DNA of 64,000 bases from an uncultured Gemmatimonadales bacterium (GCA_963851265.1 CAWKNZ010000002.1:1280001-1344000); one strand, 5' to 3'; positions 1-64,000 are shown, counted from the stretch's first letter. Program-made: numbers and translations. Notes: a model not told the origin generated them from the sequence alone.

Positions 1-537
1 GAGCTGATCTTCGAGGACGTCGAGGTACCCGCCGAGAATCTGCTCGGCACCGAGGGGCTCGGCTTCGTCAACTTCATGAAGACGCTCGACGCCGGTCGGA
101 TCGGGATCGCCGCGCTCTCGCTCGGCCTCGCCGAAGGGGCGTTCGACCAGTCGCTGCGCTACACGTCGGAGCGCAAGCAGTTCGGGCAGGCGATCGTCAA
201 CTTCCAGGGCGTGTCGTTTCCGCTCGCCGACATGGCGACCGAGATCGAGGCGGGACGGCACCTGCTGTATTCCGCGACGAAACTCGCGCAGGAAGGACGC
301 CCGTTCGGGAAGGAGGCGGCGATGGCCAAGCTCTTCTGCTCGGAACTGTCGATGCGTGCGTCGATCAAGGCCATCCAGCTGCACGGCGGCTACGGCTACA
401 CGAAAGACTACCCCGTCGAGCGCATGATGCGCGACGCGAAGATCTGCGAAATCGGTGAGGGTACGAGCGAGGTGCAACGCCTCGTCATCGCGCGCCACTT
501 GCTGCGGGAACTCGCGCACGCCGAGGGCAACGCTTGA
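1..537 (+). CDS. Acyl-CoA dehydrogenase, C-terminal part (5' truncated by the window edge)
   Basis: Frame is open from position 1 ([16 protein letters not shown]...). It contains the ACAD motifs [15 protein letters not shown] and [17 protein letters not shown]. Confidence 0.93.
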
Positions 538-1142
538 CCGATGCGACGGGCGCTCCAGAGCGCCCGAGGACCGCGCGCGCGAGCGCCGAACGGTCGAGCA
601 AGTCGTGGCTCCAGCGCGCGCGTGTCCCGCTCGGATTCGTGGTCGGCGGACTCTACCTCTGGTTCGCCCGTCCCAACCCGACGACGCTCGGCCTCGGCGC
701 GGTGATCGCGCTCGCGGGGGTGCTGATGCGCGCGTGGGCGGCCGGGCACATCGTCAAAAACGGACGCCTCGCGACGACCGGCCCGTACGCGCACACGCGA
801 AATCCGCTCTACGTCGGCAGCTTTCTCATCGCGTGCGGCTTCGCGGTGATGGCGCAGCCGTGGCTGTTGCTCGTCGTGGCAGCGTTCTGGGCGTTCGTCT
901 ACGGACCCGTGATGCGCCGCGAGGCCGAGCACGTCCGCGCGCTGCACCCGGAGGCGTATGCCGCGTGGGAACGCGGCGTCCCGATGTTCATGCCTCGTGT
1001 GACCCCGTGGCGCGCCGCGACCGAGACGCCGTCTCCGCGGTTCGATCCTCGGCTCTATCTCTATCATCGGGAATGGCAGGCCGGGCTCGTGTACGTGCTG
1101 GCCGTCATCTGGATGACGTTCCGCGTACGCCGCGGCTTCTGA
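534..1142 (+). CDS. Isoprenylcysteine carboxyl methyltransferase (ICMT/PEMT) family membrane protein
   Basis: Motif [15 protein letters not shown], hydrophobic helices and an E..Y..W...VP.F.P tail. The TTG start overlaps the upstream stop (TTGA). Confidence 0.85.
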
Positions 1143-1173
1143 GCCGCGCCGCGACGCGAGGAGTGTACTACTG

Positions 1174-2748
1174 GTGAAGCGGGAGATCCTGATCAACGCG
1201 GGGACGCGCGAGATGCGCGTCGCCATCATCGAGGACGGGCAGTTCGTCGAACTGCTCGTCGAGCGGCCGGACAGTCGGCGGATGGTCGGTGACATCTACC
1301 TCGGCAAGGTCGAGGCGGTGCTGCCGGGCATCCAGGCGGCGTTCGTCAACATCGGGACCGACAAGAGCGCGTTCCTGCACGCGTCCGACGTCGTGTTCGA
1401 CGAGAGTGGCGATCCCGACGAGGACGACGACGAGGAGGAGGGTGCCGATTCCGACGCGCCCGATGCCCCGCCGCGTCGCCGTCCTGGACGTGCGAAGGCG
1501 CCGCCGATCGAAGACGTCCTGAAGAAGGGGCAGGAGCTGCTCGTTCAGGTCACGAAGGAGCCGATCTCGACCAAAGGGTCGCGGGTGACCGCGCAGGTCT
1601 CGCTCGCGGGACGTTTCCTGGTCTACATGCCGCACGCCCCGTCGCGCGTCGGCGTGAGCCGCAAGATCACGGACCGCGACGACCGCCGGCGGCTCAAGGA
1701 GATCGTCGCGGCGGTGTTGCCGGCCGACGCGGGGGGCGTGATCGTCCGAACGGTGAGCGAGGAAGCGTCTCAGGAGACGTTCGGGCGCGAGCTCACGACG
1801 CTGGTCAATCAATGGAAGCGCATCCAGCGAAAGACGCGCTTCATGCGCGCGCCTGCGCTGATCCATCAGGAAACGAGCCTCGCGCGGAGCCTCGTTCGCG
1901 ACCTGTTCAGCGACAAGGTCGACGCGCTCGTCATCGATTCGCGAGCCGTCCAGGGCGAGATCGTCGAGTACCTGCAAGGATTCGCGCCCGAACTGACCGA
2001 CCGCGTCCGGCTCCACGCCGACCCGGCCCCGCTGTTCGATGCGTTCGGCATCGAGCCAGAGATCCGCGACCTGTTCAAGCGTCGCTGCGACCTGCCGTCC
2101 GGCGGCTACCTGATCGTCGAACCCACCGAGGCACTCGTCTCGATCGACGTCAATTCCGGACGGTTCGTCGGCAAGAAGGATCCGGAAAAGACGGTTCTCA
2201 AGACCAACGTCGAAGCGGCGCGCGAGGTGGCCCGGCAGCTCCGGCTCCGCGACGTCGGCGGCATCATCGTCTGCGACTTCATCGATATGGAGACGCAGAC
2301 GAATCGCGATCGCGTGCTCCAGGAACTGCGGCAGGCGCTCGGCCGGGACCGCGCGCGGACCAAGGCGTACGCGGTCAGCGAGCTCGGGTTGGTCGAGATG
2401 ACGCGCCAGCGCGTCCGGCAGAGCCACTTGCAGAGCATGACGGCACCGTGCCCGACGTGCAACGGAACCGGGAGGATCTTCACCCCCGAGACGGTGGTCC
2501 GCCGGATCGAGCGGTCCGTACGGCGCATGGCCGCGGAGGGACGCCGTGACGCCGTGCAGGTCCGGCTCCACCCCGAGACGGCGCTCCACGTCCTCACCGA
2601 GGAACAGGACCTGGTTGGCAAGCTCGAGCGTGCCGTCGGGTTCGATCTCGAGCTCCGCGACGATCCGCTGCTGCGCCCGGACGAGTTCAAGCTCGTCGTC
2701 CGCGGCGCCGAGCAGCGGGACGTCACGGAACGGTACGCAGTGGCCTAG
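1174..2748 (+). CDS. rng: Rne/Rng family ribonuclease
   Basis: S1 domain GDIYLGKVEAVLPGIQAAFVNIG, plus IDVNSG, GGIIVCDFIDM and the CPTCNGTG Zn-link. GAGGAG lies upstream. Confidence 0.93.
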   Translation: MKREILINAGTREMRVAIIEDGQFVELLVERPDSRRMVGDIYLGKVEAVLPGIQAAFVNIGTDKSAFLHASDVVFDESGDPDEDDDEEEGADSDAPDAPPRRRPGRAKAPPIEDVLKKGQELLVQVTKEPISTKGSRVTAQVSLAGRFLVYMPHAPSRVGVSRKITDRDDRRRLKEIVAAVLPADAGGVIVRTVSEEASQETFGRELTTLVNQWKRIQRKTRFMRAPALIHQETSLARSLVRDLFSDKVDALVIDSRAVQGEIVEYLQGFAPELTDRVRLHADPAPLFDAFGIEPEIRDLFKRRCDLPSGGYLIVEPTEALVSIDVNSGRFVGKKDPEKTVLKTNVEAAREVARQLRLRDVGGIIVCDFIDMETQTNRDRVLQELRQALGRDRARTKAYAVSELGLVEMTRQRVRQSHLQSMTAPCPTCNGTGRIFTPETVVRRIERSVRRMAAEGRRDAVQVRLHPETALHVLTEEQDLVGKLERAVGFDLELRDDPLLRPDEFKLVVRGAEQRDVTERYAVA

Positions 2749-2790
2749 GGAGGGACCACGGGCGGACTGGCTCCCTCGCGGCGCCGACGG

Positions 2791-2819
2791 TTGACGCCTA
2801 AGTCGTGATCCTGTATAGT
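2791..2819 (+). promoter_or_regulatory. Sigma70-type promoter of rplU-rpmA
   Basis: TTGACG-17 nt-TATAGT, about 35 nt upstream of the rplU ATG. Confidence 0.8.
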
Positions 2820-2853
2820 GCTACGCTCTTCCAGCTATGCTACTCATCCGCTC

Positions 2854-3171
2854 ATGAACTACGCCATCATTCGCACCGGCGGCAAGCAGTACCGCGCCGA
2901 GCCGGGCAAGACGCTCCGAATCCCCTCGCTCGTCGGCGAGGCCGGGACCGACGTCGAGTTCAACGAAGTGCTTCTCGGCTCCGTCGACGGTTCGGTGCGC
3001 GCGGGCGTTCCCACGCTTGCGGGCGCGAAGGTCACGGCGGAAATCGTCAAGCACGGGCTCGGCGACAAGATCATCGTCTTCAAGTTCAAGCGCCGTAAGA
3101 ACTACGCGCGCAAGCAGGGCCATCGGCAGGGGTACACCGAGGTCCGCTTCAAGGACATCACGCTCGGCTGA
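2854..3171 (+). CDS. rplU: 50S ribosomal protein L21
   Basis: [14 protein letters not shown]...[14 protein letters not shown]. Confidence 0.97.
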
Positions 3172-3183
3172 GGACACTCTCTC

Positions 3184-3498
3184 ATGGCACATAAAAAGGG
3201 CGTTGGCTCGACCCGCAACGGGCGCGACTCGAACCCGCAGTATCGCGGCGTCAAGAAGTTCGGCGGTGAGCAGGTCATCGCGGGGAACATCATCGTCCGC
3301 CAGTGCGGCACGAAGTGGCACCCTGGCCGCAACGTCGGCATGGGCCGCGACTACACGCTGTACTCGCTCGTCGATGGCGTGGTCACCTTCGAGCACCGCA
3401 ACAAGTCGCAGCTGCGGGTGAGCGTCTACCCGGCGGCCGTTCCCGCGTCGGTCACGATCGACCAGCCGGCGCCCGACGCCGAGCCCGCGTCGGTCTGA
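3184..3498 (+). CDS. rpmA: 50S ribosomal protein L27
   Basis: [16 protein letters not shown]...GVKKFGGE. Confidence 0.98.
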
Positions 3499-3541
3499 GC
3501 CGAATCCTGGCACGTTAGGCACCCGGACCGGGTGCGCGAAC

Positions 3542-3584
3542 AACGCGAGAGGCCCCCGCCGTGATGGCGGGGGCCTCTCGCGTT
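3542..3584. terminator. Bidirectional intrinsic terminator between convergent rpmA and amidohydrolase genes
   Basis: 19-bp perfect stem AACGCGAGAGGCCCCCGCC-gtgat-GGCGGGGGCCTCTCGCGTT. Confidence 0.8.
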
Positions 3585-3611
3585 CTGTCGCGCGCTGGTC
3601 AGCGACGCCGA

Positions 3612-4913
3612 TTACGGACGCGTGTAGCCCGGCGGCAACGTCCGGTACCGCCGCGCCAACTCGTCCTGCCGCGAATCCCCCGTGACCTCGCGCCCGCGGA
3701 TGAAGACGTGCTCCGCACGGCTCGCGAACTCGAACGGATCGCCCGTCCACACCACGACGTCGGCGTCGCGCCCGGGCGCGAGCGAGCCCACGCGGTCGGC
3801 CACGCCGAACAGCTCGGCGGGCGTGAGCGTGACGGCACGCAAGGCGGCGTCGTAGCGCATCCCGTACGCGACGGCATTACCCGCCTCGAAGCGCACGTTG
3901 CGTACGTTGAACGCCTCCTCGTCCCCCTCGCCCGCGTTCCCGATGATCGCCACGGGGACGCCCGCCGCCGCGAGCAGCCCCGCGTTCTCCTGCCGCTGGC
4001 CTAACGCGGCGAAGCTCGACGGGATGTTGTTCATCGCACCGGTCACGACCGGGACGCGGTCAGCCGCGAGTTGCTCCGCCACCTGCCACGCCTCGGCGCC
4101 GCCTAGGATCATGAGGCGAAAGCCGAATTCGCGGCGAAGCCGGAGCGCGGCGTCGATGTCGGACGCGCGATCCGCCGCGATCAACATCGGCAGTCGCCCG
4201 GTGAGCACCGGCTGGAGCGCTTCGAGGTCTGCCCGTGACGCGGTGAAGGTGCGCGTCTGGTTCCGCTCGAATGCCGCACGCGACCGCCCGAACGTGCGCG
4301 CATCGCTGAGCAACTCGCGCAGGCGACCGATGAGTTCACCCCGGGCCCCCAGTCCGGCCGCGCGCGCGTCGCCGACCTCCGCGACCATCGCAGCCGAGGC
4401 CCGAAGCACCGCGTCCGCCGCGCTCCGGCCGTCGAGGTGGACGACAGCCGCCTGACCGGCCACGAGTCCGCCGGCGGGGAGGACCACGGCGGTAGTGACG
4501 CCGTCGTTCCGGGCCGGCGGGATCAACGCCGACGCGGGGTTGAAACCCTCCCACACCGCGAACGCGGCGGCTACCGCGTCTCGCCCGCGCGCGCTCGCGT
4601 CTCGCGTGTCCCGCACGGCTCCGATCTCGACGACGCCCAGCTCCGTCGCCGCGTTGACGAACCCGGGGGTGACCACGCGCCCGGTCGCGTCGATGCGGCG
4701 CGCGTCCGCGGGGATCGGCACGTCCGCGCCCACCGCGAGCACGCGCCCGTTGCGCAGCAGGACCGTGCCGCGCTCGATGCGCGGTCCCGAGACCGGGTAG
4801 ACGGTTCCGCCGACGATCGCGATCGTCTGAGCCGACGCCTCGCGCAGCGTGGCCCCGATGAGAACGGCTACTGCGACGGCGCGCGCGAGTTTTCGGCTGC
4901 GAAAGCGGCGCAT
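3612..4913 (-). CDS. Secreted amidohydrolase-family protein, apparently lacking metal ligands
   Basis: Signal peptide ending ASA-Q, IDATGRVVTPGFVN and GSLAPGRDADVVVW. The ATG at 4913 overlaps the stop of the upstream paralog. Confidence 0.85.
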   Translation of the reverse strand: MRRFRSRKLARAVAVAVLIGATLREASAQTIAIVGGTVYPVSGPRIERGTVLLRNGRVLAVGADVPIPADARRIDATGRVVTPGFVNAATELGVVEIGAVRDTRDASARGRDAVAAAFAVWEGFNPASALIPPARNDGVTTAVVLPAGGLVAGQAAVVHLDGRSAADAVLRASAAMVAEVGDARAAGLGARGELIGRLRELLSDARTFGRSRAAFERNQTRTFTASRADLEALQPVLTGRLPMLIAADRASDIDAALRLRREFGFRLMILGGAEAWQVAEQLAADRVPVVTGAMNNIPSSFAALGQRQENAGLLAAAGVPVAIIGNAGEGDEEAFNVRNVRFEAGNAVAYGMRYDAALRAVTLTPAELFGVADRVGSLAPGRDADVVVWTGDPFEFASRAEHVFIRGREVTGDSRQDELARRYRTLPPGYTRP

Positions 4914-6523
4914 CAGCGCGGTCCTCCGGACGATGGGGCACCCGACGGCGCGCCCGTGGTTGGAGCGGGTGGCGAAGACGAGGCGGCCACGGTCGAGGGA
5001 GGGGCGACGAAGCCGAGTTCGAAATCGGTGCGCCACTGGCGGCGCGGGTCGGTGCGGTCGTAGAGCATGGCCCCGTCCACCCAGACCTTCTCGACTCGGG
5101 TGTAGACCGAGAACGGGTTGCCCGACCAGAGTACGACGTCGGCGTTCTTCCCGGGCTCAAGCGACCCGATCCGGTCGTCGAGGCCTAACGCCCACGCCGC
5201 GTTGATCGTGAGCCAGCGCACCGCCTGATCCTCGGTCACCTCGATGCCGACCGCACGCCCCGCGGCCATCGCCTTCGCGGCTTCCTGGTTGAGTCGCTGC
5301 GATCCGGACGGGTCGTCCGAGTGCACGATCGCGCGCGCCCCGGCCTGCTGGACGAGCGCGAGATTCGCCCGCACGCCGTCGATCGCTTCCATCTTGAATC
5401 CGCCCCAGTCGGCCCACAGCGCGCCGCCGACCGAATCGCGAGCGAGCAGGTCGGCGACCTTGTACGCCTCCACACCGTGGTGAAACGCGCGGATGTGATA
5501 GCCGAACTCGCGTGCGATGTCGAGCATCTGCGCCATCTCGTCGGCCCGGTAGCAGTGGTTGTGCACGAGGATGTTGCCGCGCAGCACCTCCGCGAGCGTT
5601 TCGAGCCCGAGGTCGCGCGCGGGGGGGTCGGACTGGCGGTTGCCGGCGAGCCACGCGTCCCAACGCCGGCGATACGCTTCGGCCTGGATCCACGCCGTCC
5701 GGTACCCGGCCACGTTCCCCATCCGGGTACTCGGTCCGCGATTGGCGTACACGCGCTTCGGATTCTCGCCGCACGCCATCTTCAGCCCGTACTTCGCGCC
5801 GGGGAACTTCATCCCTTGCACCGTGCGCGACGGGACCACCTTGAGCACGACGCTCCGCCCCCCGATCAGATTCGCCGAGCCCGGGAGCACCTGAAGCGTC
5901 GTCACGCCGCCGGCGAGGTTGCGCGGGAACTGCGGGTCCTGAGGCCACACCGAGTGCTCGGCCCAGACATAGGGCGTCGTCGGGTTGGTCGCTTCGTTGC
6001 CGTCCGACAGCGCGTCGCCGCCCGGCGCGGCGTACACCCCCAGGTGCGAGTGCACGTCGATGATCCCCGGCGTGACGTACTTCCCGGCGCCGTCGATCAC
6101 GGTCGCTCCCGCGGGCGCGTCGATGGTCGCGCCGATGCTCACGATCTTTCCGTCCCGGAGCAGGATGGCGCCGTTGCGGATCGACGGTCCCGCGGCGGTC
6201 ATCAGCGTGACGTTGCGGATGAGCGTCGGCGTCGACGGAGCCGGCCGGTACGTGCTCGGGAACGGGTCGGCGAGCGGTAGCGAGAGCCCACCGCTGCCCG
6301 GCGCGTTGCGACCCGTGCTGTTGGGCGGCGTCGACGCCGCATTTCCGAGCGGCCCGGTGGTCCCGCCCGCGGTGGTGGGGCCGGGCGGCGTTCGCGGTCC
6401 GGGCGCGGGCGCACTTGGGGTCTGTGCGCGGACGATGCGCGCCGCAGGAACGAGCGTCGCGAGCGCGGCGACGCCGGCGGTACGCACCAGCGCCGTACGC
6501 GTCGCATTCTGGCGAGGTGACAT
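4913..6523 (-). CDS. Secreted amidohydrolase-family protein (metal-dependent)
   Basis: TPGIIDVHSHLG, LKMACGENPK, HCYRAD, HGVEAYK, HSDD and GSLEPGKNADVVLW. Signal peptide followed by a P/T/G-rich linker. Confidence 0.9.
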   Translation of the reverse strand: MSPRQNATRTALVRTAGVAALATLVPAARIVRAQTPSAPAPGPRTPPGPTTAGGTTGPLGNAASTPPNSTGRNAPGSGGLSLPLADPFPSTYRPAPSTPTLIRNVTLMTAAGPSIRNGAILLRDGKIVSIGATIDAPAGATVIDGAGKYVTPGIIDVHSHLGVYAAPGGDALSDGNEATNPTTPYVWAEHSVWPQDPQFPRNLAGGVTTLQVLPGSANLIGGRSVVLKVVPSRTVQGMKFPGAKYGLKMACGENPKRVYANRGPSTRMGNVAGYRTAWIQAEAYRRRWDAWLAGNRQSDPPARDLGLETLAEVLRGNILVHNHCYRADEMAQMLDIAREFGYHIRAFHHGVEAYKVADLLARDSVGGALWADWGGFKMEAIDGVRANLALVQQAGARAIVHSDDPSGSQRLNQEAAKAMAAGRAVGIEVTEDQAVRWLTINAAWALGLDDRIGSLEPGKNADVVLWSGNPFSVYTRVEKVWVDGAMLYDRTDPRRQWRTDFELGFVAPPSTVAASSSPPAPTTGAPSGAPSSGGPR

Positions 6524-6617
6524 GGGTGGAGGACTCGGGGAGGCGGGAGACGTCGCGCGGCTTACGGTGTGAGTCGCGCCCGCGTTGATCGGACGCGTCG
6601 ACGGGGTACGGAGGCGA

Positions 6618-7319
6618 TCAGCCGGCGAGCCCCTCGCGGAGCAGAGGGATGTCGTCGGTACAGAGCGCGTCGACCCCGAGCCGGACGAGCGCCCGCGCGC
6701 GCTCGGGGTCGTTCACGGTCCAGACGAGCACTCGCCCGCCGGCCGCGTGCACGTCGGCGACGAGCGCCGCGTCGACCTGTGACCAGTGCTGCCACAGGTC
6801 GCGCGCGCGAGCGGCGTGCATCGCCGCGCGCGTATCGACGAGGTAGCTCTCGCTCAGGATGCCGGTCGGAACGTGGGGCGAGCGGCCGGCGAGCCGCTTC
6901 GATATACGGTGGTCGAACGAGTGCACGGCAAAGCGAAGCGCGGGTGCCCCCACCTGGACGGTGTCGAGGAGCACTCGGAGATCGGCATCACTCGCGGCGG
7001 CCTTGACCTCGACGTACAGGATCGCGCGAGCGCCGACGAGCGCCGCGACCTCGCGCAGGAGCGGGACGCGAAGGGAGGGATCCTCGGCGGCACCGACGAT
7101 CTCGTCGGCGCGGAGGGCGGCGAGCGCCGCGCCGGGGCGCCGTCCAACGGCGCCGAACGCGGGGTCATGGTGCACCACCGGCAGGCCGTCCCGCGAGAAG
7201 TGCACGTCGAGTTCGACGCCGTCCGCGCCATGCGCGAGGGCGCGCGCGAAGCTCGCGAGCGTGTTCTCGCGGCACTCGCGCGGCGCGCCTCGGTGCGCAA
7301 TGAGTTCGACAGGTGGCAT
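6618..7319 (-). CDS. Glycerophosphodiester phosphodiesterase
   Basis: IAHRGA...ENTLASF, DGVELDV, HHD, WTVND and GVDALCTD. Confidence 0.93.
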   Translation of the reverse strand: MPPVELIAHRGAPRECRENTLASFARALAHGADGVELDVHFSRDGLPVVHHDPAFGAVGRRPGAALAALRADEIVGAAEDPSLRVPLLREVAALVGARAILYVEVKAAASDADLRVLLDTVQVGAPALRFAVHSFDHRISKRLAGRSPHVPTGILSESYLVDTRAAMHAARARDLWQHWSQVDAALVADVHAAGGRVLVWTVNDPERARALVRLGVDALCTDDIPLLREGLAG

Positions 7320-7406
7320 GATCGGGGGGAACGCATCGAACGACGGTCGGCAGAGCGATCGCGCGCCAGCTTAACATTCGATCGCGGACCGCGTCCACCT
7401 GCTGGG

Positions 7407-7985
7407 ATGATCACCGTGAGTTCCGCCCCCCTGGTCGACGAACATACCGACGACGCGCTCGACGACGCGCTCCTGGCACGCTGGCGCGCCGGCGACGAGC
7501 GCGCGGCGACCGCCCTCGTGGAGCGCCACGCGCCAGCGCTCTGCCGGTACGTGTCGACGCTCGGTGCGCGATTCGAGGCCGAGGAGATCGCGCAGGACAC
7601 GTTCGTCCGCGCGTTCCAGGCCCTCGACAGCTTCCGCGCGGAGAGTTCACTGCGCACGTGGCTGTTCACGATCGCGCGTCGGCTCGTGCTCGACCGGCGT
7701 CGCGCCGGCGGCCGGCGTGCGCGGCACGAAGTGGAAGCGCCCGAGGGCCTCGACGCGGCAGGCGAGCACACCGCGCTCGACGACCTCGTGGCCGGAGAAA
7801 CCCAGGCCAGGCTGCGCGCGGCCGTCGAGCGACTCACGCCCACACAGCGGGAAGTCTTCCTCTTGCGTGTAGTCGAAGGACGCGCGTACAAGGAGATCGC
7901 CCGAATCGCGGGGACCACCGAGGGGTCCGCCCGCGTGCACTACCACAACGCCCTCCGCTCGGTGCAGGAGTTTCTCGATGTCTGA
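7407..7985 (+). CDS. ECF RNA polymerase sigma factor
   Basis: AEEIAQDTFVRAF...SLRTWLFTIAR (region 2) and LTPTQREVFLLRVVEGRAYKEIA (region 4). Start is either ATG 7407 or GTG 7416. Confidence 0.9.
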   Translation: MITVSSAPLVDEHTDDALDDALLARWRAGDERAATALVERHAPALCRYVSTLGARFEAEEIAQDTFVRAFQALDSFRAESSLRTWLFTIARRLVLDRRRAGGRRARHEVEAPEGLDAAGEHTALDDLVAGETQARLRAAVERLTPTQREVFLLRVVEGRAYKEIARIAGTTEGSARVHYHNALRSVQEFLDV

Positions 7986-8631
7986 TTTCGGAGCCGCCAC
8001 CCCGCACGAGGAGCCGCACGACGCGGCGCACGAGGCCGTGCGCGACGCACTGCCCGCGCTCCTCCACGGGCGCGTCACGGCGTCAGCGCGCGCGGAACTC
8101 GACGCCCACCTCGCCACGTGCGCGGCCTGCCGCGCCGATTTCGCCACGCTCGGCGCGATCCGCGACCTGTACACGATGCAGTCGCCCGCCGCGGCGTCGC
8201 CCGCGGTCTCGGTCGACCGCATCGCCGACGCGGTGCGCGCACGAACGGCGGTTCGGCCGGCGGAACCCGTACCCTCGCGCCCGACGAGGGTGCCGCCCCG
8301 GCGCGCGCCGGCGTGGGCGCGCCGCGGCACCGTTCGCGCCGTCGCCGCGAGTGCGCTGCTCGCAATCGGTTCTGGCGCGATGCTCATCTCGCGGACGCCG
8401 CGAACGCCGGCAGTGCAGGGGCCGGCCGCGAGCGCGGTCGCGCTCCGCTCCGACACGCCGGCAGTGCGCGCGACCGGCGCGAGTGGTTCGCTCCTCGGTG
8501 CTAACTTCTCCGACCTCGATGACGGCGAACTCGCCGCCGTCGTGGCCGCGGTCGACGACCCGGCCTCGCCGACCCCCGCCGCGGAGCCCACGCCGGTGAC
8601 GCCCAACGTGCTGGTCCCCGATGGCGAATGA
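7978..8631 (+). CDS. Anti-sigma factor with zf-HC2 (ZAS) domain and one TM helix
   Basis: HLATCAAC motif followed by a hydrophobic segment. Overlaps the sigma factor stop. Confidence 0.85.
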   Translation: MSDFGAATPHEEPHDAAHEAVRDALPALLHGRVTASARAELDAHLATCAACRADFATLGAIRDLYTMQSPAAASPAVSVDRIADAVRARTAVRPAEPVPSRPTRVPPRRAPAWARRGTVRAVAASALLAIGSGAMLISRTPRTPAVQGPAASAVALRSDTPAVRATGASGSLLGANFSDLDDGELAAVVAAVDDPASPTPAAEPTPVTPNVLVPDGE

Positions 8632-9277
8632 GCGGTGCGCGTGGGCGCGCGCGCTCCGGGCCGCTGCAATGGTCCCGCTCGCGCTGGCCGCGGCGGCAGC
8701 GCGCGCCCAGCTGCCGGGCGGCGCCGACTCGGCCACGCGGCGTCCGGGCATCGAGCGGTTGAGCGCGGTCGTGCAGCAGCGGCTGCAGCTCACGGACGAC
8801 CAGACGGCGCGGCTGCGCGAGACGTCGCGGCGGTACGCCGAACAGCGCCAGGCGCTCCTGCGTGACGAGCGCGACGCGCGGCGCACCGTGCGTGACGAGG
8901 TCGGGCGCGGAAACGCCGCGGACCAGTCGCGCGTACAGGGCGCGCTCGACCGGCTCTACGCGATCCAGCAGCGCCGCGGCGAACTCGCCGCGAGCGAACA
9001 GCGCGAGCTGGCCGAGTTTCTCACGCCGACGCAGCGCGCCCAGTACGCCGGGCTGCAGGAGCGCGCGTTCCGCGCCGCACAGGCCATCCGACAGCAGCGC
9101 GCCGCCGCCGCGACGGGCGGCCAGGTTCTGCCCGCCGACGCCAACCGGGGCGCCCAGGCGCTCCAGGAGCAGCGCCGCGCCGAGCGTCAGCAGCAACAGA
9201 TGGAACGCCAGCAGCAGCGCCAGGCCAACCGGGCGGCGCGTCGGGCGGCACGGCAGGGCGCGGCGCGTATCCCCTGA
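8621..9277 (+). CDS. Spy/CpxP-like periplasmic helical protein
   Basis: Signal peptide (AAAARA-Q), two LTxxQ motifs (LTDDQ, LTPTQ) and Q/R-rich helices. Confidence 0.7.
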   Translation: MANERCAWARALRAAAMVPLALAAAAARAQLPGGADSATRRPGIERLSAVVQQRLQLTDDQTARLRETSRRYAEQRQALLRDERDARRTVRDEVGRGNAADQSRVQGALDRLYAIQQRRGELAASEQRELAEFLTPTQRAQYAGLQERAFRAAQAIRQQRAAAATGGQVLPADANRGAQALQEQRRAERQQQQMERQQQRQANRAARRAARQGAARIP

Positions 9278-9372
9278 GTGCCGCCGGCGCGACCGGGGCG
9301 CCAGCGTAGCGTCGTTGAGGCGGGTCTCGCGCCGGGCTACATTCCGCCCCGCATCGGATCCCGGTCCGGCGC

Positions 9373-9455
9373 GCCGGGGTGGCGGAATGGTATACGCGGA
9401 GGTCTCAAAAACCTCTGTCCGCGAGGGCATACGGGTTCGAGTCCCGTCCCCGGCA
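9373..9455 (+). tRNA. tRNA-Leu (anticodon CAA), CCA not encoded
   Basis: GCCGGGG/CCCCGGC acceptor stem, GAGGT-CTCAAAA-ACCTC anticodon arm, long variable arm and GGTTCGAGTCC T-loop. Confidence 0.95.
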
Positions 9456-9459
9456 TCGA

Positions 9460-9489
9460 GCCGCGGCGCCGAATGAGCGGCGCCGCGGC
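9460..9489 (+). terminator. GC-rich hairpin immediately after tRNA-Leu (terminator or processing structure)
   Basis: GCCGCGGCGCCG-aatgag-CGGCGCCGCGGC, with no U-tract. Confidence 0.4.
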
Positions 9490-9533
9490 GCTCGCGTCGA
9501 CCCGTCCTCCCGTTCACGCCCCGCTTTCACCCG

Positions 9534-10766
9534 ATGGCGAATTACAAGTACGCGCAGATCCCCGCAGCCGGCGAGCGCATCGATTACAGCGCCGACGTAC
9601 TTCGTGTCCCCGACCGTCCGATCGTGCCGTACATCGAGGGCGACGGCACCGGCCCGGACATCTGGCGCGCGTCGGTTCGCGTATTCGACGCCGCGGTCGC
9701 GCGCGCGTACGGCGGGCAGCGGCAGATCGCCTGGATGGAAGTCTTCGCGGGCGAAAAGGCCGTCGCGACGACCGGCGAGTGGCTGCCCGACGAGACGGTC
9801 GAGGCGCTGCGCGAGTTTCGCGTCTCGATCAAGGGCCCGCTCACGACGCCCGTCGGCGGCGGCATCCGCTCGCTCAACGTGGCGCTCCGTCAGATCCTCG
9901 ACCTCTACGCGTGCATCCGGCCGGTGCGCTACTTCGAGGGCGTCGGCGCGCCCGTCAAGGAGCCGCAGAAGCTGGACATCGTGATCTTCCGCGAAAACAC
10001 GGAAGACGTCTACTCGGGGATCGAGTTCCGCGCCGGGACGCCCGAGGCCGACCAGCTGGCGGGCTACCTGGCCGACCACTTCGGCAAGCGCGTGCGCGAG
10101 GGCTCGGCGATCGGGATCAAGCCGATGAGCGAGTTCGGCTCGAAGCGTCTCGTGCGCATGGCGCTCGACTACGCCGTGAAGAACGGCCGTCCGTCGGTGA
10201 CGCTCGTGCACAAGGGGAACATCATGAAGTTCACCGAAGGCGCGTTCCGCGACTGGGGGTACGAGGTCGCCCGCGACAGCTTCGGCGGCACGCTCATCGA
10301 CAAGGGGCCGTGGACGCAGGTGCCTAACGGGCCCGTGGTCAAGGACGCGATCGCGGACGCGATGTTCCAGCAGTTGCTGCTGCGCCCCGACGAGTACTCG
10401 GTCGTCGCGACGCCGAACCTGAACGGCGACTACATCTCGGACGCGGCGGCCGCTCAGGTGGGCGGGCTCGGCATCGCGCCTGGCGGCAACATCGGCGACG
10501 GGCTCGCCGTGTTCGAAGCGACGCACGGCACCGCACCGAAGTACACCAACCTCGACAAGGTCAACCCGGGCTCGGTCATCCTGTCGGGCGTGATGATGCT
10601 GCAGTACATGGGCTGGAACGAGGCGGCGGACCTGATCGTACGCGGGATGGAGCGTGCGATCGGCGCGAAGACGGTCACCTACGACCTCGCGCGCCAGATG
10701 GACGGGGCGACGGAGGTGTCGTGCTCGGGATTCGGCGAGGCGATCGTCGCCGCGATGGGCGCCTGA
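9534..10766 (+). CDS. icd: NADP-dependent isocitrate dehydrogenase
   Basis: [41 protein letters not shown] and [10 protein letters not shown]. Confidence 0.97.
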
Positions 10767-10767
10767 G

Positions 10768-12237
10768 ATGACGGTCGCTCTCACCCTCGACACGAGCGTC
10801 GACACGCTGGCGACGCCGCTGCTGGTCGTCGCACTCGCCGCCGGCGAGCCGCTGCCCGTCGCGCTCGGCGGACTCGATGCCACACTCGACGGCGCGTTAG
10901 GCCGCTCCATTTCGCGGCGCGACTTCCGCGGGGCGCGCGACGAGACGCTGCATCTCGCCGGGCGCGAGTCCGGCGTAGAGCGGGTGCTCCTGGTCGGCCT
11001 CGGCAAGGCAGACGACCGCCGCAGCGCGCTGCGGCGCGCGGGGGCGGTCGCCGCGCGCGCCGCCGCGAAGCTCGGCACGGGCGCGCTCGCGTTCTACGCG
11101 GCCGACCTCGACGCGGACGGCGCGGAGCAGGCAGCCGTCGGGATCACGCTCGGTGCGTGGCAGTATGAGGATCTGAAGACGGCGCCGCCCGAAGGCGAGC
11201 GTCGAGCCCCACTCGCGCGCGCATCGGTGGTGGCGGGAGTCGAGGCGCAGCCCGGGATGGCCGCGGCCGAGGCGATCGGCGCCGGTTACGATCTGGCCCG
11301 CCGCCTCGCGATGATGCCCGGGAACGTCTGCACGCCGGACACCTTCGTCCAGACGGCGCACGACATCGCGGGCCGCTTCGGCCTCTCGGTCACGGTGCTC
11401 GGTCGCGCCGAGATGGAAGCCGAGGGGATGGGGTCGTTCCTCTCGGTCGCGCAGGGCGTGCCCGAAGATCCGAAGCTGGTAGCGATCGAGTACCGCCGTG
11501 GCGGCGACGCGAAGCCGCTCGTGCTGGTCGGCAAGGGGCTGTGCTTCGATTCCGGGGGCATCAACCTCAAGCCCGGCGCAGGGATGTTCAACATGAAGTT
11601 CGACATGTGCGGCGCGGCCGGCGTGATGGGCGCGATGGAGGCGATCGCACGTCTCGGACTTCCCGTGAACGTGATTGGCGTCGTCGGATCGACGACGAAC
11701 ATGCCGAGCGGCACGTCGATGAAGCCGGGCGACGTGGTCCGCAGCATGTCGGGCAAGACGATCGAGAACCACAATACCGACGCCGAAGGACGCCTCGTCC
11801 TCTGTGATCTGCTGCACTGGATCAAGAAGTATGAGCCGGCCGCCGTGATCGATGCGGCGACGCTCACCGGCGCGATCGTGATCGCCCTCGGCCACGCCGC
11901 CGTCGGCGTGTTCGGGAGCGACGCCGCGCTCACGCAGGAAGTGCTCGGCGCGGGCCAGCGGGCGGGCGAGAAGGGGTGGGAGTTGCCGATGTTCGACGAG
12001 TACAAGGAACAGCTGAAGAGCGACGTCGCCGACCTGAAGAACGTCGGCGGCCCGGCCGCGGGGTCGATCACGGCGGCGTGGTTCCTCCGCGAGTTCGTCG
12101 ACGGCGCATACCCGTGGGTGCACCTCGACGTCGCCGGGACGGCGTACTCCGAGACGGACCTCGGCTGGATCCCGAAGGGACCGACCGGGACGCCCACCGG
12201 CACGTTCGTCGAGTTCGTTCGGGCGAGGGCGCGCTGA
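10768..12237 (+). CDS. pepA: Leucyl aminopeptidase (M17)
   Basis: VGKGLCFDSGG, MKFDMCGAA, NTDAEGRL and WVHLDVAG. Confidence 0.95.
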   Translation: MTVALTLDTSVDTLATPLLVVALAAGEPLPVALGGLDATLDGALGRSISRRDFRGARDETLHLAGRESGVERVLLVGLGKADDRRSALRRAGAVAARAAAKLGTGALAFYAADLDADGAEQAAVGITLGAWQYEDLKTAPPEGERRAPLARASVVAGVEAQPGMAAAEAIGAGYDLARRLAMMPGNVCTPDTFVQTAHDIAGRFGLSVTVLGRAEMEAEGMGSFLSVAQGVPEDPKLVAIEYRRGGDAKPLVLVGKGLCFDSGGINLKPGAGMFNMKFDMCGAAGVMGAMEAIARLGLPVNVIGVVGSTTNMPSGTSMKPGDVVRSMSGKTIENHNTDAEGRLVLCDLLHWIKKYEPAAVIDAATLTGAIVIALGHAAVGVFGSDAALTQEVLGAGQRAGEKGWELPMFDEYKEQLKSDVADLKNVGGPAAGSITAAWFLREFVDGAYPWVHLDVAGTAYSETDLGWIPKGPTGTPTGTFVEFVRARAR

Positions 12238-12275
12238 CCCTGACTCCCGCGCGGCGCGCGGCTGCACGCGCCCGC

Positions 12276-14312
12276 GTGGCGCGCGCGGCGGTCACCTGGC
12301 TCGCCCGCGTCGCGGCCGCGCTCGCGATTCTGGCCGGCGCCGCCGCCGCGCGGCGGCTCGGCGCGCAGAGCACGCCGGCGCCGCCGACGCCTAACGTTCC
12401 GGCGCCGATCGGCATGCCGGACCGGGTGCGCGCGCGCGCGGACTCCGCGCGCCGCGCGGCGGGTGACACTCTGCGGCGCCGGCGCGACACGACCGGCGTG
12501 GCCGCGCCGGCCGCGGCCGACACGTCGCGCCGTACGGCCGCCGACTCCATCCGTGGCACCCCCGACTCGCTCAAGACGCCCCGGGTACGGCGCGACAGCA
12601 TCAAGGCGCCGCTCGCGCGCGCCGAGATGCCCACACAGGGCGTGATCGCCGGGCCCGCGTACCGGTTCCGCGGCGATACGATCCTCGCGACCGGGTCGCT
12701 GACCGTTGCCGACTTGCTCGAACGCGTGCCGGGCGTCGTCGTCTACCGGAGTGGGTACATCGCGTCCGCGCAGACCGCGTCCTACCTGGGGGACTTCCGC
12801 CGGGTCCGCGTGTTCCGCGACGGCGTGGAGTTGGACCCCGTCGATCCGCGCAACGGCGGCGTGCTCGACCTCACGGACGTCCAGCTCTGGCTCGCCGAAG
12901 AGGTCACGATCGAGCCGACCGCGGGCGAGGTGCGGGTGTTCATTCGGACGCGCGCGCCGAACAACACCACTCCGCAGACGCGCGTCGACGTGTATACGGG
13001 CGACCAGGAGACCAACCTGTATCGCGCGTTCTACGGGAAGCGGTTCACGAACGGCGGCTTGATCCAGGTGAACCTGCAGGAGTACGGGACCGGGCGCGCC
13101 AACCGCACCGGCGGCGGCGGCGACGCCACCAACGCGCTCATCCGACTCGGCTGGGCGCGTCGCAATCGCAGCATCGATCTGACGTTCACGCGGATCGACC
13201 GCCGTCGGAACCGGGGCAACGATTACTTCAACCTGGATTCGGTGCTCGTCGGCTTCCTCGGCCGGCGCGACGAAGCGTACCTGCGGGCCGCGGTCGGTGA
13301 CCCGGAGCAGGGCGTGTGGGCGCAGGCGATCGCGAACGTGCTGCGCTTCCGGCTCGAAAACCCGCAGCGCGCGCCGCGTGCGGCGACCGACACGACGACG
13401 CCCGTGTACCCCGACTCGAACGTCTACCGCAATCAGTATGTGCTCACCGGCGGGTTCACTCGCTGGGGCGTGCGGTTCACCGCTACGGATCGCTACCGTG
13501 TCGGAAGTGGGCACGCGTACCACGCGCCGTCGTTGCGCGCCGCGTATGAGATCAACCGGCTGTCGCTGTCCGCGCTCGCGGAACGGGTCGGCACGGACTC
13601 GACCAAGCGGCTTGATGCGTCGGCGCGCTTCGCGCTCCTGCCGCGTGTCGCCGTGTTGGGCGGCGTGAGTAGCACGACCGGCGACTCGTCCGTCGGCGGC
13701 ACGCGTCGCGTCGTACGCGCGCAGATCGCCGCGCGGGTGTTGCACGACGCGTGGGTCTCGGTCGGCCGCGTGATCCGCGACGGCGGCATCTTCGCGCCGC
13801 CGCGCCTGTACGCGGTCCCGGAGGGCACGCCGGTCGCGGCGAGCGAAGGGAGGGCGTCGGGGTTCATCGGCGAGTTCCGCGGCGCCGTCCTGCCGTTCAT
13901 CACCGCGAACTTCGGTGGGACGGCGTGGAACGACGCGGGGCTGTATCGGCCGCGGTATCAGGGCAGGGGCGAGCTGCGCTTTGCGAGCGACTTCCTGCGG
14001 CGTTTCCCGACGGGCGAGTTCGGGCTCGCCTTCGCGCTGTCCGACGAGTACCGGAGCCGCACGGAGTTCCCGCTCGCGCCGAGCCCGAGCATCGCGGGGA
14101 CGCCCACCACCGGCACCCCCGGGACCGTCACGCTCGCCAGTGCCGGTGCGAGCAACGTCATCGGCGCGCAGCTCGAGATCCGCATCCAGCACGCGGTCGT
14201 GAGCTACCAGATTCGGAACCTCGGATCCCGGTTCTACCAGGAGGTGCCTGGCGTACAACTCCCGCGCGGCGCGACGCAGTTGTATGGCGTGCGATGGGAG
14301 TTCGGGAACTGA
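12276..14312 (+). CDS. Outer-membrane protein with TonB-plug-like domain and putative beta-barrel (start uncertain)
   Basis: Signal peptide (..GA-Q), low-complexity DS/DT repeats, plug-like TVADLLERVPGV...RVFRDGVELDP, alternating beta-strands and C-terminal YGVRWEFGN. Confidence 0.7.
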   Translation: MARAAVTWLARVAAALAILAGAAAARRLGAQSTPAPPTPNVPAPIGMPDRVRARADSARRAAGDTLRRRRDTTGVAAPAAADTSRRTAADSIRGTPDSLKTPRVRRDSIKAPLARAEMPTQGVIAGPAYRFRGDTILATGSLTVADLLERVPGVVVYRSGYIASAQTASYLGDFRRVRVFRDGVELDPVDPRNGGVLDLTDVQLWLAEEVTIEPTAGEVRVFIRTRAPNNTTPQTRVDVYTGDQETNLYRAFYGKRFTNGGLIQVNLQEYGTGRANRTGGGGDATNALIRLGWARRNRSIDLTFTRIDRRRNRGNDYFNLDSVLVGFLGRRDEAYLRAAVGDPEQGVWAQAIANVLRFRLENPQRAPRAATDTTTPVYPDSNVYRNQYVLTGGFTRWGVRFTATDRYRVGSGHAYHAPSLRAAYEINRLSLSALAERVGTDSTKRLDASARFALLPRVAVLGGVSSTTGDSSVGGTRRVVRAQIAARVLHDAWVSVGRVIRDGGIFAPPRLYAVPEGTPVAASEGRASGFIGEFRGAVLPFITANFGGTAWNDAGLYRPRYQGRGELRFASDFLRRFPTGEFGLAFALSDEYRSRTEFPLAPSPSIAGTPTTGTPGTVTLASAGASNVIGAQLEIRIQHAVVSYQIRNLGSRFYQEVPGVQLPRGATQLYGVRWEFGN

Positions 14313-14329
14313 TGGCAGCCGCGGTCGTT

Positions 14330-14358
14330 TTGACAAAGTGCTTGTCCCACAATAGGTT
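14330..14358 (+). promoter_or_regulatory. Sigma70-type promoter of the yicC-gmk-rpoZ operon
   Basis: TTGACA-17 nt-TAGGTT in an AT-richer gap, 12 nt before the ATG. Confidence 0.7.
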
Positions 14359-14370
14359 GCGCCGCTGCAC

Positions 14371-15279
14371 ATGATCCGGAGCATGACAGGGTTCGGCGCG
14401 GCCGACGGAACCGTCGGGCCGCTGCGCGTCGAGGTAGAGGCGCGGAGCGTGAACCACCGCTTCTTCTCGCCGAGTCTCCGGCTGCCCGCCGCCTTCGCGC
14501 GCTGGGAGGCGGATGTCCGCGACGTGCTTCGCGGGCACGTCGCGCGCGGACACGTGACCCTGTCCATTCGCAGCGAGCGCGATGCCGACGCCACGGGCCG
14601 CGTTCGCCTCGACGGCGGACGCCTGGCCGACTATGCGGCCGCGTATCGCGAGATCGCGACGTCGTTCGGTACGACGCCCGTCGTGAGCTTCGCCGACGTG
14701 CTCCGGCTGCCCGGCGTGCTGCTCGGCGAGGACGACGAGGCGGCGGCCGGACCGAGCGGGACGTCCGACGATCTGGCGGAGCGAGATGCACTGCTCGCGC
14801 TCGTTGCGGCGAGCGCCGCCCGGCTCACGGCGGTGCGCGCCGCGGAAGGCGAACGGATCGCGACGGTGCTCCGGGAGCGCGTTGCAATCGTCGCGACGGC
14901 GTTCGAACGCATTGCCGCCCGCGCGCCGGAGCGCCTGACCGAGCAACGCACGCGACTTCAGGACGCCGTTCGCGAGCTCACGGGGGGCGCCACGTTGAGC
15001 GAGGAGCGCATGGCGCAGGAGATCGCCATCCTCGTGGACCGGGTCGACGTGAGCGAGGAGATCGACCGCTTCCGCGCACACGTGGCCGCCTTCCACGCGG
15101 CGCTGGACGCGACCGACGCCGAGCCGGTCGGCAAGCGGCTCGGCTTCCTGCTCCAGGAGATGCTCCGCGAAACGAACACCACCGGCAGCAAGGCGAACGA
15201 TGCGGGCATCGTGCGCGACGTCCTGCTCGTCAAGGAGGAGTTGGAACGTATCCGCGAGCAGGTGGAGAACGTCGAATGA
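14371..15279 (+). CDS. yicC: YicC/YloC family endoribonuclease
   Basis: MIRSMTGFG, RSVNHRF and GKRLGFLLQEMLRETNTTGSK...REQVENVE. Confidence 0.95.
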   Translation: MIRSMTGFGAADGTVGPLRVEVEARSVNHRFFSPSLRLPAAFARWEADVRDVLRGHVARGHVTLSIRSERDADATGRVRLDGGRLADYAAAYREIATSFGTTPVVSFADVLRLPGVLLGEDDEAAAGPSGTSDDLAERDALLALVAASAARLTAVRAAEGERIATVLRERVAIVATAFERIAARAPERLTEQRTRLQDAVRELTGGATLSEERMAQEIAILVDRVDVSEEIDRFRAHVAAFHAALDATDAEPVGKRLGFLLQEMLRETNTTGSKANDAGIVRDVLLVKEELERIREQVENVE

Positions 15280-15929
15280 CGGTGGCCGGCCGCGGCGTTC
15301 CGTTTCCCGTGATTCTCTCCGCGCCGTCCGGTGGCGGGAAGACGAGCATCGCCCGACGCCTTCTCGCCGAGCGCGATGACGTCGGCTACTCGGTCTCGTG
15401 CACCACGCGCGCGCCGCGCGAGGGCGAGATCGATGGCCGCGACTACTACTTCCTCACGCCGGCGGCGTTCGACGCCGCCGCGACGCGCGGGGAATTCGCG
15501 GAGCATGCCACCGTGCACGGCAACCGGTACGGCACGCTCAAGCGCGAGGTGGAGCGCGTCATGGCCGACGGCCGCCACGTGTTGATGGACATCGACGTGC
15601 AGGGAGCGCGGCTCTTTTCGGTGGCGTTCCCGGGCGCGGTCCGCGTGTTCGTCCTTCCGCCCTCGGGCGGGGTACTACTCGAGCGCCTCGCGATGCGGGC
15701 GAGCGAGAGCGCCGCGTCGTTCGCGCTCCGCGTCCGCAACGCGCGCGACGAGGTCGCCGCCGCGCACGAGTACGACTACGTCGTCGTCAACGACGCGCTC
15801 GAACGCGCGGTCGCGCAGGTCGGCTCGATCCTCGATGCCGAAGGTACGCGCCGCGACCGCCTCCGCGAGCTCGACACGCAGATCGACGTCGTCGTCGCGG
15901 AGCTCGACGCCGCGGTCGCGGGCGTCTAA
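15276..15929 (+). CDS. gmk: Guanylate kinase
   Basis: SAPSGGGKTS, SCTTRAPREGEIDGRDYYF and DIDVQGA. Confidence 0.96.
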   Translation: MTVAGRGVPFPVILSAPSGGGKTSIARRLLAERDDVGYSVSCTTRAPREGEIDGRDYYFLTPAAFDAAATRGEFAEHATVHGNRYGTLKREVERVMADGRHVLMDIDVQGARLFSVAFPGAVRVFVLPPSGGVLLERLAMRASESAASFALRVRNARDEVAAAHEYDYVVVNDALERAVAQVGSILDAEGTRRDRLRELDTQIDVVVAELDAAVAGV

Positions 15930-15968
15930 CGCGTAGCCAACAGCAGCACCACACCAGGAGACAACGCC

Positions 15969-16199
15969 ATGCAGGTTTTCACGCCCAACGAGATCGCCGA
16001 GCGCGCCACCAACAAGTACCTCGCCGTGCTGGTCGCGGCCAAGTACGCGCGCCTCCTCAACGAGTTCCCCCGCATCCCCGGCCGCTCGGGCGAGAAGAAG
16101 CTGACCACGCGCGCGCTCGAGGAGCTGTCGGCGGGCAACATCGGCTTCGACGTCGTTCCGCGCCGCCGCGGCGCGCCGGCGCCCGCCGCCGAGGGCTGA
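15969..16199 (+). CDS. rpoZ: RNA polymerase omega subunit
   Basis: NKYLAVLVAAKYAR...KLTTRALEEL, located between gmk and coaBC, with an AGGAG SD. Confidence 0.88.
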   Translation: MQVFTPNEIAERATNKYLAVLVAAKYARLLNEFPRIPGRSGEKKLTTRALEELSAGNIGFDVVPRRRGAPAPAAEG

Positions 16200-16241
16200 C
16201 GCCCGGGCTCTGCCCACCAACCCGGCGGGGCGAGCACGCCC

Positions 16242-17459
16242 GTGCGTCCGTTCGACGGCCGCCACGTCCTGCTCGGGATAACCGGCGGCATCGCGAGCTA
16301 CAAGGCGGCCTGGGTCGCTCGGCTGCTCGCGCAGGCGGGCGCGGTCGTCGACGTCGTGATGACGCGATCGGCGACGGAGTTCGTGGGCGCGGTCACGCTC
16401 GAGGCGCTCGTCGGGCGCCCGGTTCATACGGACCTCATCGCGACCGGCCACGCGCTCGATCACATCAAGCTCGCGCGCGCGGCCGAGGCGATCGTCGTCG
16501 CCCCGTGCACGGCCGACTTCCTCGCGCGCGCGGTCCACGGCCAGGCCGGCGATTTACTGAGCGCTTGCCTGCTCGCCACGACGGCGCCCGTGCTCCTCGT
16601 GCCGGCGATGAACGACCGCATGTGGGCACACCCGCAGGTGCGCCGGAACGTCGAGCACGCGCGTGAGATCGGCTACCACGTGCTCGAACCGGCGAACGGC
16701 CCACTCGCGGCGGGCGAGGGCAGCGGCCCGGGTCGGATGCCGGAGCCCGACGCGATCGTCGCCTGGGCGGGGCGAGTGCTCGAAGCTCCGGGCGCGCTCG
16801 CAGGCCGGCACGTGCTGGTGACGGCCGGCCCGACTCGCGAGGCGCTCGATCCGGTGCGCTACATCTCGAACCACAGCACCGGAAAGATGGGCGTCGCGCT
16901 CGCGACGGCGGCGTGGCGGCGCGGGGCCGCGGTGACGCTCGTCGCGGGCCCGCTCCAGGTTGCCGTTCCCGAGTTCGTCGCGCACGTTGAAGTCGAGACC
17001 ACGGCGGAGATGGCGCACGCGGTCGCGGCCGCGCTGCCCACGGCCGACGTGGCGGTGATGGCCGCGGCGCCGGCGGACTTCCGTCCGGCCGCCGTCGCAC
17101 CCGAGAAGATGAAGCGGCGCGGGGACGGGATCACGCTCGACCTCGCGCCCACGACGGACATCCTCGTGTCCACGCGCGCGCATCGGCGACCTGGCGCCGT
17201 GATCGTCGGGTTCGCGCTCGAAACGTCCGACGGCGAGGCGCACGCCCGCGCCAAGCTCGCCACGAAGTCGCTCGACCTCATCGTGCTCAACGACGCGACC
17301 GAACCCGGCGCCGGCTTCGGCGTCGATACCAACCGTGTGACGATCTTCGGCGCCGACGGCACCGCGGACGTGCTCGCGCTCATGCCGAAGCGCGACGCCG
17401 CGGACGCGATCCTGGATCGAGTGGAACGTCTGCTCGCCTCGCGCGCGGTGGCCCCGTGA
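16242..17459 (+). CDS. coaBC: Bifunctional phosphopantothenoylcysteine decarboxylase/synthetase
   Basis: GITGGIASYK, PAMNDRM, TAGPTREALDPVRYISNHSTGKMG and GFALET. Confidence 0.96.
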   Translation: MRPFDGRHVLLGITGGIASYKAAWVARLLAQAGAVVDVVMTRSATEFVGAVTLEALVGRPVHTDLIATGHALDHIKLARAAEAIVVAPCTADFLARAVHGQAGDLLSACLLATTAPVLLVPAMNDRMWAHPQVRRNVEHAREIGYHVLEPANGPLAAGEGSGPGRMPEPDAIVAWAGRVLEAPGALAGRHVLVTAGPTREALDPVRYISNHSTGKMGVALATAAWRRGAAVTLVAGPLQVAVPEFVAHVEVETTAEMAHAVAAALPTADVAVMAAAPADFRPAAVAPEKMKRRGDGITLDLAPTTDILVSTRAHRRPGAVIVGFALETSDGEAHARAKLATKSLDLIVLNDATEPGAGFGVDTNRVTIFGADGTADVLALMPKRDAADAILDRVERLLASRAVAP

Positions 17460-18644
17460 GCGCCGGCGGACCGGACGCGCGAGATCGGCTGCGCCAGTAC
17501 CTCGAACAGCGGCGCGAACTCGGCGAACGCGAACTCGTGCTCGACTCGATGAGCGTGGAAGACGTGTTGCGCGTGATCGGCGTCGACCGGGGCGGGGCCG
17601 CGCTCAAGCCCCCACGTCCGCGCGCGCCAGCGCCCACCGAGATCCCGGCCGACGCGCCACCGGCGGTGACCGAGGCCAACGTCGAGCCCGACGCGGCCGC
17701 CGCCCCGCCGCCTTGGCGGCGGCGAGGACGACGACGGCGCGCCCGCGCCGCACCCCCGGTTACGCGGCGAGGGAGTTGCGGGAGTGCAGGACGCTCTCCC
17801 GCCCGCCCCGCCGGCGGAACCTGAGGCGGCGCCCGACCGGGTCGGCCAGGCGTCCGACGCGGCGCTCGATGCCGCGTCGACCGGCGACTGGCGCGCCACG
17901 CTCCTCGCCGCGGCGACCGGATCTGAACCGCCGAACGAGCCAGCCCCGGACCCCGCGCCCATGTCCAGCCAGTCCCCGCCTGCCTACGTCTCCGGCGCTC
18001 TGTTCCCAGGCCTCGACGTGCCCGTCGGGGTGATCGCGACGGGTGCCGGCACCGAACTCTTCGGCGGCCCGAGTGAAGGGCTCGATTCGCTGGAGCACCT
18101 CGCCGACGCCGTGCGTGCCTGCACCCGCTGCCAGCTGTACCGCACGGCGACGCACGGGGTGCCCGGCGAGGGCCCGCCGGACGCGGATTTCGTCGTGGTC
18201 GGAGAGGCGCCGGGTGCGGACGAGGACGCCAGCGGGCGTCCGTTCGTCGGAGCCTCGGGCCAGCTTTTGACGAAGATCCTCGCGGCCATTAACCTCCGCC
18301 GGGAGGACGTCTTCATCGCGAACGTCGTGAAGCACCGGCCGCCGGGGAACCGCAACCCCGCGCCCGACGAGGTCGCGGCCTGCAGCCCGTACCTCGTGCG
18401 GCAGCTCGAACTGGTCCGCCCGAAGGTCATCCTCACGGTCGGTAACTTCGCCGCGCAGACGCTCCTCGGCACCAAGCTCGGAATCAGCAAGTTGCGCGGG
18501 CAGGTCCACCTCTACCACGGGGTGCCGCTCGTCGCGACGTACCACCCCGCCGCGCTCCTCCGCAACCCGACGTGGAAGCGGCCCACCTGGGAGGATGTCC
18601 AGCTTGCCCGTCGACTTCTCGATCGCGCCGCCTCCCAAGGTTGA
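17456..18644 (+). CDS. Family-4 uracil-DNA glycosylase, split across two frames (17456..17824 and open frame from 17670 to 18644)
   Basis: The C-terminal frame has CTRCQL, VGEAPGADED..GRPFVG, KHRPPGNRNP and TYHPAALLR. The N-terminal frame starts with GTGA coupling to the coaBC stop and encodes a helical leader (RLRQYLEQRRELGERELVLD). Confidence 0.85.
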
Positions 18645-20016
18645 TCCGTACAAGGATCGCCGGCCGCCGTACTCGCTCGACGCCGAGGTGGCGGTCCTCG
18701 GCGCGATGCTCCTCGACCAGGACGCCATCCTGCGCGCCGGCGAGCACGTCGACGACACGATGTTCTACCAGGAAGGGCACCGCCGCGTCTTCCGCGCCAT
18801 GCTTTCCCTGTCGGAGCGGGGCGAGGTCGCGGACCCGCTCACGCTCGCCGAGGAGTTAGGCAGGCGCGGCGAGCTCGAGGCGAGCGGCGGCAAGGAGTAC
18901 CTCGCGTTCCTCATCGACGCGGTCCCGACGGCGGCGAACGTCGAGTACCACGCGAAGATCATTCGCGAGAAGGCACTCTTGCGCCGCCTGATCGAGGTGT
19001 CGACGAGCGTCGTGACGGAGGCGTTCGACGGCCGCCGGCTCGCCGCGGAGCTGCTCGACGAGGCGGAAGCCAAGATCTTCCAGATCGGCGAGGCGCAGAA
19101 CGCGAGCAACTTCACGCGCATCAAGGAGCTGCTCTGGCCGGCGATGGAGCGCATCGAGGCGCAGAGCCGGTCCGGCAACGCCGTCACGGGCGTGCCCACC
19201 GGCTACAAGGACCTCGATGAGATGACGAGCGGGTTCCAGCCGTCGGACCTCATCATCGTCGCGGCCCGCCCGTCGATGGGGAAGACGGCGTTCACGCTGA
19301 ACATCGCGCAGCATGTCGCCATCACAGAGCAGAAGTCGGTCGCGTTCTTCTCGCTCGAGATGAGCAAGGACTCGCTCGTCCAACGCATGCTGACGAGCGA
19401 GGCACGCATCGACGCCCAGACGTTGCGGCGCGGCAAGCTGCGCGACGACGACTTCCCGCGCCTCGCGCGCGCCGCGGGCATCCTGTCGCATGCCCCCGTC
19501 TTCATCGACGACACCCCGGGCATTACGGTCCTCGAGATGCGCTCCAAGGCGCGCCGCCTCAAGAGCGATCACGGGCTCGACCTCGTGATCGTCGATTATC
19601 TGCAGCTCATGGCCGGGCCGAGCGCGGAGAACCGGCAGCAGGAGGTCTCGCAGATCTCGCGCGGCCTCAAGGCGCTCGCGAAGGAACTGCACGTCCCCGT
19701 CGTCGCGCTGTCGCAGTTGTCGCGCGCGGTCGACCAGCGCGCCGGGGCGGAGAAGGGGCGCCCGGTACTGTCGGACCTCCGCGAGTCGGGCGCGATCGAG
19801 CAGGACGCCGACCTCATCATGTTCCTCTACCGCGAGGAGGTCTACGCGGAGCGCGAGAACGGCCAGCTCAAGGACCCGAGCGTGGAGGGAAAGGCCGAGG
19901 TGATCGTCGGGAAGCAGCGCAACGGGCCGATCGGCAACGTGCCGCTCTTCTTCCACAAGCAGTACACGCGGTTCGAGTCGGTGTCGCGCCGCGAGTACGA
20001 GGGCGGACCGGCCTAA
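18595..20016 (+). CDS. dnaB: Replicative DNA helicase
   Basis: AARPSMGKTAF, FSLEMS, IVDYLQLM and SDLRESGAIEQDAD. No intein is visible. Confidence 0.97.
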   Translation: MSSLPVDFSIAPPPKVDPYKDRRPPYSLDAEVAVLGAMLLDQDAILRAGEHVDDTMFYQEGHRRVFRAMLSLSERGEVADPLTLAEELGRRGELEASGGKEYLAFLIDAVPTAANVEYHAKIIREKALLRRLIEVSTSVVTEAFDGRRLAAELLDEAEAKIFQIGEAQNASNFTRIKELLWPAMERIEAQSRSGNAVTGVPTGYKDLDEMTSGFQPSDLIIVAARPSMGKTAFTLNIAQHVAITEQKSVAFFSLEMSKDSLVQRMLTSEARIDAQTLRRGKLRDDDFPRLARAAGILSHAPVFIDDTPGITVLEMRSKARRLKSDHGLDLVIVDYLQLMAGPSAENRQQEVSQISRGLKALAKELHVPVVALSQLSRAVDQRAGAEKGRPVLSDLRESGAIEQDADLIMFLYREEVYAERENGQLKDPSVEGKAEVIVGKQRNGPIGNVPLFFHKQYTRFESVSRREYEGGPA

Positions 20017-20019
20017 CGC

Positions 20020-21423
20020 GTGGCGAAGTCGAAGACCGTCTACCGCTGCACGGAGTGCGGCGCCGAGTACAGCAAGTGGCAGGGCCGCTGCGAGACGTGC
20101 GGCGAGTGGAACACGCTCGTGGAGGAAACGGCGGCGCCCAAGGTCGCTGCGGCGAAGGGCGGCGCCGGCGCGGCTCGCCGGATGGGCGGGAGCGCGTCGC
20201 TCTCGGAAGGCGGGACCGTCGTCGCCGCGCCGCGACTGCGCGAGATCGGCGGCTCCGAGAGCGAACGCTGGCGCACCGGGCTTGGAGAGTTCGACTTCGT
20301 GTTGGGCGGCGGGATCGTGCCGGGCTCGATGGTGCTCGTCGGCGGCGAGCCCGGCATCGGCAAATCGACGCTCCTGCTCCAGATCGCCGCGCGAATGCAG
20401 ACCGAGGGCCGATCCACGCTCTACGTCTCGGGCGAGGAATCGCCGCTGCAGGTGAAGCTCCGCGCCGATCGTCTCGACGAGAGTGCCGCGGACGTGACGC
20501 TCCTGTCGGAGACGCTGCTCGAGACCGTCATCGCCACCGGCACCGCGAGCGCGCCCGACCTGATGGTCGTCGACTCGATCCAGACGGTGTTCACGCAGGA
20601 CCTCGAGGGCGCGCCTGGCAATGTCGGCCAGGTGCGGGAGTGCGCGGCGCGTCTGATGCGCTTCGCCAAGGAGACCGGGACGGCGACCTTCGTCGTCGGA
20701 CACGTGACCAAGGGCGGCGGGATCGCCGGCCCGAAGACGCTCGAGCACATCGTCGACACGGTGCTCTACTTCGAGGGCGAGAGTACGCTCGACCATCGCA
20801 TCCTGCGCGCGACCAAGAACCGCTTCGGCTCCGTCGACGAGATCGGCGTGTTCCGTATGACGCAGGGCGGACTGGTCGCGGTCGAGAATCCGTCGGAGTT
20901 GTTCTTAGGCGACCGCACGAGCACCGCGAGCGGCAGTGCGGTCACCGCCCTACTCGAGGGCACCCGCCCGGTGCTCGTCGAGATCCAGGCGCTCGCGGCG
21001 AAGGCCGGGTACGGCACGCCACAACGTGTCGCGACCGGCTACGACGGCCGGCGCCTCGCCCTCCTGCTCGCCGTGCTCGACAAGCGAGCCGGACTCAACT
21101 TCTCGCAACTCGACGTGTTTCTGAACGTCGTCGGCGGCGTGCGCCTGACGGAACCGTCCGGAGACCTCGCCGTGGCGGCCGCGCTCGCGTCGAGCGTGTA
21201 CGATCGTGCGCTCGCGCGCGACGCCGTGTTCCTCGGCGAGGTCGGCCTCGGCGGCGAGATCCGCCCCGTGTCGCAGACCGAGCGCCGGCTCGCCGAAGCC
21301 GCGAAGATGGGCATGCGCACCGCCTACGTCTCCGAGCGCGGCGTACCCCGGCGCGACGTCGCAGGCATCCGCGCGGTCCCCGTGCGCACCATCCGCGAGC
21401 TGTTCGAGCGCACGTTCTCATGA
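20020..21423 (+). CDS. radA: DNA repair protein RadA/Sms
   Basis: CTECG...CETCG zinc finger, GEPGIGKSTL and KNRFG. Confidence 0.97.
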   Translation: MAKSKTVYRCTECGAEYSKWQGRCETCGEWNTLVEETAAPKVAAAKGGAGAARRMGGSASLSEGGTVVAAPRLREIGGSESERWRTGLGEFDFVLGGGIVPGSMVLVGGEPGIGKSTLLLQIAARMQTEGRSTLYVSGEESPLQVKLRADRLDESAADVTLLSETLLETVIATGTASAPDLMVVDSIQTVFTQDLEGAPGNVGQVRECAARLMRFAKETGTATFVVGHVTKGGGIAGPKTLEHIVDTVLYFEGESTLDHRILRATKNRFGSVDEIGVFRMTQGGLVAVENPSELFLGDRTSTASGSAVTALLEGTRPVLVEIQALAAKAGYGTPQRVATGYDGRRLALLLAVLDKRAGLNFSQLDVFLNVVGGVRLTEPSGDLAVAAALASSVYDRALARDAVFLGEVGLGGEIRPVSQTERRLAEAAKMGMRTAYVSERGVPRRDVAGIRAVPVRTIRELFERTFS

Positions 21424-21435
21424 CGCCGAACACTG

Positions 21436-22245
21436 GTGAGTGATTACTGGACGCCCGGCGACGACGCGAACCTTCCGCGCCCACGTCGGATCATCCCGCC
21501 GCGAGAGGTCACGCACGCCGGACGCCGCGACCCGACCGCGCCGACAGACTCCGTCGTGCGCGACGTGGGCGTCGTCATCGTCGCTGCCGGAAGCGGGACG
21601 CGAGTGGGCGGTTCCGAGCTGAAACAATTCCGCTGGGTTGCCGGCCGCCCCATGCTCCTGCACAGCGTACAGACGTTCATGGCGCGCCGCGACGTGCACA
21701 CCGTCGTCGTCGTGCTGCCACGGTCCCACGCGGCCGACCCGCCGCCCTGGCTCTTTCAGTGCGACGTCGACCGCCTGCTCGTCTCCGTGGGCGGGCGCGA
21801 ACGTGCGGAAAGCGTGGCGAACGGGCTCGAGGATCTTCCGGAAGAGGTCTCGACGGTGCTCGTGCACGACGCGGCGCGCCCGCTCGTCGACGACGCGCTC
21901 ATCGGCCGCGTGATCGACGAGGCACGTCGTGGGCGCGGCGCCGTTCCGGCGCTCCCGGTGGTCGACACCATCAAGGAGGTCGACGCGGATGGGCGCATCG
22001 TCCGCACGGTCGACCGAACACGGCTCTGGCGTGCGCAGACTCCGCAGGGCTTCCCGCGTGACGCGCTCGCGCGCGCCCACGCGGAGGCACGCCGCGACCG
22101 CCGGCCGGCGACCACCGACGACGCGGCGCTGTTCGAGGGGAGCGATCTGCCGGTCGTCGTCGTCCGCGGCAGTGAACGCGCGCTGAAGGTGACGGACGAG
22201 GCCGACTTCGCCCGTGCCGAAGCGCTCAGCACGCTGACCGAGTGA
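21436..22245 (+). CDS. ispD: 2-C-methyl-D-erythritol 4-phosphate cytidylyltransferase
   Basis: AAGSGTRVG..KQF, LVHDAARP, AQTPQGF and TDDA. The start is uncertain (N-terminal extension). Confidence 0.92.
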   Translation: MSDYWTPGDDANLPRPRRIIPPREVTHAGRRDPTAPTDSVVRDVGVVIVAAGSGTRVGGSELKQFRWVAGRPMLLHSVQTFMARRDVHTVVVVLPRSHAADPPPWLFQCDVDRLLVSVGGRERAESVANGLEDLPEEVSTVLVHDAARPLVDDALIGRVIDEARRGRGAVPALPVVDTIKEVDADGRIVRTVDRTRLWRAQTPQGFPRDALARAHAEARRDRRPATTDDAALFEGSDLPVVVVRGSERALKVTDEADFARAEALSTLTE

Positions 22246-22294
22246 GAAGCATCGGACGCCCGACTCGTCGCGTCGCGTTCGACGTCCTCCCGGC

Positions 22295-22960
22295 GTGACG
22301 CCTCGCCCCATTCCGTTCTGGTCGCCAGCTGAGGTCGAGTCGTCGCTCCGCGGGACGATCGCGCACCTGGACGGCGGCGGCGTGGTCGCGTACCCGACCG
22401 AGACGGTGTACGGCTTCGGCACGGCCCTCGACCACGCGAGCGTCGAAACGCTGGTGCGGATGAAGCGCCGCCCGCCTGGGAAGCCCTTTCTGATCCTCAT
22501 CGACGGGAGCGCGATGCTCGACCGACTCGGCCTGCACCTCACCCCGGCCGCGTCGCGACTCGCGGCGCGCCACTGGCCTGGCCCACTGACCCTGGTGCTT
22601 CCCGGCGGCGAGCGTCGCGTACCCGGCAGACTGCGAGGACCGGAGGGCGGCGTCGCGGTGCGCTGGACCCCGCATCCGAGCCTGTCGCGCCTCATCCGCG
22701 CGTACGGCGAGCCGATCACCTCGACGAGCGCCAACCGCCCCGGCGTCCCGCCCGCGATGCGAGCCGGCGAGATCGTCGCACAGTGGTCAGACGCGATCGT
22801 CCGCGGCACGCTCCGCGTGCTCGACGGCGGTCTCATCCCCGACTCCGCGCCGTCCACCGTCGTTGATTGCATGGGGCGGTTCCCGCGCGTCATCCGCCCG
22901 GGCGCCATCGCGGCGGCGACGTTGCGCGAGAGCGTCCCGGACCTCGTGGGCGACGCGTGA
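22295..22960 (+). CDS. tsaC: L-threonylcarbamoyladenylate synthase (TsaC/Sua5/YwlC)
   Basis: YPTETVYG, KRRP..KP, WPGPLT and STSANRPG. Confidence 0.92.
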   Translation: MTPRPIPFWSPAEVESSLRGTIAHLDGGGVVAYPTETVYGFGTALDHASVETLVRMKRRPPGKPFLILIDGSAMLDRLGLHLTPAASRLAARHWPGPLTLVLPGGERRVPGRLRGPEGGVAVRWTPHPSLSRLIRAYGEPITSTSANRPGVPPAMRAGEIVAQWSDAIVRGTLRVLDGGLIPDSAPSTVVDCMGRFPRVIRPGAIAAATLRESVPDLVGDA

Positions 22961-22973
22961 GGTAACACACGTT

Positions 22974-23480
22974 ATGCGCCTCCTCTTCGTTTGCACCGGG
23001 AACACCTGCCGTAGCGCCATGGCCGAAGGGATCGCGCGAGCGATCGCGGCGGAGCGGGGCATGCACGACCTCGTCGTCGAGAGCGCTGGGACGGGCGCCG
23101 CGCCGGTTCCGCGGGATCCGTCGGTGCCCGGTCCTGGTGCCTCGGACGGGGCCCTGCTCGTGGCGCTCGAGCACGGCGTCGATATCAGCGAACACCGCGC
23201 GCGCGCGCTCACGCCAGCACTCGTCGCGCAATCGGATCTCATCCTGGCGATGGGCGGGCGACACGTCGAGCGTGTCGTCGAGATGGGCGGCGCGCGGAAG
23301 GCCCACCTGCTCACGGCGTTCGCGTCGGACGGCGCCTCGCGACGCGCGATCGAGGACCCGTTCGGCGGACCACTCGAGGCGTACCGTGCGACGTTCACCG
23401 ACCTCGATCGCGAGATTCGTCGCGCGCTCGATCGGCTCGGCGTCGTGCGCGGCCCGGACGGGAGTTCGCCCCCGAGCTGA
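22974..23480 (+). CDS. Low-molecular-weight phosphatase, YwlE-like protein-arginine phosphatase
   Basis: P-loop FVCTGNTCRS and IEDPFGG. Confidence 0.85.
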   Translation: MRLLFVCTGNTCRSAMAEGIARAIAAERGMHDLVVESAGTGAAPVPRDPSVPGPGASDGALLVALEHGVDISEHRARALTPALVAQSDLILAMGGRHVERVVEMGGARKAHLLTAFASDGASRRAIEDPFGGPLEAYRATFTDLDREIRRALDRLGVVRGPDGSSPPS

Positions 23481-23557
23481 CGCCGGCGCGCGACGTTCGG
23501 GCCCTCGCGGCAACGATTTGGCCGCGCGGGAGCCCCGATACCATGTAGGATCCGTGC

Positions 23558-24454
23558 ATGCCCGACCGCGTGCCCGCCGATCGCGTCGTCCCGCCCGCCC
23601 GCCGCCCGACGCGGCTCGTGCTCCTCGGGCACCCCGTGGCGCACTCGCTGTCGCCGACGTTCCAGAACGCGGCGCTCGACGCCGCGTCGATCCCGCTCCG
23701 CTACGAGATCCTCGACGTGCCGCCGCGAGACCTCGCTCGCACGGTCGATCGGCTGCGCGCCTCCGGCGCCGCGGGCAACGCCACGGTGCCGCACAAGGCG
23801 GGCGCGCTCGCCGTCTGCGACCGCGTCACGGACGTCGCGGCCACGCTCGGCGCGGTCAACACCTTCTGGTGCGCCGATGACGGCGCGCTCGTCGGCGACA
23901 ATACCGACGCGGCCGGTGCCGTCGCCGCGCTCTCGACCGTCCTGCGGCGCGCCGGCGAACGCCCGCCCGCACGCGTCGCGGTGCTCGGCGCGGGCGGCGC
24001 GGCCGCGGCCCTCATCGCGGCGGTCGGAGTCGTGCTTCCGCGCGCGGCGGTCGGCGTGTGGGCGCGCGGCGCCGAGCGCGCCGCCGCGTTGGTCGCGCGG
24101 TTCGACGAGCGCGCGACGGTCGCGCCGACGCTCGACGCCGCGTTAGGCGACGCACAGGTCGTCGTGAACGCGACCCCCCTCGGACTCGCGGCCGGCGATG
24201 TCTTCCCGTGCCCGATCGAAGCGCTGGCACCGGGCGCGATCGTGCTGGACCTCGTGTACGGCGCCGCCGAGACTGCGTGGGTCCGTGCGGCGCGCGCCGC
24301 CGGGTACGACGCCAGCGATGGGCTGGTGATGCTGGTCGAGCAGGGGGCTGCCGCGTTCACGCGCTGGTTCGGGCGCTCGCCCGACCGCGCGCGCATGTGG
24401 GCCGCCGTACAGCTGCGAACGGGCCGCACGCCCCCGAACCCGCCCGCCGCGTGA
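23558..24454 (+). CDS. aroE: Shikimate dehydrogenase
   Basis: GHPVAHSLSP, NATVPHK, GAVNT, DNTD, LGAGGAA and DGLVMLVEQG. Confidence 0.93.
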   Translation: MPDRVPADRVVPPARRPTRLVLLGHPVAHSLSPTFQNAALDAASIPLRYEILDVPPRDLARTVDRLRASGAAGNATVPHKAGALAVCDRVTDVAATLGAVNTFWCADDGALVGDNTDAAGAVAALSTVLRRAGERPPARVAVLGAGGAAAALIAAVGVVLPRAAVGVWARGAERAAALVARFDERATVAPTLDAALGDAQVVVNATPLGLAAGDVFPCPIEALAPGAIVLDLVYGAAETAWVRAARAAGYDASDGLVMLVEQGAAAFTRWFGRSPDRARMWAAVQLRTGRTPPNPPAA

Positions 24455-25233
24455 CACACGGCGGGCTCACGCTCGACGGAGCCGGTAGGATCGGGCGGCG
24501 GCTTGCCGGGCATCTGGTCGACTTCGTGCTCCCAGGGGCGTGCATCACCTGCGATGCGCCGATTCCGATCACGACGGCAGGTGGGATCATGTGCGGACGG
24601 TGTTGGGCCGGAGTTCCCTGGCTGCCGCACCCCCGATGTGACCGGTGCGGCCATCCACGCCGCGTCGGCATCGCGTCCGGCTCCGCCGCGTGCGCCTGGT
24701 GCGCCCTGCTGCCGCCCTACGTGCGGGCGTGCCGCTCCACGTGCTGGGTTCCCGATGGGGCCGGCGGCGAGATCGTCCGCGCGCTCAAATACGGAGGATG
24801 GCGCGTGGCCGCGCACGCGATCGGTACGCGGGTCGGTGCGGTCGCCTGGCCGGACGACGTCACGACCGAACGTGTCGCCGCCGTTCCCGTTCCGCTCGGC
24901 GCCGGGCGCCTGCGCGAACGCGGCTACAACCAGGCGAGCCTCGTGGCGCACGCGGCCGCGCCGCACTGGGATGTGCCCGTGTGGGACGACGTCCTGATAC
25001 GTGCGCGTGCGACGCGCGCACAAGCGCGGTTGACACCGGGGGACCGTTTGACGAACGTTGCCGGCGCTTTCCGGGTTGCGGACGGTGTTCAGGCCCGAAT
25101 CCGCGGCGCTCATCTCATACTCGTGGATGACGTGGTCACCACGGCCGCCACGCTGAACGCCTGCGCCGCCGCGCTCGTCGCGGGCGGCGCGCGCGTGGTG
25201 AGTTACGCGACGTTCGGGCGCGCCTGGTCCTGA
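24451..25233 (+). CDS. comF: ComF family protein (double zinc ribbon + PRTase)
   Basis: CITC..CGRC..CDRC..CAWC, RGYNQA and LVDDVVTTAATL. The GTG start overlaps the aroE stop. Confidence 0.9.
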   Translation: MTHGGLTLDGAGRIGRRLAGHLVDFVLPGACITCDAPIPITTAGGIMCGRCWAGVPWLPHPRCDRCGHPRRVGIASGSAACAWCALLPPYVRACRSTCWVPDGAGGEIVRALKYGGWRVAAHAIGTRVGAVAWPDDVTTERVAAVPVPLGAGRLRERGYNQASLVAHAAAPHWDVPVWDDVLIRARATRAQARLTPGDRLTNVAGAFRVADGVQARIRGAHLILVDDVVTTAATLNACAAALVAGGARVVSYATFGRAWS

Positions 25234-25296
25234 ACCGTTCCGCGCGCCACCCACCCGGTCGTCCGTCACGTTCCCCGACTGCAGGAGTGTTCCGCG

Positions 25297-26310
25297 ATGG
25301 CTATTCGCGTCGGCATCAACGGTTTTGGCCGCATCGGCCGGCAGGTCCTCCGCGCTGCCAAGCAGCAGGGCGTCGCGGACCTCGAGTTCGTGGCGGTCAA
25401 TGACCTCACGGATACCAAGACGCTCGCCCACCTCTTCAAGTACGACTCGGTGCACCGCACCTACGAGGGGCAGGTCGAGGCGGGTGAGGGGAGCGTCACG
25501 ATCGACGGCCAGGCGCTCAAGATTTTCGCAGAACGCGACCCGGCCAAGCTGCCGTGGGGCGACCTCGGCGTCGACATCGTGCTCGAGTCGACCGGCCGGT
25601 TCACCGACGCCGACAAGGCCGAAGCGCACCGGCAGGCCGGCGCGAAGAAGGTGATCATCTCGGCCCCTGCGAAGGGCGAGGACATCACCATCGTGATGGG
25701 CGTGAACTCGGACAAGTACGACGCCGCGTCGCACAACATCATCTCGAACGCGTCGTGCACGACTAACTGCCTCGTGCCGATGGTGAAGGTCCTGCAGGAC
25801 GCCGTCGGCATCCGGCACGCGACGATGGTGACGATCCACAGCTACACGAATGACCAGTCGATCCTCGACCAGCCGCACAAGGATCTCCGGCGCGCCCGCG
25901 CCGCGGCGTTGTCGATGATCCCGACGACGACCGGGGCGGCGAAGGCGACGTCGCTCGTCCTCCCCGAGATGAAGGGGAAGATCGACGGCGTCTCGATTCG
26001 CGTGCCGACGCCGGACGTGTCGATCACGGAGCTCGTCGTCGAAGCCGAGCGCGCGACGACCATCGAGCAGGTCAACGCCGCGTTCCGGGCCGCGGCCGAC
26101 GGCGCGCTCGCGGGCATCCTGCAGTACTCGACAGAGCCGCTGGTCTCGAGCGATTACATCGGCAACCCGCACTCGTGCATCGTCGACGCGCTCTCCACCA
26201 ACGTCATCGACGGCACGATGGTGAAGGCGTCGGGGTGGTACGACAACGAGTGGGGCTACTCGTCGCGCTGCGTCGACCTGCTCCGCTTCGTCGGCGCGCG
26301 GCTGAGCTGA
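25297..26310 (+). CDS. gap: Type I glyceraldehyde-3-phosphate dehydrogenase
   Basis: [17 protein letters not shown] and [16 protein letters not shown] present. Confidence 0.98.
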
Positions 26311-26323
26311 CCGGCCGACCGCG

Positions 26324-27523
26324 ATGAAAAAGAAGACCGTCCGCGACCTGACTGACGCCGACCTGCGCGGACGGCGCGCGCTCGTGCGCGTCGACTTCAA
26401 CGTGCCGCTCGACTCGGCCGGGCACGTGACCGACGACACGCGGATCCGCGCCGCGATCCCGACGATCGATTACCTCCGGGACCGCGGCGCGAAGGTCGTC
26501 CTGCTCTCGCATCTCGGCCGGCCAAAGGCGGCGCCCGAGGCGAAGTACTCGCTGCAGCCCGTGGCGAATCGGCTCGCCGAGCTCATGCCCGCCGCTCGCG
26601 TGGACTTCTGCGAGACCACCGATACGGACGACGCCGTGCAGGCGTCGGAGCGGGTGCCCGACGGCGCGGTGCTGCTGCTCGAGAACACGCGGTTCCTGCC
26701 CGGCGAGGAATCGAATGACGAGCGCCTCGCGCGCGAGCTGGCCAAGCTCGGCGACGTGTACGTCAATGACGCGTTCGGGGCGGCCCACCGCGCCCACGCC
26801 TCGACCGAGGGTGTCGCGCATCTGGTGCACCCGGCGGTGGCCGGCCTGCTGATGGAGAAGGAGCTCGCATACCTCGGCGCGGCACTCGCCAACCCCGAGC
26901 GTCCCTTCGTCGCGATCCTGGGCGGCGCGAAGATCTCCGGCAAGCTCGACGTCATCGCGCAGCTGCTACCCAAGGTCGACAGGCTGTTGATCGGCGGTGC
27001 GATGGCGAACACGTTCTTCCGCGCGATGGGCCTCGAGACGGGCGGCTCGCTCGTCGAGCCCGATCGGGTCGACCTCGCACGCGAGCTCTCACGCACCGCT
27101 GGGGAACGGCTCGAACTCCCCGTCGATGCGATGGTCGCCCCCACGCTCGCGGCCACCGCCGAGGCGCACGTGGTCGCGCGCGACGCCATTCCCCCGGGCG
27201 AGGCGATGTTCGACGTCGGCCCGGCGACGGTGCGCGAGTTCGGCGAGGCCGTCCGCGGCGCTCGCACGGTGCTCTGGAACGGCCCGATGGGCGTCTTCGA
27301 GACGCCCCCGTTCGACGCCGGTACGTTAGGCATTGCGCACGCGCTCGCCGACGCGACGCGCGCCGGCGCGACCACGATCGTCGGCGGCGGAGACTCCGCC
27401 GCCGCGATCGTGCAGGCGGGACTCGACTCGGCCGTCACGCACGTATCCACCGGCGGCGGCGCCTCGCTGGAGTTCCTCGAAGGCAAGACGCTGCCCGGCG
27501 TCGCCGCGCTCGACGACGCGTGA
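26324..27523 (+). CDS. pgk: Phosphoglycerate kinase
   Basis: [29 protein letters not shown] and [13 protein letters not shown]. Confidence 0.98.
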
Positions 27524-27529
27524 CCTGAG

Positions 27530-28279
27530 ATGCTCAAGCCGATCTTCGCCGCCAACTGGAAGATGAACCACGGGCCGACCGACGCCCGCGCGTTCATGCG
27601 CTCGTTCCTCGCGCAGGCCCCACGCGGCGACGGGCGCACCATCGCGTTCTTCCCCCCGGCGATCACGCTCCACACCGTGGTGAACGCGCTGCACGACCGC
27701 CCCGAGATCCTCGTCGGCGTGCAAAACGTGCACGAGGAGGCCGCGGGCGCCTACACCGGGGAGATCTCCGCCGGGATGGCACGCGACGCCGGCGCGCGCC
27801 TCGTCCTTGTCGGACACTCCGAGCGGCGGCACGTGTTCGGCGAGACTGACGCGCAAACGGCGAAGAAGTGCGAGCTCGTCGCACGCGCGGGGCTGATTCC
27901 GATGCTGTGCGTCGGCGAAACGCTGAGCGAGCGCGAAGCCGGATTGACGGACCAGGTCGTCGTCCGGCAGCTCACGGCCGCCATCGCCGGCCTCGATACG
28001 GCGCACATCGGGACGATGCTTGTCGCGTACGAGCCGGTGTGGGCCATCGGCACCGGGCGAAACGCCAGCGCGGAGGACGCGGCCGCGGTGCACGCGGCGA
28101 TCCGAGCGGCGCTGCGGGAACGCGTCGGCGACCGCGCGGCGGTGATGCCCATTCTGTACGGCGGAAGCGTCAACCGTGGCAACGCCCGCCTCCTCATCGG
28201 CGCCCCCGACGTCGACGGGCTGCTCGTCGGCGGCGCCAGCCTCGACCCGGGGAACTGGGCGGCGATCGTCCAGGACTGA
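27530..28279 (+). CDS. tpiA: Triosephosphate isomerase
   Basis: ANWKM, GHSERR, AYEPVWAIGTG and LVGGASL. Confidence 0.98.
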   Translation: MLKPIFAANWKMNHGPTDARAFMRSFLAQAPRGDGRTIAFFPPAITLHTVVNALHDRPEILVGVQNVHEEAAGAYTGEISAGMARDAGARLVLVGHSERRHVFGETDAQTAKKCELVARAGLIPMLCVGETLSEREAGLTDQVVVRQLTAAIAGLDTAHIGTMLVAYEPVWAIGTGRNASAEDAAAVHAAIRAALRERVGDRAAVMPILYGGSVNRGNARLLIGAPDVDGLLVGGASLDPGNWAAIVQD

Positions 28280-28401
28280 ACCGACTCGCGATGGGGCGGT
28301 TCGGCTCGGCGCGGGGCACGCGGTTGGTCGCGCGTCCCGCGTCGCGTAGCTTTCGGAGGCGCGCCGCCCGGCGTGCCCCCTAATACCGACTCGGGACCCC
28401 G

Positions 28402-28836
28402 ATGTATACGCTGCTGTTCACGTTGCTGGTTCTCGTTTGCCTCGTGCTGATCGCTGCCGTCCTGCTGCAGGCGGGGAGGGGCAACGGCCTCGCCTCGAGC
28501 TTCGGGGGCGCCAGCTCCACCGCGGAGTCGGTCCTCGGGACCCGGCAGGCGGGAAACCTGCTCACACGTACGACGTGGTGGGCCGGCGGCCTGTTCGTCG
28601 GTCTCGCGTTTCTGCTCAGCGTGATGGGCGCACGTCAGCGCGCGCCACGTTCGGTGCTCGACAATTCGTTCGCGCCCGCGCGTTCGAGCGCGCCCGCGTC
28701 CACGGGCCCGGCGGGTTCCCCTGCCGGCGGGCCCACCGCCGCGCCGGCCGTTCCGCTGACGCCGGCTGCCCCGGCCGCGCCAGCCGGGTCGCCGGCGGGC
28801 GCGACCGCGCCGAGCGGCGCCGCGCCGCGCCGCTGA
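28402..28836 (+). CDS. secG: Preprotein translocase subunit SecG
   Basis: Two TM helices flanking VLLQAGRGNGLASSFGG, an A/P-rich tail, and the position after tpiA. Confidence 0.92.
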   Translation: MYTLLFTLLVLVCLVLIAAVLLQAGRGNGLASSFGGASSTAESVLGTRQAGNLLTRTTWWAGGLFVGLAFLLSVMGARQRAPRSVLDNSFAPARSSAPASTGPAGSPAGGPTAAPAVPLTPAAPAAPAGSPAGATAPSGAAPRR

Positions 28837-28847
28837 GCGGGCCCGAC

Positions 28848-29963
28848 GTGGCCGAAGTGGCGCGCGAGGGGGTTCTGCTCCTCGAAGACGGGACGCAGTT
28901 TCGCGGCGAGATCGTCGGCCCGGACGGGCCGACCGTCGCCGAGGTGGTGTTCACGACCAACATGACGGGGTATCAGGAGGTGTTCTCCGACCCGTCCTAC
29001 CGCGGGCAGATCGTCGTGATGACCGCGCCGATGATCGGGAACTACGGCGTGAACGCCGACGATCCCGAGTCGGCCGAGCCGCAAGTCTCGGGTGTCGTCG
29101 TGCGCGAACTCTCGCCCACGTACTCCAACTGGCGCGCCCGCGGCTCGTTAGCGGACTGGCTGGCCGGCGCGAACGTGCCCGTGTTGACCGGGGTCGATAC
29201 GCGGCGCCTCACACGGCACCTGCGCAGCGTCGGCGTGATGCGCGGGGTGATCGCGCTCGGGCGCGACGCGAACCCGGAAGCGCGCGCGGCGCTCGAGGCG
29301 TGTCCCTCGATGGAGGGCCTCGACCTCGCGAGCCGCGTCAGCACGCGCGCGCCGTATGTGTGGGGCAACCCGCGCGCCGACCGCCACATCGTGGCGTACG
29401 ACTACGGCATCAAGCGCAACATCCTGCGTCTATTCGACGACCACGGCTGCCGCGTGACGGTCGTGCCGTCCGACACGCCTCCCGAAGCGGTGCTCGAGCG
29501 TGATCCCGACGGTGTGTTCCTCGCGAACGGGCCCGGTGACCCCGCGGCGGTCGGATACGCGCCGGCGGCCATCCGGACGATCGCCGAACGCGGCGTTCCG
29601 GTGTTCGGCATCTGCCTCGGACACCAGCTGCTCGGCCTAACGTTCGGCGGCAGCACGACCAAGATGCCTTACGGTCACCGCGGCGGGAATCACCCGGTCA
29701 AGGACCTCGCGACGGGCAGCGTGCTCATCACCTCGCAGAACCACGGTTTCGCGGTTACCGGCGACGAGCACGGTGTCGCGGGCGCGACGGCGTTACGCGT
29801 CACCCACGTCAATCTGAACGACGGCAGCGTCGAAGGGCTCGCGCATCGTGAGCTGCCCGTGTTCGGCGTCCAGTACCACCCCGAGGCCGCGCCCGGCCCG
29901 CACGATGGACGTCCGGTGTTCGACGATTTTCTGGCGGCGGTGCGCGCCCGACGTAGCGGCTGA
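28848..29963 (+). CDS. carA: Carbamoyl-phosphate synthase small subunit
   Basis: EVVFTTNMTGYQE, NGPGDP, GICLGHQ and QYHPEAAPGPHD. Confidence 0.96.
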   Translation: MAEVAREGVLLLEDGTQFRGEIVGPDGPTVAEVVFTTNMTGYQEVFSDPSYRGQIVVMTAPMIGNYGVNADDPESAEPQVSGVVVRELSPTYSNWRARGSLADWLAGANVPVLTGVDTRRLTRHLRSVGVMRGVIALGRDANPEARAALEACPSMEGLDLASRVSTRAPYVWGNPRADRHIVAYDYGIKRNILRLFDDHGCRVTVVPSDTPPEAVLERDPDGVFLANGPGDPAAVGYAPAAIRTIAERGVPVFGICLGHQLLGLTFGGSTTKMPYGHRGGNHPVKDLATGSVLITSQNHGFAVTGDEHGVAGATALRVTHVNLNDGSVEGLAHRELPVFGVQYHPEAAPGPHDGRPVFDDFLAAVRARRSG

Positions 29964-30000
29964 GCCACCTCCGGACGAGCGCCCGACGCGAGCCAACCTC

Positions 30001-30029
30001 TTGACCTACAACGAGTAAGCTCGTACGTT
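30001..30029 (+). promoter_or_regulatory. Sigma70-type promoter of the HU/IHF gene
   Basis: TTGACC-17 nt-TACGTT, about 120 nt upstream of the ATG. Confidence 0.6.
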
Positions 30030-30151
30030 CGGGGCGTGTCCGGGCTTCGCCGTCGCGACCCGGCGCGCCGTTCCGGCGGTTCCGACGCGGGTGTTCCCTG
30101 GTCGGGACTGGCACCGCGTGTCGGCCGCGAGACCGTAGCCAGAGAGCTGGG

Positions 30152-30499
30152 ATGACCAAAGCCGACCTCGTCGAGTTGGTGACCGCCGCGATGGCCCGTA
30201 CCGCGGGCCCGACGATCTCGAAGAAGGACTGTGCGCGCGTGGTCGACACGTTCCTCGACGCGATCAAGGACGCGCTCCACGAGCAGCGCAACATCGAGGT
30301 CCGCGGCTTCGGCACGTTCAAGATCCGTCAGCGTAAGACGCGAATGGCGCGAAATCCTCGGACCGGCTCGCCAGTCGAGGTGTCCGCCCGGCCGGTGCCG
30401 GTTTTCAAGCCGTCCAAGGAACTGCGCGCACTCGTCGCTGGCGTCGACGTGTCCGTGATCGAACACGAGATGGAGCACGAGACCGAAACGGTGGACTGA
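30152..30499 (+). CDS. HU/IHF family DNA-binding protein
   Basis: MTKADLVE, IEVRGFGTF and ARNPRTG...FKPSKELR. Confidence 0.95.
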   Translation: MTKADLVELVTAAMARTAGPTISKKDCARVVDTFLDAIKDALHEQRNIEVRGFGTFKIRQRKTRMARNPRTGSPVEVSARPVPVFKPSKELRALVAGVDVSVIEHEMEHETETVD

Positions 30500-30632
30500 C
30501 GCACGCGTCGACGCCGTCCACCCGAGCCCGCTCGATCGCGTAATACGAGCGATGCGCGTCGACGGGATCGCGCGACCGTACGGCTGAGCTGCACGTTCGC
30601 ACGAGGCGATGCGCGAAGATGTGCGATGAAGG

Positions 30633-30659
30633 GAACGGCCCCGCACTCCGGGGCCGTTC
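30633..30659 (+). terminator. Putative intrinsic terminator after the HU/IHF gene
   Basis: GAACGGCCCCG-cactc-CGGGGCCGTTC followed by GTCGTGTGT. Confidence 0.55.
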
Positions 30660-30752
30660 GTCGTGTGTGGCCGTGCGGCGTCCGTTGCTGCCCCCCAGCA
30701 CGGCCGATAGCTTGGCGAAGCTGGCCGCGCACCCTCACACGCCTCGCCTGAC

Positions 30753-31682
30753 ATGGTCAACAAGATCACGGTCGTGGGCGCCGGAAACGTCGGCGCCACG
30801 ACCGCGCAACGCATTGCAGAAAAGGAACTCGCCCGCACGGTCGTGATGGTCGACGTGGCCGAGGGCATCCCGCAGGGGAAGGGCCTCGACCAGTACCAGA
30901 GCGCGCCCGTCGAAGGCTTCGACACCCGCGTCATCGGGACCAACGGTTACGAAGAGACCGCCGGCTCGGACGTCGTCGTCATCACCGCGGGCATCGCGCG
31001 AAAGCCCGGCATGTCGCGCGACGACCTCCTCAACACGAACGCCGGGATCGTGAAGTCGGTCGGCGAGCAGATCGCTGCGACCTCGCCCGACGCGATCGTC
31101 ATCGTCGTATCCAACCCGCTCGACGTGATGTGCTACGTCGCGAAGCAGGCGACGGGCTTCCCGCGTGAACGCGTGATCGGGATGGCCGGCGTGCTCGACA
31201 CGGCGCGCTATCGCGCGTTCCTCGCCGAGGCGATGGACGTGAGCGTGCGCGACATCCAGGCGATGGTGCTCGGCGGGCACGGCGACACGATGGTGCCGCT
31301 CATCAGCTACACGTCGGTGAGCGGAATCCCGGTCACGCAGTTGCTCGCGCAGGACAAGCTCGACGCGATCGTCGACCGCACCCGCAACGGCGGGGCGGAG
31401 ATCGTGAAGCACCTCAAGACGGGGTCCGCGTACTACGCGCCGTCGAGCGGCGCGGTGCAGATGGTCGAGGCGATCGTGCAGGACCAGCGCCGCATCCTCC
31501 CGTGCGCCGCTTGGCTGCAGGGCGAGTACGGCATGTCGGACCTCTTCCTCGGCGTTCCCTGCAAGCTCGGCAAGGGCGGATTGCAGCAGGTGATCGAGGT
31601 CCAGCTGACGGCGGACGAGCGCGCGGCGCTCGAACGGAGCGCGCAGGCCGTGCGCGAGCCGATGGCCTCCGTCAAGCTTTGA
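30753..31682 (+). CDS. mdh: Malate dehydrogenase (LDH-like)
   Basis: [27 protein letters not shown] and GGHGD. Confidence 0.97.
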
Positions 31683-31702
31683 ACGTTCACCCGACCTGAT
31701 CG

Positions 31703-32476
31703 ATGCAGCTGGTCCGCAATTTCTGGCAGTCGCAACTTGGGAAGAAGGTCGTCATGGCCGTCACCGGCCTGATCGGCGTCGGGTTCGTGATCGGCCACAT
31801 GGCCGGCAACCTTCAGATGTTCGAGGGGCCGGACAAGATCAACGGCTACGCGCACTTCCTGCACGGTACCATGGGGAACGCCCTCTGGATCGTGCGGCTC
31901 GTGCTGATCAGCGCGGTGGTCGCCCACGTGGTCGCCGCGGTGCAGCTGACGCGGCAGAAGCAGGCCGCTCGGCCCGCGGCGTACGGGTACAAGAAGTGGG
32001 AGCCGCAGGTGTCGACGTTCGCCTCACGCAGCATCCGGTGGGGCGGGGCGTACCTCCTCGTCTGGCTCGTGTTCCACATCCTGCACTTCACGGCACGCGC
32101 GATCTTCCCGAACTACAGCGAGACCGACGTCTACGGGAACGTGGTGAAGGGCTTCAGCCACCCCTGGGTGGTCGCCCTGTACGTCGTGGCGATGTTCTTC
32201 CTCGCCCTGCACCTCTATCACGGCGCGTGGAGCTCGGTGCGCACGTTAGGCCTGAGCCGCCCGAAGCCGCGGCCGACCTCGCGCAACGTGGCCACCGTGG
32301 TCGCGGCCGTCGTGGCGCTCGGCTTCATCGCGGTGCCGCTCGGCGTGCTGTTCGGGGTCGTGCGGCCGCGCGCCGACTCGATCACCGCGGGGGTGCCGGC
32401 CGGCGAGGCCGGCGCGCCCAACTCGTCGGCGCACGCGCCGCACCCCGCCGACTCGGCCGGCGCAGCGGCGCGCTAG
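31703..32476 (+). CDS. sdhC: Succinate dehydrogenase cytochrome b subunit
   Basis: [10 protein letters not shown]...HMAGNL, five TM helices with His ligands, upstream of sdhA. Confidence 0.93.
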
Positions 32477-32531
32477 CAGCACCGCTGCGGTTAGTTCGGC
32501 ATCACGCGCTAGGGACCACAGGCATCCGACG

Positions 32532-34481
<1,950 letters not shown>

Positions 34482-34491
34482 GGCAGCACCC

Positions 34492-35265
34492 GTGAAGATC
34501 ACGCTCCACGTCTGGCGCCAGGCATCGCCCACCGCCGCCGGCAAGCTCGTCACCTACGAGGTGCCCGGCATCACGCCGGACATGTCGTTCCTCGAGATGT
34601 TCGACACGCTCAACGAGACGCTCGTCGAGCGCAACGAGGAGCCGGTCGCCTTCCAACACGATTGCCGCGAGGGGATCTGCGGCTCGTGCGGGATGATGGT
34701 GAACGGCGCCGCGCACGGCCCGCTCAAGGGCGTCGCCGTCTGTCAGCTGCACATGCGTTCGTTCAAGGACGGCGACGAGATCGTCGTCGAGCCGTGGCGC
34801 GCGCGCGCGTTCCCGATCGTCAAGGATCTCGTCGTCGACCGCGGGGCGTTCGACCGGATCATCCAGGCGGGCGGCTACATCTCGGCGAACACGGGCGGCG
34901 CCCGCGACGCGAACGAGATCCTGATCCCGAAGCCCGACGCGGACGCCGCGATGGACGCCGCCGCATGCATCGGATGCGGCGCGTGCGTGGCCGCGTGCCC
35001 CAACGCGTCGGCGTCGCTGTTCACGGGGGCCAAGGTGAGCCACCTGGGTCTGCTGCCGCAGGGCCAGCCGGAGCGGTTCCGCCGCGTCGTCGAGATGGTC
35101 GAACAGATGGACCTCGAGGGCTTCGGCCACTGCACGTGGTACGGCGAGTGTCAGGAGGCCTGCCCGAAGCTGATCTCGATCGACGTGATCAGCCGGATGG
35201 ACCGCGACTACATCCGCGCGTCGCTTTCGGCCAAGCAGGAGTCTGCCGCCGAGTACGCGGGCTGA
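34492..35265 (+). CDS. sdhB: Succinate dehydrogenase/fumarate reductase iron-sulfur subunit
   Basis: [20 protein letters not shown] and [12 protein letters not shown]. Confidence 0.96.
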
Positions 35266-35289
35266 TCACGGCCTGAGTCGGCCGACCGG

Positions 35290-35330
35290 ACGGGCCAGCG
35301 CCGACCACCTTCGGCGCTGGCCCGTTTGCT
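35290..35330 (+). terminator. Intrinsic terminator after sdhB
   Basis: 15-bp stem ACGGGCCAGCGCCGA-ccacct-TCGGCGCTGGCCCGT, followed by TTGCT. Confidence 0.75.
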
Positions 35331-35375
35331 GCCTCCACGGCCGGTGGACGCGTCACATTAGCGGAGCAGACCAGA

Positions 35376-35879
35376 ATGGCCGACGACATTACCCCGGGCG
35401 AAGCGAGCCTTCTGCGCGGCGGGCCGCAACTGAACATCCAGGAAGCCCGCGCCGTCGCAAACGACGCCGGCACGGTCCGGGGCGAGGCGCCCCACGACAC
35501 CGCCGACCGCGAGGTGTTGGAGACCGGTCCGCGCGCGAACGTCGCGACGTCGAATCTCGCCGGCACCGCGGGCGCGAGCGCCGGGAGCAGTCAGCAGTCG
35601 ACCGAGCGGCCCCCCGACGATCGCCCGTACACCGACTCCGAGACGGCGCTCGGCGGCGCCGACGCGGTGCAGAAGACGACGTGGGGCGTCGGGCACGGTA
35701 CCGAACCGGACGGGCGGCAGGAGTACGCGCCGGTGGGCCAGGGCGACCTCAAGAAGGGCGACAAGGGGCCGGTCGTCGCTCGCGTGGGCTCCGGCGGCGG
35801 CCTGAGTCCGGTCGCGCTCGTCATCATCGTGCTCGCCGTCTTGGCCGGCTTGGTGTACGCGTTCGGGATCTTCCGTTAG
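35376..35879 (+). CDS. Hypothetical protein with a disordered N-terminus and one C-terminal TM helix
   Basis: GGAG upstream, GC3-biased codons and hydrophobic end VALVIIVLAVLAGLVYAFGIFR. Confidence 0.7.
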   Translation: MADDITPGEASLLRGGPQLNIQEARAVANDAGTVRGEAPHDTADREVLETGPRANVATSNLAGTAGASAGSSQQSTERPPDDRPYTDSETALGGADAVQKTTWGVGHGTEPDGRQEYAPVGQGDLKKGDKGPVVARVGSGGGLSPVALVIIVLAVLAGLVYAFGIFR

Positions 35880-35881
35880 CG

Positions 35882-36436
35882 CTACAGCTTGGGGAGCGTC
35901 ACGCCGACCTGCCCCTGGTACTTCCCGGCCTTGTCACGGTACGAGACCTCGGGCGGTTCCTCGCCCTTGAAGAACAGCACCTGCGCGATCCCCTCGTTGG
36001 CGTAGATCTTCGCCGGGAGCGGTGTCGTGTTTGAGATTTCGAGCGTGACGAACCCTTCCCACTCGGGCTCGAACGGCGTCACGTTGGTGATGATCCCGCA
36101 CCTGGCGTAGGTGCTCTTGCCGACGCAGATCGTGACGACGTCGCGCGGGATGCGGAAGTACTCGATCGAGCGCGCGAGTGCGAACGAGTTGGGCGGCACG
36201 ATGCAGACGTCGCCTTCGAACTCCACGAACGATTTCGGGTCGAACGCCTTCGGGTCGACGATGGAGTTCAGCACGTTCGTGAAGATGCGGAACTCGCGCG
36301 CGACGCGCATGTCGTACCCGTACGAGCTCACGCCGTACGAGATGACCCCCGATCGCACCTGACGGTCCTCGAACGGCTCGATCATGCCGTGCTCGCGGGC
36401 CATGCGGGTGATCCAGCGGTCGGACTGAATGGTCAT
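35882..36436 (-). CDS. dcd: dCTP deaminase
   Basis: [28 protein letters not shown] and PFEPEWEG. Confidence 0.96.
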
Positions 36437-36617
36437 GTGCGGCGGTGCAGGGGGCGGGGTAGGCGGCCACGGCTGGTTCGTGTCGGCGCGACGCGGCAAC
36501 GGCGTGGCGCGGGAACATAGGCGCGCCGCGTGCATGCAACCACCGCCGCATGCGCCCTCGTGCGATGCGCTCGTTCGGGTAGCAGGGGGGGCACGTTTCG
36601 ACTACCTTACGACGTGT

Positions 36618-36635
36618 TTGTGAATCTTTTCACGA
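36618..36635. promoter_or_regulatory. Putative Rex operator upstream of nuoA
   Basis: TTGTGAA-TCTT-TTCACGA, one mismatch to TTGTGAA-N4-TTCACAA, just downstream of a -10-like TACCTT (36603-36608). Confidence 0.7.
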
Positions 36636-36666
36636 GCCCAGCATCGCCTTCGGAACAGCCTCAGCC

Positions 36667-37071
36667 GTGACGCGCGCGTACCTGCCCATTCTGCTGCTGA
36701 TCGGCGTCGTGACCGCCATGGCCGCGACGTTCATCCTGCTCAGCGCGATCACCGTCAAACCGCAGCGCAACGCGGTCAAGCAGCAGGCGTACGAGTCGGG
36801 GATCGCCCCACTCGGCGACGCGCGCGAACGGTTCAGCGTCAAGTTCTACCTCGTGGCGATGCTGTTCATCGTCTTCGACATCGAGACGGTCTTCCTCGTC
36901 CCGTGGGGCGCGTTTTACCGGCAGCTGTCGTGTTCGGTGCCGCTGGTGGCCGCGGGCTGCCCGGCGGGGCAGGCGTCGTTCTTCGGCCTCGGCGAGATGC
37001 TCGTTTTCATGGCGATCCTCGTCGTCGGCCTCGTTTACGTTTGGCGGAAGGGAGCGCTCCAGTGGGACTGA
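36667..37071 (+). CDS. nuoA: NADH-quinone oxidoreductase subunit A
   Basis: [18 protein letters not shown] and WRKGALQWD. Confidence 0.96.
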
Positions 37072-37694
37072 TCACCAAGCCGGAAGCCGGCGTGAGGACG
37101 CGCGGCGTGGCGGATGCGTCGCCCGATTCGTGGGTCACGACGCGGCTGGATTTCCTCGTGAACTGGGCGCGGTCGAACTCGCTGTGGCCGATGCCGTTCG
37201 GCACCGCGTGCTGCGCGATCGAGTTCATGGCGACGGCCGCGAGCCGCTTCGACCTCGCGCGATTCGGTATGGAGCGGCTGAGCTATTCGCCGCGCCAGGC
37301 GGACGTCCTGCTCTGCGCGGGGCGCGTCCCGTACAAGCTCGCGCCGGTGATCCGCCGCATCTACCAGCAGATGCCCAACCCGAAATGGGTGATCTCGATG
37401 GGCGCGTGCGCCTCGACCGGCGGCATGTTCGACAACTACGCCGTCGTGCAGGGGATCGACACGATCATCCCGGTCGACGTCTACGTTCCGGGGTGCCCGC
37501 CGCGGCCCGAGTCGCTGATGTACGGCATCATGCTCCTGCAGGACAAGGTGAAGAACGAGCGTTTGCGCGACGGCGCGCGCCACGTCGAGATCGACCCCGA
37601 CCCGTCGAGCCAGCTCTACATCCCGCCCTCGGCGATCGACGAGATCGCGCAGAACTTCGGGAACTCGGTGCACCAGACGCGCTCCAGCGTCTGA
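37062..37694 (+). CDS. nuoB: NADH-quinone oxidoreductase subunit B
   Basis: [20 protein letters not shown] and VPGCPPRPE. Confidence 0.96.
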
Positions 37695-37732
37695 GCGCGC
37701 CGGATCCCGACTCGCATCGCGACGCGTTAGAC

Positions 37733-38455
37733 ATGGCCGTCACCTTCCGCCCGTACACCGTCGGCTCGGCGCTCCCGAACGGCAGCCCGGGGCCGACCAC
37801 GCCGGTCGCCGTGCCGCACCGGGGCGGCGAGCCGAACCCGACTGCGGCCGCGCTCCGGGCCCGGTTCGGCGACGTCGTGCGCCGCGTCGACGTCGTTTGG
37901 GGAGAGACCACCGTCCAGATCGACGGCGCGCGCGTGCTCGACGTCGTGCGCTGGCTGCACGACGACGACGCGCAGCGCTACGACATGCTGATCGACCTGA
38001 CCGCGGTCGAGTACCGCGACGCCGAGCAGCCGCTCGAGGTCGTGTGGCACCTCCGGTCCCTGCCGTTCCGCCGCTTCATCCGACTGAAGGCGGAGCTGGA
38101 GAAGGGCGCCCCGCTCTCGGTGTCGAGCGTGTGGCCCGTGTTCAAGAGCGCGGACTGGCTCGAGCGGGAGTGCTACGACCTGTTCGGGATCCGCTTCGAC
38201 GGGCACCCGGACCTGCGGCGCATCCTCACGTGGGACTCGTACCGCGAGGGGCATCCGCTGCGGAAGGACTTCCCGCTGCGCGGCCGGTTCAGCCGCTCCG
38301 AGCAGTTGCGGCAGGCGCTCACGACCGAGCCGGAAGCGAACTACTCGATGGAAGAGTTGACCGTGGCCGAGGCGTACGCGCAGCTGCCCGCCGACATGCG
38401 GCAGCGGCTCGGCGCCGGCAAGAAGGGCGGCCCGGCCGAATCGACGGAGATGTGA
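37733..38455 (+). CDS. nuoC: NADH-quinone oxidoreductase subunit C
   Basis: WLERECYDLFGIRFDGHPDLRRI...HPLRKDFP. Confidence 0.95.
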   Translation: MAVTFRPYTVGSALPNGSPGPTTPVAVPHRGGEPNPTAAALRARFGDVVRRVDVVWGETTVQIDGARVLDVVRWLHDDDAQRYDMLIDLTAVEYRDAEQPLEVVWHLRSLPFRRFIRLKAELEKGAPLSVSSVWPVFKSADWLERECYDLFGIRFDGHPDLRRILTWDSYREGHPLRKDFPLRGRFSRSEQLRQALTTEPEANYSMEELTVAEAYAQLPADMRQRLGAGKKGGPAESTEM

Positions 38456-38464
38456 CGGACTGAG

Positions 38465-39793
38465 ATGGCGACCACCACGCGTACACTCGAAGTCGCGCTC
38501 GCGACCAACGGCGTCGGGCCGGACGGCCGCCCGCAGCGCATCCCGCTCGCCGTCGACGGGCACGCGCGCGCGGTCTCGCTCCCCGACGCGCTCGCCGACG
38601 GCTCGGCCGCCGCGCCCGAGCTCGAGGGCGAGCATATGCTCATCAACATCGGTCCGCAGCACCCGGCCACGCACGGAGTGCTCCGGCTCGTGCTCGAACT
38701 CGATGGCGAGACGGTGGTCCGCTGCGTGCCGCACATCGGCTACCTGCACTGCGGCTTCGAGAAGATCGGCGAGTACCGCCAGTACAACCAGATCATCCCC
38801 TGGACGGATCGCGAGGATTACCTCAATTCGCCGGGGAACAACGTCGCGTTCGCGCTGGGCGCGGAGCGGCTGTTCGGGATCGAGATCACGCCGCGCTGCA
38901 CCGTGCTGCGCGTGATCGCGATGGAGCTGTCGCGCATCATGTCACACCTCGTCTGGCTCGGGACGACGGCGGTCGACATCGGCGCGTTCACGCCCTTCCT
39001 CTGGACGTTCCAGGAGCGTGAGGCCATCTACGACCTGCTCGAGCAGTGGTGCGGCGCGCGGCTCACCACGTCGCTCACGCGCGTCGGCGGCATGGCGGCG
39101 GACCTGCCCGACAACGGGTGGCTCGACGGCCTGCGGCAGCTCACGGAGCGGCTGCCGAAGACGCTCGACGAGACCGACCGCATGCTCACGCGGAACGCGA
39201 TCTGGGTCGGGCGGACGATCGGCCTCGGCGTGATGAACCAGGAGGAAGCGCTGAACTACGGGCTCACGGGGCCGCTCCTTCGCGCCTCGGGCGTCGCGTA
39301 CGACGTGCGCAAGGACTTCCCGTACCTCGGCTACGAGACGTACGACTTCGACGTTCCGGTCGGGACCAACGGCGACGTGTACGACCGGTATCTCGTGCGC
39401 ATGGAGGAGATGCGTCAGAGCGTGCACATCCTCACGCAGGCGCTCGAGCGGTTGCCCGAGGGACCGGTGAACGTCGACGATCCGCGTGTCATCCTGCCGC
39501 CCAAGCACAAGGCGCAGAGCGAGATGGAGAGCATGATCCATCACTTCAAGCTCGTGATGGAGGGGCCGCGCCCGCCGGTCGGCGAATGCTACGTCGCCGT
39601 CGAGAGTCCGAAGGGCGAGAAGGGCTACTACATGGTGTCGGACGGCACGTCCAAGCCGGTGCGCTGGCGCATCCGCCCGCCGTCGTTCGTCAACCTGTCG
39701 GCGATCCCGAAGATGGTCGAGGGGCACCTCCTGTCGGATGTGATCGTCGTGAACGCCAGCATCGACATCGTCATGGGAGAGATCGACCGGTGA
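38465..39793 (+). CDS. nuoD: NADH-quinone oxidoreductase subunit D
   Basis: NIGPQHPATHGVLRL, ESPKGE and DIVMGEIDR. Confidence 0.97.
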   Translation: MATTTRTLEVALATNGVGPDGRPQRIPLAVDGHARAVSLPDALADGSAAAPELEGEHMLINIGPQHPATHGVLRLVLELDGETVVRCVPHIGYLHCGFEKIGEYRQYNQIIPWTDREDYLNSPGNNVAFALGAERLFGIEITPRCTVLRVIAMELSRIMSHLVWLGTTAVDIGAFTPFLWTFQEREAIYDLLEQWCGARLTTSLTRVGGMAADLPDNGWLDGLRQLTERLPKTLDETDRMLTRNAIWVGRTIGLGVMNQEEALNYGLTGPLLRASGVAYDVRKDFPYLGYETYDFDVPVGTNGDVYDRYLVRMEEMRQSVHILTQALERLPEGPVNVDDPRVILPPKHKAQSEMESMIHHFKLVMEGPRPPVGECYVAVESPKGEKGYYMVSDGTSKPVRWRIRPPSFVNLSAIPKMVEGHLLSDVIVVNASIDIVMGEIDR

Positions 39794-40353
39794 GCCACGG
39801 CCCGATGACGCCGATGGCGGCCCCGAGCGAGGCGCTGCTGCGGCACGGCAACGAGCACGGGCACGCGCCGTACGCGCCGGTGTTCACGCCTGGCACCGCC
39901 GAGCGCGCCGAGCTCGACACGCTCCTCACGCGCTACCCGACCAAAATGGCGGCGCTGCTCCCGGCGCTCTGGATGGTGCAGCGCGCGCGCGGCTGGGTGA
40001 GCGACGAGGCGATGGCCGAGGTGTCCGCGGTGCTCGACCTCACGCCCGCGTACGTGAAGGGCGTCGTGACGTTCTACACGATGTACCATCAACACCCGGT
40101 CGGGGCGCACTTCATCCAGGTGTGCACGACGACGCCGTGCAACGTGTGCGGCGCAGAGGACGTAGTCGACGCGTTCCTGACGCACACGGGGTGTGGCGAA
40201 CTCGGCGTCACGTCGCCCGACGGCCGCTACACGGTGATCGAGGTCGAGTGCCTCGGCGCGTGCGGCTTTCCGACGCCGGTGCAGATCAACGACACGTACG
40301 TCGAGTCGGTGACGCCCGAGCGCGTCCCCGAGGTCCTCGCGGCCCTCCGCTAG
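39790..40353 (+). CDS. nuoE: NADH-quinone oxidoreductase subunit E
   Basis: TFYTMY, CTTTPC and ECLGAC. Confidence 0.94.
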   Translation: MSHGPMTPMAAPSEALLRHGNEHGHAPYAPVFTPGTAERAELDTLLTRYPTKMAALLPALWMVQRARGWVSDEAMAEVSAVLDLTPAYVKGVVTFYTMYHQHPVGAHFIQVCTTTPCNVCGAEDVVDAFLTHTGCGELGVTSPDGRYTVIEVECLGACGFPTPVQINDTYVESVTPERVPEVLAALR

Positions 40354-40374
40354 CTTCCGTTAGGCACACGCACC

Positions 40375-41757
<1,383 letters not shown>

Positions 41758-41772
41758 CGGAGACGATGCGCG

Positions 41773-43398
41773 ATGTCTGATGCGAAGCCGGTGAAGTTGG
41801 TCACCCTGACGATCGAAGGGCGCCCGGTCACGGTGCCCGACGGCACGAGCATCCTGGAGGCCGGAAAGGCCGCCGGGGTGCTGATTCCGCACTACTGCTA
41901 CCACCCGGGGCTGCCGGTAGCGGGCGTGTGCCGGATGTGCCTCGTCGAGGTCGAGAAGTTCCCGAAGCTCGCGCCCGCGTGCGCGACCGCCGTCGGCGAG
42001 GGGCAGGTGGTCCACGTGCACTCGGAAAAGGCGCGTGAAGCGCGCAAGAGTGTGCTCGAGTTCCTGCTCATCAATCATCCGCTCGACTGCCCGATCTGCG
42101 ATCAGGCGGGACAGTGCGAGCTGCAGGACTACACGTTCCAGGAAGGGCGCGCCGAATCGCGCTACCTGGAGCCGAAGCGGTTCAACCCGGCCGAGGACTT
42201 CGGCGGGGACGTGCTGTACGTGACCAACCGCTGCATCCTGTGCACGCGCTGCGTCCGCTTCATGGACAGGGTGGCCGAGCAGCCGGTGCTCAACGTCAGC
42301 GAGCGCGGTGACCGCGCGGTGATCGGCATACACCCCGAGCACGACCTCGGGGATCACGCGTGGGCTGGGAACGTGATCGAGCTGTGCCCGGTCGGCGCGC
42401 TGATCTCGAAGGACTTCCACAACAAGGCGCGCGCGTGGGAGCTGGACCGCACCGCGTCGGTGTGCCCCAACTGCTCGCAGGGGTGCAACATGGTCGTCGA
42501 GACGCGGGACGACGTGGTTGTGCAGCTACGCCCGCGCGGCAATCCCGACGTCAACCAGTTCTACATGTGCGACCCGGGCCGCCTCAACTACCGGTGGCTC
42601 AACCGCCGCGATCGCGCGGAAGTGCCCTACGTGCGCGCGGGTGGGTCGGCGCCGGGACCGCGCGGGCGCGACCTCGAGCCGGCCGATTGGGACGACGCGG
42701 TCCGCACCGCGGGATCGCTGCTCGGCGGCGGGCGGGCGTACGTGCTCGCATCCCCGATGCTGTCCAACGAGGCGCTCTCGCTGCTCGCCCGGATCGTCGA
42801 GCGGACGGGCGGCGTCGGGGTCTACACGGTGCGCACCGGCGAGGAAGCTCCGCTCCCGGGCGTGCCCGATCTCGCGCTCCGCGCCGACCGCGCCGCCAAC
42901 GTGCGCGGCGCCGAACTGCTCGGCTTCCGCCGCGTCGCGGCGCGCGACGCGCTGTCGGGGCTGCGCGCGGGCGACGTGCTCGTCATCGCCGACGAGGAGC
43001 TCGCGGGCGAGCGCGTGACCGCCCCCAACGGACTGCGCACGATCGTGATCGGGACGACGGTGCCCGCCTGGGCCGCCTCGGCGGACGTCGTGCTGCCGAT
43101 CGGCAACATGAGTGAGGAGGACGGAACGTTCACGAACGTGCGGGGCCGCGTGCAGCGGTTCCAACAGGCGAAGTCCGCGCCGGCCCTCGCGCGGCCGAGT
43201 TGGGCCGTGCTCGGCGACGTGCTCGCGGCGATGGGCGACGGCGCGGGGTACTGGGCTCCCGCCGACGTGTTCGCCGCGCTCGCGGGCTCTCACGCCGCGT
43301 TCGCCGGGCTCTCCTACGATGCGTTAGGCATGCGCGGGCTGCCGATCGTCGACCAGGCCTCCGCGGAGCCGGCCGCGATGGCGGAGGCCGCGCCGTGA
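41773..43398 (+). CDS. nuoG: NADH-quinone oxidoreductase subunit G (short form)
   Basis: CYHP...CRMC, HPLDCPICDQAGQC, CILCTRC and CPNCSQGC. Length 541 aa. Confidence 0.93.
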   Translation: MSDAKPVKLVTLTIEGRPVTVPDGTSILEAGKAAGVLIPHYCYHPGLPVAGVCRMCLVEVEKFPKLAPACATAVGEGQVVHVHSEKAREARKSVLEFLLINHPLDCPICDQAGQCELQDYTFQEGRAESRYLEPKRFNPAEDFGGDVLYVTNRCILCTRCVRFMDRVAEQPVLNVSERGDRAVIGIHPEHDLGDHAWAGNVIELCPVGALISKDFHNKARAWELDRTASVCPNCSQGCNMVVETRDDVVVQLRPRGNPDVNQFYMCDPGRLNYRWLNRRDRAEVPYVRAGGSAPGPRGRDLEPADWDDAVRTAGSLLGGGRAYVLASPMLSNEALSLLARIVERTGGVGVYTVRTGEEAPLPGVPDLALRADRAANVRGAELLGFRRVAARDALSGLRAGDVLVIADEELAGERVTAPNGLRTIVIGTTVPAWAASADVVLPIGNMSEEDGTFTNVRGRVQRFQQAKSAPALARPSWAVLGDVLAAMGDGAGYWAPADVFAALAGSHAAFAGLSYDALGMRGLPIVDQASAEPAAMAEAAP

Positions 43399-44744
43399 CC
43401 GTGCCGTTCCTGCCGTTGTTCCAGACCGCGACGGTGACGCTCGCCGAGCCGGCGAGTCCGGTCGCGTTCGTGGTGTACGCGCTCGTCAAGATCCTCGCGG
43501 TCGTGGTCGGCGCGCTCACGCTCGTCGCGCTGCTCACGCTGGCCGAACGGCGCATCGCGGCATGGATCCAGGACCGGCACGGTCCCAACCGCGTCGGGCC
43601 GGGCGGGCTGCTGCAGCCGATGGCCGACGGCCTCAAGAACTTCATGAAGGAGGCGGCCGAGCCTGCGGCCGCGAACCGCGCGCTGTTCCTCATCGCGCCG
43701 GCGCTTTCGTTCATACCCGCGCTCCTGACGCTCGCCGTGATCCCGCTGGCGTCGCCGCTGCCGGTGACGCTTGCGTTCCTCCCCGCCGGTTGGCAGGGCC
43801 TCGTCCCGATGCAGGTCGCCGACCTGCCGATCGGGTACCTGTACATCCTCGCGATCACGTCGTTGGGCGTGTACGGCCTCACGCTCGCGGGCTGGAGCTC
43901 GAACAACAAGTACGCGCTTCTGGGCGGACTCCGGTCGAGCGCACAGCTCGTCAGCTACGAGCTCGCGATGGGCCTCTCGACCATCCCGGTTCTCCTGCTC
44001 GCGGGCAACGTCACGTTCAACCAGATCATCGCGCAGCAGGCGCGCGGCGGATTCTCGTGGAACATCGTGCTGCTCTCGGTCGCGTTCTTCACGTTCCTCG
44101 TTAGCGCGTTCGCGGAGACCAACCGCTTGCCGTTCGACCTCCCCGAGGCGGAGTCGGAGCTCGTGGCCGGGTACCACACCGAGTACAGCGGGATGAAGTT
44201 CGCGATGTTCTTCCTCGCCGAGTACTCGAACATGATCACGGCGAGCGCGTTCGTCACGACCATGTTCCTCGGCGGGTGGGACATCCCGTTCACGACGTGG
44301 GACAACGTTCCCCCGTGGACGCTGCTGAAGACCGTGGTGACGTTCGCGTTCTTCGCGGCGAAGGTCCTGTTCTTCCTGTTCCTCTACATCTGGATCCGCT
44401 GGACGCTGCCGCGCTTCCGCTATGATCAGCTCATGGCGCTCGGCTGGAAGTTCATGCTGCCGGTCGCGCTCGGGTACGTCGTGGTCGTCGCCGCGGCGGT
44501 GCTCGCGCTCGACGTGGTCGGGATCCGGCAGGGGACGCTCCCGTTCACCGCGTCGCTGTTCGTGATGAACCTGCTGCTCGTTGCGGTGCTGTTCGTCGTC
44601 GTCGATCGCGGCCGGCTGATCTCCCCGGCGAGTGCCCGCACGCGCACCCGCGAGATCGAGCGCCTGCGCGGCCTCGCCCGCGCCCGCGTGGCCGCCATGC
44701 GCGACCCCGCGTTCCGCGACCCTTCGTCCGTACCGACCGTCTAA
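43395..44744 (+). CDS. nuoH: NADH-quinone oxidoreductase subunit H
   Basis: ERRIAAWIQDRHGPNRVG, ETNRLPFDLPEAESELVAGY and PRFRYDQLM. Confidence 0.96.
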   Translation: MTVPFLPLFQTATVTLAEPASPVAFVVYALVKILAVVVGALTLVALLTLAERRIAAWIQDRHGPNRVGPGGLLQPMADGLKNFMKEAAEPAAANRALFLIAPALSFIPALLTLAVIPLASPLPVTLAFLPAGWQGLVPMQVADLPIGYLYILAITSLGVYGLTLAGWSSNNKYALLGGLRSSAQLVSYELAMGLSTIPVLLLAGNVTFNQIIAQQARGGFSWNIVLLSVAFFTFLVSAFAETNRLPFDLPEAESELVAGYHTEYSGMKFAMFFLAEYSNMITASAFVTTMFLGGWDIPFTTWDNVPPWTLLKTVVTFAFFAAKVLFFLFLYIWIRWTLPRFRYDQLMALGWKFMLPVALGYVVVVAAAVLALDVVGIRQGTLPFTASLFVMNLLLVAVLFVVVDRGRLISPASARTRTREIERLRGLARARVAAMRDPAFRDPSSVPTV

Positions 44745-44759
44745 CGACGGTCATCCGAC

Positions 44760-45257
44760 ATGGCAATCTCCGTCAAGGTTCTCGACCGCCCGGTCGAACA
44801 GGTGAGCTACGTGCGCGCGACGCTCACGGGCATGGCGAACACCATGCGCCACCTGCTCAACCCGCATAAGGTCACGACGCAGTATCCGGAACAGAAGGAA
44901 ACGCTCTCCCGCCGGTGGCGCGGCACGCACCGCATGCTGACCACCGAGACCGGGAAGGCCAAGTGCGTGGCGTGCGGCCTATGTCCGACGGTCTGCCCGG
45001 CCAACTGCATTAAGCTCGTCCCGGGTGAAGACGAGGACGGCAACCGTTACCCGCTCGTCTTCGAGATCGACGAGTTCCGCTGCATCTTCTGCGGGTACTG
45101 CCAGGAGGTGTGCCCGGAAGAAGCGATCCACGTCGGCCGGCATTACGAGAACTCGGAGTACAGCCGCGAAGGCTTCGTCTACGATCTGGAGCGCCTCATC
45201 GCGCAGACGCATCCGGTGAGCGAGCTCTGGGATCCCGCCGATCCGCGCGGCGAGTGA
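44760..45257 (+). CDS. nuoI: NADH-quinone oxidoreductase subunit I
   Basis: CVACGLCPTVCP and CIFCGYCQEVCP. Confidence 0.96.
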   Translation: MAISVKVLDRPVEQVSYVRATLTGMANTMRHLLNPHKVTTQYPEQKETLSRRWRGTHRMLTTETGKAKCVACGLCPTVCPANCIKLVPGEDEDGNRYPLVFEIDEFRCIFCGYCQEVCPEEAIHVGRHYENSEYSREGFVYDLERLIAQTHPVSELWDPADPRGE

Positions 45258-45279
45258 CGACCGTTCAACTGCGCCCGCG

Positions 45280-45819
45280 ATGACCGGCTTCGAGCAATTC
45301 TTCTTCTACCTCTTCGGCCTCACCGCGGTCGCGTCGGCGCTGCTGTTCGTCACGCGCAAGAGTCCGGTCGCCGCGGCGCTCTGGCTCGTGAGCACGATGT
45401 TCTCGCTCGCCGCGCTCTACATCCTCATGGACGCGCAGTTCGTCGGGGCGGTGCAGGTGCTCGTCTACGCGGGCGCGATCATGGTCGTGTTCCTGTTCGT
45501 CGTCATGCTGCTCAACCTCGGGCAGGCGGACGCGGCGACGGAATTTCGGGCGAACGGGACGCGGATCGCCGGCCTCCTCGTCGGCCTCGCGCTCCTCGCC
45601 GAGTTCCTCGTCGTCGCGCTCGGCAAGTTGCCGCCCGACCTCGGGCTCGGCATCGCGAGCGGCACGACGGCGGTGGTCAACGGCGACGAGAACGTGATCG
45701 CACCCGTCGCCGGCGAACTCTTCACGCAGCACCTCGTCGCGTTCGAGGTCACGAGCCTGCTGCTCCTCGCCTCCGTCGTCGGCGCGGTGGTGCTCGCCAA
45801 GCCGCGGAGGGACGCGTGA
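45280..45819 (+). CDS. nuoJ: NADH-quinone oxidoreductase subunit J
   Basis: [19 protein letters not shown] and FEVTSLLLL. Confidence 0.95.
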
Positions 45820-46112
45820 TCGCTCAGGCGTTGCTCATCGCCGCCGCGCTGTTCGTGATCGGCGTGGTGGGCGTGCTCACCCGACGAAACGCGCTCGTGC
45901 TGTTCATGTGCGTCGAGCTCATGCTCAACGCGGTGAACCTCACCTTCGTTGCCCTATCGCGCCTGCACGGCGGGACGCTGGGCCAGGCGTTCGTTGTGTT
46001 CGTGATGACCGTGGCGGCGGCCGAAGCGGCGGTCGGCCTCGCCATCGTCATCGCCGTCTTCCGCCACTTCGGGACCGTGGACCTTCGCAACATCAACCTC
46101 CTGCGCGGCTGA
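45816..46112 (+). CDS. nuoK: NADH-quinone oxidoreductase subunit K
   Basis: ELMLNAVN and [10 protein letters not shown]. Confidence 0.96.
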
Positions 46113-48289
46113 TGGGCGCCGTCTCGACCCACCCGCTCGCTGGCGGTCCCGCCGAGCTGATCTGGCTGCTCCCGCTGCTGCCGCTGCTCGGCTTCCTCGC
46201 CAACGGTGCGCTGTCGTTGCTGCCGGCCGCGCGCACGCATGGCGCCGCGGCACCCGAGGGCGCTGGCGGTACCGACGACATCCACGGCGGGCCGCCGCGC
46301 GACGCACCGCCGCCGTACGCCGGGCTCGTCAGCCTCATCGGGCCGACGGCCATCGGGCTCGCGTTCGCGCTCGCCGCGACGGTGTTCGCCTCCATGCTCG
46401 CGGTGCCGCGCGCGACGCTCGTCGCCGCCGGGCCGTACGTGGCGCGCTACGCGGAGTGGATGCCCGCCGGCGACCTGCGCGTGGACTGGGCGTTCCAGCT
46501 CGACCAGCTCTCGATGCTCATGGTCCTCGTGATCACGGGCGTCGGCACGCTGATCCACGTCTTCAGCATCGGCTACATGCGGCGCGACCCGGGGTACGCA
46601 CGCTACTTCGCGTACCTGAATCTGTTCGTCGCGTTCATGCTCGTGCTGGTGCTCGGCGCCAACTACCCCGTGATGTTCATCGGGTGGGAAGGCGTGGGGC
46701 TCGCGTCGTATCTGCTGATCGGGTTCTGGTTCGCGGAGTCGTCCAACGCGACAGCCGGACGCAAGGCGTTCGTCGTCAATCGCGTCGGCGACTTCGGCCT
46801 GCTCATCGCGATGTTCCTCCTGTTCGCGAATTTCGGCACGCTGGACTTCGCGCTGCTCAACCGCTCGTACGCCGGGCTCGCCGTGGGCAGCCCGCTCGCC
46901 ACGCTCGTCTGCCTGTTCCTCTTCCTCGGCTGCGCGGGCAAGAGCGCGCAGATTCCGCTCTACATCTGGCTGCCCGACGCGATGGCCGGCCCGACGCCGG
47001 TTTCGGCGTTGATCCACGCCGCGACGATGGTCACGGCCGGGGTCTACCTCGTCGCGCGAAGCGGCGTGCTGTTCGCACTCGCGCCCGCGGCCTCGCTCGC
47101 GGTGGCGCTCGTCGGCGCGCTCACGGCGCTGTTCGCGGCCACCGTCGGGCTCAAGCAGTGGGACATCAAGAAGGTGCTCGCGTACTCCACGATCTCGCAG
47201 CTCGGCTACATGTTCATGGCCGCGGGCGTGGGCGCGTACACGGCCGCCGTCTTCCACCTCGTGACGCACGCCTTCTTCAAGGCGCTGCTCTTCCTTGGCG
47301 CGGGCTCGGTGATCTACGCGCTGCACGAGGCATATCACGCGACGCATCGCGACGACGAGGACGCGCAGGACATGCGCAACATGGGTGGGCTGCGCCGCGC
47401 GATGCCGATCACCTTCGTCCTGATGTGGGCTGCCACGCTGGCGATTGCCGGAGTCCCGCCGTTCGCTGGATTCTTCTCGAAGGACCAGATTCTCGGCGCC
47501 GTGTTCGAGCGCGCGTCGGATTCGGCCGCGTTTCGGGGCGTGTCGTTCCTCGGTGTGAGCGGATCGGTGTGGCTCTACATCGTGTACGCGATCGGGCTCG
47601 TCACCGCGTTCATCACGGCCGTCTACATGACGCGCATGATGCTGTACACCTTCCACGGTGCGAACCGCACCGGCGACGCCGAACGGCCGCATCTGCGCGA
47701 GGCGCCATGGGTGATGACCGCGCCGCTCGCGGTGCTCGGCGTGTTGACGGTCTTGGGCGGCTGGCTGAACATCCCGGCCATCGCCAGCTTCGCGGGGCCT
47801 GTGGGCGCGCTCGACCGGTGGCTCGACCCGGTAGTCGGCGCCGCGTCGGCGTCGCTGGCGAGCGGCGCGACGGGCGCCGAGCGGCATGCGGCGTCCAGTC
47901 CCGAAGCGATGCTGATCGGCGCGGCCGTCGCCGTCGCGATCGCGGGCATCGCGCTCGCGGTCGTCCTGCTGAAGCCGGCGCGGCTCGTCACCAAGTCCGC
48001 GTACGACGTGCCAGAGTCCGGGGTGGAGCGGGCGCTCCGGCACGCGTACTACGTGGACGACGCCGTCGACCGCGGCCTCGCCCGCCCGTTGATGACCTTC
48101 GCGCGGAACGTGCTCTGGCGCGGCGTGGACGCGGGCATCATCGACGGCCTGATCATCCGCGGGTCGGCACTCGCGGCCCGCGGTGCGGGGTGGCTCGGCT
48201 CTCGCGCGCAGTCGGGGAGCGTCGGTAACTACGCGTGGGTCGTCGCGGTGGGCGCGCTCGTCGTCATCGGCGTGGTCGCCTTCGGATGA
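46112..48289 (+). CDS. nuoL: NADH-quinone oxidoreductase subunit L
   Basis: WEGVG, GKSAQIPL..WLPDAMAGPTPVSALIHAATMV and HAFFKALLF. Confidence 0.96.
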   Translation: MGAVSTHPLAGGPAELIWLLPLLPLLGFLANGALSLLPAARTHGAAAPEGAGGTDDIHGGPPRDAPPPYAGLVSLIGPTAIGLAFALAATVFASMLAVPRATLVAAGPYVARYAEWMPAGDLRVDWAFQLDQLSMLMVLVITGVGTLIHVFSIGYMRRDPGYARYFAYLNLFVAFMLVLVLGANYPVMFIGWEGVGLASYLLIGFWFAESSNATAGRKAFVVNRVGDFGLLIAMFLLFANFGTLDFALLNRSYAGLAVGSPLATLVCLFLFLGCAGKSAQIPLYIWLPDAMAGPTPVSALIHAATMVTAGVYLVARSGVLFALAPAASLAVALVGALTALFAATVGLKQWDIKKVLAYSTISQLGYMFMAAGVGAYTAAVFHLVTHAFFKALLFLGAGSVIYALHEAYHATHRDDEDAQDMRNMGGLRRAMPITFVLMWAATLAIAGVPPFAGFFSKDQILGAVFERASDSAAFRGVSFLGVSGSVWLYIVYAIGLVTAFITAVYMTRMMLYTFHGANRTGDAERPHLREAPWVMTAPLAVLGVLTVLGGWLNIPAIASFAGPVGALDRWLDPVVGAASASLASGATGAERHAASSPEAMLIGAAVAVAIAGIALAVVLLKPARLVTKSAYDVPESGVERALRHAYYVDDAVDRGLARPLMTFARNVLWRGVDAGIIDGLIIRGSALAARGAGWLGSRAQSGSVGNYAWVVAVGALVVIGVVAFG

Positions 48290-49941
48290 TGCGCGCCTTC
48301 CTGACGAACCTCGGCTTCGGCACGTGGGTGCTGCCCGCGCTGCTCACCTGGCCCCTGATCGGGGCCGCGCTTATCGCGCTCTTCGCGGAGGCGCAGCCGT
48401 ACGGGGACGACGGTGACGCGGCGGGAGGTGCGGCCGGACGTCGCACGGGCGACACGATCCGTACGCCGCGGGTGCTCGGCGCCGCGGTACTGATTGGCGA
48501 GGCGGTGCTCGCGCTCGGACTGTGGGCGTACTTCGACCCGGCCGCGACGACCTGGCAGGCGCGCGTCGAGCTGCCGTGGATTCCGGAATGGGGCGCGCAC
48601 ATCGGCCTCGGAGTGGACGGGCTCTCGCTCGTCATGGTGATGCTCACGGCGTTGCTCATGCCGCTCGCCGTGCTCGGCTCGTGGCGGAGCGTGCGCGAGC
48701 GACCGGCGTCGTACTACGCGCTGCTGCTCGCGCTCACGACCGGCATCATGGGCGTGTTCGTGTCGCGCGACCTGCTGCTGTTCTATCTCTGCTGGGAGCT
48801 CGTGCTGATCCCGATGTACTTCATGATCGGGATCTCGGGCTCCGGTGAGCGGACCGCGGCGAGTCTGCAGTACTTCATCGTCGCGACGCTCGGGTCGCTG
48901 CTGATGCTGGCGTCGATCGTGGCACTGTGGAACGCGGCCGGGCGGCACACGTTCGACATCGATCAGACGATCGCGGCCGTGCGTGACACAATGAAATTCT
49001 CGCAGCAGCGCTGGCTGTTCCTCGGCTTCTTCGCCGCGCTCGCGATCAAGAGCGCGTACTTCCCGCTGCACAGTTGGCTCCCCGCGGCACAGCGGAGCGC
49101 ACCGACCAGCGCCGCGGTCGCGCTCGGCATCAAGGTCGGAACGTACGGGATGCTGCGCTTCGCGCTCCCGCTGTTCCCCGGCGCGGCCATCGACCCGACG
49201 CTTCGCACGACGATCATCGGCATCGCGGTCGCGGGCATTCTCTACGGCGCGCTCGTCGCCGCGGTGCAGCCCGATCTGCGCCGACTCGCGTCGTACGCGT
49301 CGGTGAGTCACCTCGGGTTCGTCGTCCTCGGCATCTTCGCGCTCACGGCGGAGAGCATCCAGGGCGCGATGCTCGTCATGCTCAGCCACGGCATCTCGCT
49401 CGGCGCGCTGTTCGTGCTCGCCGGCATCCTCGAAGACCGGACGGGCACGTCGACGCTCGACCGTTTCGGCGGGCTCGCGCGCACGCTCCCGGTGTTCGCG
49501 GTCGCGATGGTCGTCGTCGCGCTCAGCGCGCTCGGGCTTCCAGGGACGAACGGCTTCGTCGGCGAGTTCCTCGTGCTGCTCGGTGCGTTCCGGACCTACC
49601 CCCAAGCCACGCTGATCGCGACGATCGGCGTGATCCTCGCCGCTGTCTACCTGCTCGGCGCGTTGCAGCGCGTGCTCTTCAGCGCCCGCCGCGATCCCAC
49701 GGCCGACGTGCCCGACGTGTCGACGCCCGTGACGCGCGTCGTCGACCTCGACGCGCGCGAGCTCACCGTGCTCGCCGCATTCACGCTCGCCATCGTCTGG
49801 CTGGGCGTCGCGCCCGCGCCGGTGCTGCGCCGCATGGAAGGTCCCGTGCGTCGCATCGTCGACCAGGTCCAGAGCGGCGGAATGCCGCAACCCCTGACGG
49901 CCGCGATCGCGCCCGTTCGCCCCCGACTGATCGCCCCGTGA
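48286..49941 (+). CDS. nuoM: NADH-quinone oxidoreductase subunit M
   Basis: LGVDGLS, FYLCWE, SHLGF and LPGTNGFVGEF. Position between nuoL and nuoN. Confidence 0.93.
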   Translation: MMRAFLTNLGFGTWVLPALLTWPLIGAALIALFAEAQPYGDDGDAAGGAAGRRTGDTIRTPRVLGAAVLIGEAVLALGLWAYFDPAATTWQARVELPWIPEWGAHIGLGVDGLSLVMVMLTALLMPLAVLGSWRSVRERPASYYALLLALTTGIMGVFVSRDLLLFYLCWELVLIPMYFMIGISGSGERTAASLQYFIVATLGSLLMLASIVALWNAAGRHTFDIDQTIAAVRDTMKFSQQRWLFLGFFAALAIKSAYFPLHSWLPAAQRSAPTSAAVALGIKVGTYGMLRFALPLFPGAAIDPTLRTTIIGIAVAGILYGALVAAVQPDLRRLASYASVSHLGFVVLGIFALTAESIQGAMLVMLSHGISLGALFVLAGILEDRTGTSTLDRFGGLARTLPVFAVAMVVVALSALGLPGTNGFVGEFLVLLGAFRTYPQATLIATIGVILAAVYLLGALQRVLFSARRDPTADVPDVSTPVTRVVDLDARELTVLAAFTLAIVWLGVAPAPVLRRMEGPVRRIVDQVQSGGMPQPLTAAIAPVRPRLIAP

Positions 49942-51509
49942 ACGGCTCGCTGACCGGCTTCTCGACCGCCGCGCTCCTCCCCGATCTCATCGTCGGCGTC
50001 GGCGCGTTGCTGCTGCTCCTGTGGAGCGCCGCGCGCCGCGACGACGACGTGGACGCATCGCGGGCTGCCGCGCTGGGTGTCGTCGGCGTCTGCGCGACCG
50101 CACTCGCGGCGGTGATCGCACTCGCGACACAGAGCATCGCGGCCGGTGTCGTGCCCGGTGTGGCGACCGACGGGTTCCGGTGGGGAATCGACGCCGTGGT
50201 GCTCATCGGCGCGGCGCTCAGCGCGCTGCTGGCCGGCGACGACGCGCGCCGACCGGGCGCGGCGCAACCCGAGGCGTTCGCGCTGATGCTGCTGTCGGTA
50301 TCGGGGATGCTGCTCCTGGCGGGCGCGCGCGACCTGATCCTCGTGTTTCTCGGCATCGAGCTGATGTCGATCCCCGTCTACGTCCTGGCCGGCATCAACC
50401 GGCGCAGCGCACGCTCGGCCGAGGCCGCGCTCAAGTATTTCCTGCTCGGCGCGTTCTCGACGGCCTTCCTGCTGTACGGCGTGGCGCTCGTGTACGGTGC
50501 GACCGGCGCGACCGACGTCGACGCGATCGCGCGGGCCGTCGCCGGTTCGACGGGCGCGCTGCCGCCCGTCGTGCTCTGGCTCGGTATCGGGGCCGTGATG
50601 GTCGGGCTCGGATTCAAGGTCGCGGCGGTTCCGTTCCACATGTGGACGCCCGACGTCTACGAGGGCGCGCCGACGCCGTACACCGCGTTCATGGCGGTGG
50701 GCGTCAAGGCGGCGGCGTTCGCGGCCTTCGCCCGCGTCCTCGTGGAGGGGATGGGCGGCGCGGTCGAACACTGGCATGCGACGCTCTGGTGGATCGCCGT
50801 GCTCACGATGTTCGGCGGCAACCTCGTCGCGCTCACACAGCGGGGCGTCAAGCGCATGCTCGCGTACTCGAGCGTCGCGCACGCCGGATACCTGCTCGTC
50901 GCGATCGTCAGCAACTCCGCGCTCGGCAGTTCCGCCCTCGTGTTCTATCTCGCGGCGTACACGCTCGCGACGGTCGGTGCGTTCGCAGTCGTGCAGGCCT
51001 TAAGCGGCACGCCAGCGGGCGACGCGCTCGAACGCTGGGACGGCCTGTTTCGCGTTCGCCCTCACCTCGCGGTCGCGATGGCGGTGTTCATGCTCGCCCT
51101 GCTGGGCTTTCCGATTGCGGGCGGTATGGGATTCTTCGCCAAGTGGTACGTCTTGCAGGCCGCGCTCGCGCCGATCGCCCCGCAGTTGCCCCAGTCACGG
51201 CTCGCCGTGCTGCTCGTGGTCGCGAGCGTGATTTCGGCGGGGTACTATCTCAACGTCGTCGCACGGATGTTCATGCGAGGCCGCGACGAGAACGCGCCGC
51301 CGATCGGCCCCACCGCGTCCTGGACGCGGGTCGTGATCGGCGCATGCGCGATCCTTCTCCTCGTGCTCGGCGTCTACCCGACGCCCGCGGTCGACGCGGC
51401 GCAGTCGGCGGCGCTCCGGCCGGCCGGGCGCCAGGCCGGTTCGCGCGTGGTGAACGCGCCATCCGTCGCCCGCCCGCCGCGCGACACGACTGTCGCGGTC
51501 GTTCCCTGA
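49938..51509 (+). CDS. nuoN: NADH-quinone oxidoreductase subunit N
   Basis: EAALKYFLLG, FKVAAVPFHMWTPDVYEGAP and KRMLAYSSVAHAGY. Confidence 0.95.
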   Translation: MNGSLTGFSTAALLPDLIVGVGALLLLLWSAARRDDDVDASRAAALGVVGVCATALAAVIALATQSIAAGVVPGVATDGFRWGIDAVVLIGAALSALLAGDDARRPGAAQPEAFALMLLSVSGMLLLAGARDLILVFLGIELMSIPVYVLAGINRRSARSAEAALKYFLLGAFSTAFLLYGVALVYGATGATDVDAIARAVAGSTGALPPVVLWLGIGAVMVGLGFKVAAVPFHMWTPDVYEGAPTPYTAFMAVGVKAAAFAAFARVLVEGMGGAVEHWHATLWWIAVLTMFGGNLVALTQRGVKRMLAYSSVAHAGYLLVAIVSNSALGSSALVFYLAAYTLATVGAFAVVQALSGTPAGDALERWDGLFRVRPHLAVAMAVFMLALLGFPIAGGMGFFAKWYVLQAALAPIAPQLPQSRLAVLLVVASVISAGYYLNVVARMFMRGRDENAPPIGPTASWTRVVIGACAILLLVLGVYPTPAVDAAQSAALRPAGRQAGSRVVNAPSVARPPRDTTVAVVP

Positions 51510-51571
51510 GCACCCTCCCCGCACACCTCGCCGCCGCGTCCGTCCCGGGCGGTCCCTCCCACACGCAACGC

Positions 51572-52969
51572 ATGACCGCCGTTCCCGCCCTCAACCAGCA
51601 GATCTTCCGACAGTACGACGTCCGCGGCATCGTCGGCCGTGACCTCAGCCCCGAGGTGGCGCGCACGTTAGGCCAGGGCTTCGCCGCCCTGCTCGACGAG
51701 CGCGGCGTGCGCGGTGCCGTCGCGGTCGGGCGCGACAACCGGCCGAGTGGGAACGGGTTGCGGGACGGACTCGTCGACGGCCTCACGTCGTGCGGCGTGG
51801 ACGTGGTCGACGTGGGTGTCGTGCCGACGCCGCTGCTCTACTGGTCGCTGTTCAACGAGCCGGTGGTCGCCGGGATCCAGATCACGGGCTCGCACAACCC
51901 GCCGCAGTACAACGGGTTCAAGCTGTGCATCGGCAAGACCTCGATCCACGGGGACGACATCCAGCACCTGTACGAGCTCGCCGTCACCGGCAAGTTCCCG
52001 ACGGGGCAGGGCAGCGTGCGCACGTCGCAGGTGATCGATCGGTACGTCGACGACATCGTCCGGCGCGTCGGGACGCTCTCGCGACCGCTGAAAGTCGTCG
52101 CCGACTACGGCAACGGTGCCGGCGCGGTTGTCGGACCGCAACTGCTCGAGCGACTCGGCGCGCGGGTGACCCACCTGTTCGCCGAGAGCGACGGCACGTT
52201 CCCGAACCACCACCCCGACCCGACGGTCGTCGAGAACGTGCAGGACCTGATCGCGGCCGTGACGCGCGACGGGGCAGACCTCGGCGTCGCGTTCGACGGC
52301 GACGCCGACCGCATCGGACTCGTCGACGAGCACGGGGCGATCGTCTGGGGCGACCACATCCTCATCCTGTACGCGCGCGACGTGTTCGCACGCACCGGCG
52401 CCGGGCAGTCGATCGTGTTCGACGTGAAGTGTTCGCAGGCGCTTTCCGACGCCGTCCGCGCGGCGGGCGGGGTGCCGGTCATGTGGAAGACCGGGCACTC
52501 GCTGATCAAGGAGAAGATGAAGGCCGAGCACGCCCCGGTCGCAGGCGAGATGAGCGGTCACATGTTCTTCGCGGAAGGATTTTATGGCCACGATGACGCG
52601 CTATACGGCGCCGCGCGGCTCTTGCGGATCGTGGCCGACTCGGGCCAGTCGGTCAGCGGGCTGCTGAGCGACGTGCCGAAATTCGTGTCCACACCCGAAC
52701 TTCGCGTCGATGTCGACGAGGAGAAGAAGTTCGGGATCGTCGACGCGGCGGTGCGCGAGTTCCGCGCGAAGTACGACGTCATCGACGTCGACGGCGTCCG
52801 CGTGCTCTTCGGCGACGGGTGGGGGCTGATTCGCGCGTCCAACACGCAGCCGGTGCTCGTGATGCGCTTCGAGGCGCGCACGGAGGCGCGGCTCGCCGAG
52901 ATCCGCGGCGAGATGGAGAGCTGGCTGCGCTCGCGGGGCATCGATCCGACGCCGGGCGTTGGGCATTGA
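51572..52969 (+). CDS. Phosphomannomutase/phosphoglucomutase
   Basis: IFRQYDVRG, TGSHNPP, FDGDADR, GEMSGH and RASNTQP. Confidence 0.95.
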   Translation: MTAVPALNQQIFRQYDVRGIVGRDLSPEVARTLGQGFAALLDERGVRGAVAVGRDNRPSGNGLRDGLVDGLTSCGVDVVDVGVVPTPLLYWSLFNEPVVAGIQITGSHNPPQYNGFKLCIGKTSIHGDDIQHLYELAVTGKFPTGQGSVRTSQVIDRYVDDIVRRVGTLSRPLKVVADYGNGAGAVVGPQLLERLGARVTHLFAESDGTFPNHHPDPTVVENVQDLIAAVTRDGADLGVAFDGDADRIGLVDEHGAIVWGDHILILYARDVFARTGAGQSIVFDVKCSQALSDAVRAAGGVPVMWKTGHSLIKEKMKAEHAPVAGEMSGHMFFAEGFYGHDDALYGAARLLRIVADSGQSVSGLLSDVPKFVSTPELRVDVDEEKKFGIVDAAVREFRAKYDVIDVDGVRVLFGDGWGLIRASNTQPVLVMRFEARTEARLAEIRGEMESWLRSRGIDPTPGVGH

Positions 52970-52990
52970 ACTGAGCGTCCGTCGACCGGC

Positions 52991-55555
52991 ATGACGCGCG
53001 GCCGCTGGCTCGCGGCGGCGCTCGCCGCGGCGGCCGCGCTCGTGCTCGCGCGCGCGCTCGCCGTGGCGTTCGTCGAGTACCGGTGGTTCGCGGCGTTCGG
53101 GCCGGCGTGGGTCGACGTGTGGCGCGCGCGGGCGGTCGACCTCGCGGTCGTCCGTTCGCTCGCCGCGCTGGTCGCCGGCGTCTTCCTGTACCTGAACCTG
53201 CTCGGCGTCGCGAGCACGATCGACGCGGTGGCCGTGTCGAGGCGGCTCGGCGGGATCGAAATCGCCGAGACGGTGCCCGCCGGGCGACTGCGCGGCGTGT
53301 TCGCGCTCGCGAGCGTCGCGTTCGGCCTCGCGATGGCGCTGCCGATCTCCGACTGGGTCTCGGTCGACGCGCTGCTCACCGGCCGAATCTTCGGCGAGAT
53401 CGAGCCATACACCGGGCGCGACCTCGCGTTCTTCGTGTACTGGCTGCCGTTCGAGAACGGGATGTACGCCTGGTCGCTCGTCGCGGTGGCGTTCGTCACC
53501 GGCGCGGTGGTCGCGCTGTACGCCCTCACCCCCGGTCTGCGTTGGGCGCGCGGCCGGGTTCGCGCGACGGTCCGCGTGCGCCGCCACCTCGCGCTGTTCG
53601 GCGTCGCGACCCTGCTGCTGCTCGCGTGGGGGCACCGCCTCGACGCGTACGCCTTGCTCACCGACGGGTCGGGCGTGAACGGCGCGTTCGCCGGCACCGA
53701 CGAGCTCGCGCTGCTCCCCACGCGCTTCGGCCTCGCGATCGTGTCGGCGCTCGCGGCGGTCGTCGTCCTCCGCGCGGGCTGGGCGGGGCAGGCGCGGCTC
53801 GCGTTCTGGGCCGTCAGCGCCGTCGTCGCGGTCACGATTCTCGGTCGGAGCGTGGCCGGTCCGGTCGGCGCGGCGCTCATCGCGCCGGAGCGCCTCGACC
53901 GCGCGAACAAGGCCGCCGCGGAGAACCGCGCCCTGTACACGCGGCGCGCGTTCGCGTCCAACCAGGTGCGCGACAGCGCGTCGCCGTTAGGCGCTCTTCC
54001 GTCGGCGAGGGACGTCGTCCTGAACGCCGCCGCGTGGGACGCGGGCGCGCTCGCGCGCGCGTCGGCGCTGTCGCCGGACCCGCGCGCGCCGCACACGGTC
54101 GTCGGCTGGCAGCCGTTCGGGGATTCGATCGCGGCAGTCGTGGCCGGGCCGCGCGGCGGCGCCGAGCCGGGCGCGATCGGAGCGCTCACGGCGGGCGCCG
54201 CCGACCGCACCGTGGCTCGCGGTGGCTGGCGCGCGATCGTCGTCGACCCGCGGCTTCCCGGACCGGTAGGGGTCGCGCCGCGTGCGGCACGCGGACCGTC
54301 CGCGCCGGTCGACGTCGCCGGCGTGATCTACCCGGGCGCGGGCGAGGCTGCCGTCGTGCGCGATCCGACGGGCCAGATCGTCGGCGACTCCTTCCGCACG
54401 TGGATCGTTCGACTCGCGGCCGCGCTCGCCGCGCGCGACCTCCGCCTGTTGCGTGCGGACGACACCGAACGCGGCGACGTGCGCCTCGTTCGGTGGCGCG
54501 ATCCGCGCGCCCGCGTGCAGGCGTTACTGCCCTTTTTCGCGGTCGGGCGTGACGCGTCGCCGATCGTCGTCGGCGACAGCCTCTGGTGGGCCGTCCCGGT
54601 GCTCGCGACGACCGCGGAATACCCGCTGTCGGCGCACCTCGGCGCCGACGCCGCCGATGGCGACGACATCGCGAGCTTGCGTCACGCGGGCACGGCCGTC
54701 GTGAACGCGGCCACGGGAAACGTGCGCCTCGTCGCGCCGCCCGAACCCGACGCGGACATCCGCGGCTGGTACGCGCGGTTTCCGCGCATCGCGACACGTG
54801 CCGACGCGCTCGACTCCACGCTTGTGGGCGCACTGCCGGTCCCCTACGAGGCCGCGCTCGCGCAGGCGCGGGTGTATGCGGAGTACGGACCGCGAGGGAC
54901 GCACCCGCTACCAGTACGGCGCGTCCAGCTCGCCGAGCTCGTCGACTCGGCTCCGGCGAGCCCGGCCGGCGCCGCGTTCGTGCTCCGCGTAGGCTCCGGC
55001 CCGCACGTCGTCGCGTCGGCGTTCCCGGTGATCACGGGGACGGACCGGATTGCGGGCGCCGTCGTCGCGAGTGGAGGCCCCGTGCCGCGCACGGCGTTCC
55101 TTGCCGCGCCCGAACCCGGCCCGCGTTGGGCCGACGTGCTCGACTCGACGTCGACGACCGTGGCCGATGGCGGTGGCCCGCGCACGCGCGCGCCGGGCAG
55201 CTTTGACGGCGGCCTGCATGCCGTTCCGAGCGCGGGCGGGCTGATCTTCACGCGTGCACACTACGCCGCCGCGGCGGACACCCGTCCCTCGCTCACCGGC
55301 GTCACCGCCGTCCTGAGCGGTGGCGGCCCAGTCGAACGCGTGCTGCACGGCCCAACGCTCGTGGCGCTCTTCGACACGGCGGGCACGGCGAGTCGCGGCC
55401 CCGTCGCGCTTCCCGGCTCGCTCACCGCCGAGCAGCGCGTTGTGGCGGCGCGGAGTTTCTACGACGATGCGCGGCGCGCGCTCGAGCGCGGCGATTGGGG
55501 CGCGTTCGGCCACGCGCTCGACGCGATCGGCCGGATGTTGGGATCGGCGCCGTAG
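52991..55555 (+). CDS. UPF0182 family membrane protein (divergent)
   Basis: Seven N-terminal TM-like segments, EPYTGRDLAFFVYWLP, YTRRAF and C-terminal ALERGDWGAFG. Confidence 0.75.
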   Translation: MTRGRWLAAALAAAAALVLARALAVAFVEYRWFAAFGPAWVDVWRARAVDLAVVRSLAALVAGVFLYLNLLGVASTIDAVAVSRRLGGIEIAETVPAGRLRGVFALASVAFGLAMALPISDWVSVDALLTGRIFGEIEPYTGRDLAFFVYWLPFENGMYAWSLVAVAFVTGAVVALYALTPGLRWARGRVRATVRVRRHLALFGVATLLLLAWGHRLDAYALLTDGSGVNGAFAGTDELALLPTRFGLAIVSALAAVVVLRAGWAGQARLAFWAVSAVVAVTILGRSVAGPVGAALIAPERLDRANKAAAENRALYTRRAFASNQVRDSASPLGALPSARDVVLNAAAWDAGALARASALSPDPRAPHTVVGWQPFGDSIAAVVAGPRGGAEPGAIGALTAGAADRTVARGGWRAIVVDPRLPGPVGVAPRAARGPSAPVDVAGVIYPGAGEAAVVRDPTGQIVGDSFRTWIVRLAAALAARDLRLLRADDTERGDVRLVRWRDPRARVQALLPFFAVGRDASPIVVGDSLWWAVPVLATTAEYPLSAHLGADAADGDDIASLRHAGTAVVNAATGNVRLVAPPEPDADIRGWYARFPRIATRADALDSTLVGALPVPYEAALAQARVYAEYGPRGTHPLPVRRVQLAELVDSAPASPAGAAFVLRVGSGPHVVASAFPVITGTDRIAGAVVASGGPVPRTAFLAAPEPGPRWADVLDSTSTTVADGGGPRTRAPGSFDGGLHAVPSAGGLIFTRAHYAAAADTRPSLTGVTAVLSGGGPVERVLHGPTLVALFDTAGTASRGPVALPGSLTAEQRVVAARSFYDDARRALERGDWGAFGHALDAIGRMLGSAP

Positions 55556-55717
55556 CGACGACGCGTCGCGCGGGCCGGTCGCCTTGCTCGGCTGTGTTCG
55601 CAGGGGTAACCTTGGCCATCTTTGCGCGCCGCTGCTGCGGCGCGACCGATACGGCGCTCCGACGGGGCGCCGCGCGCGATCGACGCGTGCGGCGCCCCTC
55701 ACCCATCGAACGCTTCT

Positions 55718-56884
55718 GTGAATATTCACGAATATCAGGCGAAGGACGTGCTTCGCCGCTACGGCGTGCCGATCCCGCCCGGCGAGGTCGCGACCACTCC
55801 CGACGAAGCCGAGGCCATCGCGCGGCGCATCGCCAAGGCGGTCATGGTCAAGGCGCAGGTGCACGCGGGCGGACGCGGGAAGGCCGGCGGTGTGAAGTAC
55901 TGTCCCACGCCTGAGGCCGCGCGCGAGAAGGCGCAGGCGATCCTCGGAATGGACATCAAGGGGCTGACGGTCGAGAAGGTGCTCGTGACCGAAGCGGCCG
56001 ACATCGGGACCGAGGCGTACGTCGGCATCATCGTCGACCGCGCGTCCAAGAAGCCGGTGTTCATGGTGAGCGCCGCCGGCGGCATCGACATCGAGGAGGT
56101 CGCGGCGACGACGCCCGAAAAGATCAAGTACCACCCGGTCGACGCCGTCTTCGGGCTGCAGCCGTTCGAGGCGCAGCAGCTCGGATTCTTTCTGTACAGC
56201 GACGCGAAGCAGGCGCGCGCGGCTGCGAAGATCATGCAGGCGCTCTACCGCGCGTTCATCGAGAACGGGTGCTCGCTCGCCGAGATCAACCCCCTCGTGG
56301 TCACGCCCGCGGGCGAGGTGATCGCGGTCGACGCGAAGATGGTGATCGACGACAACGAGCTGGAGCGGCGGAGCGATCTCGAAGCGTTGCGCGACGAGAG
56401 CTCGGAGGCGCCGAGCGAGGTCGCCGCGCGGAAGGCGAACCTCACCTTCATCAAGCTCGACGGCAACGTCGGCTGCGTCGTCAACGGCGCCGGACTCGCG
56501 ATGGCGACGATGGACCTGGTGAAGTATTACGGCGGCGAGCCGGCGAACTTCCTCGACATCGGCGGCTCGTCCAACCCGGAGAAGGTCGTCAACGCGCTCC
56601 GCATCATCACGGCCGACGAGAACGTGAAGGCCATCCTGTTCAACATCTTCGGCGGCATCACCCGCACCGACGACGTCGCGAACGGCATCGTGACCGCGAC
56701 CAAGCAGAACCCCCTCAAGGTGCCGATCGTGATCCGCCTCACCGGCACGAACGACGCGATCGCGATCAAGATCCTCGAGGCGAACGGCTTCGCCGCGATG
56801 ACCGACATGGATACGGCCGTGCAGAAGGCCGTGGAGCTCGCGACCGGAACCGCGTCGAATACGGCGGCGGGGGCGGCCCAGTGA
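55718..56884 (+). CDS. sucC: Succinyl-CoA synthetase beta subunit
   Basis: [19 protein letters not shown] and [11 protein letters not shown]. Confidence 0.97.
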
Positions 56885-57753
56885 GCGTCTTCGTCGATCG
56901 GAACACGCGCCTCGTCATCCAGGGCATCACGGGCCGTGACGGCTCGTTCCACGCCCGCCAGATGATCGAGTACGGCACGAACGTCGTGGCCGGCGTGACG
57001 CCCGGAAAGGGCGGACAGCGGTTCGAGAACAAGGTCCCGGTCTTCAACACGGTCGAGGACGCCGTACGCGAGACGGGCGCGAACACCAGCGTGATCTACG
57101 TGCCGCCGCCGTTCGCCGCGGATGCGATGATGGAGGCGGCCTCCGCCGGTGTGAAGCTCGTCGTCTGCATCACCGAGGGCGTGCCGGTCGTCGACATGCT
57201 GCGCGTGCGGCCGTACGTGATCGCGCAGGGCGCGCGTTTGGTGGGACCGAACTGCCCGGGGCTGATCACGCCGGGCGAGGCGAAGGTCGGCATCATCCCG
57301 GGCAACATCTGCACGCCCGGTAACGTGGGCGTGGTGAGCCGATCCGGCACGCTCACCTACGAGGTCGTGTACCACCTCACGCGCGCCGGGCTCGGCCAGA
57401 GCACGTGCGTCGGCATCGGCGGCGACCCGATCAACGGGACCGGATTCATCGACGCCCTGCAGGCGTTCGAGAACGATCCCGCCACCAAGGTCGTCGCGAT
57501 GATGGGCGAGATCGGCGGTACGGACGAGCAGGACGCGGCCACCTTCATCGCGGAGCACATGCGGAAGCCGGTCGTCGGGTTCATCGCGGGGCAGACCGCG
57601 CCGCCGGGCCGCCGGATGGGGCACGCCGGCGCGATCATCTCGGGGTCTTCGGGCACCGCGGCGGAGAAGATCGAGGCGTTCACGGCCGCGGGCATGGGCG
57701 TCGCGCGGCGGCCGATCGACTTCGTCGACCTCGTACGCGAGCGGATGGCCTAA
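56881..57753 (+). CDS. sucD: Succinyl-CoA synthetase alpha subunit
   Basis: [20 protein letters not shown] and RMGHAGA. Confidence 0.97.
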
Positions 57754-57758
57754 CGCGT

Positions 57759-57799
57759 CGGCGGCGGGCGCGCGGGGCTGCCCCGCGCGCCCGCCGCCG
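57759..57799. repeat. Perfect 19-bp all-GC inverted repeat between sucD and the CBS gene
   Basis: CGGCGGCGGGCGCGCGGGG-ctg-CCCCGCGCGCCCGCCGCCG. Confidence 0.8.
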
Positions 57800-57815
57800 C
57801 GTCCGGCCCCGACCG

Positions 57816-58706
57816 ATGCAGCTCAGCGATTACGTCAGGGCCGACCGCGTCGTGCTGCCCCTCGCGGGCGCGACGCTCGACGAGGCGGGGCGCGTGCTCC
57901 TGCAGCGCCTCGTCGACACGGGCGCGGTCGCGCACCCGGAGCGGCTCTGGGCCCGCGTGGATGAGCGGCGCCCCGAAGACCTCGTCGCGATGAGCGATCA
58001 CGCGTTCCTGCTGCATTATCGGAGCGATGCGGTGCAGGACTTGAGCGTCGCGATCGGCACGTCGCGCGCGCCGGTGTCGCGCGAGCTCGGCGACAGCGAG
58101 GAGCGGCAGGAGGCGCGCATCGTCCTGCTCGTCGCGGCGCCGCCGAAGCAGGCCGGCCGTTACCTGCAGGTCGTCGGCGCGTTCGCGCGGCTGCTCTCGC
58201 GCGACGACGTCATCGACGCCGTGCTCCGCGCGCCCGACGCGGCCGCCGTGGCGAACCTCGGCGCGTTCAGAGACGTCTCGCTCCGCGACCAGCTGACCGT
58301 GCGCGACCTGATGACCGAACGTCCGCGCTCGGTCGCGCCCGAGATGCCGCTGCGGGACGCGGCGCTCGCGATGACGCGTGCGGGCGTGGCGGGGCTCCCG
58401 GTGGTCGAGAGCGACGGCCGCGTGATCGGGATGCTCGGCCAGCGAGAGCTGCTCCAGCACCTCCTGACCGAATACCTTGACCGCGCCGGCGCGCACCGCA
58501 CCGTCGCACCAGGCGACCAGCGGTCGCGCGCGGTGCGCGACGTGATGACGCGCCAGGTACTCTGCGTGTCGCCCGACCAGCCGCTCGCGGAGGTCGCGGC
58601 GATGATGACCAACAAAGACGTCGATCGGGTGCCGGTCGTGCGCGAGGGGAGGCTGGTGGGCTTCCTCACGCGAGGCGACATCGTGCGCAAGCTGATCGGC
58701 TCATAA
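57816..58706 (+). CDS. PTS EIIA-like domain fused to a CBS pair
   Basis: N-terminal EIIA-like fold (RIVLLVAAP...YLQVVGAFARLL) and C-terminal CBS repeats (TVRDLMT, LPVV..GRVIG, VRDVMT, PVVREGRLVGFLTRGDI). Confidence 0.78.
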   Translation: MQLSDYVRADRVVLPLAGATLDEAGRVLLQRLVDTGAVAHPERLWARVDERRPEDLVAMSDHAFLLHYRSDAVQDLSVAIGTSRAPVSRELGDSEERQEARIVLLVAAPPKQAGRYLQVVGAFARLLSRDDVIDAVLRAPDAAAVANLGAFRDVSLRDQLTVRDLMTERPRSVAPEMPLRDAALAMTRAGVAGLPVVESDGRVIGMLGQRELLQHLLTEYLDRAGAHRTVAPGDQRSRAVRDVMTRQVLCVSPDQPLAEVAAMMTNKDVDRVPVVREGRLVGFLTRGDIVRKLIGS

Positions 58707-58718
58707 CAGACGACTGCC

Positions 58719-59144
58719 ATGTCCAACCGCACGCTCGCCATCATCAAGCCCGACGCGTTCAACGCCGCGAAGGCCGGGAAGGTCCTCGCCCTGCTCGAGG
58801 AGAAAGGGTTCGTCCTGCGCGCGGCGCGCGTGCTGCAACTCACGGCGGCACAGGCGGGTGAGTTCTACGCCGTGCACAAGGGCCGCGGCTTCTACGACGA
58901 GCTCGTCGCCTTCATGACGTCGGCGCCGTGCATGCCGATCGTGCTGGAACGGGACGGCGCCGTGCTCGCGCTGCGCGACGCGATCGGCGCGACGGACCCG
59001 GCGGATGCCGCCGAGGGGACCGTTCGCAAGCTGTACGCGGAGAGCAAGGGGCGGAACGCGATCCACGCGTCGGATTCGGACGAGAACGCGGCGCGCGAGA
59101 TCGGGTTCTTCTTCGCCGAATCGGATCTCGCCGGCGCCGCGTGA
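58719..59144 (+). CDS. ndk: Nucleoside-diphosphate kinase
   Basis: RTLAIIKPDA, GATDP and NAIHASDS. Confidence 0.97.
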   Translation: MSNRTLAIIKPDAFNAAKAGKVLALLEEKGFVLRAARVLQLTAAQAGEFYAVHKGRGFYDELVAFMTSAPCMPIVLERDGAVLALRDAIGATDPADAAEGTVRKLYAESKGRNAIHASDSDENAAREIGFFFAESDLAGAA

Positions 59145-59185
59145 CACGCGAGTCCGAGTCGCGTAAGTCACACTCGGGCTTGCAC

Positions 59186-59214
59186 TTGAAAACATCGTCA
59201 GGGCGCTCTAGGTT
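59186..59214 (+). promoter_or_regulatory. Sigma70-type promoter of the yceD-rpmF-plsX-fab operon
   Basis: TTGAAA-17 nt-TAGGTT, 8 nt before the ATG at 59223. Confidence 0.7.
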
Positions 59215-59222
59215 GAGTGACT

Positions 59223-59741
59223 ATGCTGTCCTTCGACCTTCGTGCCCTGGAGGTTCGGGCCGCCGTGGTCGACGGCGTGCTCGAGCCGTCGGATTCCATT
59301 TGGGATGCTGACGATCCGCGCCCGCTCGAGCCGCTCCGAGTGACCGGTCGGCTGTCGAGCGCGGGCGCCGGGCACTTCTACTTCCGCGGGACCGTGCAGG
59401 GTGTCGCGGGCGGCGAGTGCCGCCGGTGTCTCACCGACGTCACGACGCCGGTCGCGCTCGACACGCACCTCGTGTTCGTCGCATCGGACGAGGAAGGGGC
59501 GGACGAGGAGTCGGACGCCTACCTGTTCGACCCGGCCGACGGCGAGCTCGACCTACGGGCGGCGCTGCGGGAGGAGTGGTTGCTCCACGCGCCCGCGTTC
59601 CCGCTCTGCCGCGAGGATTGCCGCGGGCTGTGTCCCTCGTGCGGCGCGGACCGCAACCTCGCAGCCGACGCTGGGGGGTGCGGGTGTCAGCCGGCGGCCG
59701 ATCCGCGATGGGCCGCGCTCCGCACGGCGGCCGGCGAGTAG
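59223..59741 (+). CDS. yceD: DUF177/YceD family protein
   Basis: ECRRCL, LCREDCRGLCPSCG and DPRWAAL. Precedes rpmF. Confidence 0.92.
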   Translation: MLSFDLRALEVRAAVVDGVLEPSDSIWDADDPRPLEPLRVTGRLSSAGAGHFYFRGTVQGVAGGECRRCLTDVTTPVALDTHLVFVASDEEGADEESDAYLFDPADGELDLRAALREEWLLHAPAFPLCREDCRGLCPSCGADRNLAADAGGCGCQPAADPRWAALRTAAGE

Positions 59742-59814
59742 CCGATCCGTCCGACTGAACTGCTGGTCCCGGGCCGGTCCGCGACCTGCCTTCACCAATA
59801 TCACCGACCGACCC

Positions 59815-60000
59815 ATGGCCGTCCCGAAGCGCCGTACCTCGAAGCGTAAGAAGCGTGCGCGCAACACGCACAAGACTGCGCCCGCCATTGCCATCCAGGC
59901 GTGCCCGCAGTGCCGCAGCATGAAGCGCCCGCACCGCGTGTGTGGCGAGTGCGGCTACTACGACGGCGAGCTCCGGATCGAGACGCAGCAGGACGCCTGA
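59815..60000 (+). CDS. rpmF: 50S ribosomal protein L32 (zinc-ribbon form)
   Basis: MAVPKRRTSKRKKRARNTH...CPQC...HRVCGECGYY. Confidence 0.97.
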   Translation: MAVPKRRTSKRKKRARNTHKTAPAIAIQACPQCRSMKRPHRVCGECGYYDGELRIETQQDA

Positions 60001-60001
60001 G

Positions 60002-61033
60002 TTGGCGCGCGTCGCGGTGGACGCGATGGGGGGCGACTTCGCTCCCCGCGCCCCGGTCGCGGGCGCACTGCTTGCCCTGGCCGAGCTGTCGGCCGACCAC
60101 ACGATCCAACTCGTGGGGCAGACGGAGGTCGTCCGCTCGGCGCTCGACGAATTGCTCGCCGGCGAGTACGCGCGGCTCGCGGCGCATCGCGCGCGCGTGA
60201 GCATCGTAGAGGCGCCCGATGTGGTCACGATGTCGGACAAGCCGACGTCAGTGATCCGCGGGAAGCGCGAAAGCAGCATGGTCGTCGGACTGCGCCGCCA
60301 GGCCGAGGGCCACGCAGACGCATTCGTGTCGGCGGGCAACACGGGTGCGCAGATGGCCGCGTCGTGGTTCATCCTCAAGCTGCACGAGGGCGTGACGCGC
60401 CCGGCGATCGGCACGATCCTGCCGACGACGAACAAACCGCTCGTGATGCTCGACTCCGGCGCGAACGTCGACTGCTCGGCCGAAGAACTGGTCCAGTTCG
60501 CTCGGCTCGGCGCCGTGTACGCCGAGGACGTGCTCGGCCGCCCGGAGCCGACGGTCGGCCTGCTTTCGATCGGCGAGGAGCCGGAGAAGGGCAACGCCGT
60601 CGTGATCGAGGCGCACCAGGCCCTGCGCGCGACGTCGGAGTTCACGTTCCTGGGGAACGTCGAGGGGCGCGACATCCCGACGGGCACCTGCGACCGCGGC
60701 CAAATCGACGTCGTCGTGTGTGACGGCTTCGTCGGCAACGTCGTGCTCAAGTTCTACGAGGCGCTCGCGCCGACGCTCATGGGCGTCTTCGCGCGGGCGT
60801 TAGGCGCGGAGCGAGAGACGCTGGCGCAGGCGTTCAAGCAGCTGGACTACTCGGAGTACGGCGGCGCGCCGCTGCTCGGTGTCAAGGGCGTGAGCATCAT
60901 CTCGCACGGCAAGAGTTCGCCGCGCGCGATCATGAACGCGGTCAAGGTCGCCGTGCAGATGGTCGACGCGCACATGAGCGAGCACGTCGGCAAGCGCCTG
61001 GCCGAGGCCACCGCGGTCCGCGAGCCGACGTAG
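60002..61033 (+). CDS. plsX: Phosphate acyltransferase PlsX
   Basis: VAVDAMGGDFAP, SAGNTGA, DSGAN and CDGFVGN. TTG start. Confidence 0.96.
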   Translation: MARVAVDAMGGDFAPRAPVAGALLALAELSADHTIQLVGQTEVVRSALDELLAGEYARLAAHRARVSIVEAPDVVTMSDKPTSVIRGKRESSMVVGLRRQAEGHADAFVSAGNTGAQMAASWFILKLHEGVTRPAIGTILPTTNKPLVMLDSGANVDCSAEELVQFARLGAVYAEDVLGRPEPTVGLLSIGEEPEKGNAVVIEAHQALRATSEFTFLGNVEGRDIPTGTCDRGQIDVVVCDGFVGNVVLKFYEALAPTLMGVFARALGAERETLAQAFKQLDYSEYGGAPLLGVKGVSIISHGKSSPRAIMNAVKVAVQMVDAHMSEHVGKRLAEATAVREPT

Positions 61034-61117
61034 CGCGCGCCCCGCCCGCTCGACCTCGGGGGCGCGCCGGCCGACGCCGCGCGCCCCCGCCCTTCTTCCC
61101 CTCGCCCGTCCGCCTCA

Positions 61118-62131
61118 GTGAAGCGCCCCATCGCGTACATCGCCGGCACCGGCCGCGGCGTGCCCGCTTCCGTGATGACGAATCACGACTTCGCGGCGCG
61201 CGGCATCGAGACCACCCACGAGTGGGTCGTCGAGCGCACCGGGATCCACGAACGCCGTATCGCCGGGGACGACATCACGACGGCGGCGATGGCCGCCGAC
61301 GCGGGGCGCGCGGCGATGGCAAAGGCCGGCGTGCAGGCGGGCGAACTCGACGCGATCGTGCTGAGCACCGCGACGCCGGACCGGCTGCTGCCGTCGACCG
61401 CCGTGGACGTGCAGGCCGCGCTCGGCGCCACGCGGGCGGCCGCGTTCGACATCTCGGCGGCCTGCTCCGGGTGGCTCTACGGTCTCACGGTCGCCGAGGG
61501 GATGATCGCGACCGGCGCCGCCGAGACCGTGCTGGTGATCGGCGCCGAGAAGATGAGCGCGATCATCGACTGGACCGACCGCGCGACCTGCGTGCTGTTC
61601 GGCGACGGGGCCGGCGCCGTGGTGCTCAAGCGGCACAAGCCGAGCGTCGGCGCGGGCCTGCGGTCGCCGCGCGGGATCCTGTCGTCGTTCATGCGCTCCG
61701 ACGGCACGCTGGCGGAGCTGTTGTGGCGCCCGGGCGGTGGCGCGCGCGTGCCGTTCACCGACGCCGTCCTCTCGGAGCGCTCGCACTACGTCCGGATGGC
61801 GGGGCGCGAAGTGTTCAAACACGCGGTGCGCTCCATGAGCGAGGCGGCCGACCGCGCGCTCGACGCCGCCCGCCTCACGGGGAGCGACATCGACCTCATG
61901 ATCCCGCACCAGGCGAACGTGCGCATCATCGAGGCGACGGCGAAGCACGCGAACGTCTCGATGGACAAGGTCTACGTCAACGTGCACCGGTACGGAAACA
62001 CGTCCTCGGCGTCCATCGGCATCGCGCTCGACGAGGCGATCGAGTGCGGGCGCGTGCGCGAGGGCTCGACGGTGCTGCTCGTCGCGTTCGGCGCCGGCCT
62101 AACGTGGGCGTCGATGGTCGTCCGCTTCTGA
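61118..62131 (+). CDS. fabH: Beta-ketoacyl-ACP synthase III
   Basis: AACSG, FGDGAGA, PHQAN and YGNTSSAS. Confidence 0.96.
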   Translation: MKRPIAYIAGTGRGVPASVMTNHDFAARGIETTHEWVVERTGIHERRIAGDDITTAAMAADAGRAAMAKAGVQAGELDAIVLSTATPDRLLPSTAVDVQAALGATRAAAFDISAACSGWLYGLTVAEGMIATGAAETVLVIGAEKMSAIIDWTDRATCVLFGDGAGAVVLKRHKPSVGAGLRSPRGILSSFMRSDGTLAELLWRPGGGARVPFTDAVLSERSHYVRMAGREVFKHAVRSMSEAADRALDAARLTGSDIDLMIPHQANVRIIEATAKHANVSMDKVYVNVHRYGNTSSASIGIALDEAIECGRVREGSTVLLVAFGAGLTWASMVVRF

Positions 62132-63084
62132 TGAGCGCTCCCCAGCCGATCGTCCTCCTCTTTCCGGGGCAAGGGTCGCAAACGCCGGGGATGGCCGCGG
62201 ACCTCGCCGCCGCGTACCCCGCGGCGCGCGCGGCACTCGACGAGGTCGACACCGCGCTCGGCGTATCGCTCAGCCGATTGATGGCCGACGGCCCAGCCGA
62301 CGAGCTCACGCGCACCGACAACGCGCAGCCGGCGCTTCTCGCGCACGGCGCCGCGCTGTGGGCCGTGCTGCGCGAACGCCTGGCACCGCGCGTCGTTGCG
62401 GCCGCCGGGCACTCGCTCGGCGAGTTCACGGCGTACCACGCGGCCGGCGCCCTCACCCTGCCGGCGGCGGCGCGCCTCGTGCGGCGCCGCGGCGAGTTGA
62501 TGTTCGCCAGCGGCTCCGAACGCCCCGGCGCGATGGCGGCGCTGCTGGGCGAGCCGAGCGACCCGATCGAGGCGATCTGCGACGCCGCGACACGCGACGC
62601 CGGGATCGTCGTACCGGCGAACTACAACTGTCCGGGTCAACTCGTGATTTCGGGCGAGGTCGAGGGCGTCGAGCTCGCGATGTCGCTCGCGAAGGCGGCC
62701 GGCGTCAAGCGCGCGATGCGCCTGCCGGTGAGCGGCGCGTTCCACTCGCCGCTGATGCGCGACGCGCAGCCGGGACTCGACGCCGCGCTCGCGGAAGCGG
62801 AGCTCGGCGACCCGGCATTTCCCGTGTATGCGAACGTGACCGCGGAGCCCGTCCGTGCGGCCGACGACGCGCGTACGCTTCTCGCCCGGCAGCTGACCGC
62901 GCCGGTGCGCTGGACTGACACGGTGCGCGCGCTGGCCGACGCGTACCCGGACGCGCTGTACATCGAGCTCGGCCCCGGGACGGTGCTCGCGGGGCTCGTT
63001 CGTAAAACGGCGCCCGCGCTCCGGGTCGTCTCGTGCGGAACGGCGGCCCAGGTGGGCGCGCTGGTCGCGGACGTCGCTGCTTAG
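62131..63084 (+). CDS. fabD: Malonyl-CoA:ACP transacylase
   Basis: FPGQGSQ, GHSLGE and VSGAFHS. Confidence 0.96.
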   Translation: MSAPQPIVLLFPGQGSQTPGMAADLAAAYPAARAALDEVDTALGVSLSRLMADGPADELTRTDNAQPALLAHGAALWAVLRERLAPRVVAAAGHSLGEFTAYHAAGALTLPAAARLVRRRGELMFASGSERPGAMAALLGEPSDPIEAICDAATRDAGIVVPANYNCPGQLVISGEVEGVELAMSLAKAAGVKRAMRLPVSGAFHSPLMRDAQPGLDAALAEAELGDPAFPVYANVTAEPVRAADDARTLLARQLTAPVRWTDTVRALADAYPDALYIELGPGTVLAGLVRKTAPALRVVSCGTAAQVGALVADVAA

Positions 63085-63105
63085 CAGCCTTTTTCTTCCC
63101 ACGCC

Positions 63106-63855
63106 ATGCAGATCGACCTGAGCGGGCGCGTCGCGCTCGTCACCGGCAGTACTCGCGGGATCGGGCGCGCGATCGCTGCCGCGCTGCTCGACTGCGGTGC
63201 GCGCGTCGCCGTCGTCGGCCGCGATGCGGAACGCGCTGCGGCGGTCGCGGCCGAGCTCGGCGCAGGCGCGCCCGAACGCGCGCTCGGTTTCGGCGCGGAG
63301 CTTTCGGACGCGGCCTCTGCGGCGGCGCTCGTCGCCGACGTGGAGCGCGCGTTCGGTTCGTGCGACATCCTCGTGAACAACGCGGGGCTGACGCGCGACA
63401 ACCTGCTCATCCGCATCAAGGATGAGGACTGGGACGCGGTGCTCGACACGAACCTGCGCGCCGCGTTCGCGACCACGCGCGCGGCCGCCCGCGGGATGAT
63501 GAAGCGCCGCTGGGGGCGCGTCATCAATCTGGCGAGCGTCGTGGGGCTCACGGGCAATGCGGGGCAGGCGAACTACGCCGCGAGCAAGGCCGGGCTGATC
63601 GGGTTCACGAAGAGCGTCGCGAAGGAGCTCGCCTCGCGGAACGTGCTCGCGAACGTCGTCGCGCCGGGGTTCATCGAGACCGACATGACCGCCGCGATGC
63701 CCGCCGACGCGCGCGCCAAGATGGCCGGTGCGATCCCGGTCGAACGGTTCGGACGCCCTGAGGATGTCGCCGCGACCGTCGCGTTCCTCGCGTCTGATCT
63801 TGCCGCCTACGTCACGGGTCAGGTGCTCGTCGTCGACGGCGGGCTCGTGATGTGA
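63106..63855 (+). CDS. fabG: 3-oxoacyl-ACP reductase
   Basis: TGSTRGIG, NNAGLTRD, YAASKAG and PGFIETDMT. Confidence 0.96.
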   Translation: MQIDLSGRVALVTGSTRGIGRAIAAALLDCGARVAVVGRDAERAAAVAAELGAGAPERALGFGAELSDAASAAALVADVERAFGSCDILVNNAGLTRDNLLIRIKDEDWDAVLDTNLRAAFATTRAAARGMMKRRWGRVINLASVVGLTGNAGQANYAASKAGLIGFTKSVAKELASRNVLANVVAPGFIETDMTAAMPADARAKMAGAIPVERFGRPEDVAATVAFLASDLAAYVTGQVLVVDGGLVM

Positions 63856-63965
63856 CGCCCGACGCTCGGCGCGGCGCCGTTCCACCCCGGGGCCGCGATC
63901 AGTAGTTTACCGCGCCGTTTCGCCCCACCGTTCTCGCTCAGCACACACACACACCCGCCCCGACC

Positions 63966-64000
63966 ATGGCCGACCATTCCGCGAAAGTCCGCGACATCAT
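63966..64000 (+). CDS. acpP: Acyl carrier protein, first codons only (truncated by the window edge)
   Basis: MADHSAKVRDI(I) resembles the ACP N-terminus and lies directly after fabG. Confidence 0.7.
   Translation, partial: MADHSAKVRDI

What the first reader, a model, noticed from the sequence alone, without database searches (positions are those of the whole stretch)
3513..62104. Non-palindromic octamer CGTTAGGC is dispersed on both strands: candidate DNA-uptake-sequence-like or chromosome-architecture motif
Seen: 18 exact copies (10 as CGTTAGGC at 3513, 10895, 24141, 27324, 32244, 40358, 43322, 51666, 53985, 60798; 8 as GCCTAACG at 3999, 5183, 10322, 12389, 20011, 29635, 57748, 62097). Near-copies are GTTAGGC at 18855, 33068 and 41340, TTAGGC at 20905, and CGTTAGAC/GTCTAACG at 15924, 37725 and 44739. 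That is about one exact copy per 3.5 kb, in coding, stop-codon and intergenic positions. A hand zero-order estimate at 70% GC gives about 2 expected copies, probably fewer because TTA/TAA are otherwise scarce here. Known: non-palindromic 9-10-mers that are orientation-unbiased and embedded in core genes are the signature of Neisseria DUS and Pasteurellaceae USS. Chi and KOPS are strand-skewed, and HIP1 is palindromic. Inference: this lineage may carry an uncharacterised self-recognition motif, such as an uptake sequence, a nucleoid- or segregation-protein site, or a selected methylation site.
Basis: partly seen in the sequence, partly recalled or inferred. Interest (0 to 1): 0.88.

Follow-up and report, generated by a model that had tools for sequence, protein, structure and literature searches.

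The report
Genome-wide DNA word matching integron core
This soil bacterium and about a third of its family have written one short DNA word, spelled like the recombination core of their integron gene cassettes, thousands of times into ordinary genes against their own codon habits, which implies that an unknown protein reads the DNA itself.

Summary
All 18 exact CGTTAGGC copies are at the stated places, against 1.14 expected. The genome has 1396 copies against 50-83 expected, the top 8-mer under Markov orders 1-3. A synonymous-codon shuffle gives 40 in genes against 1028 seen.

The signal is in the DNA, not the protein or RNA:
- It uses every stop-free reading frame, stop codons and spacers.
- Spacer copies show no bias to the neighbouring genes' direction.
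- No replication-strand skew was found.

Orthologous copies persist five to ten times better than other rare codons, and new copies arise by double substitutions. Of 151 family genomes, 46 are word-rich and 90 word-poor, with contrasts inside genera.

The full profile Y-GTTAGGC-V equals the R box of this order's integron attC sites.

No reader was found. IntI, ComEC, PilM, RecC, a large N6-methylase and pilins do not track the word. Vsr and C5-methylase were not found in this genome.

The best reading is a transmission drive of the DUS/USS kind, tuned to the integron core (about 0.4). This scan flagged the same word before, in this and other genomes.

The parts
3513..3520 (+). exact 8-mer in a spacer between convergent genes (3184-3498 + and 3612-4913 -)
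3999..4006 (-). exact 8-mer, sense in an amidohydrolase gene (3612-4913, -): GCG TTA GGC = Ala-Leu-Gly
5183..5190 (-). exact 8-mer, sense in an amidohydrolase gene (4913-6487, -): GCG TTA GGC
10322..10329 (-). exact 8-mer, antisense in an isocitrate/isopropylmalate dehydrogenase gene (9534-10766, +): GTG CCT AAC GGG = Val-Pro-Asn-Gly
10895..10902 (+). exact 8-mer, sense in an M17 aminopeptidase gene (10768-12237): GCG TTA GGC
12389..12396 (-). exact 8-mer, antisense in gene 12276-14312 (+): ACG CCT AAC GTT
18855..18861 (+). 7-mer core (AGTTAGGC), sense in the DnaB helicase gene (18604-20016): GAG TTA GGC
20011..20018 (-). exact 8-mer overlapping the TAA stop of the DnaB gene (GCC TAA CG on +), just upstream of a RadA-like gene (20020-21423)
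24141..24148 (+). exact 8-mer, sense in a shikimate dehydrogenase gene (23558-24454): GCG TTA GGC
27324..27331 (+). exact 8-mer, sense in the phosphoglycerate kinase gene (26324-27523): ACG TTA GGC
29635..29642 (-). exact 8-mer, antisense in the carbamoyl-phosphate synthase small-chain gene (28848-29963, +): GGC CTA ACG = Gly-Leu-Thr
32244..32251 (+). exact 8-mer, sense in gene 31703-32476: ACG TTA GGC
33068..33074 (+). 7-mer core (TGTTAGGC), sense in a succinate dehydrogenase/fumarate reductase flavoprotein gene (32532-34481): CTG TTA GGC
40358..40365 (+). exact 8-mer in the 21-base spacer between gene 39790-40353 and the NuoF-like gene (40375-41757)
41340..41346 (+). 7-mer core (TGTTAGGC), sense in the NuoF-like gene: ATG TTA GGC
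43322..43329 (+). exact 8-mer, sense in the NuoG-like gene (41791-43398): GCG TTA GGC
51666..51673 (+). exact 8-mer, sense in a phosphohexomutase gene (51572-52969): ACG TTA GGC
53985..53992 (+). exact 8-mer, sense in a UPF0182 gene (52991-55555): CCG TTA GGC
57748..57755 (-). exact 8-mer overlapping the TAA stop of a succinyl-CoA ligase alpha-like gene (56881-57753, +)
60798..60805 (+). exact 8-mer, sense in the PlsX gene (60002-61033): GCG TTA GGC
62097..62104 (-). exact 8-mer, antisense in the FabH gene (61118-62131, +): GGC CTA ACG

Best explanation
Y-GTTAGGC-V is a signal in the DNA itself. An unidentified sequence-specific protein reads it, and the word accumulates by biased transmission (a molecular drive), not because each copy is useful to the gene that holds it.

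The most likely step is one that acts on incoming or exchanged DNA before it recombines: uptake during natural transformation, as for the DUS of Neisseriaceae and the USS of Pasteurellaceae, or an equivalent choice or protection step. Alleles that carry the word are passed on more often, so the word spreads into every place where the protein sequence tolerates it.

Shown: the word is DNA-level, is actively gained and kept, is lineage-patchy, and equals the attC R box in profile. Inferred: that a transmission bias causes it, and that the biased step is uptake.
For: 1. Size of the excess. There are 1396 copies against 50-83 expected, which makes it the top 8-mer. The excess is 18-25-fold over a synonymous-codon shuffle. 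From my own knowledge, only the uptake sequences and HIP1 reach this size.

2. The signal is DNA-level.
- The word uses all four stop-free frames. Occupancy of amino-acid-compatible sites is 988 of 10716 (sense TTA-GGC), 197 of 1434 (antisense CCT-AAC), 71 of 1848 and 24 of 3433, so there is no sense preference once opportunity is counted.
- 988 of 1272 TTA codons lie in the word.
- 185 copies overlap TAA or TAG stops and 295 are intergenic.
- In spacers between co-directional genes the split is 85 sense to 82 antisense.

3. No replication-strand skew was found.
- Intergenic copies split 34 to 26 (p=0.37).
- Occupancy in majority-strand genes is 203 of 2673 against 45 of 661 in minority-strand genes.
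- Spacing is random (CV 1.07).

4. Active maintenance. TTA inside the word stays TTA in 40 of 60 (G001) and 32 of 45 (G004) aligned Leu codons. Other rare codons stay in about 0-15% of cases, for example CTA 6 of 91 and TTG 52 of 466 in G001.

5. Directional gain. From an inferred ancestral GCTCGGC, the commonest derived word in G001 is GTTAGGC (11 of 76), a double change. It is 4 of 37 in G004.

6. Sharp specificity. One-off variants are not enriched, except T at -1 (12.9x) and A3 to G (2.5x).

7. Lineage-patchy trait. 46 of 151 family genomes are rich, 15 intermediate and 90 poor. In one genus, G055 (3896 copies) and G145 (4141) stand against G108 (66).

8. The uptake machinery is present in this genome: ComEC, PilM, a PilS/PilR-like pair and four prepilin-type genes. 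Of the 10 genomes without a ComEC hit, 9 are word-poor. The tenth is a 910-contig assembly whose two sampled congeners have ComEC.

9. Match to the attC R box.
- In 39 attC sites of cassette arrays in word-poor sister-family genomes, R' is C-GTTAGGC in 37 of 39. R'' read backwards is T-GTTAGGC in 37 of 39. The +7 base is G 22, A 8, C 7, T 2.
- The 295 intergenic genomic copies have -1 as C 215, T 48, G 18, A 14, and +7 as G 150, A 77, C 54, T 14.
- The two +7 distributions do not differ (p=0.87), and the genomic one is far from background (p=1.6e-20).
Against: - No reader was found. ComEC (141 of 151), PilM (144 of 151) and pilin paralogues occur in rich and poor genomes alike, so nothing ties the uptake machinery specifically to the word.
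- There are no inverted-repeat pairs at terminators, as DUS often forms. Only 8 pairs of 1762 copies lie 40-160 bases apart in the R''-then-R' orientation, and several of them are real attC sites.
- One-off variants are not enriched, whereas (from my own knowledge) USS one-off sites are common.
- No alternative 'dialect' word was found in the four word-poor genomes sampled: G006 and G057 (200 kb each), G048 (100 kb) and G108 (80 kb).
- Natural transformation has not been reported for this phylum in the papers I could search.
- A 45-kb core region around gidA-parAB-mnmE has no copy at all. A uniform drive does not predict this.
Confidence: 0.4

Rival explanations
1. The word is a binding or recombination half-site for an integron-type tyrosine recombinase (IntI or a Xer-like relative). 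The chromosome is studded with R boxes that serve integron biology directly, for example as high-affinity landing sites for cassettes (attG-like) or as sites that titrate the integrase.
For: - The word and its flanks equal the attC R box of this order.
- Integron integrases are common in the family: 90 of 151 genomes have a hit over the curated cut-off.
- G000 has its own attC-like pairs on C10 and C6.
- A preprint (10.1101/2022.09.11.507474, passages read) shows that integrases insert cassettes into genomes at GWT sites. It reports a helpful right-hand CRGM motif at positions 6-9, which fits the C at position 6 and the purine preference at +7 here.
Against: - An uninterrupted IntI over the cut-off is found in 29 of 46 rich, 8 of 15 intermediate and 51 of 90 poor genomes (Fisher p=0.58 for rich against poor).
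- G000's own intI is split by about 2 kb.
- G001 has the fastest recent gain of the three compared and is 97% complete in 5 contigs, yet it has only a fragment with a stop.
- Cassette insertion and excision restore the target, so I see no way for the reaction to write new words (inference).
- Insertion into the word inside housekeeping genes would be harmful.
- Selection on thousands of single sites is weak.
Confidence: 0.2
2. A HIP1-like case: the word accumulates through an unknown modification- or repair-linked bias, for example an orphan methylase with a site-directed repair activity, with no role in DNA exchange.
For: - HIP1 of cyanobacteria (from my own knowledge) shows that hyper-abundant, hyper-conserved words can exist without a known uptake role.
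- The sharp specificity for the exact 7-mer is restriction-enzyme-like.
- G000 encodes a 1141-residue Eco57I/MmeI-type N6-adenine methylase next to an SNF2 helicase.
Against: - That methylase is conserved at 51-76% identity in rich (G001, G012, G055) and poor (G108, G006) genomes alike.
- Vsr and C5-cytosine methylase were not found in G000, which is 94% complete.
- Known short-patch repair drives towards G:C, whereas the centre of this word is TTA in a 73% GC genome (inference).
- The word is not palindromic.
Confidence: 0.12
3. A Chi-like signal: the word tells a helicase-nuclease (AddAB, AdnAB or another) to stop degrading and start recombination. This protects self DNA and incoming DNA of the same lineage.
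For: - It is a short non-palindromic word that is over-represented in core genes.
- Protection of incoming linear DNA would also give a transmission bias and would need both orientations (inference).
Against: - No leading-strand skew was found.
- RecC was found in 19 of 151 genomes only (5 rich, 14 poor) and not in G000 or the three other genomes of its genus in that search.
- The excess is far above that of known Chi sites, which are a few-fold over-represented (from my own knowledge).
- AddAB and AdnAB were not tested.
Confidence: 0.08
4. A nucleoid, segregation or other chromosome-architecture binding site, kept by selection on each copy.
For: - The density is one copy per 2.6-3.3 kb with random spacing.
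- G000 has a 45-kb word-free zone around parAB, and dnaA lies in a 15-kb gap.
Against: - The parAB zone is not word-free in G012, is only weakly depleted in G004, and is about three-fold depleted in G001.
- Density varies about 1000-fold among species of one family and within genera, which is odd for a core architectural factor.
- Per-site selection strong enough to override codon usage thousands of times is unlikely (inference).
Confidence: 0.07
5. A translation- or RNA-level effect: a favoured TTA-GGC codon pair or an RNA motif.
For: 988 of 1280 genic copies are sense xxG-TTA-GGC.
Against: - The antisense frame CCT-AAC has the higher occupancy (13.7% against 9.2%).
- 295 copies are intergenic with no orientation bias (85 to 82), and 185 overlap stop codons.
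- The flank preferences are the same in every class.
Confidence: 0.01

Closest known systems
DNA uptake sequences: DUS of Neisseriaceae (read by the minor pilin ComP) and USS of Pasteurellaceae (features of both from my own knowledge)
   Same: - A short non-palindromic word at about one copy per 1-3 kb.
- Strand-balanced, with no replication skew.
- Written into core genes through whatever frames the protein tolerates, and denser outside genes.
- Shared by related species.
- ComEC and a type IV pilus are present in the genome.
   Different: - No uptake bias or receptor is shown.
- A different phylum (Gemmatimonadota).
- Shorter: a 7-mer core with one flank position on each side.
- No terminator-type inverted pairs.
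- One-off variants are not enriched.
- The trait is present or absent among species of one genus.
- The word equals an integron recombination core.
R box (core site, GTTRRRY) of integron attC and attI sites; attG genomic insertion sites (preprint 10.1101/2022.09.11.507474, passages read)
   Same: - The exact spelling GTTAGGC.
- The same -1 preference: C in R', T in R'' read backwards.
- The same +7 preference (G > A about equal to C, far above T) as in 39 attC sites of this order.
   Different: - More than 99% of the genomic copies have no partner R''/L''/L' arms, so they cannot fold as attC.
- They sit inside housekeeping genes.
- Word density does not follow IntI presence.
HIP1 (GCGATCGC) of cyanobacteria (from my own knowledge)
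   Same: - A hyper-abundant word inside genes.
- Conserved at orthologous places beyond the synonymous background.
   Different: - HIP1 is palindromic and linked to methylases.
- This word is asymmetric, and no C5-methylase or Vsr was found here.
Chi and KOPS/architecture-imparting sequences (from my own knowledge)
   Same: A short asymmetric word that is over-represented on the chromosome.
   Different: - Those are strongly skewed to the leading strand and only a few-fold enriched.
- Here no skew was found, the excess is 17-28-fold, and RecC was not found in this genome.

Membership tests
DNA uptake sequences (DUS/USS) | Hyper-abundant short non-palindromic word, genome-wide | tested here: met
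   1396 copies against 50-83 expected, the top 8-mer under Markov orders 1-3. The excess is 25-fold over a codon shuffle.
DNA uptake sequences (DUS/USS) | Both orientations equally frequent, with no replication-strand skew | tested here: met
   708 forward and 688 reverse. Intergenic copies split 34 to 26, and occupancy is the same in majority- and minority-strand genes. The leading strand was inferred only from local gene-strand majority.
DNA uptake sequences (DUS/USS) | Placed in genes wherever the protein tolerates it, and denser outside genes | tested here: met
   All four stop-free frames are used in proportion to opportunity and codon cost. 482 of 1762 copies lie outside the called coding sequence proper (stop overlaps, spacers, contig edges), which is about 13% of the genome.
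DNA uptake sequences (DUS/USS) | Inverted pairs forming terminators (a DUS feature) | tested here: not met
   Few close inverted pairs exist. Eight R''-then-R' pairs lie 40-160 bases apart, and several of them are attC sites.
DNA uptake sequences (DUS/USS) | Competence machinery present | tested here: met
   G000 has ComEC, PilM and prepilins. They are equally present in word-poor genomes, so this does not discriminate.
DNA uptake sequences (DUS/USS) | Preferential uptake of DNA bearing the word, and a receptor that binds it | not testable with these tools
   This needs uptake assays in a cultured strain. No candidate receptor was found.
Integron attC / attI recombination sites | R box GTTRRRY with the order's own flank preferences | tested here: met
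   39 attC sites compared with 295 intergenic copies.
Integron attC / attI recombination sites | Paired R''/L''...L'/R' arms that fold (attC), or L+R boxes next to intI (attI) | tested here: not met
   The flanks of 1761 copies show only codon periodicity. Only 8 paired sites were found in the genome.
Integron attC / attI recombination sites | Dependence on an integron integrase | tested here: not met
   Uninterrupted IntI in 29 of 46 rich against 51 of 90 poor genomes, p=0.58.
Chi sites | Leading-strand skew and a RecBCD/AddAB-type reader | tested here: not met
   No skew was found. RecC was not found in G000 and was found in 19 of 151 family genomes without relation to the word. AddAB was not tested.
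HIP1-type palindromes | Palindromic word linked to a cognate methylase | tested here: not met
   The word is asymmetric. No C5-methylase or Vsr hit was found in G000. The large N6-methylase is conserved in rich and poor genomes. Methylation itself was not testable.

The most novel reading that the evidence does not exclude
The self-tag of these bacteria is the integron core itself. Their DNA-import step (or another step before recombination) is tuned to the conserved end of integron gene cassettes. Cassette DNA from the soil gene pool and DNA of word-bearing relatives are therefore taken in preferentially. The chromosome has been overwritten with the word as a by-product of that bias.

This would join natural transformation and integron gene capture into one system.
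Probability: 0.15. Interest if true: 0.92.

Novelty: new variant of a known kind. Interest (0 to 1): 0.8.

Why it matters
Only two bacterial families are known to carry uptake-type self-tags (from my own knowledge), and how such words arise is still debated.

- **A third, independent case.** It lies in an abundant but little-studied soil phylum.
- **A natural experiment.** The trait is switched on in about a third of the species and off in close relatives.
- **A possible link to integrons.** The word is spelled exactly like the integron recombination core, flanks included. This points to a link between DNA exchange and gene-cassette capture that I did not find described.
- **A practical consequence.** The word distorts codon usage: 78% of all TTA codons in this genome lie in it. 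Ignoring it can mislead codon, horizontal-transfer and integron-site predictions in these genomes.
- **An experimental system.** A cultured strain, Gemmatirosa kalamazoonensis KBS708, carries the word, so experiments are possible.

Tried and rejected
- **Maximal-order Markov model.** The 8-mer is not enriched over its own 7-mers (1396 against 1390), because the sub-words carry the signal. This is uninformative, not contrary.
- **Apparent runs of + strand hits.** The lists for G004, G054, G107 and G144 looked like strong skew. I read them as a listing order: the list seems to fill with forward hits of a contig first. G000 itself shows no such runs.
- **Local strand imbalance on C2 (800-1600 kb).** It follows gene orientation, not replication.
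No association with word density.
- **The large Eco57I/MmeI-type methylase.** It is conserved in rich and poor genomes.
- **The pilin next to polA.** Paralogues occur in all five genomes tested.
- **ComEC and PilM.** Both are near-universal in the family.
- **RecC.** It is rare and unrelated to the word.
- **Vsr and C5-methylase.** Neither was found in G000.
- **Alternative words ('dialects') in word-poor genomes.** None was found in the stretches sampled from G006, G057, G048 and G108. The GGGTTCA words of G108 are tandem heptads in a few inverted-repeat elements.
- **Sequencing runs.** Only short contigs of three soil metagenome runs were on offer, with no raw long reads. Neither methylation nor polymorphism at the word could be read from them.
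- **The 45-kb word-free zone as foreign DNA.** It holds core genes that are shared with the genus at 74-82% identity.
- **Literature.**
  - The 8-mer occurs in 478 papers. I saw the listing of the top 20 only, and by their titles none concerns a genomic word.
  - 'Gemmatimonad' with 'uptake sequence' gave 0 papers.
  - 'Gemmatimonadetes' with 'natural transformation' gave 21 papers. Of the 8 listed, I read passages of one (PMC7305173), which gives background only.
- **Accession look-up.** One accession recalled from memory failed. The RefSeq form of it worked.

Full report
**Observation**

Dinucleotide-preserving shuffles expect 1.14 (largest 4), and 0 of 100 shuffles reach 18. The listed near-copies are there too, except that TTAGGC at 20905 was not checked separately. 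One-mismatch copies as a class are not enriched in the window: 56 matches at up to 1 mismatch against 47.9 expected.

The window is G000:C2:1280001-1344000 of a 4.60-Mb, 12-contig, 73% GC genome.

**Genome-wide excess**

- The genome holds 1396 copies, at 0.27-0.41 per kb on every contig, split 708 forward and 688 reverse.
- Markov models of order 1, 2 and 3 expect 82.5, 50.2 and 58.3, and the word is the most over-represented 8-mer under each.
- The maximal-order model is blind to it, because the 7-mers carry the signal.
- The core is GTTAGGC (1762 copies). Position -1 is C 79% and T 14%. Position +7 is G 54%, A 22%, C 19% and T 5%.
- A codon-aware null shuffles synonymous codons within each called gene and keeps the inflated TTA count. 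It gives 40.4 +/- 5.3 8-mers against 1028 seen in genes.

**The signal is in the DNA, not in the protein or RNA**

I used my own crude gene calls (3612 genes). Genic copies and their occupancy of amino-acid-compatible sites are:

| Frame | Copies | Compatible sites | Occupancy |
|---|---|---|---|
| Sense xxG-TTA-GGC | 988 | 10716 | 9.2% |
| Antisense xxG-CCT-AAC | 197 | 1434 | 13.7% |
| Antisense xGC-CTA-AC | 71 | 1848 | 3.8% |
| Sense GTT-AGG-C | 24 | 3433 | 0.7% |

- The two remaining frames contain a stop and are used only as real stop codons: 71 TAG and 114 TAA.
- The sense bias therefore reflects how common Leu-Gly is, not a preference for the coding strand.
- 988 of 1272 TTA codons lie in the word. 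TTA-GGC (995) is used for Leu-Gly more often than CTG-GGC (720).
- 295 copies are intergenic. In spacers between co-directional genes 85 are sense and 82 antisense.
- Density is highest between convergent genes (63 in 61 kb) and lowest between divergent genes (65 in 182 kb).
- The -1 and +7 preferences are the same in sense, antisense and intergenic copies.
- In the window the host genes are core ones: dnaB, pgk, carA, sdhA-like, nuoF/G-like, plsX, fabH and others.

**No Chi- or KOPS-type skew**

- Local strand imbalance on contig C2 follows gene orientation.
- Where local gene-strand bias is at least 0.3, intergenic copies split 34 to 26 (p=0.37). Occupancy is the same in majority-strand and minority-strand genes: 203 of 2673 against 45 of 661 for TTA-GGC, and 42 of 378 against 8 of 103 for CCT-AAC.
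- Spacing is exponential (CV 1.07).
- RecC was not found in G000. It occurs in 19 of 151 family genomes (5 rich, 14 poor).
- The leading strand was inferred only from gene-strand majority, so the skew test should be repeated on closed genomes.

**Evolution of the copies**

About 370 kb around the window is syntenic with the same-genus genome G001, and about 267 kb with G004. Identity is 82-83.5%, and the three genomes are roughly equidistant.

- Of G000's copies aligned without gaps, 46 of 96 are kept in G001 and 39 of 67 in G004.
- TTA inside the word stays TTA in 40 of 60 and 32 of 45 aligned Leu codons.
- Other rare codons stay in about 0-15% of cases (in G001: CTA 6 of 91, CTT 44 of 334, TTG 52 of 466, GTT 29 of 327). 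TTA outside the word stays in 6 of 40 and 5 of 31.
- Across 253,531 three-way aligned columns, counts by presence in G000/G001/G004 are 111: 22, 110: 7, 101: 15, 011: 23, 100: 19, 010: 69 and 001: 39.
- Where two genomes share GCTCGGC, the commonest derived word in G001 is GTTAGGC (11 of 76). That is a double change, and it is more frequent than any single change. It is 4 of 37 in G004 and 0 of 66 in G000.
- The word is thus both created directionally and held in place. The strength of this differs between sister species, and G000 is the weakest, which fits its lower density.
- Some shared copies may be parallel gains, since occupancy is high.
- One-off variants are not enriched, except T at -1 (12.9x) and A3 to G (2.5x).

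**Distribution in the family**

I classed genomes by 8-mer copies per Mb: rich at 100 or more, intermediate at 15-100, poor below 15.

- Of 151 genomes of the family (earlier notes and name it Gemmatimonadaceae), 46 are rich, 15 intermediate and 90 poor. Density ranges from about 1 to 1327 per Mb.
- These tallies include three unpublished genomes: G011 and G041 (poor) and G087 (intermediate).
- The trait differs within genera: G055 has 3896 copies and G145 4141, against 66 in G108.
- Four word-poor genomes show no other hyper-abundant word in the stretches sampled. Their top z is at most 15, against 47-90 for the word in G001, G004 and G012.
- In G012 position 6 is looser (C 70%, T 15%).
- The first 50 kb of plasmid 1 of the cultured Gemmatirosa kalamazoonensis KBS708 has 39 copies of the 7-mer, against 2 of a reversed control word, with the same flank preferences.

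**The integron link**

This lead also came from earlier notes. I tested it here.

- Word-poor genomes of a sister family carry clusters of co-oriented copies every 500-600 bases.
- These clusters are integron cassette arrays. One lies next to intI fragments (G015:C80).
- In 39 attC sites, R' is C-GTTAGGC in 37. R'' read backwards is T-GTTAGGC in 37. The +7 base is G 22, A 8, C 7, T 2.
- The genome-wide word has the same profile. In the 295 intergenic copies -1 is C 215, T 48, G 18, A 14, and +7 is G 150, A 77, C 54, T 14.
- The two +7 distributions do not differ (p=0.87). The two arms of an attC site are base-paired partners, so that sample is effectively 39. The genomic distribution is far from background (p=1.6e-20).
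- A chance match of a 7-mer plus both flank preferences is very unlikely. The arrays come from genomes without the genome-wide word. So I take the attC profile as primary and the genomic word as a copy of it.
- The copies are not attC sites. The flanks of 1761 copies show only codon periodicity, and only 8 paired sites exist in G000.
- IntI does not track the word. An uninterrupted IntI over the cut-off is found in 29 of 46 rich, 8 of 15 intermediate and 51 of 90 poor genomes (p=0.58).
- G000's own intI is split. G001, the fastest gainer, has only a fragment with a stop.
- Passages of a preprint (10.1101/2022.09.11.507474) report that integrases insert cassettes at genomic GWT sites, helped by a CRGM motif at positions 6-9. 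That fits C6 and the purine at +7.
- Passages of PMC12614218 report that natural transformation feeds cassette recombination in Vibrio cholerae.

**Search for a reader**

| Candidate | Result |
|---|---|
| ComEC | 141 of 151. Of the 10 without a hit, 9 are poor and 1 is a 910-contig rich assembly |
| PilM | 144 of 151 |
| Pilin next to polA | Paralogues in all five genomes tested |
| 1141-residue Eco57I/MmeI-type N6-methylase | Conserved in rich and poor genomes |
| Vsr, C5-methylase | Not found in G000 |

**Reading**

An excess of this size, against codon usage, strand-balanced, actively gained and kept, and switched on or off between close species, fits a transmission drive better than site-by-site selection. 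From my own knowledge, the only understood drives of this kind are the uptake sequences. I therefore rank an uptake-type (or other pre-recombination) bias first, at about 0.4, with its specificity set to the integron R box.

The rivals are:
- direct integrase- or Xer-type function (0.2);
- a HIP1-like modification or repair bias (0.12);
- a Chi-like signal for an untested nuclease (0.08);
- an architectural site (0.07).

An RNA or codon-pair effect is contradicted by the data.

**Novelty**

I found no description in print (with the limits stated under Tried and rejected). This scan has flagged the same word repeatedly, in this genome and in at least a dozen others, with the same uptake-like reading.

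- the opportunity-corrected frame analysis;
- the codon-shuffle null;
- the gain and retention measurements;
- the family-wide tests of IntI, ComEC, PilM and RecC;
- the nine-position match to attC;
- the absence of dialects in four word-poor genomes;
- the word-free parAB zone.

Noticed in passing
G000:C1:182876-227962 (outside the window): A 45-kb stretch has no copy of the 7-mer. Gaps of 30 kb or more are expected 0.018 times. It holds about 40 ordinary genes with roughly 150 Leu-Gly dipeptides, among them gidA/mnmG, parA, parB and mnmE. Those are origin-proximal core genes, shared with the genus at 74-82% identity. The orthologous zone is about three-fold depleted in G001, weakly depleted in G004 and not depleted in G012.
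   Followed up: partly
G000:C1:12048-12530: dnaA lies inside another word-free gap of 15 kb (C1:2107-17073, GC 0.678), about 180 kb from parAB on the same contig.
   Followed up: no
G000:C6:3005-6044: The genome's own integron integrase gene is split. Model positions 2-265 lie at 5244-6044 and positions 260-313 at 3005-3166, so about 2 kb is inserted between them. An attC-like pair lies at C6:1592-1702, and four more lie on C10 between 188.9 and 203.8 kb.
   Followed up: no
G015:C95:1-24000, G015:C80:1-7300, G013:C3:1-8000 (loci L007-L010): Long integron cassette arrays sit in word-poor genomes of a sister family. Their attC sites are 83-130 bases long and very uniform, and GC is about 0.61. 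The C80 array abuts intI fragments on the same strand.
   Followed up: partly
G108:C168 around 7.5, 14.1 and 58.5 kb (loci L079-L082): Tandem heptads of GGGTTCA form the two arms of short inverted-repeat elements in spacers. This is a small repeated element, not a dispersed word.
   Followed up: partly
G000:C7:579717-585511 (locus L088): A 1141-residue Eco57I/MmeI-type N6-adenine methylase is followed by an SNF2-family helicase. The methylase is conserved at 51-76% identity across five family genomes, which is unusual for a restriction or defence-type gene.
   Followed up: partly
G000:C1:165885-169481 (locus L089): A 135-residue prepilin-type gene sits directly downstream of polA, away from the main pilus cluster (PilS/PilR-like pair, pilin and PilM on C5:22.6-30.7 kb).
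   Followed up: partly
window 20011-20020: The TAA stop of the DnaB gene lies inside the word, and a RadA-like gene starts just downstream.
   Followed up: no
window 44001-56000: AT skew is strongly negative here (-0.12 to -0.21) compared with the rest of the window. The cause was not examined.
   Followed up: no
ComEC hits of G076, G124 and G158 (the genus called g70): The open frames around the ComEC domain are only 417-418 residues, against about 750-800 in most genomes, at internal contig positions. All three genomes are word-poor.
   Followed up: no
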